Assembly: GCA_963575745.1 (NCBI GenBank) | Contig: CAUYUJ010000148.1 | Span: forward strand, 124,001 to 188,000 | Length of the DNA stretch: 64,000 nucleotides | Reading direction: 5' to 3' | DNA from: Prorocentrum cordatum | Taxonomy: Eukaryota | Part shown: one piece after another, positions 1 through 64,000 of the stretch | Layout: each line of letters begins with the position of its first letter | How positions within the stretch are numbered: the first letter of the stretch is position 1 | Notes under the pieces: model-generated | The model's database searches: none | What the model saw: only the letters and a program-made list of their open reading frames with translations | What the model was told of the DNA's origin: nothing | Program-made: the position numbers and the translations under genes

Positions 1-196
1 GGTCACCACAAATCGAGGATTCGGCGGCCAAAATCCACACACTATGGTGGGCCTGTCTTCCACCACCAACACCATAACTTGGAGGGGCGAAGGATGTGGT
101 TGACAACGAGGAGGAAGAGGAGGACGAATAGAACGAGGAGGAAAAAGGAGGAGGGGGAGGGTGGGGAGGAGGAGGAGGACGAGGACGAGGAGAAAA

Positions 197-233
<37 letters not shown>

Positions 234-796
234 CGGAGGGGAGGAGGAGGAGGAGGAGGAGGAGGACCCTCTCCCCCCCTACTCGTATAGTGGTGGTAAT
301 GGGGAAAAGCCAATCACCCCACCGTCGCCGATCAACGATCCAGGCAACTCGATGCGAGGCAAGGGTCGGTTTCGAAATGCGTCACACGCGCGGCGAAATC
401 CGAACCCCACCCACGTCCCCCATCGGTTCTGGCAAATCGATGGTTGGTGCAGGCAGGGCACGGATGTCGCCGCCGAAATCGTCTTTTACCTCAGGACCAA
501 TGTCATTCATTGGCTCCCCGGTTCGGCGGTCCAAAACCAGACCCACGACCCGTCCCAAGGGCGCGCCCCGACCACAACTTTCGAGAGTAATCCGGCCGTG
601 GCGACGAGTGAGGACTCCAGCGAAGCAGCAGACACGATGATAAAAAGCAACGAACATCGAAGTTCAAGCTCGAAGTTCGAGTGGTTTTTTTGTGTCGTCA
701 AGCGCCGCGGCGGATCCATCGCAAACGCACGCTCGACGCGCACCCTGAACTCGTAGAGCAGCGCGAGCACCCAATAGAGCATCACGAGATGCCGGT

Positions 797-1171
797 TCAG
801 CCGGCCACCTCAGCCTGCAGTTCGGCGGCCCAGGCAAAGCGGTCCCCGCCGAGGGCGGTTCGCAGCTGCCGCGCCTTGGCGCGGTGCAGCGCGACGTTGA
901 GCTCAGCGGCCCAGCGCTGCGCCAGGGCGCTGGCCACCGCCGCGGCGCGCTCCTCGTCCACCAGTTCCGCTTGGTCCCGCGCGAGCTGGCGGCGGTAGCG
1001 CAGCGCCGCCCTGCGGGGCCCTGCCGCGCCGCCCGCCTGTTTCAACAGCAAGCGGCGCCAACGGTCAGGGGCAGCGGGCCTCGGGGTACCGCCGCCTCTC
1101 GTCGGCCTCGGCCGCGGCGTTGACCGCGCCCTCGCGCTGGGCCGCGGCGCCCAGCCCGTCGGCGTCTCCGG
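797..1171 (-). pseudogene. 3' end of a decayed RLE-type (CRE/R2-like) non-LTR retrotransposon ORF, downstream half of the split LINE
   Basis: Minus strand reads PGDADGLGAAAQREGAVNAAAEADERRRYPEARCP*PLAPLAVETGGR, then after a frameshift QRWAAELNVALHRAKARQL. This resembles the 'P.avEt.GR ... ls.al.r.nA' tail of restriction-like endonuclease LINEs. Confidence 0.7.
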
Positions 1172-1216
1172 CTTACTCAGCCACAGTGGTATTTTGGAAT
1201 GCTTGGGGCGGGCGGG
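1172..1216 (+). repeat. Left terminal inverted repeat
   Basis: CTTACTCAGCCACAGTGGTATTTTGGAATGCTTGGGGCGGGCGGG, preceded by CCGG. Confidence 0.93.
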
Positions 1217-1617
1217 ACATAAACAGCGGGGTGTTTATTTGGGAACGTGAAAGCGACTTCTCCAGAGGCAGAGGGCTTAATCGAAACATCAATTTAAGCA
1301 ACTCCTCCTCATCATCGTCGTCCTCCTCCTCCTTCTCCTGTTGCTCCTCCTCCTTCTCGTCCTCCTCCTCCTCCTCCTCCTCCTCCTCCTCCTCCTCCTC
1401 CTCTTCCTCCTCCTCCTCCTCCTCCTCCCCCTTTCAGCTGCAATGTTTGCGCTGTAGGTTCTGCCCCACTCACGGTAACAGCGCAAGTTTCTTGGAGGCC
1501 GAGGGAGCAGCAGCAGACAGATTCCCAGGAAGAGTTTCGACGAACGCACGTAGCGCTCAGGGCCACTTAGGGGCTTGAGGCTTGGGCCCCAAGGGGGCCT
1601 CCCCCTCCTCATCCTCC

Positions 1618-1638
1618 TCCGTAGCAGATCTACTCAAG
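1618..1638 (+). other. Degenerate spliced-leader relic upstream of ORF 1696
   Basis: TCCGTAGC-agatcta-CTCAAG: both SL ends are intact and the middle has diverged. Confidence 0.55.
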
Positions 1639-1695
1639 TTGTCAAGCAGTTCCTCTGTTCGGCTTTGAGTGCGCGAGATCGTACGCCTTTCCGCC

Positions 1696-2472
1696 ATGCC
1701 AGTGGTGGACTCCCGCAGCGCGACGCCATCGGCTGAGCAACCGCCGCCCGTCGCCGTCTACCTCAAAAACTTCAACGTATGGTACACCATGGACTTGGAA
1801 GTGCAGGAGAACTCGACGCTCGATAACCCGCTTCGTTTCCCTGTGATCCAGGCCAAGGAGCAGCTGTGCTTGCGCTTCAGCTGCTTTACTACCCCCGAGA
1901 AGGTGAATTTCGCCCGGTGCTCCGGACAGCGCGGCGCTGACCCGATTGGTGGCGCGCCGCTCGACAAGGATGGCTACGTGCTCTACACTTCTTGGTTCAT
2001 GGCGTGGGAGGACAACGGCAGCACCCCCGACTCGTCGTCGCATGACCACCTCGGCTCTAGCGGAGGCTCTGTGAACTACCGTCGCGGCCACGCTGGCACC
2101 GGCACTGTCAGCTCCATCGACGACGACGACGCGTCCCAGAGCGACCTCGAAGCCTACGTCCGCAGCCCCACTCAGACTCAGGCTCAGCGCTATGTCCAGC
2201 CTCCAGGGGACCGCCGTGCGTTCATTCAGGTCATGGTCTACGTGGAGGCGTGCGACGAGTGGGCCACGTTCGTCTTGCCCAATGCAACCCCGCCGACCAT
2301 CAAGGAACTCAAGATTGTGGTGGTGGGCAACATTCCAGACCCCGACCTCACGACGGACCATCTCGTCATCTGTACCATCGTCGATGGCCGCAAGTCCGAC
2401 GAGGTGCACGATCACACCCTGGTCTTGGACAACAAGCCGTGGCACATGGTGAGCTTGGAGGACGTCCAGTAA
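1696..2472 (+). CDS. Element cargo ORF, 258 aa, unknown function; possibly two ubiquitin-like (beta-grasp) domains separated by a Ser/Asp linker
   Basis: Uninterrupted, compositionally complex ORF with GC-rich third positions and GCCATG start. An SL-like relic lies at 1618-1638. The two halves resemble each other (VAVYLKNFNVWYTMDL...VIQAKEQL / IQVMVYVEACDEWATFVL...TIKELK). The fold is inference. Confidence 0.65.
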   Translation: MPVVDSRSATPSAEQPPPVAVYLKNFNVWYTMDLEVQENSTLDNPLRFPVIQAKEQLCLRFSCFTTPEKVNFARCSGQRGADPIGGAPLDKDGYVLYTSWFMAWEDNGSTPDSSSHDHLGSSGGSVNYRRGHAGTGTVSSIDDDDASQSDLEAYVRSPTQTQAQRYVQPPGDRRAFIQVMVYVEACDEWATFVLPNATPPTIKELKIVVVGNIPDPDLTTDHLVICTIVDGRKSDEVHDHTLVLDNKPWHMVSLEDVQ

Positions 2473-2964
2473 CGTAATAAGTGCTAGCCAGCGCGGCGGG
2501 CGATGCTGCCCAGCCGGCGCATGCAGCGAAGGGCGGGCGCGGCATTTTGCGTCTGAGCCCTTGCTTGCGAGCAAATCATTTTCCTCCGCCCTCTTTTTTC
2601 TCCTTCCCCCTCCTATCCATTCCAGGTATCCCCCATCCTCCTCCTCCTCCTCCCTCTCCCCGTCCCCCTCCTCGTCCTCCTCCTTATCTTCCTCCTCCTC
2701 CTATTCCTTTTCACTCTCTCTTCTTGCGTATGTACGCTACCCCTCTCACCTCCCATCGCCCCCTCCTTGGCAATCCGTGCTCGCCCTCCTCCCGTTCCCT
2801 TCTCTTCGGAGTCCAGGGCCCTGGGGGACGTCTTGGATCCAGGGTCCTCGGGAGGGCCCTGGAATCTTCTGAGGTCCCCAGGGGATTTCTTCTCGGCGCC
2901 CTCGGGGGCACGCTGAAATGGGAGGGAGACGACGGCGAACAGGGGGAGGAGGACGGGTGGGTGG

Positions 2965-3135
2965 AGGAGGAGGAGGAAGAGGAGGAGGAGGAGGAGGAGG
3001 AGGAGGAGGAGGAGGAGGAGGAGGAGGAGGAGGAGGAGGGGAGGAGGAGGAGGAGGAGGAGGAGGAGGAGGAGGAGAGGAGGAGGAGGAGGAGGAGGAGG
3101 AGGAGGAGGAGGAGGAGGTAGAGAGGAGGAGTAGG
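2965..3135. repeat. (GAG/CTC)n microsatellite, representative of many such tracts (e.g. ~140-265, 1305-1430, 9000-9160, 17945-18290, 36400-36470, 43260-43400)
   Basis: Direct reading. These tracts explain most poly-E/R/G/S/P/L ORFs in the six-frame track. Confidence 0.95.
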
Positions 3136-3809
3136 AGAGGCGTAGGAGGGGGAGGGTGGGGGAGGAGGGGGGGCAGGAGGTAGAGGAGGAGGGGGAGGAG
3201 CAGCAGCAGCAGCAGCAGCAGCAGAAGTTTTCGCGCGCCCTCGGCCTCTGGAGGCCGTTTTTGAGGTCGCAGGGGGTCGGACCGCCGCCGCGACCGTCGC
3301 CGCCGTCGTCGTCGCCGCCGCCTGTCGCCGCCGTCCTCGTCGACGCCGCCGTCCCTGGCCCCCGGCGGCGGGGTGCGGCGGCGCCGCCTTGGCCACGAAG
3401 CGCGGCCGCCGCCACGGGGGGGCGGCGCGCGCGGGGGGGCCCTCCTCCTCCTCCTCCTCCTCCTCCTCCTCCTACTCCTCCTCCCTCCTCCGCCCCTCCT
3501 CCTCTCTCCTCCTCCTCCTCCTCCCCCCTCCTCCTCCCCTCCCCCCCCCCCTCCTCCCTCCTCCTTCATCCTCGTCCCCTTTCTGATCCTCTCCTTCTCA
3601 TCCTTCGCCCCCCCCCTCTTCAAGCCCTCTCGACGGCGCTGGAGCGATGAGGGGGGGGGGGGGGGGGGGGGCGGAGGAGGCGATGAAGATGCGCGTGTGT
3701 TTTTCCATGGTGAGCTCATGGCCCAAGAAGTCCTACAAATGTCTGCGTGTTAACCACGAGTGACAATCCCGATTCACAGGCAACACAACTGACAAGGTCA
3801 GGCCTAACT

Positions 3810-4232
3810 TTAGTAGGGCATCCAACCACGCGTCATTCTCCTAAAAGCCACTATGCCCCATCTTGTGCGGCTAGCCTCACCCTGGCATTCGCTGAACATT
3901 GCCCTCGGACAGGTAGTCTTGACGTACTTACAGCACCTGATGCAGACGAGGATGTTTTTCATCTCGTTTCTGTTGTTGTCGCGGACTGCGGCAGCCCGGA
4001 GCTCGTGCGTCGGGTGAGCATTGGACACGATCCCGCGACGATAGATGTCTTCGTCGTCGTACTTCAGGCAAGATTGCCACGACTGTGGCAAGACGAGGCC
4101 GTTGCCCAAGTTGTTGCCGCGAAATCCCTCGGCGTCCTTAGGCGACCCCGGGCGATTTGGGTCTGACACGAGACTGTGTGGCGAGCTCGGGCGGCCCGAA
4201 GGATTGAACGGCAAATGATACAGCATTGACAT
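3810..4232 (-). CDS. Small cargo ORF (140 aa) with HxxH...CxxC...C putative zinc-binding motif
   Basis: HPTHEL...LVCIRCCKY...FSECQG...GWMP. A weak SL-like relic lies at 4279-4300. Confidence 0.4.
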   Translation of the reverse strand: MSMLYHLPFNPSGRPSSPHSLVSDPNRPGSPKDAEGFRGNNLGNGLVLPQSWQSCLKYDDEDIYRRGIVSNAHPTHELRAAAVRDNNRNEMKNILVCIRCCKYVKTTCPRAMFSECQGEASRTRWGIVAFRRMTRGWMPY

Positions 4233-4803
4233 TGCTGTGCTGGCCCTGGTTGTGAGGTTGGAGAAGAGCGAAACACAAAGAAAGCTAAAACAGCTATGAT
4301 GGGACGCGATGCCGATGAGATGGCAACGACGATGCTGCGGTGAGGAGGGAGGTGACGCGGCGACCTCGGGCCGATCGGCTTCATTGATGGGGCCGCCGGG
4401 GGGCCCGACCCCCTGGCGGCCTCAAAACGGCCTCCCGAGGCCGAGTGCGCAAGCAAAAGCTCTGGAGGTTTCAACGAGGTCCTTTCCTCCTCCTCCTCCT
4501 CCTCCTTCTCCCCCCATCTGCTCCTCTTCTGCTCATCCTCCGCCTCCTCCTCTCCAGCCCGTCGTCCTCCAGCCCTCTGGCCAGCGGCTGCCCTCCTCGT
4601 AGGCGCCTTCAATCCACGCCCCCCCCCCCCCCCCCTCTCTTCATCTGTCTCAGACGCCCGAGGGGGGGAAGAGGGGCACTGGAAGGCCCCGCCCCCCAGC
4701 GGAGGAGGCGGAGGTGGAGGGGGCGGAGGGGGGGGGGAGATAGTAGGAGGAGGAGGAGGGAGAGAGGACGAAAAGGAGGAGGAGGAGGAGGGGGCCAGGA
4801 ATG

Positions 4804-7800
4804 ATTTTTTAGTTCGCCGCGCACCCCCCAACGTCTACACGCTGAACGAACTTGAGGAAATCCCACCAGTCCAGCACGTGCCTTGCGACTGCAGGCGTTA
4901 AGGCTGGCTTTACAACCTCAGCCTCACGCTTCGTCGCTAGCCCCGATACACGCGCCTTTTTTTTGCCTCAGCTTTCGCCCTCTCGAAAGCGTCAGGGGGC
5001 CCTAATAAGGTCCACTGGCTTTGGGATTCGCCTGCGATGTTGCGCACCAGATCTGATAGGCGAGGGTTCGCAGCTCTGAAACGGTCGGACACCCGCACTT
5101 GTCGCAGCATACTGACTGCTGAGATGCACGAAATCACAGGCCCTGAACGCACGCCAAGGACAACCTCAGGCGTGCAGACAATACCACCTCGCAACACAGC
5201 GGCGGCCAGAATGTGATTGCCTGGGTCGGCTGGGTCGCTCACAACGAAAATGTCGGGAATGGTGTGCACACCGAACACGTTAGAACTCTCGACGCCACCA
5301 CTGCGAAGCTTTCTTCTGACAGGGCTGATCTGCGAGGGAGTCATCTCAGCCTCAGCGAAATAACAAAGCCCCCCCTTCAGCTGCGATATCGGCGGCAGGC
5401 GGCCACCTTCGACCTTCTTGTCTAAAGCCGCTTCCCTGTTGACCCGCTTGACTGCGAGGCCCCTCAAGTGCGCGCCGTAGTCGGTGGCCTTTGCCCGGAG
5501 GGATGGATCGGCATCAGCTTCCTCGTCGGTCAAGTGGTTGCTCAGGTGCGCCTCGAACCTGAACTTGGTAGCCTTCTGCGCCTGGAACGCGGCTTCCTTC
5601 TGGTGGCCATCGGTCCAGCTGGGGTCACCAGCAGTAGCTCCAGCACTCTCAATCCACGATGTCGAAGAGCGAGGCATCGCCAAAGCGTCCACGACGACCT
5701 TTTCCACGGCCGCCTTCCGTTTGCGAAGCCACGCCGTCGGTGTATTCGTTGACCCAGAGTTGGATGACCTACATGCCTTCCACTTGTCTACTGCTCCATC
5801 CCTGCTAACGCCGTAACACGAATTCCACACTTCTTGGGCTCGCTGGGCAATGCACAGGACTGAAGGTGTATCCTTAGGCCGATCGACAACCAATTTGATC
5901 TCATCGCATTCTGTCGATTCTGTCCCGTGCAATCTCCTGTCTCCGAAAACCCACATGCACTTTATGAAATCTTGTTCAATTCTTGAGGCGCAAGCTTTGA
6001 ATGTACTGAAGCGGTACAACAGCTTCTTCAGCTCATCATTCGAGGTTCGACAATCGGCGCTCTTGTTCATGGCATCTGACTTCGAAACGGCAAACTTCCA
6101 GCCATCGAGATTGGAGCAGTCCTCAGAATTCACGCGGGACTGGGCTGTTCGCCAATGAGAACCGAGCTGGGCCTTAAGCGCGGCCCCATCAAGTTTCAAT
6201 GCGCGTGCCAACTTTTTGATGTGGTGATCCCGACTGGCAATCGAATTTACACTCTCCCTAGCCCGCTGCTTCTTGAAGGAATTGCCCAAGCTCAATACAC
6301 AGAAACTTTGCAGCAACTCGAACGCAGGGTACTCAGCTTTGACAACCTGAATACAAAGTTTAACCCGCCGCCCCAGATGGCGCAAATTGTTCGTCACTAC
6401 ATCCATTGGAACACCCCCCCCCCGATTGCCCACTGCGTTGAACTTCCCGTTGCGCATCGGCAGTGTAACTGGATTGTTTTCAAGGTGTCCAACATGAACG
6501 AAGTGTAGCTGGTAATCGTCGTGATCGTGCCCTCTTGGTACAATTCGATAACCCGAATGAGAAAGTAGTACACGTCCGAGTTGATCTCGGCGGCGTCGGC
6601 GGAGTCAAAGTCGCCAGCTCATCGAGCAAATTCCAAGCCGTCGTCGGCGGCGTCAGCCATCATGCTCAAGAGCACCGCCTTGGACGTCGCGATAGTTTCG
6701 ATGAATGCCACGGCGTGGTGGGCGTCTGAGGACGTCCTCATGATACGCGCGTCGCGCGCCGTCAGGCAGAGCGGGGCGAACCAGAGCACCCACCTCACGA
6801 CGCGATCAAACCAGCCGTTGCCACCAAACTGTTTCTAACACACAACAAAAACCTTAGAGCCCGGGAAGGAGGCGGAGGAGGAGGAGGCGAAGGCGAAGGA
6901 GGAGGAGGGGGAGGAGTACTAGGACCCCATGCCCGCCACGGGCGGCCCGCCCCCTCCTTCGCCCCCTCCTCCCCCTTCCGCCGCCCCCTCTCCTCGTCCT
7001 CGAGTCTTCTTCTCCTCATCCCCGTCCTCCTCCTCTCCTCCTCCTCCTCCTCCTGCTCCTCCTCCTTCTCCCAACTCAACGTTATTGTGTTTCCCCTCCC
7101 CCCATGGGAGTTGCGTGGCATGGCTGGTTCTCCCGCGACTGGCGTGGCCCCCCACGGGCGCCGCATAGCTCTCGAAACGGTGTTTCGCTGAATGGAGACT
7201 CATCAGTGAAGAGTTGTTCCGCTTGAGCCCCTGGTCAAACTGGTCGCGCCGGTGGGTGACCAGATTTCGCAACACCAGCGAATGGTCGATCTTTTGAACG
7301 AATCTGTCCTTGCGAGTAAGGAAGAACTGGATCATGGCATTTATCTGGTCGTCAGCTTTCCAGGGTCTGCTCAACATCCTGGGGCGGGGGCGACGACGAC
7401 GACGGCGGCGGCGGCGGCGACGACGACGACGTCGACAACGACGACAACGACGACGATGACGACGAAGACGACGAAGACGACGATGACGTCGACGACGGCA
7501 ACGACGATACGACGAATACCATGCTGGCGACAACGAAGGTGTGAGGCGCCCCGTCGCCGTTGCTGATACCGCTCCCCCATCTCTCCCTGGGGTTTAGCGC
7601 TTTTGGGGGGTATTTCGGGGGACCTTCATTCAGCGCTGTCATTCATCGCCGTCGTCGTCGTCGTCGTCATATCATGATTTCATTTTACCCTCGTTAGTCC
7701 TTCTTGCTGCATGAGCTTTGTCCCTGACCAAAGCCTCCACGTTCGGCGCGATCGGGACGTTCCCGTTCGGCGGGTCAATCATGTCCCTAACTGATGCCAC

Positions 7801-8775
7801 CTCGTCAGACGCAGAGTCCGCGCAGACCATCCTGATCTGCTTCTTTATGTTCTCCAAGATGAAGGGCTCTAGCTTGCTCTTGGGCTCCGAACCTGGTTCT
7901 CGACGTGGAGGGCCGTGACTATTCACCGTGGCAATTCGTTCGATGATGTCTGAGGTTGCTGCTGCAATGGCAGGTGCTCCAGACCCGAGGTGTTTACGCA
8001 TGCCAAGGTGACCATGAAGCGCGTTCAACTCGGGGTCGCAGGCGCAGAACCGAACGGACAGGCGAGCGTGACGCTCGTCCCGAAATATGGCGATGCAAGT
8101 GGCTCGAGACAAAAACTCTCGGTCGCGTCGCCTCAATGCCTCGGCAATACACCAAACCATCTTTTGAAACTTGTGTTGGTGGCCAACATGCTCGATTCCA
8201 GCCCTCAGAGCAGTTCCTTTGCAGATCGTGTCCCACACCTTCACCAACATGTCTGCTGGGGGCGCTCCAATAACGACATTGCCAGTGGGGCCCGTGATAC
8301 CGCCGTGCTCTTCCAAGTATTTTCTGGTAGCGGCCTGGCGTTGCTTAGTACGGTGATGTTTCCTGAGGTTCACCAACTGCAGAGCATCGCTGGTTGTCAC
8401 GGCACAGGCGCCGCACGGACCTGGCGCCTGCGCTGCTTTGCAGCACACGCACCCCAACCCCCATTCACCAGAGGAACTGACGTGCCCAATCATCCATGTA
8501 GCAGGGACGATGCCGAGCATATTACAACCCAAATCACTATGGATCGCCAGCTCTCTGGTCCATTGGCGCTCGTGGCTGATGTACTTGCATCTGGCGCAAC
8601 CAGGGTTTTTGCAATATCTGTGATGAATGATATCATCTGCCAGCCCATGCCGCTGGTTGCCCTTGTCAAGTCGTTCCACCATGTGGGCCAATATTCGCGC
8701 CCGCCTGGCCCCAGTGACGCACAACCGGCGAGACCGCTTAAGATTCTTAGGGATCACATGTCGGTGCAACTCCAT
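4804..8775 (-). pseudogene. Intron-containing hAT-like DDE transposase with N-terminal Zn-finger-like and C-terminal BRCT-like regions; disrupted
   Basis: Exon 1 (8775-7700) has CKNPGCARC, GCVCCK..LRKHH, FRDERH, CADSASDE and RDKAH. Intron 7699-7379 is GA..AG. Exon 2 (7378-~7150) has MLSRPW and KHRFES, equivalent to the hAT RW-x-S motif. Exon 3 starts at 6793 and has ASRIEQDF, equivalent to ERxFS. Lesions: TGA at 6621-6619, frameshifts in the G10 run (6414-6423) and A run (~4960), and a damaged exon-2 donor. The 3' end is approximate. Confidence 0.75.
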
Positions 8776-8808
8776 GCGTGGGGCAGAGCGACAAACAAGA
8801 ATTGAATT

Positions 8809-8830
8809 ACTGAGCCAAAGCTGCTGCGGA
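8809..8830 (-). other. Degenerate spliced-leader relic upstream of the transposase
   Basis: TCCGCAGCAGCTTTGGCTCAGT, 16/22, ending 34 nt before the ATG at 8775. Confidence 0.65.
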
Positions 8831-9223
8831 CATCACCATCATCATCACATTCATCGTCGCCATCATCATCGTCCATCCATCACCCTACGAAGACCCCCCC
8901 TCCTTGCGCGAAGCTCCAGTGAGCGAAAAAACAGGGGATTCCACCCTGCCCGCCCCCGCTCCTCCAGCCTCCTCCTCCTTCTCTTCCTCCTCATCGAACC
9001 TCCTCCTCCTCTTCCCTCCCTCCTCCTCCTCCTCCTCCTCCTCCTCCTCATCTCCTCCTCCCTCCCCTCCTCCTCCTCTCTCCTCCTCCTCCTCCTCCTC
9101 CTCCTCCTCCTCCTCCTCCTCCTCCTCCTCCTCCTCCTCCTCCTCCTCATCCTCCTCCTCCTTCTCCTGCGTCCCCAGGCGCGAACTGCGGCTCCAGTGG
9201 AGCGAGACCCAGCCCTATGCAGT

Positions 9224-9612
9224 GAGCTACCACACCTCTCAACACGACCGCGCGCGCTACCACGCCTCTCAACACGACCGGTCGTTCAGGAATTCTCGGG
9301 CGTCCCTCTGAACAGGACCGGACGTTCAGGAATTCAAGGTCGTCCTGGCCTCTGAACACGACCGGACGTTCAGGAATTCCTGAACGTCCGGTCGCGTTGA
9401 GAGGTATATCCTCCTCCTCTTCCTCCCTTTTCCTCCCTCCTCCTCCCTCCTCCCTCCTCCCTCCTCTCTGTCGCCCTCCCTCCTCAGCTCAAATTCCTGA
9501 ACGTCCGGTCGTGTTCAGAGCCCTGGAAGCCAGGAGCCAATGAATTCCTGAACGTCCGGTCGTGTTCAGACGCCTGGCGACCGTGAGTTCCTGAACGTCC
9601 GGTCGCGTTGAA
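9224..9612. repeat. Mirror-symmetric array of a ~30-bp unit (CTCTSAACACGACCGGACGTTCAGGAATTC): 4 forward and 4 reverse copies centred on GAATTC
   Basis: Forward copies at ~9236 (partial), 9266, 9306 and 9350. Reverse copies at 9374, ~9491, 9542 and 9585. A 56-bp near-perfect palindrome spans 9349-9404. Confidence 0.9.
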
Positions 9613-9719
9613 GGGCGGGATGCTTAAATGTGAGCTTTCTCCGGAGACGAGCGTTTAAGTTGCTAGACTTCTCAGTAACCTCGCGGCCCCTTCGAGGCCA
9701 TCCTCCAAGTCCCATAGGC

Positions 9720-9935
9720 GGGCCTGTTGAGCCAGAGTGGTAGCGCTACCACCCTGGCTCAACGCGACGGGAGCTCCCGTCGTGTTCACTACCACGCCTG
9801 GTGGACCCAGGCCACTCTCGAACCCTGACCTCAGTCGCGCTGGCCAGCGTGCGAGGCGCGTGGTAGTGAACACGACGGGAGCTCCCGTCGTGTTGAGCCG
9901 CGGTGGTAGCGCTACCACTCCGCCTCAACAGGCCC
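9720..9935. repeat. 78-bp inverted repeat with 60-bp spacer; arms built from nested palindromes
   Basis: Arms at 9720-9797 and 9858-9935 each contain the palindromes GTGGTAGCGCTACCAC and CGACGGGAGCTCCCGTCG. They share AACACGAC and GCTACCAC motifs with the 9224-9612 array. Confidence 0.9.
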
Positions 9936-10469
9936 ATTGGCTGATCTTGAGATGGCCAACAGCCAACGGCCTGACGTCAGCCATGTCTTTATCTTGAGGC
10001 TCTCTTCAGAAGGCGATCCTTATCTGCGGCGGCTGTCCAGGGTCTGAGGAAGGAGGAAGGAGAGGAGGGAGGAAGGAGAGGAGGAAGGAGGAAGGAGAGG
10101 AGGAAGGAATGAATATGTCTGCTTGTTGCTGCGACGGTGGGCCGAGCTTGATTGGCTTCAGCTCTGGCCCTCAGCTCTGTTGTCGAACAGACACCTGGCA
10201 ACTAACTGCTGCACTGCCCTACCACTATGGGCCAGCCCGCATGCGTCCACGCGTGAGTAGGCACACTCGAGTCAAGCAACGCGTTGGCAGTCTGCTTCTT
10301 CAAACGCTGCGGATCCCCCGCAACATCTCATGACGCATTCGACGACAAGCGTCGCACTACAACCAACTCCTAGGTGCATAGAGTGTGTTCTGCAATGCCA
10401 GAAAGCTACCAGATGCCTGAAAAAAACGAGCTCAAGAGCGTGGTCGACCTGACGATGAGGCAATTCCGT

Positions 10470-13400
10470 TCATTCGACGTTGCTCAGAAGGCTGGCCAAG
10501 GCACCTGCTGCGGACCCGCTGGCGCCAGCATCGACACCGTCAGCGCCGCCGTCGGCACCCTCACTGCCGCTTTCGTCGCCCTCCTCGGCGGCGAACGCTT
10601 CTGCCAGAGGTCCCGCGCCGGACTCCGCAGCGGTCTTGGCGTGGGCTCTCTTCTTCGCCTCAGCTTTTGACTTCCGCTTCGCCGCCGCCGCAGCCTTCTT
10701 AGCCTCAACCTCGATCTTGCGCGCCTCCTCGGAGTTGGGGCCATCGCCCTCGTTCGTCTTCCCAGCCAAGAACCTGGCGTAGTTTGCGTGGTAGTGCTTG
10801 TGGCCCTCCGTCTTCATCATCACCATGAACTCCTTCACGAGGTGGGCCATTAACATCTGCTTGTGCTCTTCGTTCTGGAAGCAGATGCCCAGGTACCCGA
10901 TGCCCTTCCCGACGCAGTGGGGCGAGAAAACGCCACCGCCTGGCGTCAGATCCATGACTACTTTGGCGTAGTAGCTCGTCGTCAGCTCCTGGTAAAACTC
11001 CTTCGGCAGCTGGTGCCAGTTCACAGGCTCCGCACACACGTTCTTCTGAATGCCGCCGCTGCCCCTGCCCCCTCCGGCGATCTGGATATTGAGCTCTGGC
11101 TTGGGGATCTGCGCGTGGTTGCGGGTTGCGACGCCGTCCTCGTCGCCGCTCCCCTCGCCCTCGTCTGACGCATCTTCAGTGTCGATAGTTTTTCCACCCG
11201 CTGGCTTGCGGTTCGGACCGAGGAACTTCTTTTTGTCCTCGAACGGCAACTTCCAGCTGTCGTCCCACGACTCGTAGGTGATGGGGCCCATGGTGTCCCC
11301 GTTGTTGGGGCCAGGGTAGACGGCGCGCTTCTTCTCTGGGGTGACTGTGTCGATGGCGCGGTAGAAGTGAACGGTCTGGAGCTGCTTCAGAGACGAAATG
11401 CCCCGAACCAGAGCTCGACGGCCCTTCAAACTATCCTCGTCGAGGAACATGTGGGTCATGTTCCTCGCGACTCCCTCTGCCTGGCACGCGCTCTTCCAGC
11501 GACCCCTCCCTGTGACCATGATCTTGTTGATGACGCCCCCGGCGCCTCGCGTCGAGGATCGACCGCGCCCGCCTTCAAAAACTCACGACATCAAAAACTC
11601 GCCAGATTGAAACCCTGAAACCCGAAAGACAAAAACACACAGAGTCCCTGAGAGGCCCCGGGGGGATGGCAGGTGTTCGGTCTATCCGCGTACCTTTCTT
11701 GCCTCCGTCCAAGTACATGCACGCGCCCCCCTGGCTGAGGCGCCCGCTGTCATGGCCACCCCTGCGCCTGGCACTGATCACAGAGTTGAACAGCCGACCC
11801 AACTGATCCTTCCGGAAGGGCGCAGCACGAAGATGAGGCGCAGTCACCGGCTCGCCACTCAGCGTAACGCCCGCGTGGACAAGGATATGGCCTGTCATGT
11901 CGCCCTCCTCCATGCCGAGCGTAGTTTGCGCGATAGATGCCTGCAATGCTGCTTCGCTCTTCCCAGAGTCAGAGATCAGCTTCACGTAATCGGAGACCTT
12001 CTTCTGTGCGAACCTCAAGTACCACGCATCCACTGCGCCCTTGTTCCCTGGATCTTCAAGCGAGGCGGTGAAAGTCTGGGTCAAGGCTGGATCCCCCTCC
12101 TGACCTGCTGACAGCCGCGTGCGCTTCCTCGCTGGCCCCCCCTCGGCTTCCACCTTGTCGATCTCCTCGTCCTTCTTGGCCTTCTCAGCGTCATCAGCTG
12201 TCTGGCACTCCCAGACCTTGTCGATCTCCTCCTTATTGCCAGCGTGCTCCAACGTCTCCTCGGTGGACTTGCCCTTCCGGCAGCAGTAGCGCAGCTGCTG
12301 GTCGTACCCCCTCCCGAACGCGAGCCCCTCCGTCAATTCGAACATCGCCTTCTCGGAAGTCACTGCGCTAACCTTCCAATTGCTGTCGACCTCGATGTCA
12401 CCGGCCAGCGGCTCCACTTTCGTCCTGTACAAACGGTGTGAACTGAAAACTTCCTGGACAAACGCTTGCAGTTTGGGAGACCTGTACACCGCCAAAAACT
12501 CCCCATGCGTCAAGAACTCCCGGAGCTCTTTCTTGAACGCCAGCACATCAATCAGGCCCTTGTTGCCACCGATACCATCTTTCAAGTTCTTGAGCGTGAT
12601 CTCTCCGGTGTGCATGGCGCCAGACTCGCAGAGATCTATGATGCCGTTCAAAACCCAGTTGATCATCTTCTTGTCCTTGTTGCACCTCGAGACAATCAGG
12701 CTCAGCTTGTATACGCTCTCGAAGGGCCCCGATGAACCCCACTTAAGGGTTGCCATCCGGATGGCTGCGAGGTTGGGTTCGTACTTGATGGTGAGATCGA
12801 CGACAGACGACGCCGACTCGATGAAGGTCTTCGTGATCGGCTCCGCTTTCGAGTTCAACGCGATTTCCTTCTTGTACCACTCGAATAACGTATCGTTAGA
12901 GATCTTCTTTTCCTTGCCGCCGGTACCCCCAAGCCTTGCAAGTTTGGACCTGGTCTGCATAACCTTCGGGGCGCCACTGAAAACTGCCGCCACCGCCTGA
13001 CGTGACACACCCCTCGGGCCCGCTGACGAGGCCCCTGGAGCCCACAAGGGCTCACCCCCAAAACCCAGAGACGCACCGTTGCTGTCGAGGTGGCGGTGGC
13101 GTTTCTTTCAGCGATGCCCAGAGCCTCGCAGATACGCTGGAGCGTGTCGCGCCCGACAGCGGTTGCCTCTGACATGACCTGCTCCCTGAGGTTGATGCTG
13201 CGGGACCACGCTGTATCATCCTTGGCTTTGTGGACCTCAAACTGGAATGTCGTATTCAAGATATCCTTGCGGTACCCCTCGAGCGTCTGCTCCGATGCGC
13301 CATGCTCGATCGCGTCTTTGATGGCCAGCAGGCGTGCAAAGAAAGGTTCCTCTGGCGACAGGCGCTCCCAGTTGCCAGCGTTGGTCACGGGGTTGATTGC

Positions 13401-13797
13401 GGGGTCATCCGCGGCAGCCACGACGACGCCAACGTAGAGACCAGGCTCCCGGAAGCACGCGTGTTTCAGCTCCTGGATGTACGTCTCGTTGTAGGGAACG
13501 CCACCGTGGAAGGTGAAAAACAGGTTCCGGTTCCACTCGCTGGATGCGCACGTGTGCTTCTGAGTTCCGTTGGTCAGATCGTACTGGTACCTCTCCATGT
13601 TGAAAGCTGGCTGCGCTGGCCCCTTCCAGAAGACGGTGTCGAGCGCCTTCATCGCCCGCCGCGATCGGCTTGAAAACCTCGTGCTGCTTGACAATGTTCA
13701 TCGCAGACGTCACGTGAGCGATGAACTCCGCGTTGATGTTGTCAACGGGGTCAGCACTCAGCCTCGCCAGCTGTCCGACAGCCACACTTTCCGCCAT
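10470..13797 (-). pseudogene. Three-exon gene (~1000 aa) with putative ParB-like N-terminus, acidic linker and beta-class N6A/N4C methyltransferase-like C-terminal fold; one frameshift near 13660
   Basis: Exon 1 is 13797-13125 (GC donor). Exon 2 runs from 12996 or 12963 to 11694 (GT donor). Exon 3 runs from 11545 or 11572 to 10470. All junctions are phase-compatible with AG|G acceptors. The C-terminal WHQLPKEFYQEL...VMDLTPGGGVF...GIGYLGICF resembles the beta-class HP..KP...vlDpF.GsG...gr.yiGiE pattern. No DPPY motif was seen. Confidence 0.65.
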
Positions 13798-13874
13798 GAC
13801 ACAATGACTGCGTGGTGTACAAGTACTGAGACTCAGAGTGTCAAAGCGAAAGCTCAGAAACAGCCGAGCTCAAG

Positions 13875-13896
13875 CTGCGGCCAAAAGGGTCACGGA
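13875..13896 (-). other. Degenerate spliced-leader relic upstream of the ParB/MTase-like gene
   Basis: TCCGTGACCCTTTTGGCCGCAG, 16/22. Confidence 0.6.
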
Positions 13897-14407
13897 GGAG
13901 GTGGAGCAGTGGAGGGGCGGAGATGGGTGAAGAGAGTTGAGGAAGAAGGGAAACGGGAGTGATGGCCCTGTTGAGGGTCCCACGAGGACCTCGTTTGTGA
14001 AGAAGTCAGCTTCTCCCCTCCTCCTCCTTCCCTTCCTCCTTCTCCCCCTCCTCCTCCCGCGCATCCTCCCCCCGCACCTCCTCCTCCTCCTCCTCATCAT
14101 CATCACCACCATCATCCTCCTCCCCCCTGCTGCTGCCGGCGGATTTCGGGGATTGGTTCCGGGGCGAGAAGATCACTCGAGGGACGGGGTCGAGAGCTTA
14201 AGAACGCCGTAAAGACAAGGCCCCGCGGCTCGAAATCCACGTGGACAGATGAGGTCGAGAGCCATTGATGACGATGATGATGATGATGTGATGATGCTGA
14301 TGATGATGTTGTTGCGCTTTTTATGTTCACTCTATGGCAGTCACTTGCCCCTGCGCGTCCTGCGTAGCTGTACCTGCGCCGGCGCTGACTGACCACGCGA
14401 GTTTAAT

Positions 14408-15648
14408 CTACACCAGCGCGCCCCGGGACGCGACGATGCCGATGTGGCCGAGGACGCTTCGCACCAGCGGGCAAAGCGCGTTCACAGACATGGCGTTGCC
14501 CATCATGCGCCCCGCCCTCTGCTCGCTGACTTTCGCCTTCTCGAGCAGGTCGGCCTTGAAGTACCCGGCGCTGTAGCCTTGCAGCTGGGCAAGCTCGCCC
14601 ATGGTGACTTGTCTCCCGCGCGGCAGAATCCAGTGCCCCATGATAGCGCCGCGGCTCGCAGTGATCGTCGGGAAGGCACCCACTTTGTAGTTCAGCCTTT
14701 TGGTTGTGCAGCCGATGTCGATAACGATGTCCTTAGCCAATGCCACTCGTAGATCGCACTCGTCAGTGCACCGCTTGGCGAGATCTCTGACACATCCAAC
14801 CACGTTGGCGCGCGCGCGCTCTCCTTGGGAGGCAACCCGTTCGCGATGGCGTCGACCCCCGCCATGGTGGGCATTCCGACGATGTCACGAACCAGCCGGT
14901 GCACGCCGGTATAGGCGGGCCACTTGAACTCCTTCTTGGCTTGCTTCAAGTCTGATCGGAAACCCGCAACGTAGATGCGCTCCCTCTCTTGAGGGATTCC
15001 GAAGTCCGACGTCTTCAGCGCCTTGTAAGAGACCGAGTAGCCGCACTCCTTCAGGCACTTCAAGATGCACTCCCACACCTCTGCGAACTTGTCGGACAGG
15101 ATGCCGTTGACCATCTCCAAGATGAACGCCTTAGGCTTCACCTCCTCGATCGTCTGCACAGTCTGTAACCAGAGTTTGCCGCGATCGTCATGGGGCCCAT
15201 CTCCTTTGCCTCCCTTGGACCAAGGCTGGCACGGCGGCCCCCAGGCGTACAACTCGATGTCCTTCGGGAGCTGTTTGTTGTCGCGCTCCGTGATGTCTTC
15301 ATGGATCCCCGAATCAGGGTCCCCATATAGTTCTTTGAGGAGCCTCCTGCAGCTAGGGTTCTTCTCCGAACTGAAATGCCAGCGGTATGAAAACGATTCA
15401 GCAGTGAGCGCCGCCAAGACCGAGTCGCATCCAGCAAAATCACTCGCATAGGTCACATCCCACGAAGTGTTCTTGGATCGTCGAACCTTCTTCATCGGCT
15501 CCTCCTCCTGGACGCTGGCGGCGGCGGCGGGCCTCTTCTTGACCAGACGCGCGACAGCTGCAGGTCGCATTACAGAAGCCTTGGGACGTGGCACTGGCGG
15601 GGCCGCTGCGTCTTCAGAGTCAAGTTCGTCCTGCCACAGAAACGCCAT
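14408..15648 (-). pseudogene. DNA (cytosine-5) methyltransferase, prokaryote-like single domain; frameshifted in a (GC)6 run
   Basis: Ordered C5-MTase motifs: I SDFAGCD, II SSEK, III EDIT, IV GPPCQPWS, V DDRGKL, VI FILEMV (canonical ENV), VIII GIPQERERIY, IX RQVTMGELAQLQG, X MGNAMSV. Removing one GC unit at 14808-14819 fuses the two ORFs. Confidence 0.92.
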
Positions 15649-15707
15649 CACAATTGTGGGTAGTATGTATGTGCGAGACACAACAATGCAAACGTGAGTC
15701 GCGCTAG

Positions 15708-15729
15708 ACGAGCCATAACAGGCTTCGGA
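15708..15729 (-). other. Degenerate spliced-leader relic upstream of the C5-DNMT
   Basis: TCCGAAGCCTGTTATGGCTCGT, about 16 matches with one gap. Confidence 0.55.
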
Positions 15730-15863
15730 CGGGTGACATGCGATGGATGATTGACGATGATTGACGTGCCCCAAAGGATGTTTTGTTTAACCTTATGTCT
15801 CTGGACAGTTGTCGGGGTGGCCCCTCCCCCTCCTCCTCCTCTTCCTCCTTGGTCCTCCTCCGC

Positions 15864-15885
15864 CCCATAGCCGCTTTGGCTCAAA
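15864..15885 (+). other. Degenerate spliced-leader relic
   Basis: CCCATAGCCGCTTTGGCTCAAA, 17/22. Confidence 0.7.
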
Positions 15886-15938
15886 AAGGTGTCGCCCGCC
15901 GTCGGCGGCTACTGTAATGGTGGTTATTTCCAGCGGCC

Positions 15939-16609
15939 ATGCCGGACCTCCGCCCAGCATTCTCCCTCGGTCGAAAGCCATGCCGCGACCGCAACAGTGG
16001 GCGAGAGGAAAGCCACAAGGACAGCGAGCGCAAGGACAGGGAGCGCGGCAAGGACAGCGAGCGCGGCAAGGACAGCGAACGCAAGGACAGCCACCACCGC
16101 AAGAAGGACAGGGAGCGCAAGGACAGCGCGCGTAAGGACAGCGAGCGCCAGGACAGCGGCCGCCGCAGCCGCGGGCGCAAGGACAGCCGCCGCAGCCGCA
16201 GCGGGCGCAAGGACAGCCGCCTGGCAGCCGCGACGACGGGAAGAGCAGCAGCAGGATGCCGACGACGCCCAAGCGGCATCATCCGCCTGGGGAGCGGAGC
16301 TGGCCAGCGGGGGCGGCGGCGCCGCGTGACGACAGCAGTAGCCCCGGACGTCGTCGTGACCATCGTGGTGAGCAGAGCATTGTCAGCAAGATGAAGATCA
16401 CAGCGAGGCTACACCGCAATGTCAGTTCGAGCCCATTCCGCGGCCCGCTTGGGGAGTGGTCGGGTGGCCAAGATGGCCGCCCTTGCCCTTCGTGGATGGG
16501 TGGCGCCGCGCGGAAACGTCGAATGGAGCTACCTTCGCCGGACCTCGTCAAGTACTTCAGCGACGAGCGTGTGCCACCGCCGCCGCCATCCCCGTCGCCG
16601 AGTCTCTAG
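15939..16609 (+). pseudogene. Arg/Ser/Lys/Asp-rich low-complexity ORF (RKDSE repeats), probably frameshifted near 16225
   Basis: GCCATG start 54 nt after an SL-like relic at 15864-15885. Contains repeated GCAAGGACAG units. Function unknown, and it may be non-coding. Confidence 0.35.
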
Positions 16610-16843
16610 GTCTCTAGCCGTCGAGTTGTTGCCGCCCTGCGCTTTGTACAGCGGCGCGTCAAGAAGATGTTGTCTACGGGCGTTAGATTGAAAAGCTCTT
16701 GCCTGGCATGCTGGCCGTCGTCTCCCGAGGGTCGAAACGCAGGAGGGGGCGGGAGGCCGATGAGAAGGAATGGGCGGGAGGAGGAGGGGGTGTGTGGAGG
16801 AGGGGGCTCGACAACGGGTTCAAATCAAATCCCATGTGTCCGA

Positions 16844-16865
16844 TCTGTAGCCGTTTTGGCTCAAG
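16844..16865 (+). other. Dinoflagellate spliced-leader relic
   Basis: TCTGTAGCCGTTTTGGCTCAAG vs DCCGTAGCCATTTTGGCTCAAG, 20/22. Confidence 0.9.
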
Positions 16866-16874
16866 CCTCTACTG

Positions 16875-17904
16875 ATGCTCACTTGTTTCACAGTGAAAGC
16901 AGGGACCATCACTCTTCTCAGCGAGTCGGCTGCTCGGAAAGCAGCGCGGCGGGCAGCTCGTGCAGCGACGGCGTCTGACGCCGCGATACACCGGTCAAGG
17001 ACGCCGCCGAGGACACGGATCTGTCCACCGCCGAGCCGCCGCCGGAGCCGTCCACCGAGCCGTCTACCGAGCCGTCCACCGAGACGTTCACCAACGCGTC
17101 CACCGAGCCGTCCACCGAGACATTCACCGAGACGTCCACCGAGCCGCAGGACACCGAGGACACAGAGCCGTTCACTGAGCCGTCCCAAGACACCAAGCCG
17201 TTCAAGAACACCGAGCCGTTCACTGAGACGCCCCAAGACAACGATCCGTTCGAGACGTCCCTTCATGGAGGCCGACCCAGTCCAAGACGATCAACTTGCG
17301 AGTGGTGTTATCGAGGTCTTCATTCCAGATACGGAGCCAGGGGGTGAGCATTGGATTGGCGTGAATGGTGGTCAACCCCCAATACGAAGCGACAAACTGC
17401 TCGTGGCCGTCAAAGAGATCGAGTTCCCAGATCTAGACAGGACTAAACTCAATATATCATGGTACAAAAAGGACAAGTACGGCAACGTGGTGATGGGAGA
17501 AGATCTGTTTCCGTTGCGAGTGATGATCCCGAGCGGCTCTAAGGTCATGGTATGGCAGCGAGGACAACCTTACGCGAACCTCGTGTATGATAAAAGGGTT
17601 TCGCGAGTTGCCCTTGTGGCGGCCATCCCCGCCAACCGCCAGCGACGGCTTAGCATTGCCAAGAGGTTCTCTGAGGTCCGCATTCTCCGCCAGCATCATC
17701 CAGAAGCCCCATGTTGGGAAGAAAGCAAAGAAGTGTGCTCATCCAGACTTCTCGTTTCATGTGAATAGCGACAATTCCGTCGGCAAAGGGATGTACTGTT
17801 GCGAGAAGTGCGAGGGCCTGCATAAAGGCGAGTCTTGGGCGCAGAGCAAGAGGGGCAAGCGCCACTACAAGAACTGCGAGCAGATCGTGTTTCGCTCTGC
17901 CTAG
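16875..17904 (+). pseudogene. Cargo gene: RSP-rich N-terminus, globular middle domain and C-terminal Cys/His domain in a second frame
   Basis: ORF 16875-17768 begins 10 nt after a 20/22 SL match. The overlapping frame encodes KCAHPDFSFHVNSD...YCCEKCEG...RHYKNCE to the stop at 17904, implying a frameshift or small intron near 17650-17720. Confidence 0.55.
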
Positions 17905-18427
17905 CGCTGCAGCTGGAAAAATACAGCATCCCCCCTCCTTCCATCAACTCCTCCTCCTCCTCCTCCTCCTCCTCCTCCTCCTCCTCCTCTCCTCCTCCTC
18001 CTCCTCCTCCTCCTCCTCCTCCTCTTCCTCCTCCTCCTCCTCCTCCTCCTCCTCCTCCTCCTCCTCCCCCTCCTCCTCCTGGCGTCCAACCCAAAGAGGA
18101 GCACCGAGACTCCCTAGGGGGTGATAAGGATGAGGCGGCCCATGCGGCGGGGGGCGAGGAGGAGGAGGAGGAGGAGGAGGAGGAGGAGGAGGAGGAGGAA
18201 GAGGAGGAGGAGGAGGAGGAGGCAGAGGAGGAGGAGGAGGAGCCTGAGGAGGAGGAGGAGGAGGAGGAGGAGGAGGAGGAGGAGGCAGGCGCTGAAACGG
18301 GTGAAGCATTCCTTACGTAGTCAGCCTCCATGCACGAGTTTCCCTGGGAAGGTCACGCGCCACCGCCTGTCCAGGGGCGGGGGGCTTATTTCCTTAGCGG
18401 GACGTGGTTTGCTCAGGTGAACTACCC

Positions 18428-18472
18428 CCCTCCCGCCCCAAGCATTCCTAAATACCACTGTGGCTGAGTAAG
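18428..18472 (-). repeat. Right terminal inverted repeat
   Basis: Reverse complement reads CTTACTCAGCCACAGTGGTATTTAGGAATGCTTGGGGCGGGAGGG (2 mismatches to the left TIR). Followed by CCGG. Confidence 0.93.
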
Positions 18473-19410
18473 CCGGGCACAGCATGCCGGACTGTCGCGT
18501 CGAAGGCGCGCGGACGGCCGGCACGCCGCACCCCGAGGTCGAGGATCGCCTCCCCGCGCCGGGCCTCCAGCGGCTGGCCGCAGGCGGCGCAGGGGCCCGG
18601 CTGCTGGTTCGCCGCGCCCGGCGCGTCGCACGGGCCGCAGCGCCGCGCCCGCCGGTCCCGCGCGGGAGCGGGAACTTGGCGGGCCGCGTGGAAGCCGCAC
18701 TCGGCGTGAATGCGCCCCCGCACATCCTCGACATCCCTGCTGCGGGCTTAGGCGCCCCCACCGCAGAGACATCGAAAGGCGTGGCGCGCTTTGTTGCAGA
18801 GCGGCTCGTCGCAGACGCGGCCCACGCGCGGGCCGGTGCGTGCCCGGTTGCTGCAGCAAGCTCCGGGCGGCGCGAGGTGCTGGCCAAGGAACTCGCGGGC
18901 GGTGCTGCAATAGTCCGCGTTGCCGATGCGCTGTCCCGCGGCGCCCGGCGGGGCCAGCTGCCAACCTCCAGCGCGCGGCCCCCCGCAGGAAGCCAGCCTC
19001 GCCCGGTCCTCGCTGGTGCTGGTGCTCCGCAAGGCCATTTAAAAGGTTTTTCTGGCCCAGTCGCCGCGTGAGCTCCTTCTGCACCTTGGTGCGAGGTTGT
19101 TGGGCGAGGCCAAGCGGGCGGGGGGTCCGCTCCCTCCCCTGGCCCACACCAGGGCTGCGGCAGCGCCACCAGGAGGCGCGCGGCCCTGCAGGAGGCCGCC
19201 AAGGGCTGCTCGGCCTCCTCCAAGTCGTCCAGGGCGGCCAAGCCCGTGCGGGCGCGCACCTCTGAGAGGCTTTGCGCCCAGGAGCCGACCCACGCCGCAG
19301 GCGTGAGCTGCTCCTGGCTGCGGAAGCCCCGGCCGCCCAAGCGCAGCGGGAGTCTGCACTGCGCGCGTTGGTGCTCAGTGAGCGGGTCCAGGCGAGTCAG
19401 GACGATTCCA
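18473..19410 (-). pseudogene. Upstream half of the same 5'-truncated, decayed RLE-type LINE (post-RT region, Cys/His knuckle, start of endonuclease)
   Basis: Motifs LPLRLGGRGFRS...AAWVGSWAQ, CDEPLCNKARHAFRCLCGG and EAILDL...AFDATVRHAVP occur across several frames. The reading ends exactly at the right CCGG. Confidence 0.7.
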
Positions 19411-21736
19411 TGAGAACTGTTGGAAATCAGTAAAGCCGATTGAGGGGCCGTCAAGGCAAATCAGCCCAGATCAAGCCCAAGACTAAGTCGGATTCAGGAT
19501 TAAGCTGAATTTGACGAAATTGTACCAGATCGGGCATATTTTCGAAAGCGAATGTACCAACGCCGATGCTGAATCTAACTTCCCAAGACGTGCGTCCCAA
19601 GGGAGGGAGGCCACCGACTTGGAGGCGGCAAAGGGGTCTGAACTGGTTGGGACTCGGAAGCATCCGTCAGGGGGGGTGGGATGGAGCCAAATCCGCGCAA
19701 AATCCATCCCAAGGCCCCTCGCGGGGTCTATCTGGTGCAGTTTTTCATCCCGGATCAGTTTTTGCTTGTCTTGGGCCCGAAGACGGTCCCCGGAGGCCCA
19801 AAGAAGGCAAAAACCCTTCCAGAACCCAGCGCCTTGACCCTACCTCCCCTCCTGCTGGTTGGAAACAGTGCTGGGCCACTTCAGACCCCCCTTCGGCTCC
19901 AGAGTCCCAACAGTGCACGGAGGCTTCCGTCCCCTCCCCTTCCTCGCGAGGCGGCGGCGGCGGCGGGGGCGCCCGGCAGCTCGTCCACGCCGCCCGAGCG
20001 GCCCCGGCCGCCGGCGCGCCCCCGTCCGCGGGCGCGCCCACGGCCTCGCGCCGAGGCGCCTGGCGACGGCGCGCGCGCCGTCGAGGGTGGGCGGAGGTCG
20101 GGGGGCGGGCATGCTGCTTGTTTTGGGCTCTGCATGTCATGAGCGTCTACCTCGGCACACACACACACACGAAGACGCATATGGCCTGAGTGTGGCTCCC
20201 CTGCTGGCGGTTGCAGCCTCTCTTGCCGCCCGCCTCGCGCGGCCCCACTTCCCTGTGCCTCGCAGCTGTGCCCGGGCGCGCCCCGCCGCGTCCGACCACC
20301 GTCTGCTGCTCTTGCGGCCCCCGGCTGCACAAGCTCGGACCCTGCGGGCTGCATGTGGAAGAGGTAGGGAGGTGGGACCTGCTCCAGAACAGGAACATAC
20401 CGTAGACGGATATACCCTCTCTTCGACAGCGAATGTACCGGCCTCGCTGTCCATAGACGCATACACCCCGAGCGTGTCTGCATAGAGAGCGACATCCAAT
20501 GCGCCGATAGACGCTAATGGCTGAACAAAGAGAGCGGTACTCCGCATAGGCCCCATATATTTCTCCTCCAGAAACAAATAGACTTTGCCCTCCAAGTGCT
20601 AGCTGGGGAAGAGATTGGGAGCAGCGACACCTCGAAAACCAACTCTCAAACGACGACGACGCGCGCCATCCGAGGGGCACCTATCCGCCAGAAATGTTCT
20701 AAGAACATTTCGTGGAAACCACAAAATGGTCTTAGGACTTGTTTGGTCGGGCTATATGCGAGCCAGGACGCTTCGCCACTGCGTGAACAACACGACCTCA
20801 GATCGACCCGTGACGGTCCCGGGCGGGGCTCGACGAGGAAAAATCGCCCGCTGTGAACAAATAGTGGCGCCAGGGACTCAGGGTTCATCCTTGGAGGCGG
20901 CCCGGTGGTTCGAACTGCATGGGCCCTGAGCGAATCAATGAAAAAATGGATGAAGACAAATCCAATCGAAATCGATTCCTGCACCCCTCCCGTGTCCGTC
21001 TGGCGCAGTTTTCCGACCCAGATCAACGCTTGAAGGTCCCATTGCCCGACAACGACCCCCAAATGCAAAAAAATACACAAAACCTTCCCGAGCTCAGCAC
21101 CTCGAACCTCGCCTCCGCACCTCAGACCCCTGGCCGACAACCAAGTTCCATCGCTTGAACCATCCCCACCCCGCTCGCCCTGGGGGGCGATTCGGACGCA
21201 TCCCGATCGAGGATGGAGGCCCCTTGTCGTATATACCCGAGCTGGGCCCCAAGTTTTTGGGCCGATCGACAACTACACAAAGTTTGAGATTGGGGTCGTC
21301 ATGCCTTCCAAGCTCCATCGTTGAAACGACCCCCCGCGTGGGGATGAGACAGGCTGGGCCCTCCGGGCCTCAAGGGGGCCACTTCTCCCCAGCTGGGGTG
21401 GCGGGTGGGGCTGAGCTACCATGGCCCGGCAGGGATGGGGATCGTCGGCGGCGAGCCCAGGGAGAAATCGGAGGGGGCGGGCATGCTCAGAAGGCTCGGA
21501 GGGCCTCCGGCCGTCTGAGAAGTTTTTCCCAACCATCCTGTGGTGTTGGGTCCTCGTTTTGAAGAGACGGTGCCCCGCGTTCCTTCCTCCTTCCTCCTCC
21601 TCCCGCTGCCTCCTCCCTCCTCGTCTCATCATCATCAGCATCATCGTCATCACCCACCATCATCATCATCGTCATCGTCATCATCATCAGCACCAACATG
21701 GTCGTCATCATCACCATCACCCTCCGCATGCTTCTA

Positions 21737-23105
21737 TTTCGGCACACCCATCACACGGTTCGTGGCCCCATAGGGAGCTCCACCGAAGCCCCCAGTGGCA
21801 GGGTTCGCATGGCGGCCCCGCCCCATTTTGGCGCACCCCTCACACAGTTCGTGGCCCCATAGGGAGCTCCACCGAAGGCCCCAGTGGCAGGGTTCGCATG
21901 GCGGCCCCGCCCCATTTTGGCGCACCCCTCACACGGTTCGTGGCCCCATAGGGAGCTCCACCGAAGGCCCCAGTGGCAGGGTTCGCATGGCGGCCCCGCC
22001 TCATTTTGGCGCACCCCTCACACGGTTCGTGGCCCCATAGGGAGCTCCACCGAAGGCCCCAGTGGCAGGGTTCGCATGGCGGCCCCGCCCCATTTTGGCG
22101 CACCCCTCACACGGTTCGTGGCCCCATAGGGAGCTCCACCGAAGGCCCCAGTGGCAGGGTTCGCATGGCGGCCCCGCCTCATTTTGGCGCACCCCTCACA
22201 CGGTTCGTGGCCCCATAGGGAGCTCCACCGAAGGCCCCAGTGGCAGGGTTCGCATGGCGGCCCCGCCCCATTTTGGCGCACCCCTCACACGGTTCGTGGC
22301 CCCATAGGGAGCTCCACCGAAGGCCCCAGTGGCAGGGTTCGCATGGCGGCCCCGCCTCATTTTGGCGCACCCCTCACACGGTTCGTGGCCCCACAGGGAG
22401 CTCCACCGAAGGCCTCAGTGGCAGGGTTCGCATGGCGGCCCCGCCCCATTTTGGCGCACCCCTCACACGGTTCGTGCCCCATAGGGAGCTCCACCGAAGG
22501 CCCCAGTGGCAGGGTTCGCATGGCGGCCCCGCCCCATTTTGGCGCACCCCTCACACGGTTCGTGGCCCCATAGGGAGCTCCACCGAAGGCCCCAGTGGCA
22601 GGGTTCGCATGGCGGCCCCGCCCATTTTGGCGCACCCCTCACACGGTTCGTGGCCCCATAGGGAGCTCCACCGAAGGCCCCAGTGGCAGGGTTCGCATGG
22701 CGGCCCCGCCCATTTTGGCGCACCCCTCACACGGTTCGTGGCCCCATAGGGAGCTCCACCGAAGGCCCCAGTGGCAGGGTTCGCATGGCGGCCCCGCCTC
22801 ATTTTGGCGCACCCCTCACACGGTTCGTGGCCCCATAGGGAGCTCCCCGAAGGCCCCAGTGGCAGGGTTCGCATGGCGGCCCCGCCTCATTTTGGCGCAC
22901 CCCTCACACGGTTCGTGGCCCCATAGGGAGCTCCACCGAAGGCCCCAGTGGCAGGGTTCGCATGGCGGCCCCGCCCCATTTTGGCGCACCCCTCACACGG
23001 TTCGTGGCCCCGTAGGGACATAGGGAGCTCCACCGAAGGCCTCAGTGGCAGGGTTCGCATGGCGGCCCCGCCCCAGTGTGGCGCACCCCTCACACGTTTC
23101 TTGGC
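21737..23105. repeat. 89-bp tandem satellite, ~15 copies
   Basis: Unit CCCCATAGGGAGCTCCACCGAAGGCCCCAGTGGCAGGGTTCGCATGGCGGCCCCGCCCCATTTTGGCGCACCCCTCACACGGTTCGTGG, head-to-tail, near-identical, no unique spacers. Confidence 0.97.
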
Positions 23106-24867
23106 CATATTGGGAATTCCTTTTGCTTCGTCCCACCTGCCCTGCGGTATTCACGTTTGCATATGGTTGGGTCCTTCGCCAGGATAATTGTCCAGCAATC
23201 TCCGAGAGCGTGGACGGCTTCTCGGAAGGCCAGAGGGCTTCTGAGAAGGCCTGCCGCCTTCTGAGAAGGCCTGCCGCCTCTCGACTTCCCCCCCCCCCGG
23301 CGCGCCACCGAGATAGGTTAAACAAGACTGGCCCCTCTCACGCCCGATCCTGCCGACGATCCTCAAAACATACGTCTGGGCCAGCGCGTGCTGGTCCACG
23401 GAAACCCTTCGAATACTACGCAGGCGGTGCACTGCGGGCCGATCCTGACCGCGTGCTGACGGTGGAGCTGTGCACAGGTTAAGCTCTCGGCTAACACACT
23501 TTTTGCGTCGGCGGCTAGGCAGGGGACGTCTGCGCTGGCGATGGATCGTGCCTCAACGGGGATGCCTTTACAGCGAATTGCGCCACGATGCCAGAGGAGG
23601 AGCGGGGGGAGGGCGCGGCCGAAAGGGGGGCGGACGGAGCGAGCGGTTCGGGGGGGACGTGCCGCTCCCGAGGATAACCGATCCTGAAAACAATCTATCC
23701 TGCGATGCGCGGCGCTCCGCCAACGCACGTCCTGAGAATCCTCGATCCTGGCCGCAGGGGCCGAGCCCGAGGCCTCGCCCGGCGGCATGCCGCCCCCCGC
23801 CGCGGCACGCGGCTTGCCCCAGGCTGAAGAAGCGGCGCGCGCCGTCGGGCCTGCGCTCCTCGACGCGGATGCCTCCGGCGAGCGACGGCGAGGGCGGCGG
23901 GCGACGACCGGCGACGGCGAGAAAGTCTGGCTCAAGAATTGCGATGTTCCAATCTACGTTGGTGTTGATCGCCAGGAAGAGTTCCGAGGACAAGGAAAGT
24001 ATCGAAACTGCAGGGTTTTTGCGCGTCGGGCCCCGGAAGGCGATACGCGTTCGACGCTGTTTCGATGCTGTTCAGGGTGCTCGAAATGTAGACGCATCCA
24101 CCCCGCATGCGTCTGTAGACGTAGCAACATCCAATGTGTCTGTAGACGCTTGTGGCTTCAGAGTGAGACTGGCATTCGGCACAGGCCGGAGACAGTAGCC
24201 TCCTGGAAGCAGGTGGGCTCTGCCCTCCCATATATACAGGTGCCACTGGCCAGGGGTGCCGAATCCATGCGCCGCGCGCCGCGCGAACGAGTAGAGGAGG
24301 GGACGACAGTCAGGAACGGCGAGATGGTCTGGCCCAAGAAGGGTACCTTCGACGCTTTCTGGGGTGCCTCAGGTCGAGCTAGGGGGCTTCAGGTCGGCCA
24401 ATGGGGGTGGCCTCAGTTGTCCGACGAACCCTTCCAGCATCCGCGACGAAGGCGGCAAGCGACGAGGGCGAAAGCGAAGGCGCCGACGTCCGCGACGACG
24501 ACGACGCGCCGACGACGACGACGACGACGACGGCGACATGGACGATCACATGGACGATCACATGGACGATCACATGGACGACGACGAGCGATAGCGACCT
24601 GGACGACGACAGGCGACGGCGACTGTGCCGATGACAACGACGACCTGCACGACGACGGCTTGGGTGCATAGCTGAAGAACCGCCCTCGTATACAGCACGC
24701 CTGCACGCGAGGCCCTTGGGCATGCGCACCTGGAGCAGGAGCCAAACAGGGAGGGGCTGTTCAGTCAACGCCTCCGAAACGCCAAAAATGGGGTCGCGTG
24801 CTTTCCCTCCTTTGGATAGGGGCTCAGATGAAGACACGGCAACAACGCTAGCGACAACGGTGACGAT

Positions 24868-25061
24868 TCTACTACTACTCCAGATTCTCCGCCGTCTTAA
24901 GACTACTTCTACTACTACTGCGAATCGTCGTCGTCGCCGTCGTAGTGACAGTGGTAGTAGTAGTCGACGCCGTCGTAGTAGTGGTCGTCGAAGAACGCAT
25001 AGTCGTAGCAAAACCAGTCGTAGTCGTTTTCGTAATAGTAGTAGTAGTAGTAGTAGTAGTA

Positions 25062-25096
<35 letters not shown>

Positions 25097-25097
25097 C

Positions 25098-25136
<39 letters not shown>

Positions 25137-25463
25137 ATATAGTAATAGCAGTAGCAATAATAGTAGTAGTAGCAGTAGTCGTAATAGTAATAGTAGTGGT
25201 AGTAGTCGTAGTGGTAGTGGTCGTACTACTAACAATAGTTTAAGAAATAGTTTGGGTCGTAGTCTGGTCAATCGTAGTAGCCGTAGTAGTAGTAGTTATA
25301 ATAATAGTCGTATAGGTGTGGTGCTCGTGGACACAGCAGTACTGCGCATACTACTACTACTACTACTACTACTATTACAACTACTACTTCTACTAATACT
25401 ACTAGTGCTACTACTACTGGCGGCAACAATAGTAAAAACAAGTAGTAGTAGTCATAGTAGTCA

Positions 25464-25504
<41 letters not shown>

Positions 25505-26040
25505 AAAGTAGTAGTAGTAGTAGCCATACGACCTCTACTACTACTACTACTACTACTACGACTACGACTACTACTACTAGTACTACTGCTACTACTACTG
25601 CTACAACTACTACTACTAGTAATAAGAAGTCGTAGCGAAATTTGAAGTCGTGGAGCTAACAATTGTGCCAATATAGTACGCGGTAGTACGAGTACTTGTA
25701 GTAGTAGTAGAAGTACTAGTCGTAATAGTAGTAGTCGTCGTAGTAGTAATACCAGTAGAGGTAGTAATCGTAGTATCAGTAGTAGAAGCAGTAGCAATAA
25801 CAAAACTAAGAATAGAAGTCGTGCTCGTCGCACAAGTAGTAATGGAAATGGTAGTGCTAGTAATAGTAGTAGTAGTAGTACTAATAGTAGTAGTAGTGCT
25901 GGTCGTAGAAATAGTAGCAGTAGCTGAACACATTGCAAACAAACTTGTAATGCTAATAGTCGTAGCCGTCATACCAGTAGTAGTATGGCTGGTAGTACTC
26001 GTAAGCAGTAGCCGAAGTGGCGTCGATAGTAGCAGAACTG

Positions 26041-26079
<39 letters not shown>

Positions 26080-26630
26080 ATGGTGGTAGTAATAATAGTG
26101 GTAACAATATTGGTAGTATTAGTCGTAATAATAATACTGCCAATCGCAAGAGTAGTAACCGTAGTAGCCGTAGTAACAGCAGTACTAATGCTAGTAATAG
26201 TAGACGCTCTAGTAACAGTAGTAGCGGTAGTAGAAACAATAATGGAACTAGCGGTCGTAATAATACGAAAGATGGTCGTGCTACCAGCAGCGCCACTAGT
26301 AGCAATTATACTAGCGTAGTAGTTGCAGTGGTACGATTAAGAACAGTAGTAGTACCAATACAAGGGGTAGAAATAATAGCCGCAATACTAGTACTAATAA
26401 CCGTGGTCCTAATAACCGTAGCGGTAGAAGAAATCGTCGATGCAATAGTCGGAGTAGTAGTACACGTAATAACCACCAGGGAAATAATGGAAAAATGGTG
26501 ACCTTACTGGTAGTAGCAATAGTAGTGGTACTGCTAACACTGGCAATGGTAGTGGCATTTGTAGTCATAATGAAATCGCAATCGCAGTCGTAAGGGTGGT
26601 AGTAGTCGTAGTAGTAGTGGTAGCAATCGC

Positions 26631-26667
<37 letters not shown>

Positions 26668-26817
26668 CTAGTAGTACTAGTAGTAATAGTGGTAGTAGCC
26701 GAAATTGCAATAATACTAAACGACGTTGTAGTCGTAGTAGTCGTAGTCTTCGTAGTAGTAGTTGTGGGAGTCGCAGTAGTAGTCGTAATAGTAGTAGTAG
26801 TAGTAGTAGTAGTAGGC

Positions 26818-26863
<46 letters not shown>

Positions 26864-26979
26864 TGGTAGTGGTAGTAATAGTAGTCGTAGTAGTGATAGT
26901 AGTAGCCGTTGTAGTAGTAGTAGCAGTAGTAGTAGTAGTAGTAGTAGCAGTAGCAGTAATAGTAGTAGTGGTAGTAGTC

Positions 26980-27027
<48 letters not shown>

Positions 27028-27535
27028 CGACTAGTAGTAGTACTAATCGTGGTGATGGTAGTAGTAATAGCAGTAGCAGCACCAATGGTAGAAGACTTAC
27101 TAAGAACAATAATGATGCTGGTGGTACAAGTTGAAGTCGAAATACTGGTCGTAATATTTCTCGTAGCCCTGGTCGTAGTAAGTTGTAGGGCCTAGGTCGT
27201 GGTTTGTAACTAATCGTTGTATGTATGCATCGCGGTGATACTCGTAAGAGTACGGGTAGTAAGAATCGACGTCGTACTGATAGTAGTTGTTGTTGTAATT
27301 GCAATGGTGAGTGCAGTTGTAATGGTATTAGTCATCGTAGTCGTAGCGGTCGTAGCAGTAGTAGTCGTCGTCGTCGAAATAGTGGTAGTGGTAGTGGTAG
27401 TCGTACTACCAATCGGAGTAGTAAGTAGTAGTTGTAGTAGTCGCCGTATTCGTGGCCAGTAGTAGTAGTAGTAGTAGTATTGAATCCTGCAAGTCGTAGT
27501 AGTAGTCGCAGACCAATTAGTAGTAGTAGTAGTAA

Positions 27536-27579
<44 letters not shown>

Positions 27580-27590
27580 ATAGTAATGGA

Positions 27591-27634
<44 letters not shown>

Positions 27635-27636
27635 CC

Positions 27637-27680
<44 letters not shown>

Positions 27681-27785
27681 GGTAGTATTAGTAGTAATAA
27701 TAGTACTAGTGGTAGTGGCAGTCGTAGTAGAAAATAGTTGTAGTCGCAATAGTACTGGTAGCGAAAGTCATAGTAGTAGTAGTCA

Positions 27786-27821
<36 letters not shown>

Positions 27822-28030
27822 AAGTAGAAGTAGTACTAAACATAGTAGTAGTACCGCTAGTGTTAGTAGTAGTGATAGTGATAGAAGTAGTAGTAATACG
27901 AATGGTATCAATCGTGATAATTGTCCCAGCGGTAAATGTGATGGTAGTGGTTGTGGTCAAACTAGCGGTCGCAACCGCATAATAAAACGAGTAACACTAG
28001 TCGTGGCCGTCGTAATCGTAGTCGTCGTGG
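24868..28030. repeat. ~3.2-kb degenerate (TAG/AGT)n trinucleotide tract with short inverted (CTA)n patches
   Basis: Direct reading. (CTA)n segments lie at ~24868-24920, 25350-25420 and 25535-25620. Confidence 0.95.
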
Positions 28031-31000
28031 TGGTTAAAAAAAGAGGAGGGGAGGGAGGTGGTTATGTAACGCCGCCTTGCGACTTCTGATAACTTGCGTA
28101 CTGACTGGCAGTCCTCTATGAGACCTCCGAAGCAAATTCAAACGCAGCATGGAGCAATCCGAAATTATCAAACAAGACCTAAAATACGTGGGGTTCCTCA
28201 GTCGAGAAATTTTCATTTGCGCGTAACGGCCGTTACCCGGGAAGGAGGTTTGGGTAACGTTAGGCGGAGTGGGGCACGTCGGGGCGCGGGGTTGCTGCGA
28301 TCGCCGTAGCATGCGCGCGAACACCAGCATGCGGCCCCTTCACGCGTGATCGTTACCCTTACCTGGGTGAGGGACGGTTGGGCCCGGTAACGACCGCCAC
28401 GACAAGGTGGAACAACAACGAAAAAACATCTCGAGACGCCACCGCGGAACAAAACTCACAAGCCGTCCTCGGAGAAGTCCGGAGCGGCCCGCCCCGGCCA
28501 GCGGAGGGGCCTCGGACGAAGTACGCGCACCCGCCGTCGCCGAGCCACTCGCCCTGAAGCGCCCGCAGCTCGCGCTTGGCCCCCTCGGTGCTCGCGCCGG
28601 GGGCCTTCGCGGGCCCCCCCCAACCGGGGGTCGCACTCGTGCAGAGGTCCCCGGCAGCTTGCAGGCAGTGCCTCCTAGGCTCGCGGGCAGCGCCTGCGCA
28701 GCTCCTGGGCAGCGTTTCCTGGCACTCGGCAGCGACCCCTTGGCTCGCGGGTAGCGCCCAGGCAGCTCCTGGGCAACGTTTCCCACGTCCGTGGGAAGCG
28801 CCCGGAGCCCGAGCCCGAAGAAGCCGGGCCCTTCACTGTCCTTTTCGGCGGCACGCCAAAGGGGGGAAGCAATACCCCGGGATCTGGGCGTTTTCGCCCG
28901 TATTCGGGCCCAAGGTTCCTAGAGTTTGGGCGACCGACATGGGTACGAACCGACAGCGGCCGCTGTTGAGCAAGCGGCCTTCTTCCTCGATTGGGCAACA
29001 TCCGCGGCGACACCGACAGCGAGTCGTGTTCAAAATGAACAGGAACAGTTGACGGTAATCGTAACCGTTGTTTTCGCATTTATTTTCGACCGTAAGGATA
29101 AATGGTGCAATTCGGATAGCGTCGAAGACTCTGGTAGTGATATTTCACGATGTTTGCAAGTCTGTGTCGACGTTTGTTGTTTCAGATGCCCTCCAGCCTT
29201 GTGAAAAGCCCGCTGTGTCTTCGGAGGAAGGGCGTGATAGCTTCTCACCGCTCAAGAAATCCATCCCCCTCTGCCTTCTCATATGAGCGCGTCCCCTATC
29301 TCTGTAAAGACCAACCGATTCTGAATACAGTCATCGTACTGCCAGAACAAACGCAAAACAAGGAACGGAGAGTGCTTTCCTGCCACGGCCACTTGGCCAC
29401 GAAGAGGCTTTGTGACAGACCCCAACGAACAACCTGAAAACCAAAACTAATGGTCCTGATGCGGCATGTTGGCTGTACCCCCAAACGGTATGTGGTCCGC
29501 GCGAACCTGTCGGTCTGGCGCTGGCCTCCCTGGCGGCGCCTCTGGCGTCACCTCTAGCGCCCTTTGCCAAGGGTTGGAGCCCAGCGCCGAACCCAAGAAA
29601 TCCGCGCCGACCTTGAACAATGTATGACTGTGTCGCTTCTTGTTTCTCTTGCCTGGTCTGAGGATCGTAGCAACAACGACTTCAGATGAGAAACCATCTA
29701 CATATACACATTTCTATACACGTATATAAACGCGACGTCGTGGGTCTGCCCCATCCTGCTCATCCTCCCATGGCATCGTTCGGGCGCATATCCCTGCAAC
29801 GTCTGGCTTCGTGCATGTTCGTTTCTTTGTTTCTGTCCCAAGAAGATCGAAGAGAATCGCACATGGCCCAGGACCTCCTGGCGCTAAGCTCGCCGAGGGA
29901 AAGGCACGTCCGTGCGATGCCCGAGCCCCTCGCGGCAGCTCCGCCCCTCGCGCGAGGCAGCAGCAACCGCCGCTGGGCGACCGACCGTAGTCACATCAGT
30001 TTCCCCCCCCCACGCTCTTCCCCGCAACGACTGAGTGCCTCTTCTTCCTCCTCTTCCTCCCTCCTCCTGCTCCTCCCCCTCCTCCTCCGCGTTTTCCTTC
30101 GCAGCCACGACGTCCCCACCCCCCCCAACCCCCCTGCCCCCTCACCCTTCCTCCTCCTGTCTCTCTCGCACCGCCATCGGGAGTCACCCGGAACGCCTCC
30201 GCGCCCGCCGCGCGCCCCCCGAGCGCGACGCCGACCCGGCGGCGAGCCCATTGCGGAGGGGGGGAGGGCGATAGGGAGAAGGAGGGGAGGTGACGGAGCG
30301 GCGGGGCCACTCAAACGCAGCCGCGGTACATACTGTAGACGTGGTACTTTTGCCGGTAGCGCAACACACGGAGCACATGGTCAGGCATGCGCAAGATGAC
30401 TAGGATGATGCCTACAGCTCTAGACGGGCAGACGTCTTGTATGTAGGGTTTACATGTATACCCTTGTCCGTAGCACCGCAATTGTCCGTAATCTTCCCCG
30501 CGTCCAGGCAGGCCGGTCTCGCCATGACTATCCGAAGTCGTCGCGTGCCAGATCGTGGTGCTGAGCGATCCACCTGTCTTCGTCTGAGCAGGTGTCGTAT
30601 GTGTCGATACTTTCTGTGTTTTACGTGAGTCTCGTTGTTCCCGTCGCCGCACCCGTCTTCCTCCTCTCGTCGTTAAGGTTTTGCGGCGAGGAAAAGTATG
30701 GGTCGCTGGCCCACGGGTATCCCATTCTACTGCGCCTCGTAGTGGCCGCGGGCGGGCAAGAGCGCTTTGACGACTCCTGAGGAGCCCAGCCGACGAGCCA
30801 TCGCGTCACCGTCCTCGCCGTGGCGGCCAACGCTAATGTCTATGGGCGCCAGCACGTCGCGGGGCTTGCTGTACGCGGAGCCTGTGGATTTGGAGATGGT
30901 CCTCTGATGGCGAAGGCCTCTGTGTCTGCCTGCCCCTCCGCGACCATGGCCCTGAGGAAGTCGAGCCCCTGGAGCGCGGCGTTCATGATGAAGACGGGCT

Positions 31001-31034
31001 CGTCGTGCTCGTCGATTTCCTCGTCCGTGGCCCT

Positions 31035-32075
31035 TGTAGCTCAGCCGATGGCTTTCGGAGTTTGTTGCCCCCGTAGCTTGGCTCTAAAAGCTGTGTCCTC
31101 GTAGCTGTGTCGGGAGCTCTAGAAGCTCCGCTTGTGGACCTTGTAGTTCAGCTGGTGGTGCTGATAGCTCTGCTGGACGCCCTTGCTGCCCAGTTCGTGT
31201 CCTGCGTAACTCAGCACGTGGTCTTTGTAGCCTGGCTGGTGTACCTCGTCGTCCAGCTGGTGGTTCTCGTAACCTGGCACGTGCTCATCATAGCTCGGCT
31301 TGTGGATCTCGGAGCTCTGCCTGTGGCCCTCGCACCCCTGCAGGTGGCTCTGGAAGCTCAACTGGTGGCCTTGGTAGCCCAGCTGGTGACTCATCTAGCC
31401 TGCGTAGCTCAGCAAGTGGCCCCTGTAGCTGAACTGGTGTTTCGCGTACCTCGGCAGCTGGCCCCAATACCTCGACTGGAGGCTGTCGTAGCCCTCCGTG
31501 CGGCCACCATCGCTCAGCGCGTGGCCCTCCCAGCTTAGCTTGTGGCTGAAAGGGGCTCTGATCGCAGCCCTCCAAGGCCCTGTAGTTCAGCGGGTGGCTC
31601 TCGTGGCTGTGTCGGGGGCTCTCGAGGCTCTGCTCTTCGGCCTTGTAAACCAGGAAGTGTCACTGGTAGTTCTGCTGGAGGCCCTCGTTGCGGTGTACAT
31701 ATTCTACGTAGCTCAGCTCGTTGTCTCTGTAGCTCAGCTGGTGGCCATCGTAGTTGAAATGGCAGCCCTCGCGGTCCAGCTTGTGGACCTCGAAGCTCGG
31801 CTGGCCCTCGTATTCCTGATGGTGGCTCTGGTAGCTGAAATAGTGGTACTTGTGGCTCAGCGGGTAGCGTTCCTAACTCTGCAGGTGGTCCTCGTTGTTC
31901 AGCAGATGGCAATCGTAGCTCAGATGGTGGTTCTCTTGCACGGCAGGTGGCCCTGGTAGCCCAGCTGTTGGCACTCGTAACTCTGCGCGCGGCCCTCGTC
32001 GCCCAGCTTGTGGCCCCCGTAGCTCAGCTCCCATCTGGTGGCACTTGCAGCTCAGGAGCTGGCCCTCGAGGCGCT
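31035..32075. repeat. Degenerate 21-bp minisatellite (consensus ~GTAGCTCAGCTGGTGGCCCTC)
   Basis: Recurrent GTAGCTCAGC/GGTGGC(C/T)CT motifs at ~21-bp spacing. Translations give heptads VAQLVAL (+) and SYEGHQL / ELRGPPA (-). Confidence 0.75.
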
Positions 32076-35000
32076 GTGCGTTGACTAGAAGTTCGGCGCG
32101 TAGTCCTGGCAGCGGTGCTGACAGCCCTTTTAACTCTGTAGCGGCCTCCTGAGCCTTCCTGTCCTCCTGAGCCTCCCGGGCCTCCTCTGCCTTCGTGGCC
32201 TCCCTGGACCTGTACCAGTGATGCCAGCTGGCGTAGTTGCACAGGGAGTTGTAGTCCTGGCAGTTCTGGTACACATTGAAATCCAAGTGGTCGCAGTAAC
32301 GCTGGTAAGTAATCCTATATGCTTTGGGGGTCGCTGTAGCTGGTCACGCTGGCTTGGTTCTGGTATCTGAACAATGAAACGCCAGGTATTCTCGCCTGTG
32401 GGAGCGATCGTGGTCTGGCTAGGCTTGCGTTCTCTTGATAAATGCATATGTTCGATCCCCTCTATTCGCGCGTGGTCTCCACATAATTGCCGGGAGGCTT
32501 CCACCGAAATCGGTAGGTTTCGCAGACGTTGCTGTAGATGCCCAGTTTGTCATTCAAGAACTGGTGGATGATCCCCCCCCCCAGGATATTCACCCGCAGG
32601 CGGATGATCACCCTCTCCCGGATGATCACACGCATGTGGATGATCACTTTCTCCCGGATGCTCACCTTCTCGTGGTACGCGCGCCGCCGATCGCGGCTGG
32701 CGCGCTGAAGCTGGCCCCCCCCCCCGGGGGCTTGCGCGCGGAAGGGCGCGGCGCCCAAGGGCGAACATGCGGGGGATAGAGTTCCCCGACTGCCTTTTTG
32801 CTCCTCTTCCTCCTGCTCATCCTTCTCCTCCTCATCTTCCTCCTCTGACTCCTCCTAATTCTCCTGCGCCTCATCCTCCTCCCCCTGCTCATCCCCGCCT
32901 TCATGGGGCTCACTGGTAATGTGCGATGACTTCTGCGCGCCAAAATCTCTGGCCTGCTTGTACGGCTCCGAGTCTTTCAGCAACCCGTGCCGGAATGGAG
33001 CCCCGAAACTCACAAGGCACAAAACCATGGAAGCTCGGGCCGCTCATCCCTTCTTCCCTCCTCTTCCACCCTCTGTTTGTCCCTCTTCCCCTCTCTTCGC
33101 CCCTCCCCCCTCCCCCGGTGCTCCTGCTTAGGACCTGGCCGCCGTCGCACTATCCCCACAAGCTGCAAGCTCCCACCAGCACGCCCCACTGCGCCGCCAC
33201 TTCGCCACAATGGAGCACTTTGCTGAGGTCCTGCTGATGAACAGGCGTTGGCGTCCTCGTGTCAGCTCATCCCTGGCCTGTTTGGACGGCCTCGAGTCGT
33301 TGATACAGCCGTTATAGGCGCGGCACCCCAAGCTTACTTTGCTAGGCGCGAGGTCACTTGAATTCGGGCCTTTCACCCCCGCTTCCCTCCCTCCCCGTTC
33401 TCTCCCCAATCCCTCCTCCCACGCCCTTGTTTCAGAACAGGTTCCAGATTCAGGGCAGGGGTGTCGCGTGGAGGTGAGAGACGAGTGCCCGCTCACTCTG
33501 GGGAATAGATTGTGTAAATCATGCTTGTGCTGTGATGTGATGCTGGGCCCGTGCTTCATCATCAGGATTCGGGCGCGCGGTTCGCGCTCACATTTTGACT
33601 GATTGATGCTCTTGTGTGCTCGCTGTGCACCACGGTCCTGCCGCAGCACGCCGGGATATCCTCCCCATTCCCCCCCACCACCTGAGCGATGATCAAACAT
33701 AGGTCCTCCGCGAGATGGCACGGCGACCTCACGCCGCAGCCTAAGCGGGCGGCCAGCGCGGCACGCTACAAGGGAGACGAGGGCGCTTACGCACCACCTT
33801 ACGCGGGCATGAGCGTTCTCTTATGCGGCGTTTCGACATTGGGCGGAAGGGGGGAATGGGGGGGGATCTGGCTCTGGACCTCTGCTGACTGCGACTGTTT
33901 GCGACCGTGCGTCCCGTGGGGGAGGGGCTCCACCTGCCTGAAACAGGCGCCCAAAAACATCCAAGATCTACTCCATGGGGGGGGGAGGAGGGGAGGGGGT
34001 GACGAGGGCCCGCGCCGATCGGCAAAACAAATAATTATTAAAAAACGACCACTTCCCACCCCGCATTACCCGATCCTCCACTGCCGCCAAGTACAGCCGC
34101 CACGAAAAAGAGCAGGCGACGGGGCAAGGAGCGATATGCTCCGCCGGCCGCCCCCGCTGGCCCGGGGGGTGAGGAGGCGTGCGCGAGGATTGGCCCGTCT
34201 TCCCTCCCCGTTTTTCCCCCCTCCTGGGGATCCAAAATCCTACTCCAGGGGGGGGGGGGGAAGGGGGGGGCCCGCGGGGGGTGGGGGTGGGGGGCACGGG
34301 CTCGTCAACAAGGCTCTCCGGGTCTCCTAGTCCACCCCATGATGCCTGCATGTTGGCCCAAAGAGGCCCCAGGAGGTCTAGAAGAGGACCCTGACCTCCC
34401 CCCAAGATCGAATCAAGACGCCCAAGCGGGCGTGAAAACGTCCCCAAACGTGCCCAGACGCCTCAAGAGAGCTCCACGAGGACCTCCAAGATGGCTTCGA
34501 GAGGCGGAAGCGAACAATTGCCCACTGGATTGTCAAAACATGTCAAAGTTCTCGTCTTTCCAAACGTTCGACAACTCACGAACCAAGAGGCACCTTGAGA
34601 TCGCCCCGAGACGGCAAAATAATGTCCCAAGAGCAATCCAAGAAGCCCCTCAAATGGCCCAACAGACCTCCCAAACTGCCCAACCGGCCCCCATAGAGGC
34701 CAAACAGGTCACAGACCGCCTCTTGAGGGGCTCAAGAGCGGGAAAGGGAAGGGGGCCAGCGGCCACAGAGAACCCCAGATGCCGCCAAGAATCCCCCCAG
34801 GGACCCAAGACGCTCCCAAGAGAGACTCAAGAGAACCCTAGCCCCAGGAAGCCCCAAAAAGGCCCACGAGGCCTCTTCAAGGCCCGAAGGCGCCTGCAAG
34901 AGATATCCCAAAACATATGAGATGATATGCTATCCCACTTCTTTCCGCTCCTGCCAGAGGGGGGGAGATCCGAGGGAGACTTGCACGGAGATCCAACACT

Positions 35001-36516
35001 GTAGCCCCGACCTCGCCATAGCCATTCCCATGAGCTGCCCACTCCGTCCCAGGGAGGTCGGCACAGTGGCAACAGTTTCTTGAATACCACCAGCCCTTTC
35101 GGGCATGAGTGGTTTCGCGATTTGTTCTCCCCTTTTCCTTTCTTCCCCTTCGGGAAAGGCTTCATCACTGCTGCCTGTTAGTGAGCACGCCCTCCCCCCA
35201 GGCGACCTGCAACAAACAAAGAACAATGACAACACCCCCTCACACCACCCATGTCAGAAACACAATACAGACCACAACTCTGCAAACTCAATGATCCTGC
35301 TCGTATGCTCCGCGAGCACGTTGTTCCGTGTTTTGACAAGGACGGCGGGGGTGTTATTGTGTTGCCTGCTGTACGCAAGGCCACAATCCCAGTCAAGAGA
35401 CCCTGTAGCAAATACACTTCGCGGCTAAATCTCGGTCATGCGCCGCCACCCCGCGATCATTGCCCATTGGACTTTGACCAGGACGGCGGGGGTGCTGGCA
35501 TATTGTCTACTATATGCGAACCCACCAAACACCATGATGGCCTCCCCGCCGCGATTGTGCATTGGTGTTCGGCAGGAATTCTGGGGGCAACCATTTTTCC
35601 AGATGGGTGAAATCACGTGCGCGAGCGCACCTGGCACACTCTGCGCGTGTCCTGAACGTGGCGCACCTGGCGCGACTGGGCAATGCGGCACACATGGCGC
35701 ACGTGGAGCACGTGGCGCATCTGGCGCACCTCGCCCCAGCGTCGCGCACATGAAGTCTGCGTTGGTTTCCACTACTTGTCCATTCATGGGCGACCTTTGA
35801 ACATGCTGAAGCGCGGGTGGTACTTAAGTGTTGGCAGGGAGGGCGGAATTGATTCAGACAGCTTGTGGGCGGGGAAGGTGTCTTGACCCCTTCCCCTACT
35901 CCCTCCCCTTGGACAAGGGGGGGGGGAGGCGGCGGCTCATTAGAGCGTCCAAGATGGCCTCGGCGAGAAATCCAAAACCATCGATTCTACGGACAGTTTT
36001 TGGGCCCATGTTGGCCTCTTGGAAGGGGCGGGGGCGTGGGGGTGACTTCCCCCCCATTCTTTGAACGATCACTTCCGAGATGGCCCCCGGGGCCCCCAAA
36101 AGGGCCCCAGGAGGCGGCCAGGAGGCCCCAAGAGGCCGCAAACATGCCCCCAAGAGGCCCCACAGAGGCGCCCAAGAGACCCCCAATATGACCGAAGAGG
36201 GTCCCCCCGACGCACCCAAGGCGCCCCAACCAGCCTACACGAAACTTTCAAAAGCCATTCGAAAAAAAAACAAGATTCCAGGACGCATCCGAGAGTCCTC
36301 TGTCTTATATATGATCGCCCTCATCTTCCTCCTCTTGCTCAACCGCTTGATCCTCTTCCTTCCTCCTCCCTTGTCCCTCCTCTCTCCTCCCCCTCCACCT
36401 CCCCATCCTCTTCCTCTTCCTCTTCTCCTCCTCCTCCTCCTCCTCCTCCTCCTCCTCCTCCTCCTCCTCCTCAAACCACTTTCAGGTCACAAAACTTTGT
36501 GGCAGCGCTCTTGGAA

Positions 36517-39500
36517 ATGGCGCAGCTTGTCACGAACCAGGACTGCATGGCACCACCGAATCGCCGCGAAGTCGCGCCTCCGCCGCTTCGTCAGTGGAAG
36601 TGCACTTGCAGGTGCGGTGGGCGCAAAAACCGTGGCTGGCGCACTCAGTGCCAGCAGTGTGGGAAAACACCGCCGCAATGGGTCCTTGACGCGATTGCAG
36701 CTCACGGGGCTCGGGAGCCGCCCATTGCGGAGCCGCCGAAGCCTGGAGACAGGCGGGGCAAGGGGCCCCCATCGTCCACCAGCGAGGCGGCTTCGAACAA
36801 GGAGAGGCGCTTCTGCAGGCCAGGCGGGAGCTTTAGCAGGAGCTCCTCGCCAACCCGAGAAAGCATGGCATGTCGGCAGGACAGGCTCAAGCGGTTTCAG
36901 CCGCGCTTGTCCCCGCGCAGGTCGACGATGATATAGGGGCTGCGAAAATTGCTTCGGATAAGAAGTCCCTGCAGGACTTGAACTTGCACAGGACCAAAAG
37001 GGAGAAACAGCTCGAGAAGGCTTCGGAGCGGGCGCGGCAAGCGCGAGAGGCGCCGGCGGCCAAGCAAGCGGAGCTGGACCAAGAGCTGGAGTACCAGAAG
37101 CAGCATCGTGAAGCGCTGGCGGAAATCAGCGCGGCCATCAAGAAGCAGGAGCCTGCCAGCGCAGCCCCCGTCCTCGGGAAGGTGCGCGAGGGCAAAAAAA
37201 AGCGTCGTCACGGCGGGCGAGCGTCTCGGGCACGTGCTGGCTGGCGGCGCCGCTCTCGACCTTCAGCGCGGCCCTCGACAAAGAGCGCAGCGCCCTCGAG
37301 GCCAAGCTCGCCGATCAAGCCAAGCAGCAGGAGGAGCCCCGGCAGCAAGCAGCTGCAGCGGCAGCAGCTCAGCCAGCGGAGGGTGGCGCCCAGCCTGCTG
37401 GCGGCGCTGGTGACGACGCAGGCGATCGCGAGCAGCCCCGAATGGGGCGACCCCACGCTGGCAGATCGGCTCAAGGCCACAGGATTCGCAGACGTGGACC
37501 CCTCCAAGCCAGCCGATCGCAAGGAGCTCACTGAGATCCAGGAGTGCTTCGTGCCATCGCAGAAGCCTCGGACAGCGACGCGTTCCAAGCGGAGGCGTGG
37601 CGGCGACGGGCCAGCAAACGAGAACTCTTGGTGGAAGTGCTAGCTTGGCCTCCCAAGGGGATCTACCAGGGCAACGACTCCACGTCGAGAAGCTAGACGG
37701 TTTCGCGAAGGTGGCCTATACGAAGCAGGCGGGCATCTCGCCCCCGCTGGCGCTCGAAGCGGCGCTCGAGAAATGTCGGTTAGGACCAACGGAGCTGGAA
37801 GACTTGGACATCGTGCCGGTAAGCGTCACGTTGTGGCCCAAGGCTCAGGACTTGTGCGCGTGGCATGTAGAGGCCGATGCAGGCAGAACGGCTCCCAGTG
37901 TCTTCCCGTTCCAGGAGCGTCGGAATCTGCTCGACGAGCAGCTCAGCTCGGCCACGCGATGGTTTGCTCGCAGTATGAATGGAAGGACAGCTCAGGCTTG
38001 CCAAAGCTGATAGCACAGGCGAGGGAGTGATGGAGTCTTCTGCTGGAGCTGCTATCGCGTCATTCTCTCCTGCACTCGGGCGCGGTGCCCCCCTTCCACT
38101 CTTCGCGAGGATCGACCTGCCAGTCGCTGCCAGGTGGTTGCGATCAACGCGGGGCTCTCTGCGCCCGTCTATTTGAGATCGGTCTACCTGACGACCAAGA
38201 ATGGCTTGACTGAGCCGAATGCATCATTCTTGGGAGCGTCGCTGCAGCATGCGCCCCTGCTCCCAGGGCCATGGATCGCTGGCGGCGGCTGAAACTTGGA
38301 GCCACGGGATCTACAGGAGTGGTGTCGGAGAGCGCGCGGCGTTGTGGCCGATGCGGAGGGCCCGACCTGCGGGGGCAGGAAGCTGGACTTCTTCACCTTC
38401 TCCAAAGTCCTTGCAAGCGTGGGCATGGAGGTGCAAAACGGCATTGGGCACGCCGATCAGTACGCGCACGCCAGTCTTGCTCAAGATAAGGAGGCTCAAC
38501 TGGAGGGCAACAGTGGCTGCGGAAGATGGCCCAGAAGGGCCCCCTCTTCAACCCCCACCGCAGGCGCGACCCGCGCCGCGCGAGGTTGGCGAAGACGAGC
38601 GGCACTGGGCGCTAGGCACGGAGCCGCGGGACATGCAGCAGGCGGTTGAACGCTGGTTCTTGCGCGTGGAGGGCTATCTCTGTCAGCTGCATGGCGTCTA
38701 CGAGAGGCGGCGTGGTCGCGCTGCAGGCCTCAAGCTGATGCGGGCCCTCTTGGCGCAGGAGTGGGGTCGACAGTCCAAGGCCAGGTCGTCGCTGGAGTTC
38801 AGGCGCATGGCACCCCTCGCAGCGGCAGCGAGGCGAGCAGCCCAGCAGAAGGCCTACATACAGGAGCGCGGTTGGTCAAGGTTCTCCTGCTTGCAACGAC
38901 AGCTGAAGGTCATCGGGGGCTTCGTGATGGAGGGCAGCTGGCGGCCGTCGTCTGGAGTTCTGGCTGAGATGACCATCGGTAAGGTGGTCGCCGTGCTGCG
39001 GTCTGGCAGCGCGTCTGCGGCTGGGCACATGCTGATGGCGATTGACGAGCACCTGGTGCAGCTGCGCCAGCAGGGCCCGCTGGCCAACCAGAGCGAGCGG
39101 AAGGCGAGGGCATGTGCGGCTGCCCAGGAGAAGGGCGGCAGCGCGGCCTTCGGCTTCATTCGAGCTGGCAATCAAGTCCAGCCGTCTGTCTTCGAGGTGC
39201 TGGACGAGGCGCAGGGGCGCCGCGCGCCGCCGGGCGGAGATACTAGCATGGAGAAGCTGGTGCAACAGTGGGGCCCGCTGCGGCGGTATGAGCTTCGTCG
39301 AGATGAGGCGCGCCCACGCACTTGGCGAGGAGAGGAATGTGATGCTTCTGCGTTGCCAAAGCTCACGCTCCAGGACATGAGGAAGGTCGTAGACGCCTGC
39401 AGCGACAGGGCGGGCCTTGGCAGGGATATGATGCATCCCAGGCAGCTGCGGCGGCTGCCGATCAGCTACCAGTCGAGGTTATTAGACGCGCCGCGGGTCT

Positions 39501-42060
39501 GGGAGTGGGACCCGATCGACGACCGCCTCTTCCTCGGGCCAGGCACCCGCCAGGGGGAGGAGCGCGGCCGATCGTTCTCACATGCTTCTGGCTACGGCTG
39601 CGGGACCGACTCGGGCAGCCGCTGGCGGCGCGGCGGGAGAGACAGCCTGAAGGCGACTTTTTCGGGGGGAGGTCTCGGCAAGACATGCGACCGAGCAGGA
39701 CATGTTCACAACCTGCTGGCTGCGCGCTGCGCGCAGGTGGGCGGCGCGGCCTCTGGCGCGGCAGCGATCGACCTCAGCATGCACTACGAGCGCGTGTCTC
39801 ACGACATCCTCCTTCGCGAGGCGACGGCGCCCAAGTTCCCTTTGGCGTTGTTGCGGGCGCTCTGCTGCGCCCGCAGGCTCGGTCGACGAGCGCAGTGCAC
39901 GGCGCGCTCTCGGTGGTGGTTCATTCAAATGGCACTATTGCAGCAAGCTGCAGCTGTGCTCTCGGCTTGGCTAAGTTGATGATTCGCACTTTGCTGATGG
40001 GGCAAAAGCGACGGTACTCCCCCGTGCGAGCGCAGTCGCTCGTCGACGATCAGATGCCACAAGCACTTGGCACAGCGCGACTGGCCCGAGAGCAACTCCC
40101 AACAGCTCTTCGGCTTCTGGTCGGCGGCCTCACGGAGCGCATATTGCAACTCAACTGGGACAAGACTGGGCGGCTCACCGGTGACGCCGAGCTCGCCGGC
40201 ATCCTCACCTCGCCCTGGGAAGGCGAGCTCGAGCGCGCCAGGGGCCCCCGCTGCATGGGAGGTGATGGCTCGCCAGGGGAGCTGCGCAGCGCTGTGGGGC
40301 AAAATAAGCGCCCCGTGAAAAACTCAGAAGTCTGCGGAGCGGGTTCGCACCCTGAGGGCTGCGGGTGCCATGGTTGAGAAGGTCCTGCGGCGCTCGCCAA
40401 CGGCCGCCGCCGCTAGGGGCTGGGCGGCGACAGGTTTGCTGATGGACAACTCAGAGCCCCGAGGGTTGCGGCCCTGAAGTCTGAGCGGGGGCCAGTGTTG
40501 GACTCAAAATTAAGACCGTGCGCCGCGGGTTCTGAATGGGGCCCACTCATGATCCACATGGGACAAGTAGTCGAGGCATGGGCAGCCCGCTTGGAGAGTT
40601 CCCTGGCGTCTCCAGGGGTGCCCGAGGCGGTGCTGGAGGGGGGGCGCGCGGTGCTCGGGCAGAAGGCTCTATGGGGCAAGCGTAGCAATCCTGCCCAGGC
40701 CCTCCTCCGTGCCCTCGCTCGCCTCGAAGGGGGCATGGCCCCTGCCGCCATGCTGCTCGGGCCTGAGGGGGGGGGGGGATGTGAAGTGTTTCTCTCCTGG
40801 GCGCGCGGTCGAGGTTGCTCGGCGCGTGGCCTCGGTCGCCCCCGACAGCCAGGCGACGAGGGGGCGCGGGGTCAGGGTGCCAGAGCTTCACTGGAGACCT
40901 CTACATATAATTCACCATGGCAAGGCTGCCAGAAGCCTTTCTCGGCATGATCGGAATCTCGTTCGCAGTTTGGTTGCGGGAGCCCGCTGGCCTTAGGCGA
41001 GGCTCGCTAGGTGTAAACCATCGGTGACTGATGAGTGTCTTCTGCGTGGCTGCAGGGGCACGCTGTTTCACCGTGGGTTTGGCTGTCCCTGTTCATTTGA
41101 GCTTCGCAGGGCCGACCCCCCCTAGCCTTCGTCGCGCCGCCCGGAGGGTAGCCGGTCTTTTTTTTTTTTTTTTTTTTTGGGGGGGGGGGCGGAACTTTTT
41201 GTCCAGGTGCTTGTTCCCTTCCTCCGAGCGCTGCTTTGGGAAGCCCGAAAGATCGCTGTGTCGGGGCCGTGCCAGGCTGGCGCTGGGGGGGAAGGGCGTC
41301 TTCGCGGATGGCTCAGCGGCTCGCACCAAGTTTGGAGCTTGTCGGAGAGCAGGCTGGTCGGCGGTCCAAGAGTACAATGGAAGCAATTTCGTTGCCTGTA
41401 TGCGCGGGGTGGTTCCTCGGGGGCGGGGCCCTGGTCGGCGGGCGCGGGGCGGGGAGGGCTGCGCGTTTCATGTGCTGGCTAGGTTTAGCGAACCCCCGCG
41501 TGACGGAGACACTGGCGTGCCGCGTGAAGTTTTCAGCGGTTGCACTGGATCCGTGGCGAGTTCCGCCCCCTTGTCCACCGGCCTGAGTCCCGATGACAGT
41601 CACTGTCGCATGTGGGAGCTGTGGCGGTCCAAAATTGGCGACGCAGCTAAGGTTGCGGATGTGAAGGCCCATCGAGATTTGCAGCGGGCCACTTCCTTGG
41701 AGGACCTGTGGATGCTCAAAGGCAACCGGTTAGCAGATAAATGGGCCCGCGCGGGGGCCTAGCTCTGGCGAGCGGATGAGGAGCAGGAGCTCTTTGTTGA
41801 TGGCTGCGAGTGGCCCAGGCCGCGGAGTGGATTGGTCGCCTCCACACCTGGAGGCATAAAAAAATATTCTGGGACTTGGAGGGGGCGGGTGGGGCCGCGG
41901 AGGTGGTGCTTCACCTGCCACCGCATGGCGGCGAGGACAAGACGTTTCAGGTTTTAGCTGAATATTCGGAGTAGAACCCCGAAGACCCGCTTTTCGTGTT
42001 TTCGAGCTGTGCTGGTCCCATCGGGTGCGCAACGAATCCATGCGTGGCTCCCGACACCAT
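36517..42060 (+). mobile_element. Near full-length, heavily decayed non-LTR retrotransposon (Zn-finger/coiled-coil ORF1, APE-like, RT, RNase H)
   Basis: WKCTCRCG...WRTQCQQCG at ~36595. Coiled coil at 36950-37350. APE-like WIAGGG*N...PTCGGRKLDFF at 38270-38400. RT-like RPIVL, IDLSMHYERVSH, GTIAASCSCA and LVDD at 39560-40050. RNase H VFADGS...VKAH...GNRLADKWA at 41296-41762. Many frameshifts. The 3' end is approximate. Confidence 0.8.
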
Positions 42061-42147
42061 GAACAGTAGAGCGCACTTCTGGGTCTGCTGGTGGCAAAGG
42101 ATCGGCCACCAAGGGTCAGTGGTGAAAATGAAGTATCATCGCATGAT

Positions 42148-42285
42148 GACTGGCGTACCCTAGGGCCTAGGGTACGCCAGTCTATTGCCTAGGGCCTAGG
42201 CAATCAGGGTCGGCCAGCTGATTGCCTAGGTACCCTAGGGCCTAGGTTCGGCCAGCTGATCGCCTAGGACCTAGGCAATCAGCTC
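42148..42285. repeat. Cluster of palindromes built on CCTAGG-N-CCTAGG
   Basis: Perfect 35-bp hairpin GACTGGCGTACCCTAGG-G-CCTAGGGTACGCCAGTC at 42148-42182, then ATTGCCTAGG-G-CCTAGGCAAT and further CCTAGG pairs. Confidence 0.9.
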
Positions 42286-44359
42286 GCCGACCGTTGGGCG
42301 AAAAAGGTGGTCGGTCCCCCCCCTCAGCAGGCCGCCTATGTACAGGGGGCCGAGACCATGGCCCACGATGTGGCAAGACGGCATGCGAGGGCCCAACAAT
42401 TGTCCGTTGACGGGGGCATCGTTGACTATTGGGGGTTTGTTGGGACCTCGGATCTCTGCTTCGAGCTAACTTCGGATGCCTGGGGAGAGCTGGCCGAGTC
42501 GGCCAAGGGAAAGCATTCAACCCTTCGAGGGAGTCCCTGGGGTGGTCCCTGCAAGAGGCCGCCGTGTCTCCCTCGCTCCTGCCGTCCCCCTCGCGGCCGC
42601 CCCCTCCTCTGGCCCCTCTGCTGCGACTGCCACAGCCGAATAACCCGATCTCCAGGATTGTGTAGGGCTTCCCTGGGCGGTCAACTCACACTCTGTCGTC
42701 ATAGCGTTGGTGGCGCCCCCTGTTGCAGGAGCAGCCCCAGCGCCCGACGTTTTCTTTTGCAAGGTCTGCGGGTCCTCGGTGCTCAAATTAGTTCGGTCGG
42801 GCGAGGGGCTGGACGGGGTGTACCGTGGGAGGGATGCGCCAGGCCTGAGGACTCAGCGCTCGCTTCTCCGTCGGGGTCTCATGCCAGGTCGCCTGAAGGC
42901 GAGGATTGCGGACGTCCGCGGCCCGTCTGCAGGTGACGTCGAGGCCTGGGCGGATCGCTCTCCCTCCCTCGCTGGAGGCGCGGGGCGGCAGGAGGCAGGA
43001 GGCGGTGCGTCTCAATCATGTGCTTCGGCGGCTAGTGTGGTTCAGTACGGCACCAACGTGCCGATTCTCGAAGATCGGTTCGTCGCCCAATGGCACGGCT
43101 TCGTTTCCCCTCTTCCGTCTTGGAGTTCGCTCGGACTTTGGAGGAGAGGGTTGACCCTGTGTTGTTGGAAGGTTCCAGAGAAGCCTGCATAGGCAGACCG
43201 CTTCTCCGAGAAGAAGGCGCAGGTACCTGTCCCATGTCGTCAGCACCCTCAGCGCCCTCCTGCTCCTCCTCCTCCTCCTCCTCCTCCTCCTCCTCCTCCT
43301 CCTCCTCCTCCTCCTCCTCCCCCTGCTCCTCCTCCCTCCCCTCCCCCCCCTGCTCCTCCTCTTCCTCCTCCTCCTCCTCCTCCTCCTCCTCCTCCTCCTC
43401 CTATTCCCTCCCTCCCTCCCTCGCTCCCTCCTGCCTCTTCCTTCCTCCCTCTGCCTCCTCTTCCACTTCCGCCCCCCTCCCCACCTCTCCTCTCCCTCCT
43501 CCCCGCGGCGGCCGGCGTTCCTCCTTCTCCGCGGCGGCCGCCGCTCCGCGGCTGACCACGGTGACCTCGTGCTCGCCGCGCCACTTGCCCTGCGCGGCCC
43601 CCGCAGGAAGATGGGAGGGCGTACCGCTGAGCACCCTGTCGTCCACCGCCGCCCGCCCCCCGTCGCTCTGCTCCTCTGGCGATGACGATGCTGGTCGGAT
43701 GCTGTGCGCGCCATCGTCATCGTCATCGACCCTCGCAAGATCGGTCATGATAGAAACAGGAACTCGGATCGAATCGGAATGTACGTCCGATCGGGCTGCA
43801 TCGGCACGGCGTCGAACATGAATCGTCCCGGCTGCGCCAGCATGCACAACAGCGTTTTGTGAGCATCGGATGCTCCTCGATGGTCCTCGCCGAGGAAAGA
43901 TGCGCACGTCCGCGCAATGACAAGGGACAAAGATGAGTGTGACGAAGGAGGATTGAGGAGGAGGCGGCGGCGGCGGACCTCTGCTGACACACGACTCACA
44001 CTGCAGGCTTATCGGAAGAACTCGCCAACCTGCCCAGGTGCCAAGAGTGCGATACAGCAAGCGGCAAGCGGTGCTTGCGTGCGTGGACGGGGGCTCGTGC
44101 AGCCTCGGCTAACCCAGCTCGGAGATATCCCTGGGGCCAGCCGAGGAGGAGGAGGGCCGAGGAGGAGGATGAGGAGGACGGCCAGGCGGAGGAGTAGAAG
44201 AAGAAACGAGACGCCAAGGCGGAGGATGAGAAGGTGGCCGAGGAGGACAAATAGGATAGCCGGGAGGAAGAAGAGGCGGCAGGAGAACCGGAGAGGAGAG
44301 GGCCACGGTGGGCGACGACGAGCCCACTGAAAACCATAACGCAGAAGCTCGACGATCGG

Positions 44360-44548
44360 GGGCGGCCAAGAGGGAGGCGGCCAAGAGGAGGGGGCGCAAA
44401 TCATGGCTGGCGGCACGTGCGCGGCCCAGGGGGGGGACTCAGGGACGTGATGAAAGAAGAAGAGGCGCCCTGCAATCTGGGGAGGCATCATAACCCCCCT
44501 CCATGACATCTACCTCCAGTCATCACCCCCCTCTCTGCCGCCCCCCGA
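44360..44548 (+). repeat. ~190-bp dispersed repeat, second copy at ~57665-57855
   Basis: Colinear shared blocks GGCCAAGAGGG, GCAAATCATG..GGCGGCA.GTGCGCGGCCCAG, ATCTGGGGA and AGTCATCACCCCCCTCT. Confidence 0.75.
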
Positions 44549-44819
44549 GGAAGAGGACGCGTGCCCCGCAAAGGCCTTCGGGATAGAGACCTGCGGGCCC
44601 CGCGGTTTCGCGAAGAGCGTGAAGCCGGCCATGGGCCGGGCCAGCGGCGCCCCCCGCGGGGCCGCCGGAGGGGGCGGGCCCCTCCGCCTCGCGGGGGTCG
44701 CGAGAGGTGGGGGCCGGGAGGGAGAGGGGGAAGGTGAGGGGGGGGGAGAGGAGGGAGGGGGAGGGGTTGTTTTCAGTTAGGCTTAAGCGAATTCACTTGC
44801 GTGGCATCCTGACCACCTG

Positions 44820-44960
44820 CCAGACCACAATCCAACCCAACCCGAAGGCTCGAATTTCGGGTTGGGGGGGCTGCGGCTTCCAACTGTGTGTTCCTCCATG
44901 TTCCCCGACACCCCCCCACTTGAAATGGAGGGAAAATTGAGGCCCTCGGGTTGGGTTGGC
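44820..44960. repeat. Diverged, right-truncated copy of the 59976-60126 MITE-like element
   Basis: Shares CCAACCCAACCCGAAG..CGAATTTCGGGTTG and AAATTGAGGCCCTCGGGTTGGGTTGG in the same order. Confidence 0.75.
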
Positions 44961-45830
44961 CCCCTCCGCCGACGTTTCAAGCAACGCTGGGCCGAAAAGG
45001 CGTACAGGCGAGTCCCGGCTCGCGGGAAGGTCAGGTTTCCCTTCGAGCCTTGCCAACCCCACCCCCTCCACGCAAGCAAGCTTGCCAGAATGTACAAAAA
45101 AACGCCTCGAAATTGGAGAGAGCGGGGGAAGGCGGGCGGGGGCGGGAGGGGGGAGAGGGAGGGGTGAGAGGGGGTCACGAGTGTGGGGGGGGGAGGTGGG
45201 GGCGGGAAAGAGGAGGACGAGGCGGGGGAAGGTGAGAGGGATGATTCTTCAATCTCTCGTGTCTCTGCGCCCTGCTCCCCCCTTCATCCTCCAGCCCTTC
45301 TTCCACCCCGCTCAGGGGATTGGGATGGGGAGAATGAAAAGAGGGAGGGGGGGGGAAGAAGGAGGAGGGAAAGGTATGAGGAAAAGGTCGGGCACACCTG
45401 GGACCACGAGAGGAACGAAGGGGAACATGGGAAAAGGGTATTGATTCGTATACACCGAGCCAAAGGGCCATACGACGCACCGTGAGCTTGATCCAAACTG
45501 CCCGAGCCCCGGGAGGAAACAAACACTCCAGATCACTCAGCCGACGGAAGAAGGCCAGATCCAACGGACCTGCTGAATTCGCTTCGATGGCTGCTTGGAA
45601 AGAAGAGGCCTTGTCAGAAGGGCCCAGGGACTTCTGAGAAGCCTTCTTAAACGATCCTGGGCCTTTCTCAGAAAGTCGCAGTAGGACCCCCCACACCTTC
45701 TTAGAAGGGCCGCCAAGACGACAGCGGGCGGAACGAACTGCCGTTTCCGCCCGACGTTCCTGCTCCTCACCGAGCGAGGCGAAAACACGCGGCGCACAGC
45801 GCCCCCTGGCGGCCAGGGGGAATCCCGCAG

Positions 45831-45864
<34 letters not shown>

Positions 45865-46649
45865 AAACAAAAAAAAAAAAAGGTAGACAAGGTGCACGGC
45901 CGCGTCTGATCACAACATGTCGACTCTACATTCGGGTCGACGCAAGACTCGGGTTCGTGGGTCTCGGGATGGCCTGACGGGGCCATCATGAAAATGACGA
46001 GACGCAGTCTGAAATTTGACGCGAGCTCCCACTGCAGGCATCCCACGGAAACTGGACCGTCAAAATCGAGGACCTGCTCTTCAAAAACATCGGGAAACCC
46101 GAGTTCCGGCTACGTTTTCCTGGAGGGAAATGGTGCACACCCGCGCCCGGCCACAACATGTCGACACTGCATTATCGCGGGTGCCCGTTGTTACCTGCCC
46201 TGCCGCGTCCCATGCCATGTGCGTGTCTGGGGCACGGGATGCCCTCCGAAAGGGCTTGAATCCTCCCGGGTGTCCTCTGCAGCCGATTCTGGCTGTGGAC
46301 GCGCTGATGATCTGACCCGCCCCCGGCTTCCTTTCTAAACCCACCTTGGGTCTGAGCCAATTCGGCCGCCGAGCAAACTCAAGATCGAGCCCATGCCATA
46401 CGGCGGCCGAGCGGGTTCAGACGGGAACTGCGGATTACTCCTCCTCCTCCTGCTGCTCCCAAGTCCGCTGCAACTCACTCATGTTCACCCACCAGAACCC
46501 CTCCCGGGGTGCACCCTGGCCTGAGTTTCAAAGGGGGTCCAGCCATGGCCACGGGAAGTCCCAAGGAGGCCCGAAAAGATCTCGAAACGTGAAGGCAGGC
46601 CGCCGTTGACATGGCTGGTCTTCCTCCGAGATCGAGCTCCTGTACCTGC

Positions 46650-48774
46650 GGCAACGCACGGGTGTCCCGTTGCGTCCCGCCGACGTCGCCAGCGACGCGT
46701 GCCTGCGGCCGCCCTCAGGCTGAGCTCCCAGCGCAAGCTAGCCATGTCCAGCTGATCGTGGAGCACGCGCGCGATGGGATTGAGCGCGCACCTCGACAAC
46801 ATCAGGTCAGGCAGGCAGGGGTTCTCTCGACAACCATTCGAGCGTCAACTTCCTGTCCTTTGCGTTCTTCTCTGCGAAGCTCGGCTCCGCGTCAGCGCGG
46901 CCAGTGTTGTCGACGACCTCATGTCCATCAGCTGGAGCAGCGTCGGCGGATGTCTCCACCCCTGGCCCGTGATGGACGCGCGCGACATCATCGACCCCGC
47001 CGTCTTCCAAAACACCAGTGGCACAATCGGCGCCCACCGCCCCGCCAATGGGGCCCGCGGGAGGTAATTCTTTGCCGGGAGTTCAAGAACACAAAGGATA
47101 CGTCGCAGACGCCAGCCCGTGAATTGCTTCGAGGCGCCCCCAAAAGTCAACTGCAATCTCTGAGCCCGTCCACCGATGTCTCAGCCACGCGCTAGGCTTT
47201 GCGCTCGCCGGGGCGACGCTGAGACCGTTCTCGATGACGGTTGCCACTGCAGCTATGTCGATGTCGGTCACAAGCACGTTGGCACGCATGCCTCGGCTTA
47301 ATCTCGGTTCCTCCAGTCACCACGTGGAAGACAATCGACAACTACTTTCTCCACCTCACTGTCAGGGCCAGCCTCGAAAAAAAACATATTGATGACAGAT
47401 CTCTTGTACTGAACAGCGTCATCTGGCCGCCCCTCGGGGACGAGCTTGATCCTGCACTTGATCACGTGCCTCAGGCACTTCCTAAAATGATTCGAATAAC
47501 CGCTGAGCTGCAAGGAGAGAGACGGGTGAATCACCTACGAAATCGTGCGTGGCATGAGACTCTCAAACGTCTTGCTGTGGATACCTGCTGCCGCGTGAAC
47601 TTCGGAGAACGAGCGCAGGGACTCCCATCCATGTCGGTCAGATGCGATGCTGTTCTTCACGGCGATGTTGGGCTTCCCGGAGTCAGAGCAGCAGAGGCGC
47701 GTCCGTTGTTTGAAGCCGTCGTTGTAAGTGGGGACCGCGCAACTCCGTAGCACCGGTTTCTTGCACACTGGCGCAGCCGTCGACTCCATCGGCTGAAAAG
47801 GGGGCACACCGTGTTCCGACAAAGCCGAACTGGGACATCGCCAACATTGACGAGCAACCACACTGCCTGGTTAATATGAGTGAACTTCGTGACCATCGCA
47901 GCACTTCGTTCTTGAGCAGCGAGGGCGCGCATGAGCTGAAGTGCCCTGCCAAACGGCAGGGGGGCCAGAGCGTGGATATGGACATCACTTGCGGATCCTA
48001 CAGCCGCATCTCCCCTCAGCGTCGTCTTCATGGGAGTCTCGTCGTAGCGTTGCGTATCGGCGTACAACAAGCACCGTTCTCTGCCGAAAGACTCCACCAG
48101 GGCGCCCTCGAGCTGCTTCCGAAACTGAACCTGGCACAGGAAATACGCCTCAGCAAAGCGGTGAAGCGCTTTCTGCAGGACCTGGCGGTCGTGGCCTGTC
48201 TGCCTGGCGATCTGAGACCAGTTCAGCACGAGCCCAGAGGAAATGCACCAATATCGAGCCACATCCAGGATGATAGGACGCTGCACCGCACCAGGTGGCA
48301 TCCCCATGGCGACCCACGACTCAACGTGAAATGATAATGTGCTGGGCGGCGCAAGGGATACAGCAGAAACTGGCATGTTCTTATTCCATTCCCTCACGAT
48401 CACACCCGTGTGTCTGGTCACCAGCTGTGCCGCGGGCGCATGAGAATCAGGCTCCGCTGGCATCGGTGGCGAGTCCAGATTCACTGATTGCGAATCAAAT
48501 TCATCTGAAATGAACGCACCCACGACGCTGGACGACGTGTTATCATTCTTTTCTGTGGCGGCTGGGGTGCCAGAGAGTCTTCAAGCGCGTGCAGCAACAT
48601 GTTCGGCTCGGTGGCGGCGGCTGGTGCATCTGGGGCCAAGCTGGCTGCGTCTATGGCCGCCACCGAACCCCATGGGTCCACCTCGGGCGGTTCAGGCTCC
48701 ACTGCGACTGTCGCTGCCGCGGCAGCCCACATGATGCAAACGATGGACATATCTGAACGAATACGGAGGGTCAT
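46650..48774 (-). pseudogene. Second, divergent DDE (hAT-like) transposase-type pseudogene, apparently 3'-truncated
   Basis: Across frameshifted ORFs: HTH-like WSQIARQTGHDRQVL, then RYDETP, CSDSGKPN, FSEVH (CxxH position) and RHRWTG (RW motif). A 19/22 SL relic lies upstream. Several stops. The family call is inference. Confidence 0.55.
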
Positions 48775-48804
48775 CACGTTCAGAAAGGAGATGGGCCAGA
48801 ACCT

Positions 48805-48826
48805 CTCGAGCCCAAATGGCTAAGGA
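48805..48826 (-). other. Spliced-leader relic upstream of the second DDE-like gene
   Basis: TCCTTAGCCATTTGGGCTCGAG, 19/22. Confidence 0.85.
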
Positions 48827-51800
48827 CGGGAGGGTGTACAGGGGGGAGCAAAGGGGGCGTGGGGTGGGTCACCGTTCCGCGAAAATGCACGGACGCGGCA
48901 AATGATTATTGGGAGATCTGGGAGGGGCATTTTTGGGGCGTCGACCGCACTGTGCTGGGGGTCTCTCGGCAAGGCGCAACATTGCAGCTTAGCCCACGTT
49001 AGTTGACCTGGAACGTCGTCTGGCGAGGCGCAGCATCGTGATGCAGCAACGGGAGTCGCAGACATAGTAAGCTCTGGGCCAGGCGCGGAATTGTAAGGAA
49101 TGTCTTTATGCGAAACTCAATTTTGCATTGGCGTTTGAAGGTTTTGCGTCGCGCGTGCCCTCTCAATAATGGGGTGCGTGGGATGTCCTACTTTCGAAGC
49201 TGGGGCACGACTCATTATACATGGGGGGACGTGTAAAGATGGCCACATGAATTGCGTTTTGCGAATTCGAAGCACTGCGCGCTACAGTTGTCAGAAATGC
49301 ATGTGGCGGCGCTCGAAATACATATAGCGCCGCACTGTCGAATCATATTTCACTTTGCCCAGGTCAGGCTTTAACAGGCCCTGGGACAAAAGAACAAACA
49401 CAAGCAATCAAGGCCATAACTTGTTTGCACATGTGGCCTGCGCGCAACGACCGACCTGCGCGGGCGTCGCCTATCCGACTCTCTGTCATACTGCCAAAAT
49501 CGCACTCGTACTCCTCCTCCCCCCTCCTCCCAAACCAACGTCGGACACCGGCGGTTTCTTGCGGGGGACAGCAGGGGATAATAAAGTGGTGAAGTAAGAT
49601 TTGCGGGGGGGGGGGGGGTAAAACGAGCTGACCTGAATGGAATCACCGAAGAGCGCGCATATTGCTATGGGACGAAGGAGTAGACGCATCGGGACAACGT
49701 TTAAAACGAGGCCAAATATAACGAAATACTGCAGGTGGCTAAACGACTTACTCTGTACAATTATTTGTCTCGCGCGTGGACCCCTCGCCTTCTTGAAGGG
49801 CGAGCGGGCGGGTTGGGCGCACCTATGTTTAACGATCTGCACGAAGCTATTCTAAACATCAGTTTGACCTACCTGGCACTTTCTTCACACATGAGGCCTT
49901 ACCAGGGGCGGCCACATCAGAAGGCTGGTCCCCCTCGTCTTCAGCAGCGGAGGAGCAGGAAACGCACGGGAGGAGGGTGGGGGGGCGCCAAGCCCGAGGC
50001 CTCGGGAGCGCCGGAAGCACGCTCACCCTCTCCCCCCCGCGGCGCGCTCACCCCCTGCTCCTGCTGCTGCTCCACCCAACTCTTCGCCCCCCGCGCGCGG
50101 TCGGAGCGCGTGCGAGAGCTCCCGATGGGTGCACATCCGACAAGCCGGCCTGTCACGGAGCGCCGTCTGTCGGCTCCCCGCCCGAGACAGTAAGCAAAGC
50201 TGAGGAGTGCTCGGGGGCCAAACTGCGGGAGGCTCGTCTCTTGACGACTCTGGCGCCGGGTCCCGACACCGTGCTGACCGTTCAGCCTTGCACGGTCCAA
50301 GAGCAGCTCAGTTCGCATTTCGCGCTTCGCGAAGCGCGAAGAACTTCGCGCTCTCGCGCCGCCACCCCCCCCGGGGGCAAGAGAAGGACGAGGAGGAGGA
50401 GGACGACGAATACTCGCGAAAAACTTTGCGCCCGCGTGGCGGTCCTTGACGATCACGACTCCCCAGCTGCGCTGATCGCTCGAGAACGGCCGATTCCGGG
50501 CCACCAGCGGCGTTCAACCTCGAACGCAGGCGCCGGGGTCGCCGCCGCGTCGACACGGCACGAACCTGCCGTACACTGGCGCGCTCGCGGAAAAACACAA
50601 CGCCGCCGCAGGCCCACGCAGGTGCTGCGCAAGGCTGTGTAGAAACTCGAGGAGACAGGAAACTCGCGCCACCCAGGTCGGTGGCAACTTATCGGAGCCT
50701 CCCATACCATCTTGCTGACTTTTGCGGATCGACGCTGATTGACGCCACATCGGCGTTATATTGTCGCCTACCAGAAGCTAGACGACGCTAACGCTTTCTA
50801 AAGACGGAACTACGAGGGTATACAAGGCTCCCATGATTTGCCACCGAATGCAACCAAGTAGGTCGTCGGACCTGCAGGATCACTCAGCATCGCCTGGGTG
50901 AGCCTTCACGAGGGCCTCTGTGAACCTCCGCGGCCATATCATAAACGTGATTTCGACCAGGTTTCGTCCAGAGTTCGACCACCCCTTTTCACCCCTTCGT
51001 CCAGACTTCGTCCAGATTTCGTCTAGATGTCGACCAAATCCGACGAAAATCCAATCTAAATCCCCCCAACCGCCAGGAATTCTGGGACCCTCTGAGGCCC
51101 CCATGAAGGAGCACACAAACTAGGTCATCGGACCTGCAGGATCACTTGGAATCGTGCAACCCGGTTGGAGGCAACTGGGGGGTCTGCACTAGTTCGGACC
51201 CCAAGAATCAGTCAGGAGGGGGCCACTCAAAAAATCTGTCCCTGGACCCCTCCCAAGGTTCATCCGGTGCAGTTTTTCATCCGGGATCGATTGTCCCCTG
51301 TCCTGGGGCCTGGATCCAGAACCTGGAACCTCGTCCCCCCTTGCTGCTCGCTTGATCCAATGCTGGGTTACCTCGGACCCTACAAAAGGAGAAAACGGCG
51401 TAAACGCATACTCTTGGCGCTCCGCGCGGCTTTCTTGGATTTGCGCTGGACCCCCCTCCCTGGCGCGCGGAGCGCGCCAGGGGCGGCGCCGGAGGCGCCG
51501 CCAGGGGGCCCGAGCGCGGATCCAAGAAATTCGCGCGGATTGCCAAAAGTTTGTGTATGGCGTTTTTGTTTTCGAGACCCCCAGGCGGCTCCAACCACTC
51601 GATAGGCCATCGGCCCTGCAGGATCACTCGGCAACGAGGCTCCCCTCAGGGGCCCGTCCCGCGCCGCGGCAGCGGCCTCGGGCCGGGCGGGGCGGCGGCC
51701 AGGAGGCAGGAGGATGCGCCGCCCAGACGGGTGAGGACGATTTGAAAGGCGCCCAGGGAGACCACCAATTGCAGGATCCCCCAAGTGTCAATATCTTATG

Positions 51801-54800
51801 GAATTTTGTCTTCCCCTCCCTTGTCCCATAGTTTCCCATCTTTTGCCGGGAATCGACGTCTATATTTGCCTGTGTCTACGTTTCCTTTCTGAGAGGAGTA
51901 TTGGACGGCACCTCAGCGAAACACGGAGCCACCTGCCCGTTGAATGGGAGATAGCCCTTGCAACGGCAGGTTCACGTCGTGTCGACAGGCGGCGAGGCCC
52001 GCTGATGGCGTTCAACGTTGAACGCAGCTGGCGACCCAGCATCGGTCGACGTGGAACGATCTGAAGATTCAGGAACGGCTGGTTGTTTAATGTTGAACGA
52101 TCCCCGCGGTGTCAGAGAAACCAACGCTGAGGCCGACACAACAACAACGTGCCGTATCTGTTGCTGTAGCAGTTTGCTGGATGTCTGTCTACTACTGGCC
52201 CTGGGGTAGAAGGCATCCAGTGGAATAAGCACGGCCGAAAAAAAGGATGACATACAGAGGGAGGACGGCAGATAGACGCTTGCAGAGACCAAGGGAACAC
52301 GAATGAATCTCAATACCGGGCCCGTCTAGGAACATCCGCGGGCCCCGACGGGGCCGCCCGCAACGACTCGGGACAAATAGCTGGTTCTTGCGAAACGCCA
52401 GGGTCTTGGACCCGCTTTTCCCCCTGGGCCCACCAGCCCGGGTCGGACGGCGGGATGTCAGCCAACTTCAGCTGCGCGGCGCTGGGTCTCCGGGCGCCTT
52501 CTTGCGACGGGAGGCGCCGATGCATCGAGTAAGGCGCCCGGCGGCGGGGAGACAAGCTGCTCACAGCAAATTCCGTCACCTCCCCCACTCCACCACTTGT
52601 CGTGCACAATCGTCAGCGCACCATGCGCACTGTTAAAACATGGAGATGGCAACATCATTGTGTGATCCTGTGGTCCTGTGATCGCCGAATTAGAATCATA
52701 CGTTCCAAGATTAACAAGGTTTCCAGGACCTCCGAAAACCCCGACTGTCTGACGCGGGCTCAAGAGACGAGGGCCGCTATAGGTACCTTGGAAATCCTGG
52801 GACGCAGCCGGGGCCTATTTCATTCTCGTCCTGCAAAAGGCGCTCGTGCCTGTCAGCGCGACGCGCGAAGCGCGCCAGAGGCGGCGCCGAGGGCGCCCCC
52901 AGAGGTGGGGCTGCGGCGCCACCCAGCGGCAGCCGCCCTCGGACGGGCGTCCGAAGGTGATGTGGCTCTTGCCGTTGAGAAAGCTCCCCGACATGCAGCG
53001 AGTTGTAAACATCAAGACTGACTTGGTAGCCAATCATGGGAACCTCGTGTCTCCTCGCAATTCCGTCTTTAGGATACATTTTGGCGGCGCGCACAGGGGG
53101 GCAGGGGAGGGAGGAAGGATTCCCAGAAGCACCCCTGCCTCTGAGAAGCCTTCCCCCCTCCCCCTGCCCCATGTTTTGCGCGCCGCCAAACACCAGGGTG
53201 CGCTGGCGTCTGGTGATCGATGGCCGCACCTCGGAGGGCGGGCGAGGGCCTCGACGGCGTTCTCCGCCGCGCCCCGAGGAGGGCCCGACGAGGGCCACGT
53301 GGCGCCCCCCGAGCCCCGGCGGCGCGGGTCGCGTGCCTCGCCCCGGCGTGACCGCGCCCTGTGTGGTCGCCGGGTCTCGGGCGGGCGCTACAACGGGGGG
53401 TGACCCCTTTGGGGGGTGAGGACGAGGGCCCAAAGGGCTCCCGTGGGGCCCCTCTTCTTCAGCCCCCGTGTGGGTCGCCCCCCGTTGGCGCTGGCCCGAG
53501 GGGCATGGCCTGCCGTTCCTCCGGCTCTGGCATCAAGGCCGGCGCCACGGTGCGCCCTGGTGGGGGCGTGGCGCCGCCGTGCGCGCGTGGTGAACGAGCG
53601 AGTGAGCGAGCGGCCTGCTGCCGAGGTGGTAACTGTGGCAGACGCCAGGAAGGGAAGAGCACGAGCGCGGGCACGCTGGCATGCACGGGGCAGCAGTGCA
53701 TCGCTAAAACCAGAGCCATCTGGCCGTGGCTCGGGTGCACCTCGGGAGGACCCTGGGCAGCCTGGGGCTTCCTGTCCCCTGATGTCGAGAGTAGAGGGCC
53801 GAAGAACCACCCTCGAAACTATGTAGCACGTCCTCATGCGAGGTGAAGCCATCGACCGTGGACCCCCTTGATACCCACCAGCCTCGATCGGTCTCCGGAG
53901 GTCTTCGGCGGGCTTCTGGCGGTCCTCGGCGCACTTCTGACGATCCTTGGCGGCCTTCTGGCGGGTCTTCGGGGTCCATGGTCAAACACGTGACAGGAAG
54001 GAACCGAGCAGGGCAGGACTGCTCGACAGACGCCAGGGGCTCTTTCCGATGATGGTATCGGCCGACGGCAACGCAGGTTAAAACAATCGGTGCCGATCCC
54101 CTCAACAGTCGTCAGAGAGCTGCACGCGGAAGCCTGGAGCTCAGAGTGGGGCGACACGAATCAACCTCACAGTGTGGCAAAACAATCGGGGGAGGAAGGA
54201 GGAGAGGAGAGAAAGGAGAGAGTGAAGGAGGAGGATTGGTAGACGCCCAAGACAGCGGAGGAGACTGTGGGGGCCGGAGGGCTTCACCTGCTCTGACAGA
54301 GGGAGCCAGCGCGGGCACCTGGGCCGAGCTAGAGCCCTGCAGCCCCGCCCCCCTCTCGGCCCCAAGGGCCCTATCCTCGGGCTCGACGTCCTCGTCCTCC
54401 TCTTCTCGGCTGCGAGCCCAGGGGGGGAAGTGAGACGGGCGAGGGCCTTCTCAGAAGGCTTGGAAGGCCTCGGGCCTGCTGAGAAGTTTTCGAAGCCTTC
54501 CCCGAAGCATAGCAACCTTCTCAGAAGGCGCGAGGGCTTGTAAGACTTGTAAGAAGCTCCGCCGCCTTCTGAGAAGGCCTGCTCCCTGAGAAGAAGAAAT
54601 CGCCTGAACATGAACTTTCGGAGGTCGGCGCGGATTCCTCGGATCGGCGCTGGAGCCTCCTTCCCTGTGGAGCGGAGCGCGCCAGGGGCGGCGCCAGAAG
54701 CGCTATCGGGGGGGCCCAACGCCGATCCAAGAAATCCTCGCGGACCTCCAAAAGTTCATGATTACGCAAATGTTCTTCTTGGATCCTTGCCCCTTTCTCT

Positions 54801-54871
54801 TTTCCTCCTCCTCCTCCCTCCTTCTCTCCCGACAATTGAAGAGGCATCTCCCGACAATTCCAACGTGAACC

Positions 54872-56852
54872 TCGCTAGGTGTTGACTGCTCGATGGTTTT
54901 CACCATGCCGAAGAGAAAACACTGCCATCGGAACCGCTTCGGTCGCGAAAGCCGTGGATCAGCAGCAGCACGCTGGAGCTCGTAGCGATGAGACACAGTG
55001 CCATACGAGATGGCGACGCTGTTCGGGAACAAAATATTGCGAAACGCATCCGGATTTCTGCCGCCAGAGACAACGCGAATTGGCTTGAGAATGTCACCAA
55101 GGAAGGCGATTGGGCTCAGATCCGGAGAATGCGTAGAGGACCCCAGCGAGCTCAAGGGAGACTTCGAACTAACGACGGCGAGTTGGTAGACAGTGGCCGC
55201 AGAGCAGACACTCTCGCGCAGCACCTGGAGACCCTGCAAAGGGCGGTACGGCCGGCGACTGCGCTGCCGGACGGCCCTGTGGTCCACACTGGTCTTCCGG
55301 TCAACTTGGGCACCATCAGTGACGAGGAGGTGATGCGGGCGGCGCGCAGGCTGAGGAACCAACGAGCGGGAGGTTTGGACGGCTCGCCGCCAGAATTCTG
55401 GAAAGCGTCCGCCGACGATGGTCAGCCAGCTCTAGCATGGGTCACTCGATTTTGCAATATGGTATGGTCGCAGACGACAGTGCCAGACGCTTGGCATAAA
55501 TCACGCGTGCGCATGATCTACTAGAAGGGAGACCCTGCGGCATGCGACAATTACCGAACGATCAGCTTGCTGCCAATCGGGTATAAGGTGTTCGCAACGA
55601 TCATGCTGAAGAGGCTGAAGGGCACCGGGGCGGAGGACAAGGTATGGCCTCTATGGCCGACACAATTTGACTTCAGGTCACAGCGCGGCACCTCGGACGC
55701 CATCTCCGTGGCCAGACGAGCGCTCGAGGACGCGTGGGCCACAAAAAACGGGACTGTCCTTATGCTGGCGCTGGACTGGGTCAAAGCTTCCTATTCCGTG
55801 TCCCCGGAAGCGATGGCGACGTCACTTCGGCGATCTGGCTGCCCAGCAAAGTTCGTCGACATGGCGGCTGCGATTTACAACGACAGAAAGTTCGTTGTGT
55901 CTGACTTCGGCGCAGATCCGGAGGAGCGGCGGCAAAGCTTTGGCATCTGCCAGGGGTGCCCGTTGTCCTCGTTCTTGTTCACCATCGTTATGACGTCGTT
56001 GTTGCAGGACGCGCGCGCGAAGCTGCTCGACAGACTCCTGGGCGCCCCCGCTGCGCACTTCGTGCGGTGGTTGGTCTACACCAGACGACACGCTATTCCT
56101 AGATGCGAATCCAGACGTCGTGCAGGAGCTGATGTCGTACGTGGAGGAGTGCGGCAAACAGTACGGGCTGAGCTTGAACTGGAGCAAAGCCGAGATGATG
56201 AGGGTTCGCTCCAACGCACACGTGGTGAACAGCGTCGGTGAGACCGTGCGGGAGAAGGAGGCGCTGGTGTACCTCGGGACCAAGCTTTCGTCCGACGGCC
56301 GCTGCGGTTCCGAACTAAGATTTTAAGGTCTTGGATTCGATTTGGTCTCACGCAGCTCTGTCTAGGCATGGGAAAGTGAAGATTTGTAAGGCGTGTTTGG
56401 TCTCAAAACTTTGCTATTGTATGTTTGCTGCTTGTTTAAATCAGTCAGAGCGCAAAAGACTTGACGGTTTCCAGGCTAGGTGCTTGAGGGAGATATTCCG
56501 AATACAACCCTCATATTATAGCCGCGTGTCGAACAGCGCTGTCTTGAGCATCGCCGGGGAAAGGCCACTGAGCGAAGCCATTGCGAAACAACAGATGGTA
56601 TTTTTTGGAAACCTCGCGAGGCGCCCTGGCAACGACCCGGTGCACAGCTCCGTCCTCCAGCCAGGTGGCATCGAGCTCCGAATGCCGACAGGGACTCGCA
56701 AGCGAGGACGTCCCCGACAGATGTGGGGCAACATGGTGATGAATAATTGCATGGAAATAGCTGGCTCCAACGCCCGCCTGGCTGACTTCTTCTGGCTGGA
56801 GGCCAGTGCAGCTGCAGCGTGGGAGGCAGCCGTCAGATCATGGCACGATTGA
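54872..56852 (+). mobile_element. 5'-truncated, decayed LINE (RTE/CR1-like) reverse transcriptase region
   Basis: KPWIS, AGGLDG, *KGDPAACDNYRTISLL, QFDFRSQRGT, LALDWVKA, GICQGCPLS, YT(+1)DD, YLG and C-terminal RGRPRQMW. Stop at 55522-55524. Frameshifts near 56083 and 56320. Confidence 0.92.
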
Positions 56853-59800
56853 CGTAATGCCCCCCCCCTTTTCCCCTCCGCCTCCTCCTCCGCTCTGTCA
56901 CATTTGAACCAGACATGCTTTGCAGAGCCTGATGTGGATAGAGTGCCGAAGGGCCCCTTCACAGGCACAATCGTCTTGGGTCGCCCTCCTCGCGCGCCGT
57001 CTGGCGCAAGGCTTCTGACCTCCTCCTCCTCTCACGTGGCCGACCGGCAACTATTGGAGTACTGCCCTGGATCCCTCCCCGCGGCCCCACTTTCATCCTG
57101 GGCATTTTGCCTGACTGCCCAAATGAAGGTCCGGTGAGGCCCCAGAAGACAAAACTTTGAATCACATCGTGCTCTGATTTGTCTGGACATGGGGGCAAAT
57201 TCTGACGTAGGAAACGGGTACGGAAAAGATGGGGCCGATGCCCTAAAGCGAATGTTGGCCAAAACCGACAGCGGCCGTTGCTGGACAGGCGGATTTTTGT
57301 CTCAAGCGGACAACGTCCTCAGCGACGCCAGCAGCGAGCCCTTCAAGATGCACAGGAACCGCCGTCGGTGGTCGTCATCATTATTTTCGAGCTACCTCCC
57401 ATGTCTTCTAAAGGGCGAAGGCACAAACAAGTAGCCACAAATCCAAGGATTCCCAATATTCTCCAGTATTTTCTGGAGTTTCGTCTTCTCCTCCACTTCC
57501 CATAGTTCCCAACGTTTTCCTGGGGATCGACGCTTCTTTGTGTCTGCGTCTATTTTTCCCTGCTGGATATCGACTCGGGCCCCGAACGAAAGGCAGAGGC
57601 GTCTGGACATGTCCGATCGACGCCGTCGTCATCTTCGTCGCCGTCGCCAGGGCCAGTTCATCGGGAGCGGCCAAGAGGGGGGTGTCCAAGAGGGGGGGGT
57701 GCAAATCATGACCGGCGGCATGTGCGCGGCCCAGCGGGGGGGCCTGGGACGTAATGAAATAAGAGGAGGCGCCATGATATCTGGGGAAATATCATGGCCC
57801 CCGCCATGATATCCACCCCCCCCTAGTCATCACCCCCCTCTTTTCCGCCCCCGAGTTCAGACCACGGCGTCCTTCCCGCCCGGACCCCTCGGGTCCCTCC
57901 GGGGGTCCGTCCCGACCTGTCTTCACGGGGTGCGTCCAGCCGTGGCGACGAAAAGCCCCCGGGAGGCCGCCCAGAGACGACAAACGCGCCCAGGGAGGGC
58001 CGCCGTTGCCTCGAGTGGCTCTCCTCCGAACGTCGCCGCCGCCGCTCGGAGGTCCGCGCGGGTGCCTCGGATCGTCGCCGGGGCCCACCTGTCGGGCCGG
58101 GCCGGGCGAGAGGGGGGGATAGCAAAGAGGGGGTGCGAGAATCCGCTCGCGTGGCTGATTTTCCCGGCGCCTCTGGGCGCCGGAGGCGGCCATGTATCGA
58201 GGAATGGGCCCCTCGGTGGGGTCGAAACCCGCTGCACGCAGCAGATTCCGCAACCTCCCCTTTCCCAATCCCAATCCCCCCCTTTCGTCCGGCCCGACCC
58301 TGGCGGCGCCCCCTCGCGCGCCAGGGGGGGGGGGGCACCCAGCGCCGATCCGAGGAACCCGCGCGGACCTTCGAAAGTTTGTGGTCATGTCATTGCTTGT
58401 TCCCCGATCGTCGTCGTTTTCGTCCACGGCGGCGGGCCTGTCGAGCCGGCGGCCGCAGGGGCCCACCGTCGAGCGCTCGGAGCGCTCGGAGCGGGCCGCC
58501 GTGTCCGCGGAGCACTGCGAGTTGTTCGAGCGCGCCAGCGAGCGGCGGCCGTGGGGCCGCGCGGTGGCCTCCGCGCGCGCGGGCCCCGGTAGCTCTCCGG
58601 GAGGGTTCAGGCTAGAGCGATGGGGGCAATGCCCATGGGGGGGGGGGTAAGACAAGGCCAGGACGAGGATGGAAACGGGTGAGGATAGAAGTAGAGATCG
58701 AGGACCTCTGAGATACAGCGGATCTGGAGGATGTCTCGGGTGTCGCGGCCTTCTCAGGGCGTCACGGAACGCTCTGAGCCTTCCGGAACCCTCCCAGACG
58801 CATTTATCCTCGCCCTGGCCCCGCCCGAAGGTGGGAGGTGCGATGGTTCGCTTGCGCGAACTATTGCGCGAGCTCTTGCTGGGGGGCACGAGCGCGACTG
58901 CAGAGGGCGTACTCTGTTGCGTTGGAACAAGCACACGATGACACACAAGCGCTACTGGTTATTGCGCCCAGACCGCAAGCGATTGCCTACACGCAGAAAC
59001 TACTGCAAATACTGTTGCACCTACTCCAGCCCCCCCATCTGTGCTACCCCAACTGCTCTGGCTTGGGATCTCTCTGGGAGGAAGCCCATCGAGACAACGG
59101 CGGGCCTCCTTGGCGCCTCTCGTCCACGGCCAGTATGGTCACCATGCCTGGAACATGAAGGCAGGTTTTGGAACCCGGAGGGGAAGAGGGTGTGAAGTCG
59201 GAAAGGAAGGAGCTCAGGAGGCAGGAAGAAAGGATGTGAGGGGAGCAAGGGAAGGACACAACCGAGTGCCGCAATCCCTGGAGATGTGAGCAACTTCCAC
59301 GCCTTCAGCCTCATGCGCGAGATGGGCCTCACGGTTGGCCATGACCACGGCCCCAGATCCAAGTACGCAAAGGAAGTTTCGAAAATAACTTTTGGGGCGA
59401 AGGGCAGGGGCAAAAGGAGGGGTGCCATTGTCCAGGATAGAAAATCGATTCTGGAATGTGAGGCCAGAGGTTTCTCTTTGAGATGCGGCCTCCGACGGTG
59501 CATTGCGCACTGCAATTGTGATACGAGTGCCAGATTCGACTTGAACTCGCCAGGTGCGCCGAGGGAGGTCGCAAAAGCAGCCCCCGCGTGCACCACGGCA
59601 GTGCCGGCTGGTAGGAGTCCGGCCTTCTCAGCCACGTCGTGGGCAGACGTTTCATGATGTCCTGGCCGCCGCGTGCCGAAACCTCAGAACCCGCGTTGAA
59701 TGGTTAGCGCTTGCACAAGTGGAGGGAGGGAACACTTGAAAGGGGAGCGCGCCAGGGGCCGCGCTGGAGGCGCCACCAGGGGGCTCAACGCGGATCCAAG

Positions 59801-59975
59801 GAATCCCCACGGACCTCCGAAGACGTACGCTTATGCGGTGCGTTCTGCTTCTTTGACAAGGAGGCCTGGAGAATAGGATCAGAATGGGGCTGGGAAGTAC
59901 GAGGAGGAAGAGGATGGGAGAAAGCAGGGGCGATCGCCAAGAGGCCCCCCCCGTGACAGCAATCCTTGACTGCCT

Positions 59976-60126
59976 ACCAGACCGCCCCAACCCAACCCGA
60001 AGACCCGAATTTCGGGTTGAGGGGGGGGGGTACGGGTTCCACATGTGTTTTCACAATGTCCCCCGACCCCCCTACTGGAAGTGGAGGGCAAATTGAGGCC
60101 CTCGGGTTGGGTTGGGGTGGTCTGGT
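59976..60126. mobile_element. MITE-like element with 25-bp TIRs
   Basis: ACCAGACCGCCCCAACCCAACCCGA ... TCGGGTTGGGTTGGGGTGGTCTGGT (24/25). A second diverged copy lies at ~44820-44960. Confidence 0.7.
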
Positions 60127-61349
60127 GGGTGGTGAACACTGGAGCAGCTCTGCCGCTGCAACAGACGAAGGGGCCCCGGGACACACACACAAAGAAATAC
60201 ACACAACTCCCAGGAGTCCTCTTGTTTCTCAATTTTGGGGGACGAAAGTTCCCCCCGCGCTCCCCACATTTTCGCAAGTGTTCCCGGGAACCGACGACTC
60301 CCTGCGCCCGTGCCATCTTCTTCCCTCCTGAACCGAGCCCGCCCCCACGCGACGGGCCCGCGCGCCCGAGGCCGGGCGAGAGCGTGCCGGCGCCCGGCCT
60401 TGGCGACCACCGCCGCCTGCCAGTCGTGGAGGCCCTGCATGCTGCACCGCCCACTCCTTCGCTGGATGCCGTCGGCGGCGGCGAGAGGGGCGAAGAGCCC
60501 AGGGGCGGGCATGGCACGTTTTCGCCCGGGAGCCTCTTCGAAGACCTCGATCATCGGCACCCCTGGATACATGTACTGCTCCCCCTCTGGGCTATTCGGC
60601 CCCATCGTCGCCTCCGACGCAGACTTGACACGGCGACCTTCGTCTCAGGTTGTTCCCATCGTACGTTGGAGGGCAGAGAACCCACTCCCATAAGAATCAC
60701 CCCGGCACGCGGAGTCGTCTGGTAAACGCCCCCGGGGAAGGATTCGATCAGGGCAGGGCTGTTTAGTAAACGCCTAGAGCCTAGAGCCATTTAGTAAAGG
60801 CCATCTTGTCAGGTCTGGGTGGCCTTCATCCCTTGATACTTAACGACCGCATCCCATAAATGAATTCGAGCACCCTGAAAAACATCAAAACAATACATTT
60901 CCGACGCGCTCTGGCGAAGTGTCGAGCGAGTATCGCCTCCCGGAGCCCGACATGGGAGAACCCTTCAGTTCCGGTATTTCCTTGGTGATCGAAATTGTTT
61001 CTGGTGGACAAACAACCCTCATTCCATGCGCGCCCGCTCGAGGATTGTGCACTTCCCGCATGGCTGCTACCTCCTAGCCTCCTCATCCCACGCGCACCCG
61101 CCCGAGGATCGTGCACTTCCCGCATTCCCAGCCGCTGCTCACAAGCGCTCCAGGGCCTCCCAAGCAACGGCCCCTCGTTAAAACCCTATGGGTCTGCGTC
61201 CCGAGATTCCAAGACGTCCCGTGCAGGCAACCAAGGAAACAAAGATGGCCCAAGATGCCTCGGAGACGGCTCAAGATGGCAAGGCGTCCGAATATTGATG
61301 CAAGAAGGCACAATATATCTCCAAGAAGACCCAACATGGCCACAATAGG

Positions 61350-61381
<32 letters not shown>

Positions 61382-62325
61382 CCATCACCATCACCATCAC
61401 CATCATCATCATCATCAGCATCATCATCGTCATCAACATTAGCATCGACATCAACACAAACATCAGCATCATAATCACCATCATCATCTTACAGAACCAC
61501 CATCACCACCATCAGCAACAGCAACATCAGCGTCGCCGTCGTCGCGCTCGTCGAAGTCGTCGTCGTCGTCGCCGTCAGCATCCTCGTCATCAACATAATT
61601 GGCATCATCATCGTCAGCATCATCATTACAACCAACGACGTCACTGTCATCATCGTCGTCGTATCATCATCCTCGTCCCCATTCTCCTCCACAGCATCAT
61701 CCACATCACCATCATCATTGTCATCAACATCACCATCATCAACATCATCACCATCAACATCATCAACAGCATCATGGTCGTCGTCGACGACGTCGTCTTT
61801 ATCACTACCGTCATCAGCATCACCATCATCATCAGCAACATCATCATCGCCATCATAAGCATCGTAATCACCAGCACCACAATCATCATGCTCGTCCTCA
61901 TCCTCGTCGACCTCATCATCAACATCAACATCATCACACGCATCATCGTTATTCTCAATGGCACCATAACCATCAACAACGCCAACTTCATCGCAATCGT
62001 CATCGTCGACGTCGTCGTCGGCCTCATGCTCAACGATATCACCACTGTATGCATTATCAACATTAGCAACATCATCAATAGCAACATCACCATCGGCATC
62101 ACCATCAACATCACTACCACCATCACACACCATCACCATCACCATCGCCATCACCATCATCAACATCAACATCATCATAACAATCACCGTGACCATATCA
62201 TCACCATCGTCGCCACCGTCTTCGAACAATCACCATCAACCATCATCATCAACATCGTCATTATCAACACCATCAACATCATCATCATCATCAACATCAT
62301 CATCGAAATCACCTGTCATCCTCAT
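61350..62325. repeat. ~1-kb degenerate (CAT)n tract
   Basis: Direct reading. Confidence 0.95.
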
Positions 62326-64000
62326 GTTCTTCATCACGGCTCTCCCAAGCCTGGAGAGACAACGTGTCACATGTGATGGCCTCCCGTGAACCTCGAACAG
62401 TCGCTACCCAGAACACTGGGCTGGCACGGTGGCGGGGCGTTTCGCAGGCAGATGGATAGACACAATTCCAAAGATACCAAGATGTTCCAATAGTTTGGGC
62501 TGTTAGAATCCCCCCTATCTCTTGTCCTATAGTTTTCACTGAAATCGCCGATGAGTCGTGCCTGTACCTGTTTTTCCCTCCTGAGGGGTCTCCTCCCTCG
62601 CGCGGCCCCCGTGCGCGCGCCGCCAGAGCGAAGCCTGGCCAGAGAATCTCAAGGCGAACCAACCACCGCGTTCGAGATACGCCAAAATAAAAGAGATGCC
62701 AAGCACCACGTGGAACACGGATGCCTATAATCACCGCGCTACCAGAAGGAATGCATCATAAGGAACGAAGGGGCTGTTTTTCTGGCAACGGCTGACCCAT
62801 GCCAAAAAACAGGCTTCACGACAGAACTCTTTGGAACGGCGCGAAACACCGAGGCCCTCCTGAGCCCAAAGCGGTCCGTATTTCAGCCTCTTGCCTGTAT
62901 GCCAGCTCGTGCGTCTACGGGCCGACAATGTGGCATGCCACTTTTACGTTTATCTACACATTAGCGATTCGACGGGGTGAGATTCACTGCGGCACATGCG
63001 GGAACAATGAGGCACCTAATGAGGATAAGGCTGCATCTCCTATGAACAACGAACTCGCGTGCATGACACAACACATGCGACGCACAACATGACACAATGG
63101 GACATTTGTCGTGTAGCAGCGTGGTCCAATCTGGAATGATGCCTTACAGGACGAAGCCGCAGGACTGGGAAGAGCAGTGGAAGAACAATGGACAGGACGA
63201 GGATTAGAGGACGAGGAGGGGAGGATGGGGAGGACGTGGAGTGGGATCGCGTGCCCCAAACTTCCGTTCATTCTACCTCACCCCCACAAGGTCCACGCAA
63301 TCACATGAACGTCCTCCCTCTACCTCCCTCTGGTGGCGGTGGGAAACACGAGTGGCCCACGCGGCGGCCGCGCGCGCTCGGGGCGTGGAGGCGTTTGGCG
63401 GCTGCGTGGCGCGCGCACGCGTGGGCGAGAGAAAGGGGGAGCGCTGCCTCGAACTTTGTGGATGCCATGGCAGTGGACACCATAACAGTCCTATGATTGA
63501 GTTAAAAGTGTGGTTAACATGTGTGAACAATGACCTGGAAATGTTTCAAACATGTGCTGTTTACATGTATAGAACACGTCTAAAGCATATGGACTTCATT
63601 TGGCATCATGACTCCTCTCCACTGATCGTCGTCCAGAACTCGAGCTCGACTTCGGTCTGCGGGCCTCGGCGTCGCCCTCCTCGGGGCGGCACGGTGCACC
63701 AGCGGGGCACCGGGAGTCCGCTGGCAGCGCAGCCCCACCACCGTCCCGCTGGGGAAGCGATCGTGCACGTTCGTGCTTCAACAAAGTTGACAGAAGGGGG
63801 AGGGGGAGGGGTAGGAGGAGGAGGAAGAGGAGGAGGAGGAGGAGGATGAGGAAGATGAAGCCTTCTCTGATCGTTTGTTGCGAGAGCTATTTGGAGGAGG
63901 GGGTGTCTGTAGGGCAATACTGCCATCACTATCCAGGAAGAGGGGGACAAGGAGGAGGAAGAGGGGGAGGAGAACGAGGAGGGGGATGGAGACGAGGTAG

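Follow-up and report, generated by a model that had tools for sequence, protein, structure and literature searches.

The balance of evidence leans towards positions 1168-18476 of the window (the whole 64-kb stretch of DNA analysed here) being one decayed copy of a large hAT-superfamily DNA transposon, which carries a cytosine-5 DNA methyltransferase (DNMT) gene and a further large gene in a dinoflagellate-like nuclear genome. Judged from the single copy examined, a cargo-carrying DNA transposon in a state of decay is a plausible description of the interval. The initial annotation had proposed a giant DNMT-carrying element with about seven genes. Of this proposal, the terminal inverted repeats (TIRs) enclosing a hAT transposase and a C5-DNMT have largely stood, with a third large gene on the same strand, whereas its ParB-like component was not supported. 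A target-site duplication was not found. Three genes are supported, and the remaining open reading frames (ORFs) are of low complexity or without matches.

Inverted Ends and Organization of the Interval

The 45-bp TIRs reported at a distance of 17.3 kb are real. Positions 1168-1212 of the plus strand pair with 18432-18476 of the minus strand over 45 nt with one mismatch, and the extended pairing retains 47 of 49 positions (two mismatches, divergence of ~4%), enclosing a span of 17,309 bp. With up to three mismatches allowed, the repeat is matched in the 64-kb window only twice, at both ends, and none of 100 dinucleotide-preserving shuffles contained any match (0 expected). The 27-nt core of the repeat, searched with up to four errors, is located at the same two ends only, with no internal TIR-like boundary.

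Typical hAT ends consist of TIRs of 10-25 nt starting with YAG. The TIRs of this interval are longer (45-49 nt) and start with CCGG instead. On insertion, hAT elements duplicate 8 bp of the target site, or 5-7 bp in certain groups. The left flank ends in ...CGGCGTCT and the right flank starts with GCACAGCA..., and no direct repeat between 2 and 10 bp long adjoins the TIRs. Since the TIRs are only ~4% diverged, a duplication of 8 bp (or 5-8 bp) should remain visible.

There is no second copy of the element within the 64-kb window. The TIR had 0 matches in the viral_contigs and genome_contigs collections, and neither the TIR nor the DNMT or the large gene was found a second time in the viral, metagenome and prokaryote collections scanned.

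The transposase, DNMT and large genes are all encoded by the minus strand between the TIRs (table 1), and all of them follow the order GC3>GC1>GC2. GC3 is 0.74-0.80 in the DNMT and the large gene versus 0.62-0.63 in the two large transposase exons. Within the spacer between the large gene and the transposase gene, seven copies (three in one orientation, four in the other) of an internally palindromic motif of 36-42 nt are found at 9256-9620, followed at 9720-9935 by a hairpin with arms of 95 nt that are 86% complementary. The tail next to the left TIR contains no supported gene and no Pfam family above cut-off.

Table 1. Features of the interval between the terminal inverted repeats, in window coordinates
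Feature	Position	Strand	Remarks
Left terminal inverted repeat	1168..1216	+	49 nt; first 45 nt equal the right end with 1 mismatch
Tail, left TIR to transposase stop	1217..4936	.	3.7 kb; (CTC)n/(GAG)n-type simple repeats, low-complexity ORFs
Spliced hAT-superfamily transposase gene (by modelled fold)	4940..8775	-	Exon and relatives comparison, fold of a relative
Transposase exons	1: 8775 to ~7700; 2: ~7378 to 7150; last exon(s): ~6795 to 4940	-
Transposase frameshift	6470..6486	-	Conserved sequence resumes in another frame at "TLK / NPVTLP", beside an A4 run
In-frame TGA in transposase	6619..6621	-	Within a conserved block; six relatives read R, D, S, K, C or Y
Lost zinc ligand	8338..8340	-	CGC (Arg) for the second His of the CxxC...H..S..H finger
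Spacer, large gene to transposase gene	9256..9935	.	Repeats and hairpin
Large gene	~13869..10473	-	~1,000-1,100 aa; similarity to P0153
C5 DNA methyltransferase gene	14411..15648	-	Bacterial Dcm/M.HhaI type; PF00145, TIGR00675, phrog_116
Open frame	16851..17765	+	305 aa; opposite strand, no match; unsupported as a gene
Right terminal inverted repeat	18428..18476	-

A Transposase of hAT Type by Its Modelled Fold

The search with transposase exon 1 by HMMER retrieved 1,673 representatives at E<=1e-3, 196 of them at E<=1e-30, versus only two relatives by a word-based search. The exons in the window are collinear with full-length relatives of ~1,000 aa. The 3′ end of the gene encodes a tandem-BRCT tail, and matches to the C-terminal ORF were seen in 20 of the 152 proteins collected. 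The closest long relative, P0005, shows 32-50% identity across the pieces of the window's gene, and the evidence on the fold comes from this relative rather than from the broken protein of the window itself.

Based on the AF2 model of P0005 (pLDDT 89.0, pTM 0.79), the family is a hAT-superfamily DDE enzyme by predicted fold; the hAT-like DDE transposase of the initial annotation is thus confirmed at the level of the fold, in a copy that is itself broken. Foldseek returned 12 matches in the PDB at E<=0.001, and the 11 listed are all Hermes, with a best E of 5.9e-7. The VIA-align superposition on Hermes gave a Z of 18.9 and an rmsd of 3.3 Å over 398 residues (Hermes residues 139-609), whereas the values for ISCth4 and the P-element transposase were lower (Z 8.3 and 7.3, respectively); Z was 8.7 for the tandem BRCT of P0005. 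In the Atlas feature search, the ten best named clusters were all hAT RNase-H-like families (scores 0.83-0.88), which serves as a lead only.

Similarly to Hermes, the modelled RNase-H-like DDE core is interrupted by a large all-helical insertion and carries D, D and E at the canonical places, that is, D103 at the end of beta1, D194 after beta4 and E571 in the helix after the insertion domain. The respective codons are kept in the window (D at 8077-8079, D at 7816-7818 and E at 5975-5977), and the element has terminal inverted repeats as hAT elements do. It differs from the Hermes type in the added C-terminal tandem BRCT, in the missing target-site duplication at the window copy, in its length of 17.3 kb with at least two further genes, and in the lack of any hAT Pfam domain by sequence. 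The hAT domains (PF05699, hAT RNase-H-like) gave no match at E<=10 in the window ORFs, P0001-P0003 or P0005, nor did 20 long relatives yield any at E<=0.01; a profile of the transposase family did not retrieve Hermes by sequence either.

The N-terminal finger of the family has the consensus GC..C ... H..S..H. The zf-C17orf113 model scored above cut-off in one of the 20 long relatives (P0077, 32 bits vs. 29.5) and weakly in P0001 and P0002, and there was no match to zf-BED. A literature search on hAT transposases combined with BRCT found no paper.

The Methyltransferase and the Large Gene

A C5-DNMT gene between the TIRs, as initially annotated, is well substantiated. It matches PF00145 of Pfam (5.5e-43, 148.1 bits, cut-off 22), TIGR00675 (2.2e-36, 126.2 bits, cut-off 100.65) and phrog_116 of PHROGs (1.1e-39). 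Its best solved relative is the bacterial M.HhaI (7.5e-20), versus 6.4e-8 for DNMT1, and the alignment to M.HhaI shows GPPCQPWS, ILEMVNG and GIPQERERIY. The description of the gene as having complete motifs holds in part. PCQ and QxRxR are present, but the SAM-site motif reads FAGCD and the ENV motif EMV, differing from the canonical FxGxG and ENV forms, and the reading frame changes within a (GC)6 run (14808-14819), past QxRxR and ahead of the C-terminal motifs.

The gene shares with bacterial and phage C5 methyltransferases of the M.HhaI/Dcm type both family models, the PCQ and QxRxR motifs and the C-terminal GN motifs. On the other hand, it is distinguished from them by an N-terminal extension of ~65 aa, by its EMV and FAGCD variants, by its broken frame and by its distance from phage records, of which 1,233 match with a best identity of 31.6%.

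The large gene is composed of the ORFs 11578-13107 and 10473-11582, which a short intron connects as it does in the Prorocentrum cordatum protein P0153, and of the upstream ORFs 12858-13697 and 13408-13869; the frame changes near 13640. Identity to P0153 is 59-60%, and the gene is open over ~880 aligned residues. The word-based search showed one relative at E<=0.001 among 8,000 candidates scored.

A ParB/amino-methyltransferase-like gene had been proposed as the second component of a methyltransferase module, and neither the gene nor the component found support. There was no Pfam match to ParB or N6_N4_Mtase in the 128 ORFs of at least 75 aa at 1100-18600 (119 scanned at E<=1e-4 and the other nine separately), none in P0153 at E<=10, and none in NCBIfam, PHROGs, the PDB sequences or the Atlas. 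The stretch "DLTPGGG...GYLGICFQNEE", close to the C-terminal end of the large gene, loosely resembles a SAM-binding motif by eye; the fold model had a pLDDT of 33.8, too low for a comparison of folds.

Decay of the Copy

As read from its sequence, the copy at 1168-18476 cannot move itself. The lesions of the transposase are a nonsense codon, a frameshift and the loss of a zinc ligand, and the DNMT is frame-broken as well. The zinc ligand replaced in this copy, the second His of the finger, is shared by all of the 21 long relatives, and at least 90% of the 90 sequences in the alignment have it.

Alternative Explanations

The transposon may be real and of hAT type, while neither the DNMT nor the large gene belongs to the cargo of its family. 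They could be a one-off capture, or other DNA that was inserted into, or recombined with, a transposase-only element of a few kb, and there would then be no DNMT-carrying family. This explanation is rather unlikely. Only one copy has been seen in the window and the collections. In addition, the only relative with usable flanks, a distant one on an 11-kb contig (L001) with a transposase 26-33% identical, has no match to the DNMT or the large gene. The higher GC3 of the two passengers and the 1.6-kb spacer with its own repeats and hairpin, which separates them from the transposase gene, point in the same direction, as does the single relative of the large gene, a number unlike that of a high-copy element gene. 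However, the same word-based search was also poor for the transposase, so that the single match says little. A nested boundary is also unmarked, given that the TIR core occurs at the two ends only, and the three genes are on one strand with comparable decay.

It is less probable still that the interval does not represent one insertion. In this case, the TIRs would derive from two element copies or from a rearranged or misassembled region, with element remnants and host genes between them and no mobile unit of 17.3 kb. The absence of a duplication of 2-10 bp at the ends is in favor of this, the repeat-rich and gene-poor surroundings make rearrangement plausible, and the two frame breaks within short repeats could reflect the quality of the assembly. 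Against it, there are exactly two TIRs, in inverted orientation and with a transposase gene between them, where two elements would be expected to leave up to four ends; the loss of the duplication through recombination between copies or deletion of a flank also fits a true element.

It is very improbable that the interval is a virus-like or Polinton-like integrated element in which a transposase is present by chance. The size of 17 kb and the TIRs are Polinton-like and the DNMT is of bacterial/phage type, but polymerase, capsid, packaging ATPase and integrase families are absent from the 128 ORFs, PHROGs matched the DNMT only, and neither the TIR nor any of the three genes was found in the scans of viral_contigs. 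A Polinton/Maverick or an integrated virus as such is not supported, as the protein-primed polymerase, the capsid and the retroviral-type integrase were not found by the sequence-only comparisons with Pfam and PHROGs.

Proposed Mobilization and Relation to Known Elements

If the interval is, as preferred here, a cargo-carrying hAT transposon, an intact transposase of ~1,070 aa would bind the 45-49-nt TIRs and move everything between them by cut-and-paste. Such an enzyme would have a CCHH finger at the N-terminus, an RNase-H-like DDE core into which the all-helical domain is inserted as in Hermes, and the tandem BRCT at the C-terminus. The moved segment would take along two passenger genes located upstream on the same strand, that is, the Dcm/M.HhaI-type DNMT and the large protein. 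The whole interval would thus move, or have moved, as one unit, and the two genes would be cargo of the family and not accidents at this locus. The DNMT may act on the DNA of the element or of the host, for instance by altering methylation-based control, as has been proposed for the DNMT-bearing retrotransposons of Symbiodinium.

Further to this, a tentative and less probable extension concerns the family as a whole. It may constitute an uncatalogued large hAT clade with a tandem-BRCT tail (1,673 representative clusters, no Pfam model of the catalytic domain), in which some dinoflagellate members would be autonomous elements of 15-20 kb, carrying their own Dcm-type DNMT and an accessory protein of ~1,000-1,100 aa. 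If so, these hAT elements would parallel, among DNA transposons, the DNMT-bearing retrotransposons, and the methylome of dinoflagellates would in part be the work of mobile elements of both classes and not of host genes alone.

The earlier statement that ordinary hAT elements are single-gene was too strong, since hAT7 elements with a TET/JBP cargo gene have been published from rust fungi (Kojima 2025, PMC12730594, accessible part). The present element is a plausible addition to such cargo-carrying hAT elements. As far as hAT7 is described in that part (PMC12730594), both are hAT-class elements with a DNA-modification gene upstream of the transposase and in the same orientation. They differ in that the cargo of hAT7 is a 5mC-removing dioxygenase and that of the window a 5mC-writing methyltransferase, and in their hosts, fungal in the former and dinoflagellate-like in the latter. 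The fungal TET+ families are also described there as having many copies and 7-bp target-site duplications (PMC12730594), whereas a single copy without a duplication is seen here.

SymbioLINE-Dnmt and SymbioDIRS-Dnmt3 of Symbiodinium (de Mendoza 2018, PMC5890265, consulted in part) are similarly dinoflagellate mobile elements with their own C5-DNMT. On the contrary, these are retrotransposons with a reverse transcriptase and a DNMT in ORF1 or Pol (PMC5890265), while in the element of the window a DDE transposase would be the mobilizing enzyme and the DNMT resembles bacterial M.HhaI most closely, not Dnmt3. Within the portion of that paper at hand, DNMT-bearing DNA transposons are cited for marine viruses only (PMC5890265).

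A DNMT-bearing retrotransposon of the SymbioLINE/SymbioDIRS type was rejected as an identity for the interval, since no RVT family occurs in the ORFs of the element. The reverse transcriptase of the window (RVT_1) is located at 55525-56238 and is the sole Pfam family above cut-off among the 79 ORFs of at least 170 aa outside the element, where the window is repeat-rich and gene-poor and includes a (GTA)n block of 2.9 kb.

Termini and Flanks of the Element

The sequence at 1168-1216 is identical to the reverse complement of 18428-18476 in 47 of the 49 positions, and the similarity ends beyond them. Over a stretch of 45 nt the two ends agree in all but one position (44/45). With up to three mismatches allowed (<=3), this 45-mer was located at two sites only in the entire 64-kb window, that is, at both ends of the element, and none of 100 dinucleotide-preserving shuffles contained a match. 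The terminal inverted repeats (TIRs) of 45 bp placed about 17.3 kb apart by the initial annotation are thus a genuine inverted repeat, and the span between their outer ends is 17,309 bp, inclusive. The divergence between the two TIRs is only about 4%. No direct repeat representing a target-site duplication lies beside either end (left flank ...CGGCGTCT, right flank GCACAGCA...).

Simple repeats account for the (CTC)n/(GAG)n blocks internal to the two ends and for the other long "inverted repeats" between the sub-terminal regions, and the symmetry of the blocks was given no weight because the same repeats are found across the whole window. In silico joining of the flanks, after trimming of 0-8 bp, left more than one frame open across the joint every time, which is expected at 65% GC and therefore uninformative. 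A 9-nt motif internal to the TIR, GGAATGCTT, has a third copy at 18304-18312, 136 nt inside the right end and oriented like the copy within the right TIR. It is possibly a sub-terminal repeat bound by the transposase.

Table. Features annotated within the element and in the remainder of the window
Feature	Position	Strand	Remarks
Low-complexity sequence	1217-4936 and 15800-16850		No supported gene
Frameshift in transposase	near 6470-6486	minus	Conserved on both sides: 'TLK' in one frame, 'NPVTLP' in the next
In-frame TGA in transposase	6619-6621	minus	Within a conserved block; six relatives have R, D, S, K, C or Y
Transposase exon 1 ORF	7675-8832	minus	Two close relatives in a word-indexed protein database
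His to Arg in transposase, codon CGC	8338-8340	minus	Second His of the N-terminal CxxC...H..S..H finger
Palindromic array and hairpin	9256-9935		Spacer between large gene and transposase gene
DNMT C-terminal ORF	14411-14884	minus	Overlapping, other frame; 'ELAQLQGY...', 'GNAMSVNAL'
C5-DNMT main ORF	14695-15786, Met at 15648	minus	PF00145, TIGR00675, PHROGs
Reverse-transcriptase ORF	55525-56238	plus	Pfam RVT_1, 1.9e-16; retroelement remnant

Structure and Relatives of the Transposase Gene

The exon 1 ORF is 75% identical to the database protein P0001 and 45% to P0002. All three sequences extend to the motif '...RDKAHxARR' and diverge afterwards. A further protein, P0003 (717 aa), which apparently derives from the same contig (5,151 nt) as P0002, continues the transposase and matches the window in order, that is, a short exon at ~7378-7150, a block from near 6795 and the long ORF at 4940-6604. 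The transposase gene is therefore spliced, with a product of ~1,070 residues. The first intron (7379-7699, minus strand, ~321 nt) seems to start with GA and to end with AG followed by G, as needed for the 'RR-xxx-RPW' spacing of the family. This combination of donor and acceptor is the non-canonical splice pattern of dinoflagellates.

The HMMER search with the exon 1 alignment against 1.84 billion representative proteins retrieved 1,673 proteins at E<=1e-3, 1,004 at E<=1e-10 and 196 at E<=1e-30. The long relatives (~1,000 aa) are collinear with every transposase piece of the window, and the C-terminal ORF was matched in 20 of the 152 relatives compared. Many matches of the family stop at profile position ~367, which is the first exon boundary in the window; this intron may occupy a widely conserved site, or gene callers may tend to end there.

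Classification of the Transposase

The hAT families of Pfam gave no match at E<=10 in the window ORFs or in P0001-P0003 and P0005, and none at E<=0.01 in 20 long relatives, among which the sole Pfam family above the cut-off was zf-C17orf113, in one sequence. Searches of PDB sequences with exon 1, the C-terminal ORF and the family profile A2 returned chance-level rows, Hermes being absent from them. The ESM Atlas feature search pointed to RNase-H-like families of hAT (scores 0.83-0.88) and served as a lead only.

The closest long relative, P0005 (973 aa), lacks just the first ~140 positions and was modelled instead of the window protein. It was folded on an alignment of 90 rows, with the window's own pieces among them, and gave a mean pLDDT of 89.0 and a pTM of 0.79. 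Foldseek comparison of the model with the PDB produced 12 matches at E<=0.001; the 11 listed are all Hermes chains, and the best match is the Hermes hAT transposase (E 5.9e-7). In VIA-align, residues 65-611 of P0005 were aligned to Hermes 139-609 with Z 18.9 and an rmsd of 3.3 A over 398 residues, and the runner-up transposases, namely ISCth4 (Z 8.3) and the P element (Z 7.3), were well below. The family has a near-invariant D ('RDER'), D ('DSAxDE') and E ('SRxEQDF'), located at the end of beta1, just past beta4 and in the helix after the insertion domain, respectively, and in the predicted structure this placement is that of the canonical DDE positions. The window keeps the three residues at codons 8077-8079, 7816-7818 and 5975-5977.

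The modelled fold settles the class of the transposase as the hAT superfamily and, with the retained D, D and E, upholds the hAT-like DDE transposase of the initial annotation. In its fold the transposase is a member of the superfamily; judged on the usual sequence models, or on the target-site duplication of this copy, it is not typical.

Residues 772-960 of P0005 match tandem BRCT repeats (Z up to 8.7, ~160 residues), and the literature search yielded no published hAT transposase with BRCT. This tail suggests a possible connection with DNA-damage signalling or with the binding of phosphoproteins. The clade is large, hAT by predicted fold, undetected by the current hAT models of Pfam and fused to tandem BRCT. 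Gene predictors and TE libraries built on searches of the Pfam or TransposonPSI type may tally such transposase genes as host genes.

The TGA and the change of the finger His to Arg are substitutions. The His is invariant in 21/21 long relatives and occurs in 90% or more of the 90 aligned sequences. The frameshift, situated beside an A4 run, is possibly an error of assembly. Judged from its sequence, the transposase of this copy is disabled.

Putative Passenger Genes

The cytosine methyltransferase matches PF00145 (5.5e-43), TIGR00675 (2.2e-36) and PHROGs of phage DNA methyltransferases (1.1e-39), its best phage relative showing 31.6% identity. The nearest solved structures are M.HhaI (7.5e-20) and M.HaeIII, with DNMT1 (6.4e-8) and DNMT2 ranking far lower, which indicates a Dcm-type enzyme and not a eukaryotic Dnmt1 or Dnmt3. 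In the alignment with M.HhaI, the catalytic GPPCQ and the GIPQERERIY motif are present, and ILEMV is found where ENV is expected. The frame changes within a (GC)6 run at 14808-14819, which is a frameshift or an assembly slip and not an intron. The C-terminal ORF beyond it had no PDB match at E<=1 and matched TIGR00675 alone (E 0.0096). Of the complete-motif C5-DNMT described earlier, the family and these two motifs stand; EMV for ENV and the broken frame speak against completeness. The CpG observed/expected ratio of the element (0.89) is like that of the surrounding sequence (0.86-1.06), so there is no sign of methylation-driven depletion.

The second putative passenger is a large gene with a relative in P0153, a 635-aa 'unnamed protein product, partial [Prorocentrum cordatum]', which is 62% identical to the ORF at 11578-13107. 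Because P0153 continues into the ORF at 10473-11582, the two ORFs represent one gene with a short intron. Two ORFs lying upstream, 12858-13697 and 13408-13869, have a coding appearance and are possibly part of this gene, the frame of which would change near 13640. Its protein had no match in Pfam (E<=10), NCBIfam, PHROGs, PDB sequences or the Atlas, and a structure predicted for P0153 with AF2 from a three-row alignment reached a pLDDT of 33.8.

The initial annotation had named a ParB/amino-MTase-like gene, and neither the ParB nor the N6_N4_Mtase family was found in any of the 128 stop-to-stop ORFs of at least 75 aa within 1100-18600. The proposed "methyltransferase module" consequently comes down, on present evidence, to one C5-DNMT. 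The stretch 'DLTPGGG...GYLGICFQNEE' near the C-terminus of the large gene bears, by eye, a loose likeness to a SAM-binding motif, and may have been the source of the ParB/amino-MTase reading.

Search for Further Copies

Self-comparison of the 64-kb window showed no part of the element present twice, and the TIR had no match in the collections of viral contigs and genome contigs. Against metagenome contigs, the transposase alignment A1 gave 595 pattern stretches, none of which was confirmed. The alignment A4 gave 85, leading to four loci (L001-L004), all distant (23-29% identity) and with no match to the DNMT or the cargo gene; A4 retrieved nothing from genome contigs or viral contigs. Similarly, P0153 and the DNMT had no loci in viral contigs. 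The one relative with usable flanks is L001, whose transposase is 26-33% identical and which carries neither DNMT nor cargo gene. No terminal inverted repeats were found in L001, just palindromic repeats of the TAGCTAGCTA type, which form dense clusters at 2081-3019 and 6826-7111, upstream of and within the transposase region. Of the words sampled from 4900-14890, a fraction of 0.27 was present in one DNA run (X1) and almost none in two runs of the same study; no RNA run containing them was listed.

Origin and Significance of the Interval

In the simplest reading, a large element of the hAT superfamily would be represented here by a single copy in decay. The long TIRs would be recognised by its transposase, and the entire interval would be moved together with the DNMT and the large gene. 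The target of the DNMT in a live copy could be the DNA of the element or that of the host. That the interval is a cargo-carrying element belonging to a family is the reading we lean to, if only slightly. It is weakened to some degree by the missing target-site duplication despite TIRs so little diverged, by the single copy seen and by L001 with its lack of DNMT and cargo gene. The other way to see this is a real element with passengers peculiar to one locus, which we hold to be rather unlikely. An interval that is not a single insertion has to be weighed with the flanks on one side and the true inverted repeat on the other, and is a good deal less probable still. A virus-like element, in view of the empty searches of viral contigs and despite the phage profiles matched by the DNMT, seems highly improbable.

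According to the available parts of PMC5890265, dinoflagellates are without the usual host Dnmt1 and Dnmt3 genes, and in Symbiodinium most DNMT copies lie in retrotransposons. The DNMT-bearing mobile elements known there from dinoflagellates are retrotransposons of LINE and DIRS type, in contrast to the DNA transposon proposed here, and in the same parts DNA transposons with a DNMT are cited only for marine viruses. The known case of modification-enzyme cargo comes from rust fungi, in which hAT7 and six other DNA transposon lineages carry TET/JBP, as described in the accessible portion of PMC12730594, whereas the cargo here is a DNMT. No published dinoflagellate DNA transposon with a DNMT, hAT-type or other, was found, and Repbase, Dfam or supplements could hold the family. 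The portions available of a dinoflagellate genomics review and of the P. cordatum genome paper contain no mention of hAT elements.

If a cut-and-paste element does carry a DNMT of its own, cytosine methylation would have been recruited by DNA transposons too, and the short list of DNA transposons with DNA-modification enzymes would become longer. The significance of the finding would hinge on further copies.

Composition and Surroundings

All three genes follow the order GC3>GC1>GC2, with GC3 of 0.74-0.80 in the passenger genes and 0.62-0.63 in the two large transposase exons. Seven copies of an internally palindromic motif of 36-42 nt, three in one orientation and four in the other, lie in the spacer that separates the large gene from the transposase gene. 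The spacer also contains a hairpin, distinct from these copies, whose arms of 95 nt are 86% complementary. Possible explanations are the insertion of a small foldback element and an array that serves regulation or transposase binding.

The rest of the window is poor in genes, and its 79 ORFs of at least 170 aa yielded a single Pfam family above the cut-off, reverse transcriptase. The GC content of the window is roughly 60%. This value, the name of P0153 and the GA donor and AG|G acceptor that the intron seems to use point to a host that is probably a dinoflagellate close to Prorocentrum. Trinucleotide repeats of the (GTA)n type occupy ~2.9 kb at 25032-27895, with 38-40% GC and a strong skew of G over C, and the largest array (26599-27895) consists of ~427 units.

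Follow-up and report, generated by a model that had tools for sequence, protein, structure and literature searches.

A 17.3-kb candidate DNA transposon with a C/DxxH transposase and a predicted C5 methyltransferase gene, inserted at a single CCGG in a LINE of Prorocentrum cordatum

The length of the target site duplication is very stable within a superfamily of DNA transposons, because it is set by the geometry of the strand-transfer complex. hAT elements (Ac, hobo, Hermes, Buster) produce 8-bp duplications, and lineages with duplications of 5, 6 and 7 bp (hAT5/6/7) are described in PMC12730594. The same paper records 0-bp duplications for Spy (PIF/Harbinger-ISL2EU-Spy), a group of Harbinger relatives. 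The C/DxxH motif is common to the transposases of hAT, P, MuDR and Kolobok as well as Dada, and a zinc finger lies between C/DxxH and E in nearly all Kolobok elements, Kolobok1 being without it (PMC9587614). A CCGG-specific duplication of 4 bp is the hallmark of Ginger1 (PMC2836005).

The window analysed here, a stretch of 64,000 nucleotides from Prorocentrum cordatum (contig CAUYUJ010000148.1), contains a 17.3-kb element at positions 1172-18472 with inverted ends of 45 nt and CCGG adjoining both (Table 1). The element has the order finger, D, D, [C/D]xxH, long insert and E in common with hAT, but differs in a duplication of at most 4 bp, seen at one insertion, in a long C-terminal extension of the transposase, in its length of 17 kb, in its methyltransferase cargo and in its 45-nt ends. 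The termini are also without what we take to be the usual hAT start. Ginger1 has ends of at least 40 nt and a CCGG flank as found here, where the duplication length is ambiguous at one insertion, whereas neither its Gypsy-integrase-like transposase nor its TGTNR start was found in the element. Kolobok likewise combines a C/DxxH transposase with a 4-bp palindromic target, but this target is TTAA instead of CCGG, and the internal zinc finger of Kolobok was not found in the transposase family of the element. Spy inserts in the middle of a palindrome, and its transposase belongs to a different superfamily from that of the element. In the literature searched (subscription journals and Repbase reports aside), we found no hAT-like element flanked by CCGG, no dinoflagellate transposon combining inverted ends with a DNMT gene and, in full text, no description of the transposase family. 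The CCGG target is less surprising because 5-7-bp hAT duplications and CCGG duplications of Ginger1 are reported in the papers cited above. The best joint explanation of the data is that positions 1172-18472 are a single cut-and-paste DNA transposon inside a 5'-truncated LINE copy, a reading to which we assign a probability of about 60%.

Table 1. Features of the element and of the interrupted retroelement (positions in the window)
Feature	Position	Strand	Basis or remark
Host 3' half: end of C-terminal nuclease-like region to stop	800-1167	-	tblastn P0173 367/411-500 onto 1208..800
Left CCGG	1168-1171	.	target copy or half of one
Left terminal inverted repeat, 45 nt	1172-1216	+	43/45 positions complementary to 18428-18472
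Subterminal (CTC)n array	1302-1432	.	mirror of (GAG)n at opposite end
Transposase gene, ~5 aligned blocks	4830-8508	-	tblastn of P0001, 31-46% identity
Transposase blocks	8508-7699, 7377-7150, 6792-6478, 6493-4952, 4964-4830	-	tblastn P0001
ASRIEQDF (transposase)	5966-5989	-	motif
In-frame TGA in conserved transposase block	6619-6621	-	tblastn alignment
SAKHRFES (transposase)	7168-7191	-	motif
RDKAHAARR (transposase)	7699-7725	-	motif
CADSASDEV (transposase)	7798-7824	-	motif
FRDERHARL (transposase)	8059-8085	-	motif
Transposase zinc finger	8428-8454	-	motif
ORF C, coding-looking	10473-11582	-	GC3 vs GC2
ORF B, coding-looking	11578-13107	-	GC3 vs GC2
ORF A, coding-looking	12858-13697	-	GC3 vs GC2
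Predicted C5 cytosine DNA methyltransferase gene, two blocks	15456-14950, 14815-14420	-	PF00145 E 5.7e-43
GNAM (methyltransferase)	14483-14503	-	motif
PCQ (methyltransferase)	15217-15240	-	catalytic Pro-Cys
22-nt stretch resembling dinoflagellate spliced leader	16844-16865	+	sequence likeness
ORF after spliced-leader-like stretch	16851-17765	+	open frame
Subterminal (GAG)n array	18156-18285	.	repeat array near right end
Right terminal inverted repeat, 45 nt	18428-18472	-	pairs with 1172-1216
Right CCGG	18473-18476	.	adjoins right terminal inverted repeat
Host 5' half	18477-19400	-	tblastn P0173 71-381 onto 19400..18472

With CCGG included, the ends pair over 49 positions with 2 mismatches. The 23-nt terminal word occurred at these two sites alone in the window (expected 0, 100 shuffles), and a 17-nt inner word of the ends was likewise confined to the two sites; the window thus holds no further copy of the element ends. 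Viral contigs gave 0 matches to the ends, and prokaryotic genomes gave 5; chance alone would yield as many or more matches to an 18-mer among 596 billion bases. After CCGG the element begins with CTTAC, while under a blunt reading its ends would be GG..CC. Inside the element no high-complexity inverted repeat of at least 13 nt bracketed the transposase, and the 45-nt ends are tied to this gene by position only. No Rfam family was detected in the window. Among sequencing runs, one DNA run was listed as sharing words with the sequence, at a share of 0.27, and no RNA run.

The host split by the element is a minus-strand retroelement, decayed and truncated at its 5' end. This copy is truncated upstream of the reverse transcriptase and has none, and it carries frameshifts and one stop. 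All 12 long relatives had RVT_1, and hmmscan placed the reverse transcriptase in the middle of the protein in all three relatives scanned, none of which had an AP-endonuclease (Exo_endo_phos) domain. In these relatives a Cys-rich stretch is followed by the conserved motifs D..D-V-T-V..E-x-x-K, which suggest a putative nuclease C-terminal to the reverse transcriptase. By the predicted domains of its relatives, reverse transcriptase and then a C-terminal nuclease-like motif with no AP endonuclease found, the host is an RLE-type LINE, the class named in the initial annotation. Pfam gave no match for the flank ORFs or for P0173, the relative used in Table 1, whose neighbours in a feature search were zf-RVT (0.88) and RVT_1 (0.87), both to be taken as leads only. 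Neither blastn nor tblastx revealed a second copy of the host retroelement in the window.

The initial annotation had joined the flanks through a single CCGG and read the product in frame. In this frame the right flank ends with ...TVRHAV, the left flank begins with GDADGL..., and the one CCGG kept yields a codon for proline at the junction, then the two opening bases of the codon for glycine. As all six frames are open through the join (125-452 aa), the open frame is in itself no proof. The right half of the flank ORF (90 aa) matched the uninterrupted relative P0173 with an E value of 8.3e-28. Residues 289-379 of P0173 correspond to the right half and residues 381-414 to the left half (27/34 identical), with the lone residue P380 between them. 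Both halves could be aligned in 10 of 13 relatives, P0183-P0185, with one or both halves unaligned, standing outside the count; the spacing was exactly one residue in all ten, and six of these had V-P-G at the junction. By this spacing, the site before insertion contained exactly one CCGG, and one insertion into it duplicated at most 4 bases. The 8 bases beyond either possible element end formed no direct repeat. The reading through the join was thereby borne out, and so was the claim that there is no 8-bp duplication; the comparison with uninterrupted relatives of the host LINE that had been proposed, run on proteins, revealed no extra residue at the junction in any of the 10 that could be aligned. 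Since CCGG is its own reverse complement, duplications of 4, 2 (CG) and 0 bp are indistinguishable at one insertion, and all three geometries fit, as had been stated.

At E<=1e-3 the transposase family comprised 2413 representatives, of which 335 remained at E<=1e-30, and its named members were all from Symbiodiniaceae dinoflagellates. The relatives P0001 and P0002 showed 46-48% identity. Annotated members were either labelled by an attached methylase domain or nameless, and the family, large but without a Pfam model, is therefore overlooked in dinoflagellate annotations. The transposase has about 1000 aa with a long conserved C-terminal extension, and the order of motifs is an N-terminal CxxC..H..H finger, D, D, DxxH, a long insert, and E in S-x-x-E-x-x-F near the C-terminus. 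C37, C40, H68, H74, D162, D247, D278 and E627 were invariant in an alignment of 35 members, and H281 was conserved at 97%. D162, D247 and E627, spaced by 85 and 380 residues and also present in the window copy, would be the catalytic residues D, D and E with a long insertion before E. This spacing presumably resembles that of Hermes. In the window copy the frame changes near 6480-6493 and 4952-4964, and because of the in-frame TGA inside a conserved block this copy of the element is probably dead.

Affinities of the family to hAT were weak. Of 102 members, 18 were matched by the zf-C17orf113 model (best E 1.1e-7) and 2, below the curated cut-off, by Dimer_Tnp_hAT (PF05699) (E 0.0036 and 0.0083), and none of the Pfam hAT models matched the family at threshold. 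The named neighbours in the feature search were mostly hAT/Buster-like clusters at 0.80-0.84, which serve as leads only; just 4 of the 10 best named hits shared the family of the first. Solved structures gave no match for the two long transposase ORFs or for the family profile at E<=10. In 12 metagenome loci of relatives (1.4-7.4 kb, two pairs being the same locus) no inverted ends or duplications bracketed the transposase, and no such locus was found in viral contigs. Judged by its motifs, the family appears to be a distinct lineage within the C/DxxH group (hAT/P/Kolobok/MuDR/Dada), and what weak affinities it has lie nearest to hAT. The hAT-like transposase of a distinct lineage that had been proposed initially thus stood as to the lineage and the motifs of the group, while for membership in hAT the signals were sub-threshold or at the level of leads.

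The transposase encoded within the element would move it, and the cuts for target joining would be staggered by 4 bp (duplicating CCGG), by 2 bp (CG) or be blunt, and not by 8 bp. A hAT-like enzyme whose joining in a palindrome spans no more than 4 bp would extend the known range of 5-8 bp and would offer a natural contrast for structural work. With one insertion seen, however, there is a serious though lesser possibility that the element is a short-duplication transposon without sequence preference, whose 4-bp target was by chance a palindrome, so that the ends appear extended. In the window, 6.0% of the positions are taken up by palindromic 4-mers, and a single event at such a target is thus not rare. 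CCGG accounts for only 0.32% of the positions and is the rarest all-G+C palindrome (204 versus 516-626 for the other three), but this argument is post hoc and weak. From the initial suggestion that a short CpG-containing palindrome marks a distinct lineage or mechanism, we keep the lineage, and neither a preference for CCGG, seen at one insertion, nor a change of mechanism. Quite unlikely is the far-reaching version, a new superfamily-level branch with BED finger and DxxH, widespread among dinoflagellates and specific for CCGG or the CpG at its centre, with a stagger that is short or nil, whose own C5 methyltransferase would couple methylation of this CpG-containing site with target choice, immunity or self-silencing.

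It is also unlikely that the transposase is a Kolobok relative whose 4-bp palindrome switched from TTAA to CCGG. The C/DxxH motif, the 4-bp TTAA duplications and 5'-RR..YY-3' termini of Kolobok and the 3-5 bp duplications of KolobokP (PMC9587614) agree with such an origin, and so would the ends of the element after a blunt insertion. Between residues 281 and 627, however, the 35 aligned members had no conserved Cys/His cluster, merely H352 and C500 at 80%, and the weak Pfam and feature-search signals favour families of the hAT type; the missing Kolobok match means little because the profile library has no Kolobok model. Another reading assigns the ends and CCGG to a different kind of transposon, for instance a non-autonomous carrier resembling Ginger1; the methyltransferase and the hAT-like gene would then be its cargo, or else a dead element nested in it that has lost its own ends by decay. 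The ends of 40-270 bp and the 4-bp duplications of CCGG (75%) or CCGT in Ginger1 (PMC2836005) resemble the 45-nt ends adjoining CCGG here, and the transposase copy is broken. This carrier is nevertheless very unlikely, as the element begins differently from Ginger1 and neither rve nor any other integrase family turned up among the 14 long and 78 additional ORFs of the element that were scanned, a set from which 30 ORFs of 70-129 aa with low complexity and some 19 of at least 130 aa, mostly of low complexity too, were excluded. For a nested element with an 8-nt inverted end and an 8-bp duplication, the search turned up a single weak candidate (4303..13316, with one mismatch; about 0.2 expected), which is at chance level and would cut ORF A. 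A canonical hAT insertion that later lost its 8-bp duplication has in its favour the hAT-like motifs and nothing more; the deletion must have restored the host frame and the exact residue spacing of 10/10 relatives, and the bases beyond either candidate end are unrepeated, so that its probability is next to negligible.

In the preferred reading of a single transposon, the lineage would carry a prokaryote-type C5 methyltransferase as a long-standing passenger gene. The predicted enzyme, encoded upstream of the transposase, also matched TIGR00675 (E 2.2e-36), its best solved structure was M.HhaI (E 7.5e-20), and it was closest to prokaryotic and phage enzymes. It has the motifs PCQ, E-M-V, Q-x-R-x-R and G-N-A-M (Pro-Cys, VI, VIII, X), while motif I is without the second glycine. 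The window copy has this unusual motif I in common with three gene models, P0029 of Symbiodinium sp. CCMP2592 and, from Durusdinium trenchii, P0238 and P0240, which join PF00145 to this transposase and match both window genes with order and strand conserved. The joins in these two other taxa come from predicted gene models and may be mis-merged neighbours. PMC5890265 describes extreme CpG methylation in dinoflagellates and the DNMT-bearing retrotransposons SymbioLINE-Dnmt and SymbioDIRS-Dnmt3; a C5 methylase is encoded by the virus-borne Mariner-1_OLpv (PMC3627910), and TET/JBP is carried by fungal transposons including hAT7 (PMC12730594). Unlike these carriers, the present element, which lies in the nuclear genome of a dinoflagellate, is a transposon with inverted ends, a hAT-like transposase and a prokaryote/phage-like methylase. 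If a methyltransferase is a conserved passenger of this DNA transposon lineage, it would be a third, independent route for methylases of mobile elements into dinoflagellate genomes.

The element contains further open frames. For the one on the plus strand, solved structures gave chance-level matches at best; the spliced-leader consensus to which the stretch before it was compared is the one we take to be that of dinoflagellates. The overlapping ORFs A-C (10473-13697, minus strand) had no match in Pfam, NCBIfam or PHROGs and none beyond chance level in PDB, and they showed a GC3 of 0.71-0.79 versus a GC2 of 0.45-0.52.

The insert of 17.3 kb was bordered on both sides by CCGG and had inverted ends, which extended over 49 nt when the CCGG was included. 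A terminal word of 23 nt occurred at only two places in the 64 kb, the two ends of the element, and a 17-nt inner word was likewise confined to them, while shuffled sequences gave neither. Mirrored trinucleotide arrays were located about 130 nt inward from either end. The window had a G+C content of about 60%, and its CpG observed/expected ratio was about 0.9. CCGG occurred 204 times in the whole window, and the other all-G+C palindromes were 2.5-3 times as frequent (GGCC 563, GCGC 626, CGCG 516).

Coordinates of features in the window
Feature	Position (nt)	Strand	Remarks
Left border CCGG	1168-1171		
Terminal inverted repeats	1172-1216 and 18428-18472		45 nt, reverse complements, two mismatches
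Blocks aligned to transposase relative P0001	8508 to 4830	-	Five blocks
Transposase ORF	7675-8832	-	46-48% identity to two 1000-aa proteins
ORFs A-C	10473-13697	-	Three overlapping ORFs, GC3 0.71-0.79
Methyltransferase gene, two blocks	14420-15456	-	
Methyltransferase ORF	14695-15786	-	PF00145, E 5.7e-43; TIGR00675
Leader-like stretch	16844-16865	+	22 nt
ORF downstream of leader-like stretch	16851-17765	+	C-terminal 150 aa protein-like
Right border CCGG	18473-18476		
Start of host retroelement copy	~19400	-	Residue 71 of P0173
Tandem array	21736-23106		89-bp unit, 15.4 copies, 97% matches
(GTA)n arrays	25032-25218 and 26599-27895		Up to 427 units
Second retroelement fragment	55525-56238	+	RVT_1, E 1.9e-16

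The initial annotation had rejoined the host flanks through a single CCGG and read one protein across the join. Its frame was correct (...TVRHAV from the right flank, GDADGL... from the left), the CCGG providing a proline codon and the start of a glycine codon. All six frames are open across the join, so that frame continuity alone is worthless as evidence, and uninterrupted relatives of the host were therefore sought. The 90-aa right half matched P0173, an uninterrupted relative of 500 aa, with an E value of 8.3e-28 and 68% identity. The right half corresponded to residues 289-379 of P0173 and the left half to residues 381-414, with 27 of 34 positions identical in the latter; the sole residue between the two was P380. 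A search for longer host proteins with P0173 as the query gave 12 matches, and thus 13 proteins in all. Both halves aligned in 10 of these, each time with a spacing of one residue once the unaligned query ends were included, and V-P-G was read at the junction in 6 of the 10. In three relatives (P0183-P0185) one half or both were missing, and these were uninformative on the spacing.

Since the spacing was one residue in all 10 informative relatives, the flanks can be placed exactly four bases apart before insertion, compatible with CCGG. The same spacing excludes an 8-bp duplication at this insertion, as had been claimed, and also one that was later removed by deletion. CCGG being palindromic, the three geometries proposed earlier share this one empty site: a duplication of 4 bp (CCGG), a duplication of 2 bp (CG), by which the element would end in G...C, and a blunt insertion at CC^GG, by which it would end in GG...CC. 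An insertion flanked by CCGG without an 8-bp duplication is thus confirmed by independent evidence. Target choice is represented by one insertion (n=1), in a window where palindromic 4-mers fill 6.0% of the positions and CCGG fills 0.32%, and the interpretation placed on the CCGG insertion is partly supported. The transposase family, large and unannotated, and the methyltransferase that it conserves as cargo are of greater interest than the single CCGG.

The long complex ORFs inside the element were all on the minus strand. Among 1.84 billion representatives, those related to P0001, itself a relative of the transposase, numbered 2413 at E<=1e-3, and 335 of them reached E<=1e-30. The named members were all from dinoflagellates (Symbiodinium sp. 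CCMP2592, Durusdinium trenchii, Breviolum minutum and an MMETSP transcript), and single family sequences were found on up to 30 contigs. Across 35 aligned members C37, C40, H68, H74, D162, D247, D278, D410, D423, E518 and E627 were invariant, and H281 was conserved at 97%. The motifs followed the order finger, D, D, DxxH, long insert and E, the last within S-T-S-x-x-E-Q-x-F. The window copy kept all of these motifs, but is probably inactive, because a TGA interrupts a conserved block and the frame changes twice.

Among 102 members, the Pfam model zf-C17orf113 was found in 18 (best E 1.1e-7) and Dimer_Tnp_hAT in 2, below threshold; no member matched the Pfam models of any other transposase superfamily. 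A feature search returned, at 0.80-0.84, one cluster of C17orf113 and several derived from hAT/Buster, scores that rank as leads only. Just 4 of the 10 best named matches shared a family with the first. No solved structure was found with the family profile. We read the transposase as hAT-like and as branching deep within the C/DxxH group, with hAT itself a candidate assignment. Of the proposed distinct lineage, the hAT-like motifs and the large separate family stand, while membership in hAT does not follow from sub-threshold matches and leads.

Duplications of hAT elements are usually 8 bp, or 5, 6 and 7 bp in hAT5, hAT6 and hAT7 (PMC12730594), and a duplication of at most 4 bp would fall outside this range. 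Ginger1 is defined by CCGG-specific 4-bp duplications and inverted ends of 40-270 bp (PMC2836005), but it has a terminal TGTNR and an integrase-like transposase, and the element has neither. Kolobok elements produce palindromic 4-bp TTAA duplications, and nearly all carry a zinc finger between DxxH and E (PMC9587614); a conserved finger at this position is absent from the family alignment. Assignment of the ends to the transposase is positional. Inside the element, the transposase was not bracketed by any high-complexity inverted repeat of at least 13 nt. One mismatched candidate, at about the estimated chance level, came from scanning for ends of 8 nt that flank a duplication of 8 bp, and no integrase-like ORF was present among those scanned, which were not of low complexity. 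This leaves the outer ends as the only candidates. The contig of a relative (L005) ended at 3504-3557 in a perfect 27+27-nt palindrome with CCGG in its centre region, which may have arisen where the assembly folded back at the end of an element.

The best solved relative of the methyltransferase was M.HhaI (E 7.5e-20), with DNMT1 ranking behind; identity to phage enzymes was at most 32%, and motifs IX-X were located in a second block. PF00145 also preceded the transposase in a Symbiodinium sp. CCMP2592 model, P0029 (CAE7607080.1), one of the 35 aligned members, and in P0238 and P0240, models from D. trenchii, whose two genes have the accessions CAK9011439.1 and CAK9010976.1; the contigs bearing the three genes measure 0.6-1.6 Mb. 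Each of the three matched the methylase and transposase genes of the window with order and strand preserved, at identities of 24-37% and 24-32%, respectively. All four methylases had an acidic residue in place of the second glycine of motif I (F-A-G-C-D, F-S-G-L-E, F-S-G-L-D), and had E-M/Q-V instead of E-N-V in motif VI. The pairing is thus conserved across three dinoflagellate sources, which favours an old passenger gene over a chance neighbour, although the fusions are gene predictions. Methylases are reported within Symbiodinium LINE and DIRS retrotransposons (PMC5890265) and in a virus-borne Mariner (PMC3627910). The full-text literature searched contained no description of the transposase family or of the combination seen here.

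Between the two genes ORFs A-C looked coding and had no family assignment. Their GC3 resembled that of the methyltransferase (0.74-0.79) and not that of the transposase (0.61-0.62), so cargo and transposase may have different histories. The leader-like stretch, which resembles the dinoflagellate spliced leader, lay on the strand that carries none of the element's other genes. The ORF downstream of it gave no family or structure match and may represent a gene acquired by retroposition or capture.

PF00078 was listed for all 12 long relatives of P0173 in a precomputed table. In the three host relatives scanned RVT_1 was located mid-protein, and neither an AP endonuclease nor another domain was found. 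A Cys-rich stretch in the relatives was followed by conserved E-E-A-x-L-D, D-V-T-V and E-x-x-K-x-x-R-Y, motifs that suggest a nuclease of the PD-(D/E)XK type. The earlier description of the host as an RLE-type LINE agrees with this arrangement. Judged by its late start, frameshifts and a stop, the window copy is 5'-truncated and dead, and a second copy was not found within the window. The second retroelement fragment had no similarity to the host LINE. The tandem array began just past the host retroelement, and the (GTA)n arrays accounted for a local G+C of 0.40 and a GC skew of +0.46.

Follow-up and report, generated by a model that had tools for sequence, protein, structure and literature searches.

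The question raised by this locus is whether the 21-22-nt sequences that precede its genes are relics of the dinoflagellate spliced leader and, if so, how a gene cluster that includes a transposase-like gene came to carry them. An earlier note on the same DNA had claimed that every gene here is preceded by such a relic, and had proposed either that a mobile element was assembled from retrocopied cassettes or that it keeps the motif as a promoter or translation element. We analyzed the window, i.e., the whole 64,000-nt stretch, whose interval 1168-18476 contains seven gene units once split open reading frames are merged.

Leader positions 2-22 (21 nt) were used as the probe in a scan of both strands of the window, with 200 dinucleotide shuffles as the control. 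There were eight matches of at least 15/21, compared to a shuffle mean of 1.5 and a maximum of 5, and three of at least 17/21, compared to a mean of 0.015. Four sites, i.e., 16844+, 15864+, 8809-8830-, and 13875-13896-, retain 15-19 of the 21 leader bases, far above chance. A leader-like match lies 9-77 nt upstream of six of the seven gene units, measured from relic end to ATG, in close agreement with the 10-80 nt given before. A gapped score of at least 7 was reached in 6/7 of the 120-nt windows upstream of the units and in 4.1% of random windows (binomial 3e-8). Gapped scores of 7 and 8 arise about 30 and 9 times, respectively, per shuffled window, and eleven matches scoring at least 7 lie elsewhere in 1168-18476, away from gene starts. 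Since shuffled-window rates lead arithmetically to an expectation of about 8 such off-start matches, the weakest sites are inseparable from background by score alone.

Table 1. Gene units, putative leader relics, and inverted repeat arms in the interval (relic identities are given against the 22-nt leader or its positions 2-22)
Feature	Position	Strand	Description
Inverted repeat, left arm	1168-1216		49 nt by blastn, 96% identical to 18428-18476 inverted
Relic before ORF A	1618-1638	+	21-mer with one deletion, 16/22 gapped; both ends intact, middle scrambled
ORF A	1696-2472	+	Orphan, 258 aa
ORF B	3810-4232	-	140 aa, doubtful gene
Claimed relic before ORF B	4279-4300	-	13/22 with gap, score 3
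Gene T (first-stage ORFs C + D)	4937-8775	-	Transposase-like, broken
Relic before T	8809-8830	-	15/21 ungapped; 34 nt to ATG; P = 0.006
Gene EF (first-stage ORFs E + F)	10470-13797	-	One gene of ~1100 aa; frame changes
Relic before EF	13875-13896	-	15/21 ungapped; 77 nt to ATG; P = 0.011
Gene G	14408-15648	-	C5 cytosine DNA methyltransferase; PF00145, E = 3.9e-43
Weak leader-like match before G	15709-15730	-	Gapped score 7; 17/22 with gaps
Relic before unit H	15864-15885	+	17/21 ungapped; gapped score 13; P = 0.003
ORF H	15939-16394	+	Based on 15-nt tandem repeat units; uncertain reading frame
Best-kept relic, before ORF I	16844-16865	+	19/21, or 20/22 with first base
ORF I	16875-17904	+	Orphan; overlapping frames 16875-17768 and 17527-17904
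Inverted repeat, right arm	18428-18476		Partner of 1168-1216

The sites differ in how much of the leader they keep. The best-kept relic ends 9 nt before the ATG of ORF I (P = 0.0009), and the 20/22 identity previously noted for it was confirmed. The site upstream of ORF A, which ends 57 nt before the ATG, is probably a real relic: the pattern CCGTAGC-N5-10-CTCAAG, picked post hoc after this site had been seen, occurs once in the window compared to 0.02 expected, and was matched in 2 of 100 shuffles. The match before G, 60 nt from the ATG, is weak (P = 0.041, at a score expected some 30 times per window), and that before ORF B is at chance level (P = 0.48 against random upstream windows); a better leader-like match (4062-4083-, 15/21) lies within ORF B and not upstream of it. 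The claim that every gene has a relic was thus overstated, both because the support runs from strong (16844, 15864, 8809, 13875) through probable (1618) and weak (15709) to chance (4279), and because C with D, and E with F, each make up a single gene and ORF B is doubtful. The suspicion voiced with that claim, that the weaker hits are background, proved right for 4300, may apply to 15709, and fits poorly with the intact ends at 1618.

On this sequence evidence, the 21-22-mers appear to be largely real relics of the dinoflagellate spliced leader, as had been supposed, and the phenomenon itself is already known. A GT donor follows none of these six sites, and a search of Rfam, which may contain no dinoflagellate SL-RNA family, gave no match at the gathering score. 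For these two reasons we rejected the reading of the relics as spliced-leader RNA genes.

The transposase-like gene T was assigned through its relatives. The relative P0003 is collinear with T at 8706-7696, 7374-7150, and 6801-6406, and lacks the two stop-bearing microsatellite blocks (7375-7695 and 6802-7149) found in the window copy. T is further broken by a stop codon (TGA, 6619-6621) and by a change of frame in a C10 run (6413-6422); carrying these two lesions and the two insertions, it is incapable of moving its own copy. A structural model of P0003 (pLDDT 67) retrieved the Hermes hAT transposase in all of the top 10 Foldseek rows (probability 0.97-1.0) and in the five best VIA rows (Z 9.0-10.0, rmsd 7.3-7.7 A over 272-283 residues); the VIA row ranked below these has a Z of 7.2. 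At fold level, this model shows a DDE transposase in which a helical domain is inserted into an RNase H-like core, and the acidic motifs FRDER and VDSASDE are invariant in the family. By fold only, the T family would therefore be a hAT-like transposase closest to Hermes. Pfam detected no hAT C-terminal dimerisation domain in the window ORFs or in eight relatives; its matches among those relatives were weak ones to zf-C17orf113 (E = 0.004-0.08) in four of the eight, with no others.

Two further genes are of methyltransferase type. Besides the cytosine methyltransferase (DNMT) G, which has a frame change near 14806-14820, EF belongs to a family with 610 representatives at E <= 0.001, one of which, P0018 (1072 aa), is collinear with it over 13613-13062, 13032-11698, 11525-11136, and 11042-10734. 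Residues 541-990 of the P0018 model (pLDDT 79) match beta-class N6A/N4C DNA methyltransferases, with Z scores of 15.9 for CcrM (rmsd 3.6 A over 219 residues), 14.9 for M.BceJIV, 14.8 for EcoP15I Mod, and 13.8 for PvuII. The model shows both the methyltransferase fold and a SAM-binding motif, the latter conserved in the family as IDLTPG[DS]G or similar. A second conserved motif, xPP[LF]R, reads AAPF in the window copy, compared to (D/N/S)PP(Y/F/W) for the reference catalytic motif, and 12 long relatives gave no match to any Pfam family. EF is thus predicted to encode a protein with an N6/N4-methyltransferase-like domain and no evident canonical catalytic motif.

The remaining units gave little to identify them. 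No Pfam family was found in ORFs A, B, H, or I, no homolog of ORF A in a word-seeded search, and neither a homolog nor an atlas lead for ORF I. Several frames are open across the tandem repeat of ORF H, which spans 16016-16217. Allowing for the blocks and frame changes of T, EF, and G, the units are uninterrupted, T alone having two stop-bearing blocks. Assembly errors may account for the frame changes seen at homopolymer and (GC)n runs.

The putative element status of the 17.3-kb interval rests on one 49-bp inverted repeat that brackets it with no target-site duplication, since the flanking 8-mers (1160-1167 and 18477-18484) differ. A 23-nt core of the repeat occurs exactly twice in the window, compared to 0 expected, and was found neither in viral_contigs nor in 51 relative loci. 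The features shared with the hAT superfamily are the Hermes-like fold, the RNase H-like core split by an all-helical domain, and the bracketing inverted repeats; in contrast, no Pfam hAT domain and no 8-bp target-site duplication were found here, and two methyltransferase-type genes are carried. Both the 49-bp repeat and the 17.3-kb interval are above usual hAT sizes. Pfam searches of 13 ORFs in 1696-17904 gave only PF00145, so that the interval shows neither a reverse transcriptase nor a tyrosine recombinase; the nearest RVT_1 match is a LINE-like ORF at 55525-56238, ~37 kb away.

Distant relatives from metagenomes show that the association of these genes is old. In 6 of 30 dereplicated groups of relatives, at 27-37% protein identity to the query, T has a C5-DNMT as its same-strand neighbor, and in one of these six an EF-like gene joins the pair. 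With relatives this divergent and relics still 15-19/21 intact, the linkage predates the relics. The earlier observation that a relic heads the transposase-like gene holds, and extends to relatives, where co-oriented relics lie just upstream of T in L001 (18/21), L003, L006, and L007 (16/21), L022 (18/21), and L020 (gapped score 13). Relics were also seen upstream of a DNMT-T fusion in L023 and L032 (16/21) and of the DNMT in L008 (17/21). Among the 51 loci, all four matches with a gapped score of at least 13 are on the gene strand; at a score of at least 9, the gene strand has 16 and the opposite strand 15, and such weak matches are uninformative. Relics are not a constant trait of the T family, as a score of 7 upstream of T is reached in only 5 of the 23 lineages that could be evaluated, and a score of 11 in two.

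We consider it fairly probable that, in this dinoflagellate nuclear DNA, mRNA recycling left relics on genes that were already clustered; the copy is now decaying. Mature trans-spliced mRNA would be reverse-transcribed, by an enzyme acting in trans such as that of the LINE-like ORF, and the cDNA would return to the genome with its leader. Because the linkage of the three genes goes back much further than the relics do, such cDNAs may have replaced, or re-inserted beside, genes already in the cluster, a process that the literature terms mRNA recycling; it is only this age gap that suggests recycling in place. The units with relics are of two sorts, namely the old linked genes (T, DNMT, and EF) and the orphan ORFs A, H, and I, and the best-kept relics (H and I) may stem from more recent retro-insertion of orphan transcripts. 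The broken transposase gene would reflect the decay of this copy of the cluster. The two intron-like blocks of T would be unexpected in a fresh cDNA copy and are possibly later insertions. Available excerpts of one study report that retrogenes may contain introns and frequently insert close to the parent gene (PMC5585692).

An alternative is that separate retrocopies, the transposase included, were brought side by side within a transposon, so that the decay of each relic records the order of capture. This agrees with the microsatellite blocks that separate the units, a CT-rich tract immediately 5' of relics A, H, and EF, the spread of relic identity from 19/21 to about 15/21, and the absence of homologs of A and I, as might be expected of late captures. 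We nevertheless judge it unlikely. Chance assembly would not recur, yet T and DNMT are same-strand neighbors in relatives, and the relics of an ancestral assembly would be long erased; linkage older than the relics thus argues against unrelated cassettes and favors cDNA recycling of resident cluster genes. Moreover, in L004/L005 the three genes are linked with no relic at any of them at a score of at least 9, and the units are flanked by neither poly(A) remnants nor target-site duplications, A5-6 runs following only 3 of 6 units; this last observation also speaks against the recycling reading.

The motif may instead be under selection as a cis element, either a basal promoter with a TTT(T/G) core or a trans-splice acceptor with an internal AG, which would be compatible with a retrocopy origin. 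A promoter role has been put forward in the literature (available excerpts of PMC5585692), the TTTGG core is retained in four of six relics (I, H, T, and EF) and the AG at leader positions 6-7 in five of six, and the stretch ATTTTGGC is identical in L001 and L003 despite differences at 6 of 21 relic positions. Against this, the two loci are 85.5% identical over 1425 nt, which exceeds the 15/21 of the relic itself, and a motif so seldom detected upstream of T across lineages lends little support to retention as a promoter or translation element; we regard this reading as quite improbable. Finally, chance resemblance in GC-rich, repeat-rich DNA, to which the site before ORF B, the background of scores 7-8, and the eleven off-start matches might be ascribed, is extremely improbable as a general account given the matches of at least 17/21, the upstream enrichment, and the recurrence of the motif in the same place in relatives, and it was rejected for 16844, 15864, 8809, and 13875, stands for 4300, and is possible for 15709.

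Work on dinoflagellate retrogenes (PMC5585692; Stephens et al., 2020, PMC7245778) describes the same arrangement: a co-oriented, partly decayed 22-nt leader less than 100 nt upstream of the start codon, preferential retention of the TTTGG core, and retrogenes close together. We found a co-oriented leader sequence a short way upstream of the coding region at I, H, T, EF, and A, weakly at G, and not at B. In contrast to those retrogenes, the relics here head genes of a transposon-like cluster (a transposase, a DNMT, and a methyltransferase-like protein) and none is in tandem within the interval. They also precede 6/7 neighboring units, compared to a genome-wide rate in Symbiodiniaceae of ~1 gene in 5 (over 20% of genes have relics within 500 bp, according to available excerpts of PMC5585692). 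Since leader relics are already accepted as marking dinoflagellate mRNA recycling, the finding is another case and no new principle. Less ordinary is their place in front of three genes that are linked in distant relatives, one transposase-like, one for a cytosine methyltransferase, and one for another methyltransferase-like protein.

It is conceivable, if doubtful, that the locus represents an undescribed dinoflagellate family of large hAT-like transposons with a C5-DNMT and a beta-class N6/N4-methyltransferase-like protein, whose trans-spliced genes are renewed in place, time and again, by leader-capped cDNAs of their own; a cut-and-paste element would then keep its genes alive via an RNA route. 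SymbioLINE-Dnmt and SymbioDIRS-Dnmt3 (PMC5890265) are likewise mobile-element-like dinoflagellate units with an intron-poor C5-DNMT, and the dual-methyltransferase EpiLTRs (bioRxiv 10.64898/2026.05.21.726589) share a second, adenine/N4-type methyltransferase-like module. Unlike in the DNMT-bearing retrotransposons, the partner here is a DDE-type transposase-like gene, with no reverse transcriptase or tyrosine recombinase beside it, and, unlike in these and the EpiLTRs, the methyltransferase-like protein has no evident canonical catalytic motif. Should the linked genes prove to be a mobile unit, DNMT capture by dinoflagellate elements would extend from retrotransposons to a DNA transposon, and the locus would offer a concrete place for asking whether cDNA recycling acts in place.

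The window is treated here as dinoflagellate nuclear DNA. Its base composition is about 60% G+C, GAG/CCT microsatellites are abundant, and the 22-nt dinoflagellate spliced leader recurs within it in several close copies. Both strands were scanned without gaps for leader positions 2-22 (21 nt), with 200 dinucleotide-preserving shuffles of the window as background. Eight matches reached at least 15/21 compared to a shuffle mean of 1.5, and three reached at least 17/21 compared to a mean of 0.015. At a threshold of at least 14/21 there were 25 matches compared to a mean of 9.3; nine of these are copies within a tandem array at 21.8-23.0 kb, in which an 89-nt unit recurs about 15 times at 92-97% identity; every unit contains a 14/21 leader-like stretch (CCATTTTGGCGCACC) that inflates low-threshold counts. 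A gapped score (+1, -1, -2; background from 60 shuffles) gave 8 for site 1618+ and 7 for site 15709- (named by start and strand); a shuffled window yields about nine gapped matches at 8 or above and about 30 at 7 or above, and these two sites are inseparable from background by score alone. Eleven further gapped matches of at least 7 lie distant from gene starts in the interval of about 17.3 kb between the inverted-repeat arms. Enrichment over shuffled controls thus holds for the strong sites, but not, by score, for 1618+ and 15709-. The earlier note's own reservation, that equally good matches might occur at background frequency regardless of gene starts, applies to these two by score alone and to site 4300- (13/22, gapped), which is at chance level.

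The weak scores of 1618+ and 15709- are uninformative alone, and their position upstream of start codons alters that picture. We compared the best gapped score within 120 nt upstream of seven start codons with random windows. A score of at least 7 was found upstream of six of the seven units, compared to 4.1% of random windows (binomial 3e-8). The claim that a relic (a decayed genomic copy of the leader) precedes every gene of the interval is overstated: six units have a leader-like match upstream, that of G being weak, and the claim failed for ORF B, where the match is at chance. The spacing of 10-80 nt proposed for these relics agrees with the 9-77 nt that we measured from relic to ATG.

Coordinates and leader-match scores of features in the window (upstream scores are gapped)
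Feature	Coordinates	Strand	Ungapped leader match	Best upstream score	Random-window P
Inverted-repeat arms	1168-1216, 18428-18476
CCT-type tract, unit A	1580-1617	+
Unit A (ORF)				8	0.026
Unit B (ORF)				3	0.48
Leader match	4062	-	15/21
Unit T (transposase-like)	8775 to 4937	-		10	0.006
Segments of T aligned to relative P0003	8706-7696, 7374-7150, 6801-6406	-
Blocks in T	7375-7695, 6802-7149
TGA in T	6619-6621
C10 run in T	6413-6422
Leader match	8809	-	15/21
Repeated 40-44-nt unit	9263-9614
Complementary arms	9265-9378, 9492-9614
Second palindrome	9726-9920
Unit EF (methyltransferase-like)	13797 to 10470	-		9	0.011
Leader match	13875	-	15/21
CCT-type tract, unit EF	13897-13960	-
Unit G (C5-DNMT)	15648 to 14408	-		7	0.041
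CCT-type tract, unit H	15815-15863	+
Unit H (ORF)				13	0.003
Leader match	15864	+	17/21
Unit I (ORF)				17	0.0009
Leader match	16844	+	19/21
89-nt tandem array	21736-23106
Leader match	31024	+	15/21
Leader match	48630-48651	-	15/21
ORF start	near 48749	-
Leader match	48805-48826	-	18/21
Reverse transcriptase ORF	55525-56238	+

TTTGG is preserved in four of the six relics and the internal AG in five. Site 1618 carries exact leader sequence at both ends, and the pattern CCGTAGC-N5-10-CTCAAG, picked after this site was seen, occurs once in the window compared to 0.02 expected. Pyrimidine-rich CCT-type tracts adjoin the 5' edges of the relics of A, H, and EF, so that the internal AG lies behind a polypyrimidine run in a splice-acceptor-like arrangement; the relics of T and G have (GAT)-type repeats ahead of them instead. 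Leader-RNA genes were ruled out, since a GT donor follows none of the six sites. An Rfam search of the whole window returned no family reaching its gathering score.

Collinear relatives led us to merge first-stage ORFs into single genes. A 631-aa relative (P0003) is collinear with T, in one frame, over three segments separated by two stop-bearing microsatellite blocks of 321 and 348 nt; P0003 is gapless at both positions, the blocks falling exactly between its adjacent residues. The blocks are mostly (GTC)n and (CCT/GAG)n and leave the frame unchanged; they could be young introns (with possible GA...AG and G...AG ends) or disabling microsatellite insertions. In addition, T is interrupted by a TGA in conserved sequence and shifts frame at the C10 run. 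A structure model of P0003, built from 13 sequences (pLDDT 67), comprises three strands, a helix-strand-helix-strand segment, and a long helical domain. The best 10 Foldseek rows were all the Hermes hAT transposase (probability 0.97-1.0, E from 6e-5), with low TM scores of 0.16-0.30, and the five best VIA rows were likewise Hermes (Z 9.0-10.0, rmsd 7.3-7.7 A, 272-283 residues), followed by a row at Z 7.2. Searches of Pfam gave no hAT domain, with weak zf-C17orf113 matches alone in four of eight T relatives, and the transposase profile had no sequence match in the PDB. T is predicted to be hAT-like, by its fold only.

EF is a single gene of about 1100 aa, with which a 1072-aa relative (P0018) is collinear over three frame changes. 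Its family comprises 610 representatives (E <= 0.001), and no Pfam family was found among 12 long members. Residues 541-990 of the P0018 model (pLDDT 79, pTM 0.77) match beta-class N6-adenine and N4-cytosine DNA methyltransferases, i.e., CcrM (Z 15.9, rmsd 3.6 A, 219 residues), M.BceJIV (Z 14.9), EcoP15I Mod (Z 14.8), and PvuII (Z 13.8), with MT-A70 enzymes at Z of about 9-10. Family members have a conserved SAM-motif-like IDLTPG[DS]G; the canonical catalytic (D/N/S)PP(Y/F) is not evident. An atlas lead points in the same direction, methyltransferase, with a weak score (0.77), and the EF profile gave only noise in the PDB by sequence (E = 0.3-0.4). G encodes a C5 cytosine methyltransferase (PF00145, E = 3.9e-43), and its frame changes at a (GC)n run. 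No Pfam family was found for A, H, or I, and homolog searches restricted to certain length bands returned nothing for A and I at E <= 0.001; the atlas best score for the C-terminal part of I (0.83) was uninformative. A 15-nt tandem repeat underlies H, which is open in several frames, and B is doubtful as a gene.

We then examined whether these genes are linked elsewhere. The transposase alignment was used to scan metagenome contigs; of 392 pattern-matching stretches, 51 were loci with T relatives (27-37% identity to the query), and dereplication at 85% or more DNA identity across 500 nt or more reduced these to 30 groups. The DNMT adjoins T on the same strand in six of the 30 groups (L001/L003/L006/L007; L004/L005; L008; L009; L046; and, as a fusion, L011/L023/L029/L032), and an EF-like gene follows in one (L004/L005); these counts are lower bounds, since most contigs are too short for neighbors to show. 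The window's minus strand reads DNMT, EF, T, a rotation of the order T, DNMT, EF in L004/L005. In L023, L029, and L032, the N-terminal half of the DNMT (residues ~65-189) is joined directly to the C-terminal portion of the transposase's N-domain (residues ~255-362), apparently a DNMT-transposase fusion or deletion derivative. A, B, H, and I had no match among the 51 loci, and the 15 loci of at least 4 kb contained no inverted repeats other than one weak 55-nt pair in L033.

The relatives also carry co-oriented relics. Those immediately 5' of T score 18/21 in L001, 16/21 in L003/L006/L007, 18/21 in L022, and 13 (gapped) in L020; one of 16/21 precedes the DNMT-T fusion in L023/L032, and one of 17/21 precedes the DNMT in L008. 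With ATGs called automatically and crudely, the 200 nt upstream of T scored at least 7 in five of 23 evaluable groups, compared to 6.9% of random windows, and at least 11 in two of 23, compared to 0.7%; the L001 relic, 227 nt upstream, falls beyond this range. Across the 51 loci, the gene strand had 16 matches of at least 9 and the opposite strand 15; at 13 or above the counts were four and zero. L020 and L022 are 94% identical and have the relic and its upstream sequence in common. L001 and L003 are 85.5% identical over a 1425-nt stretch; between them the relic is alignable and its flanks are not; six of the 21 relic positions differ and ATTTTGGC is preserved. The relic frequency in the T family is of the same order as that given for all genes in Symbiodiniaceae, where one study reports relics within 500 bp of >20% of genes, a laxer criterion (PMC5585692).

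The earlier observation is partly confirmed and its interpretation partly supported. The T-DNMT(-EF) linkage is found repeatedly among proteins of only about 30% identity and is therefore much older than relics that are still 15-19/21 intact, which argues against construction of the cluster from unrelated retrocopied cassettes. We favor a model in which cDNAs would return onto or beside genes already present in the cluster. This would fit the reported tendency of retrogenes to land close to their parents and the possibility that they contain introns (PMC5585692). H and I, orphans with the best relics, are plausibly later retro-insertions. Against cDNA return stand the intron-like blocks in T and the finding that the surroundings of the six units contain low-complexity k-mers and A5-6 runs but no poly(A) tails or target-site duplications. 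Frame changes lie at 6413-6422 and at about 14806-14820, 13650, and 13050, and some frame changes may be assembly errors. That the TTT(T/G) core of the relic acts as a promoter, a role already published (PMC5585692), is neither supported nor excluded.

Spliced-leader relics are of a known kind, as three reports indicate (PMC5585692, PMC7245778, PMC9651163), and the locus is a moderately interesting further instance. A noteworthy side finding is the conserved cluster of a hAT-like transposase, a C5-DNMT, and a ~1100-aa beta-class-methyltransferase-like protein. These genes co-occur on one strand both in the window (4937-15648, minus) and in distant metagenome relatives (linkage in L001, L003-L009, L023, L029, L032, and L046), the DNMT beside the transposase in six groups of relatives and the large protein in one. 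Dinoflagellate mobile elements that have captured a DNMT are known among retrotransposons (PMC5890265), and a 2026 preprint described retrotransposons with two methyltransferases in a green alga and Euglena (10.64898/2026.05.21.726589); at title and abstract level, we recognized no dinoflagellate DNA-transposon-like cluster with a DNMT. A DNMT retrotransposon was ruled out here, since the interval lacks reverse transcriptase.

The interval is bounded by a 49-bp inverted repeat (96% identical) and has denser long ORFs than the remaining window. The flanking 8-mers are not alike and similarity ends abruptly on both sides; it is about an even chance that the repeats delimit a true transposon. Neither the inverted-repeat core, the transposase alignment, nor ORF F (a first-stage ORF within EF) had a match in viral_contigs. 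The stretch between T and EF contains direct and inverted copies of a 40-44-nt unit (core GAATTCCTGAACGTCCGGTCG), with arms 82% complementary, and then a second palindrome, a structure that looks like a foldback or MITE. Elsewhere in the window, an ORF for a LINE-like reverse transcriptase (RVT_1, E = 1.9e-16) could have supplied in trans the reverse transcription needed to form relics. Also outside the interval, the 18/21 relic and a 15/21 match 150 nt downstream of it precede a minus-strand ORF that is another retrogene, possibly recycled twice.
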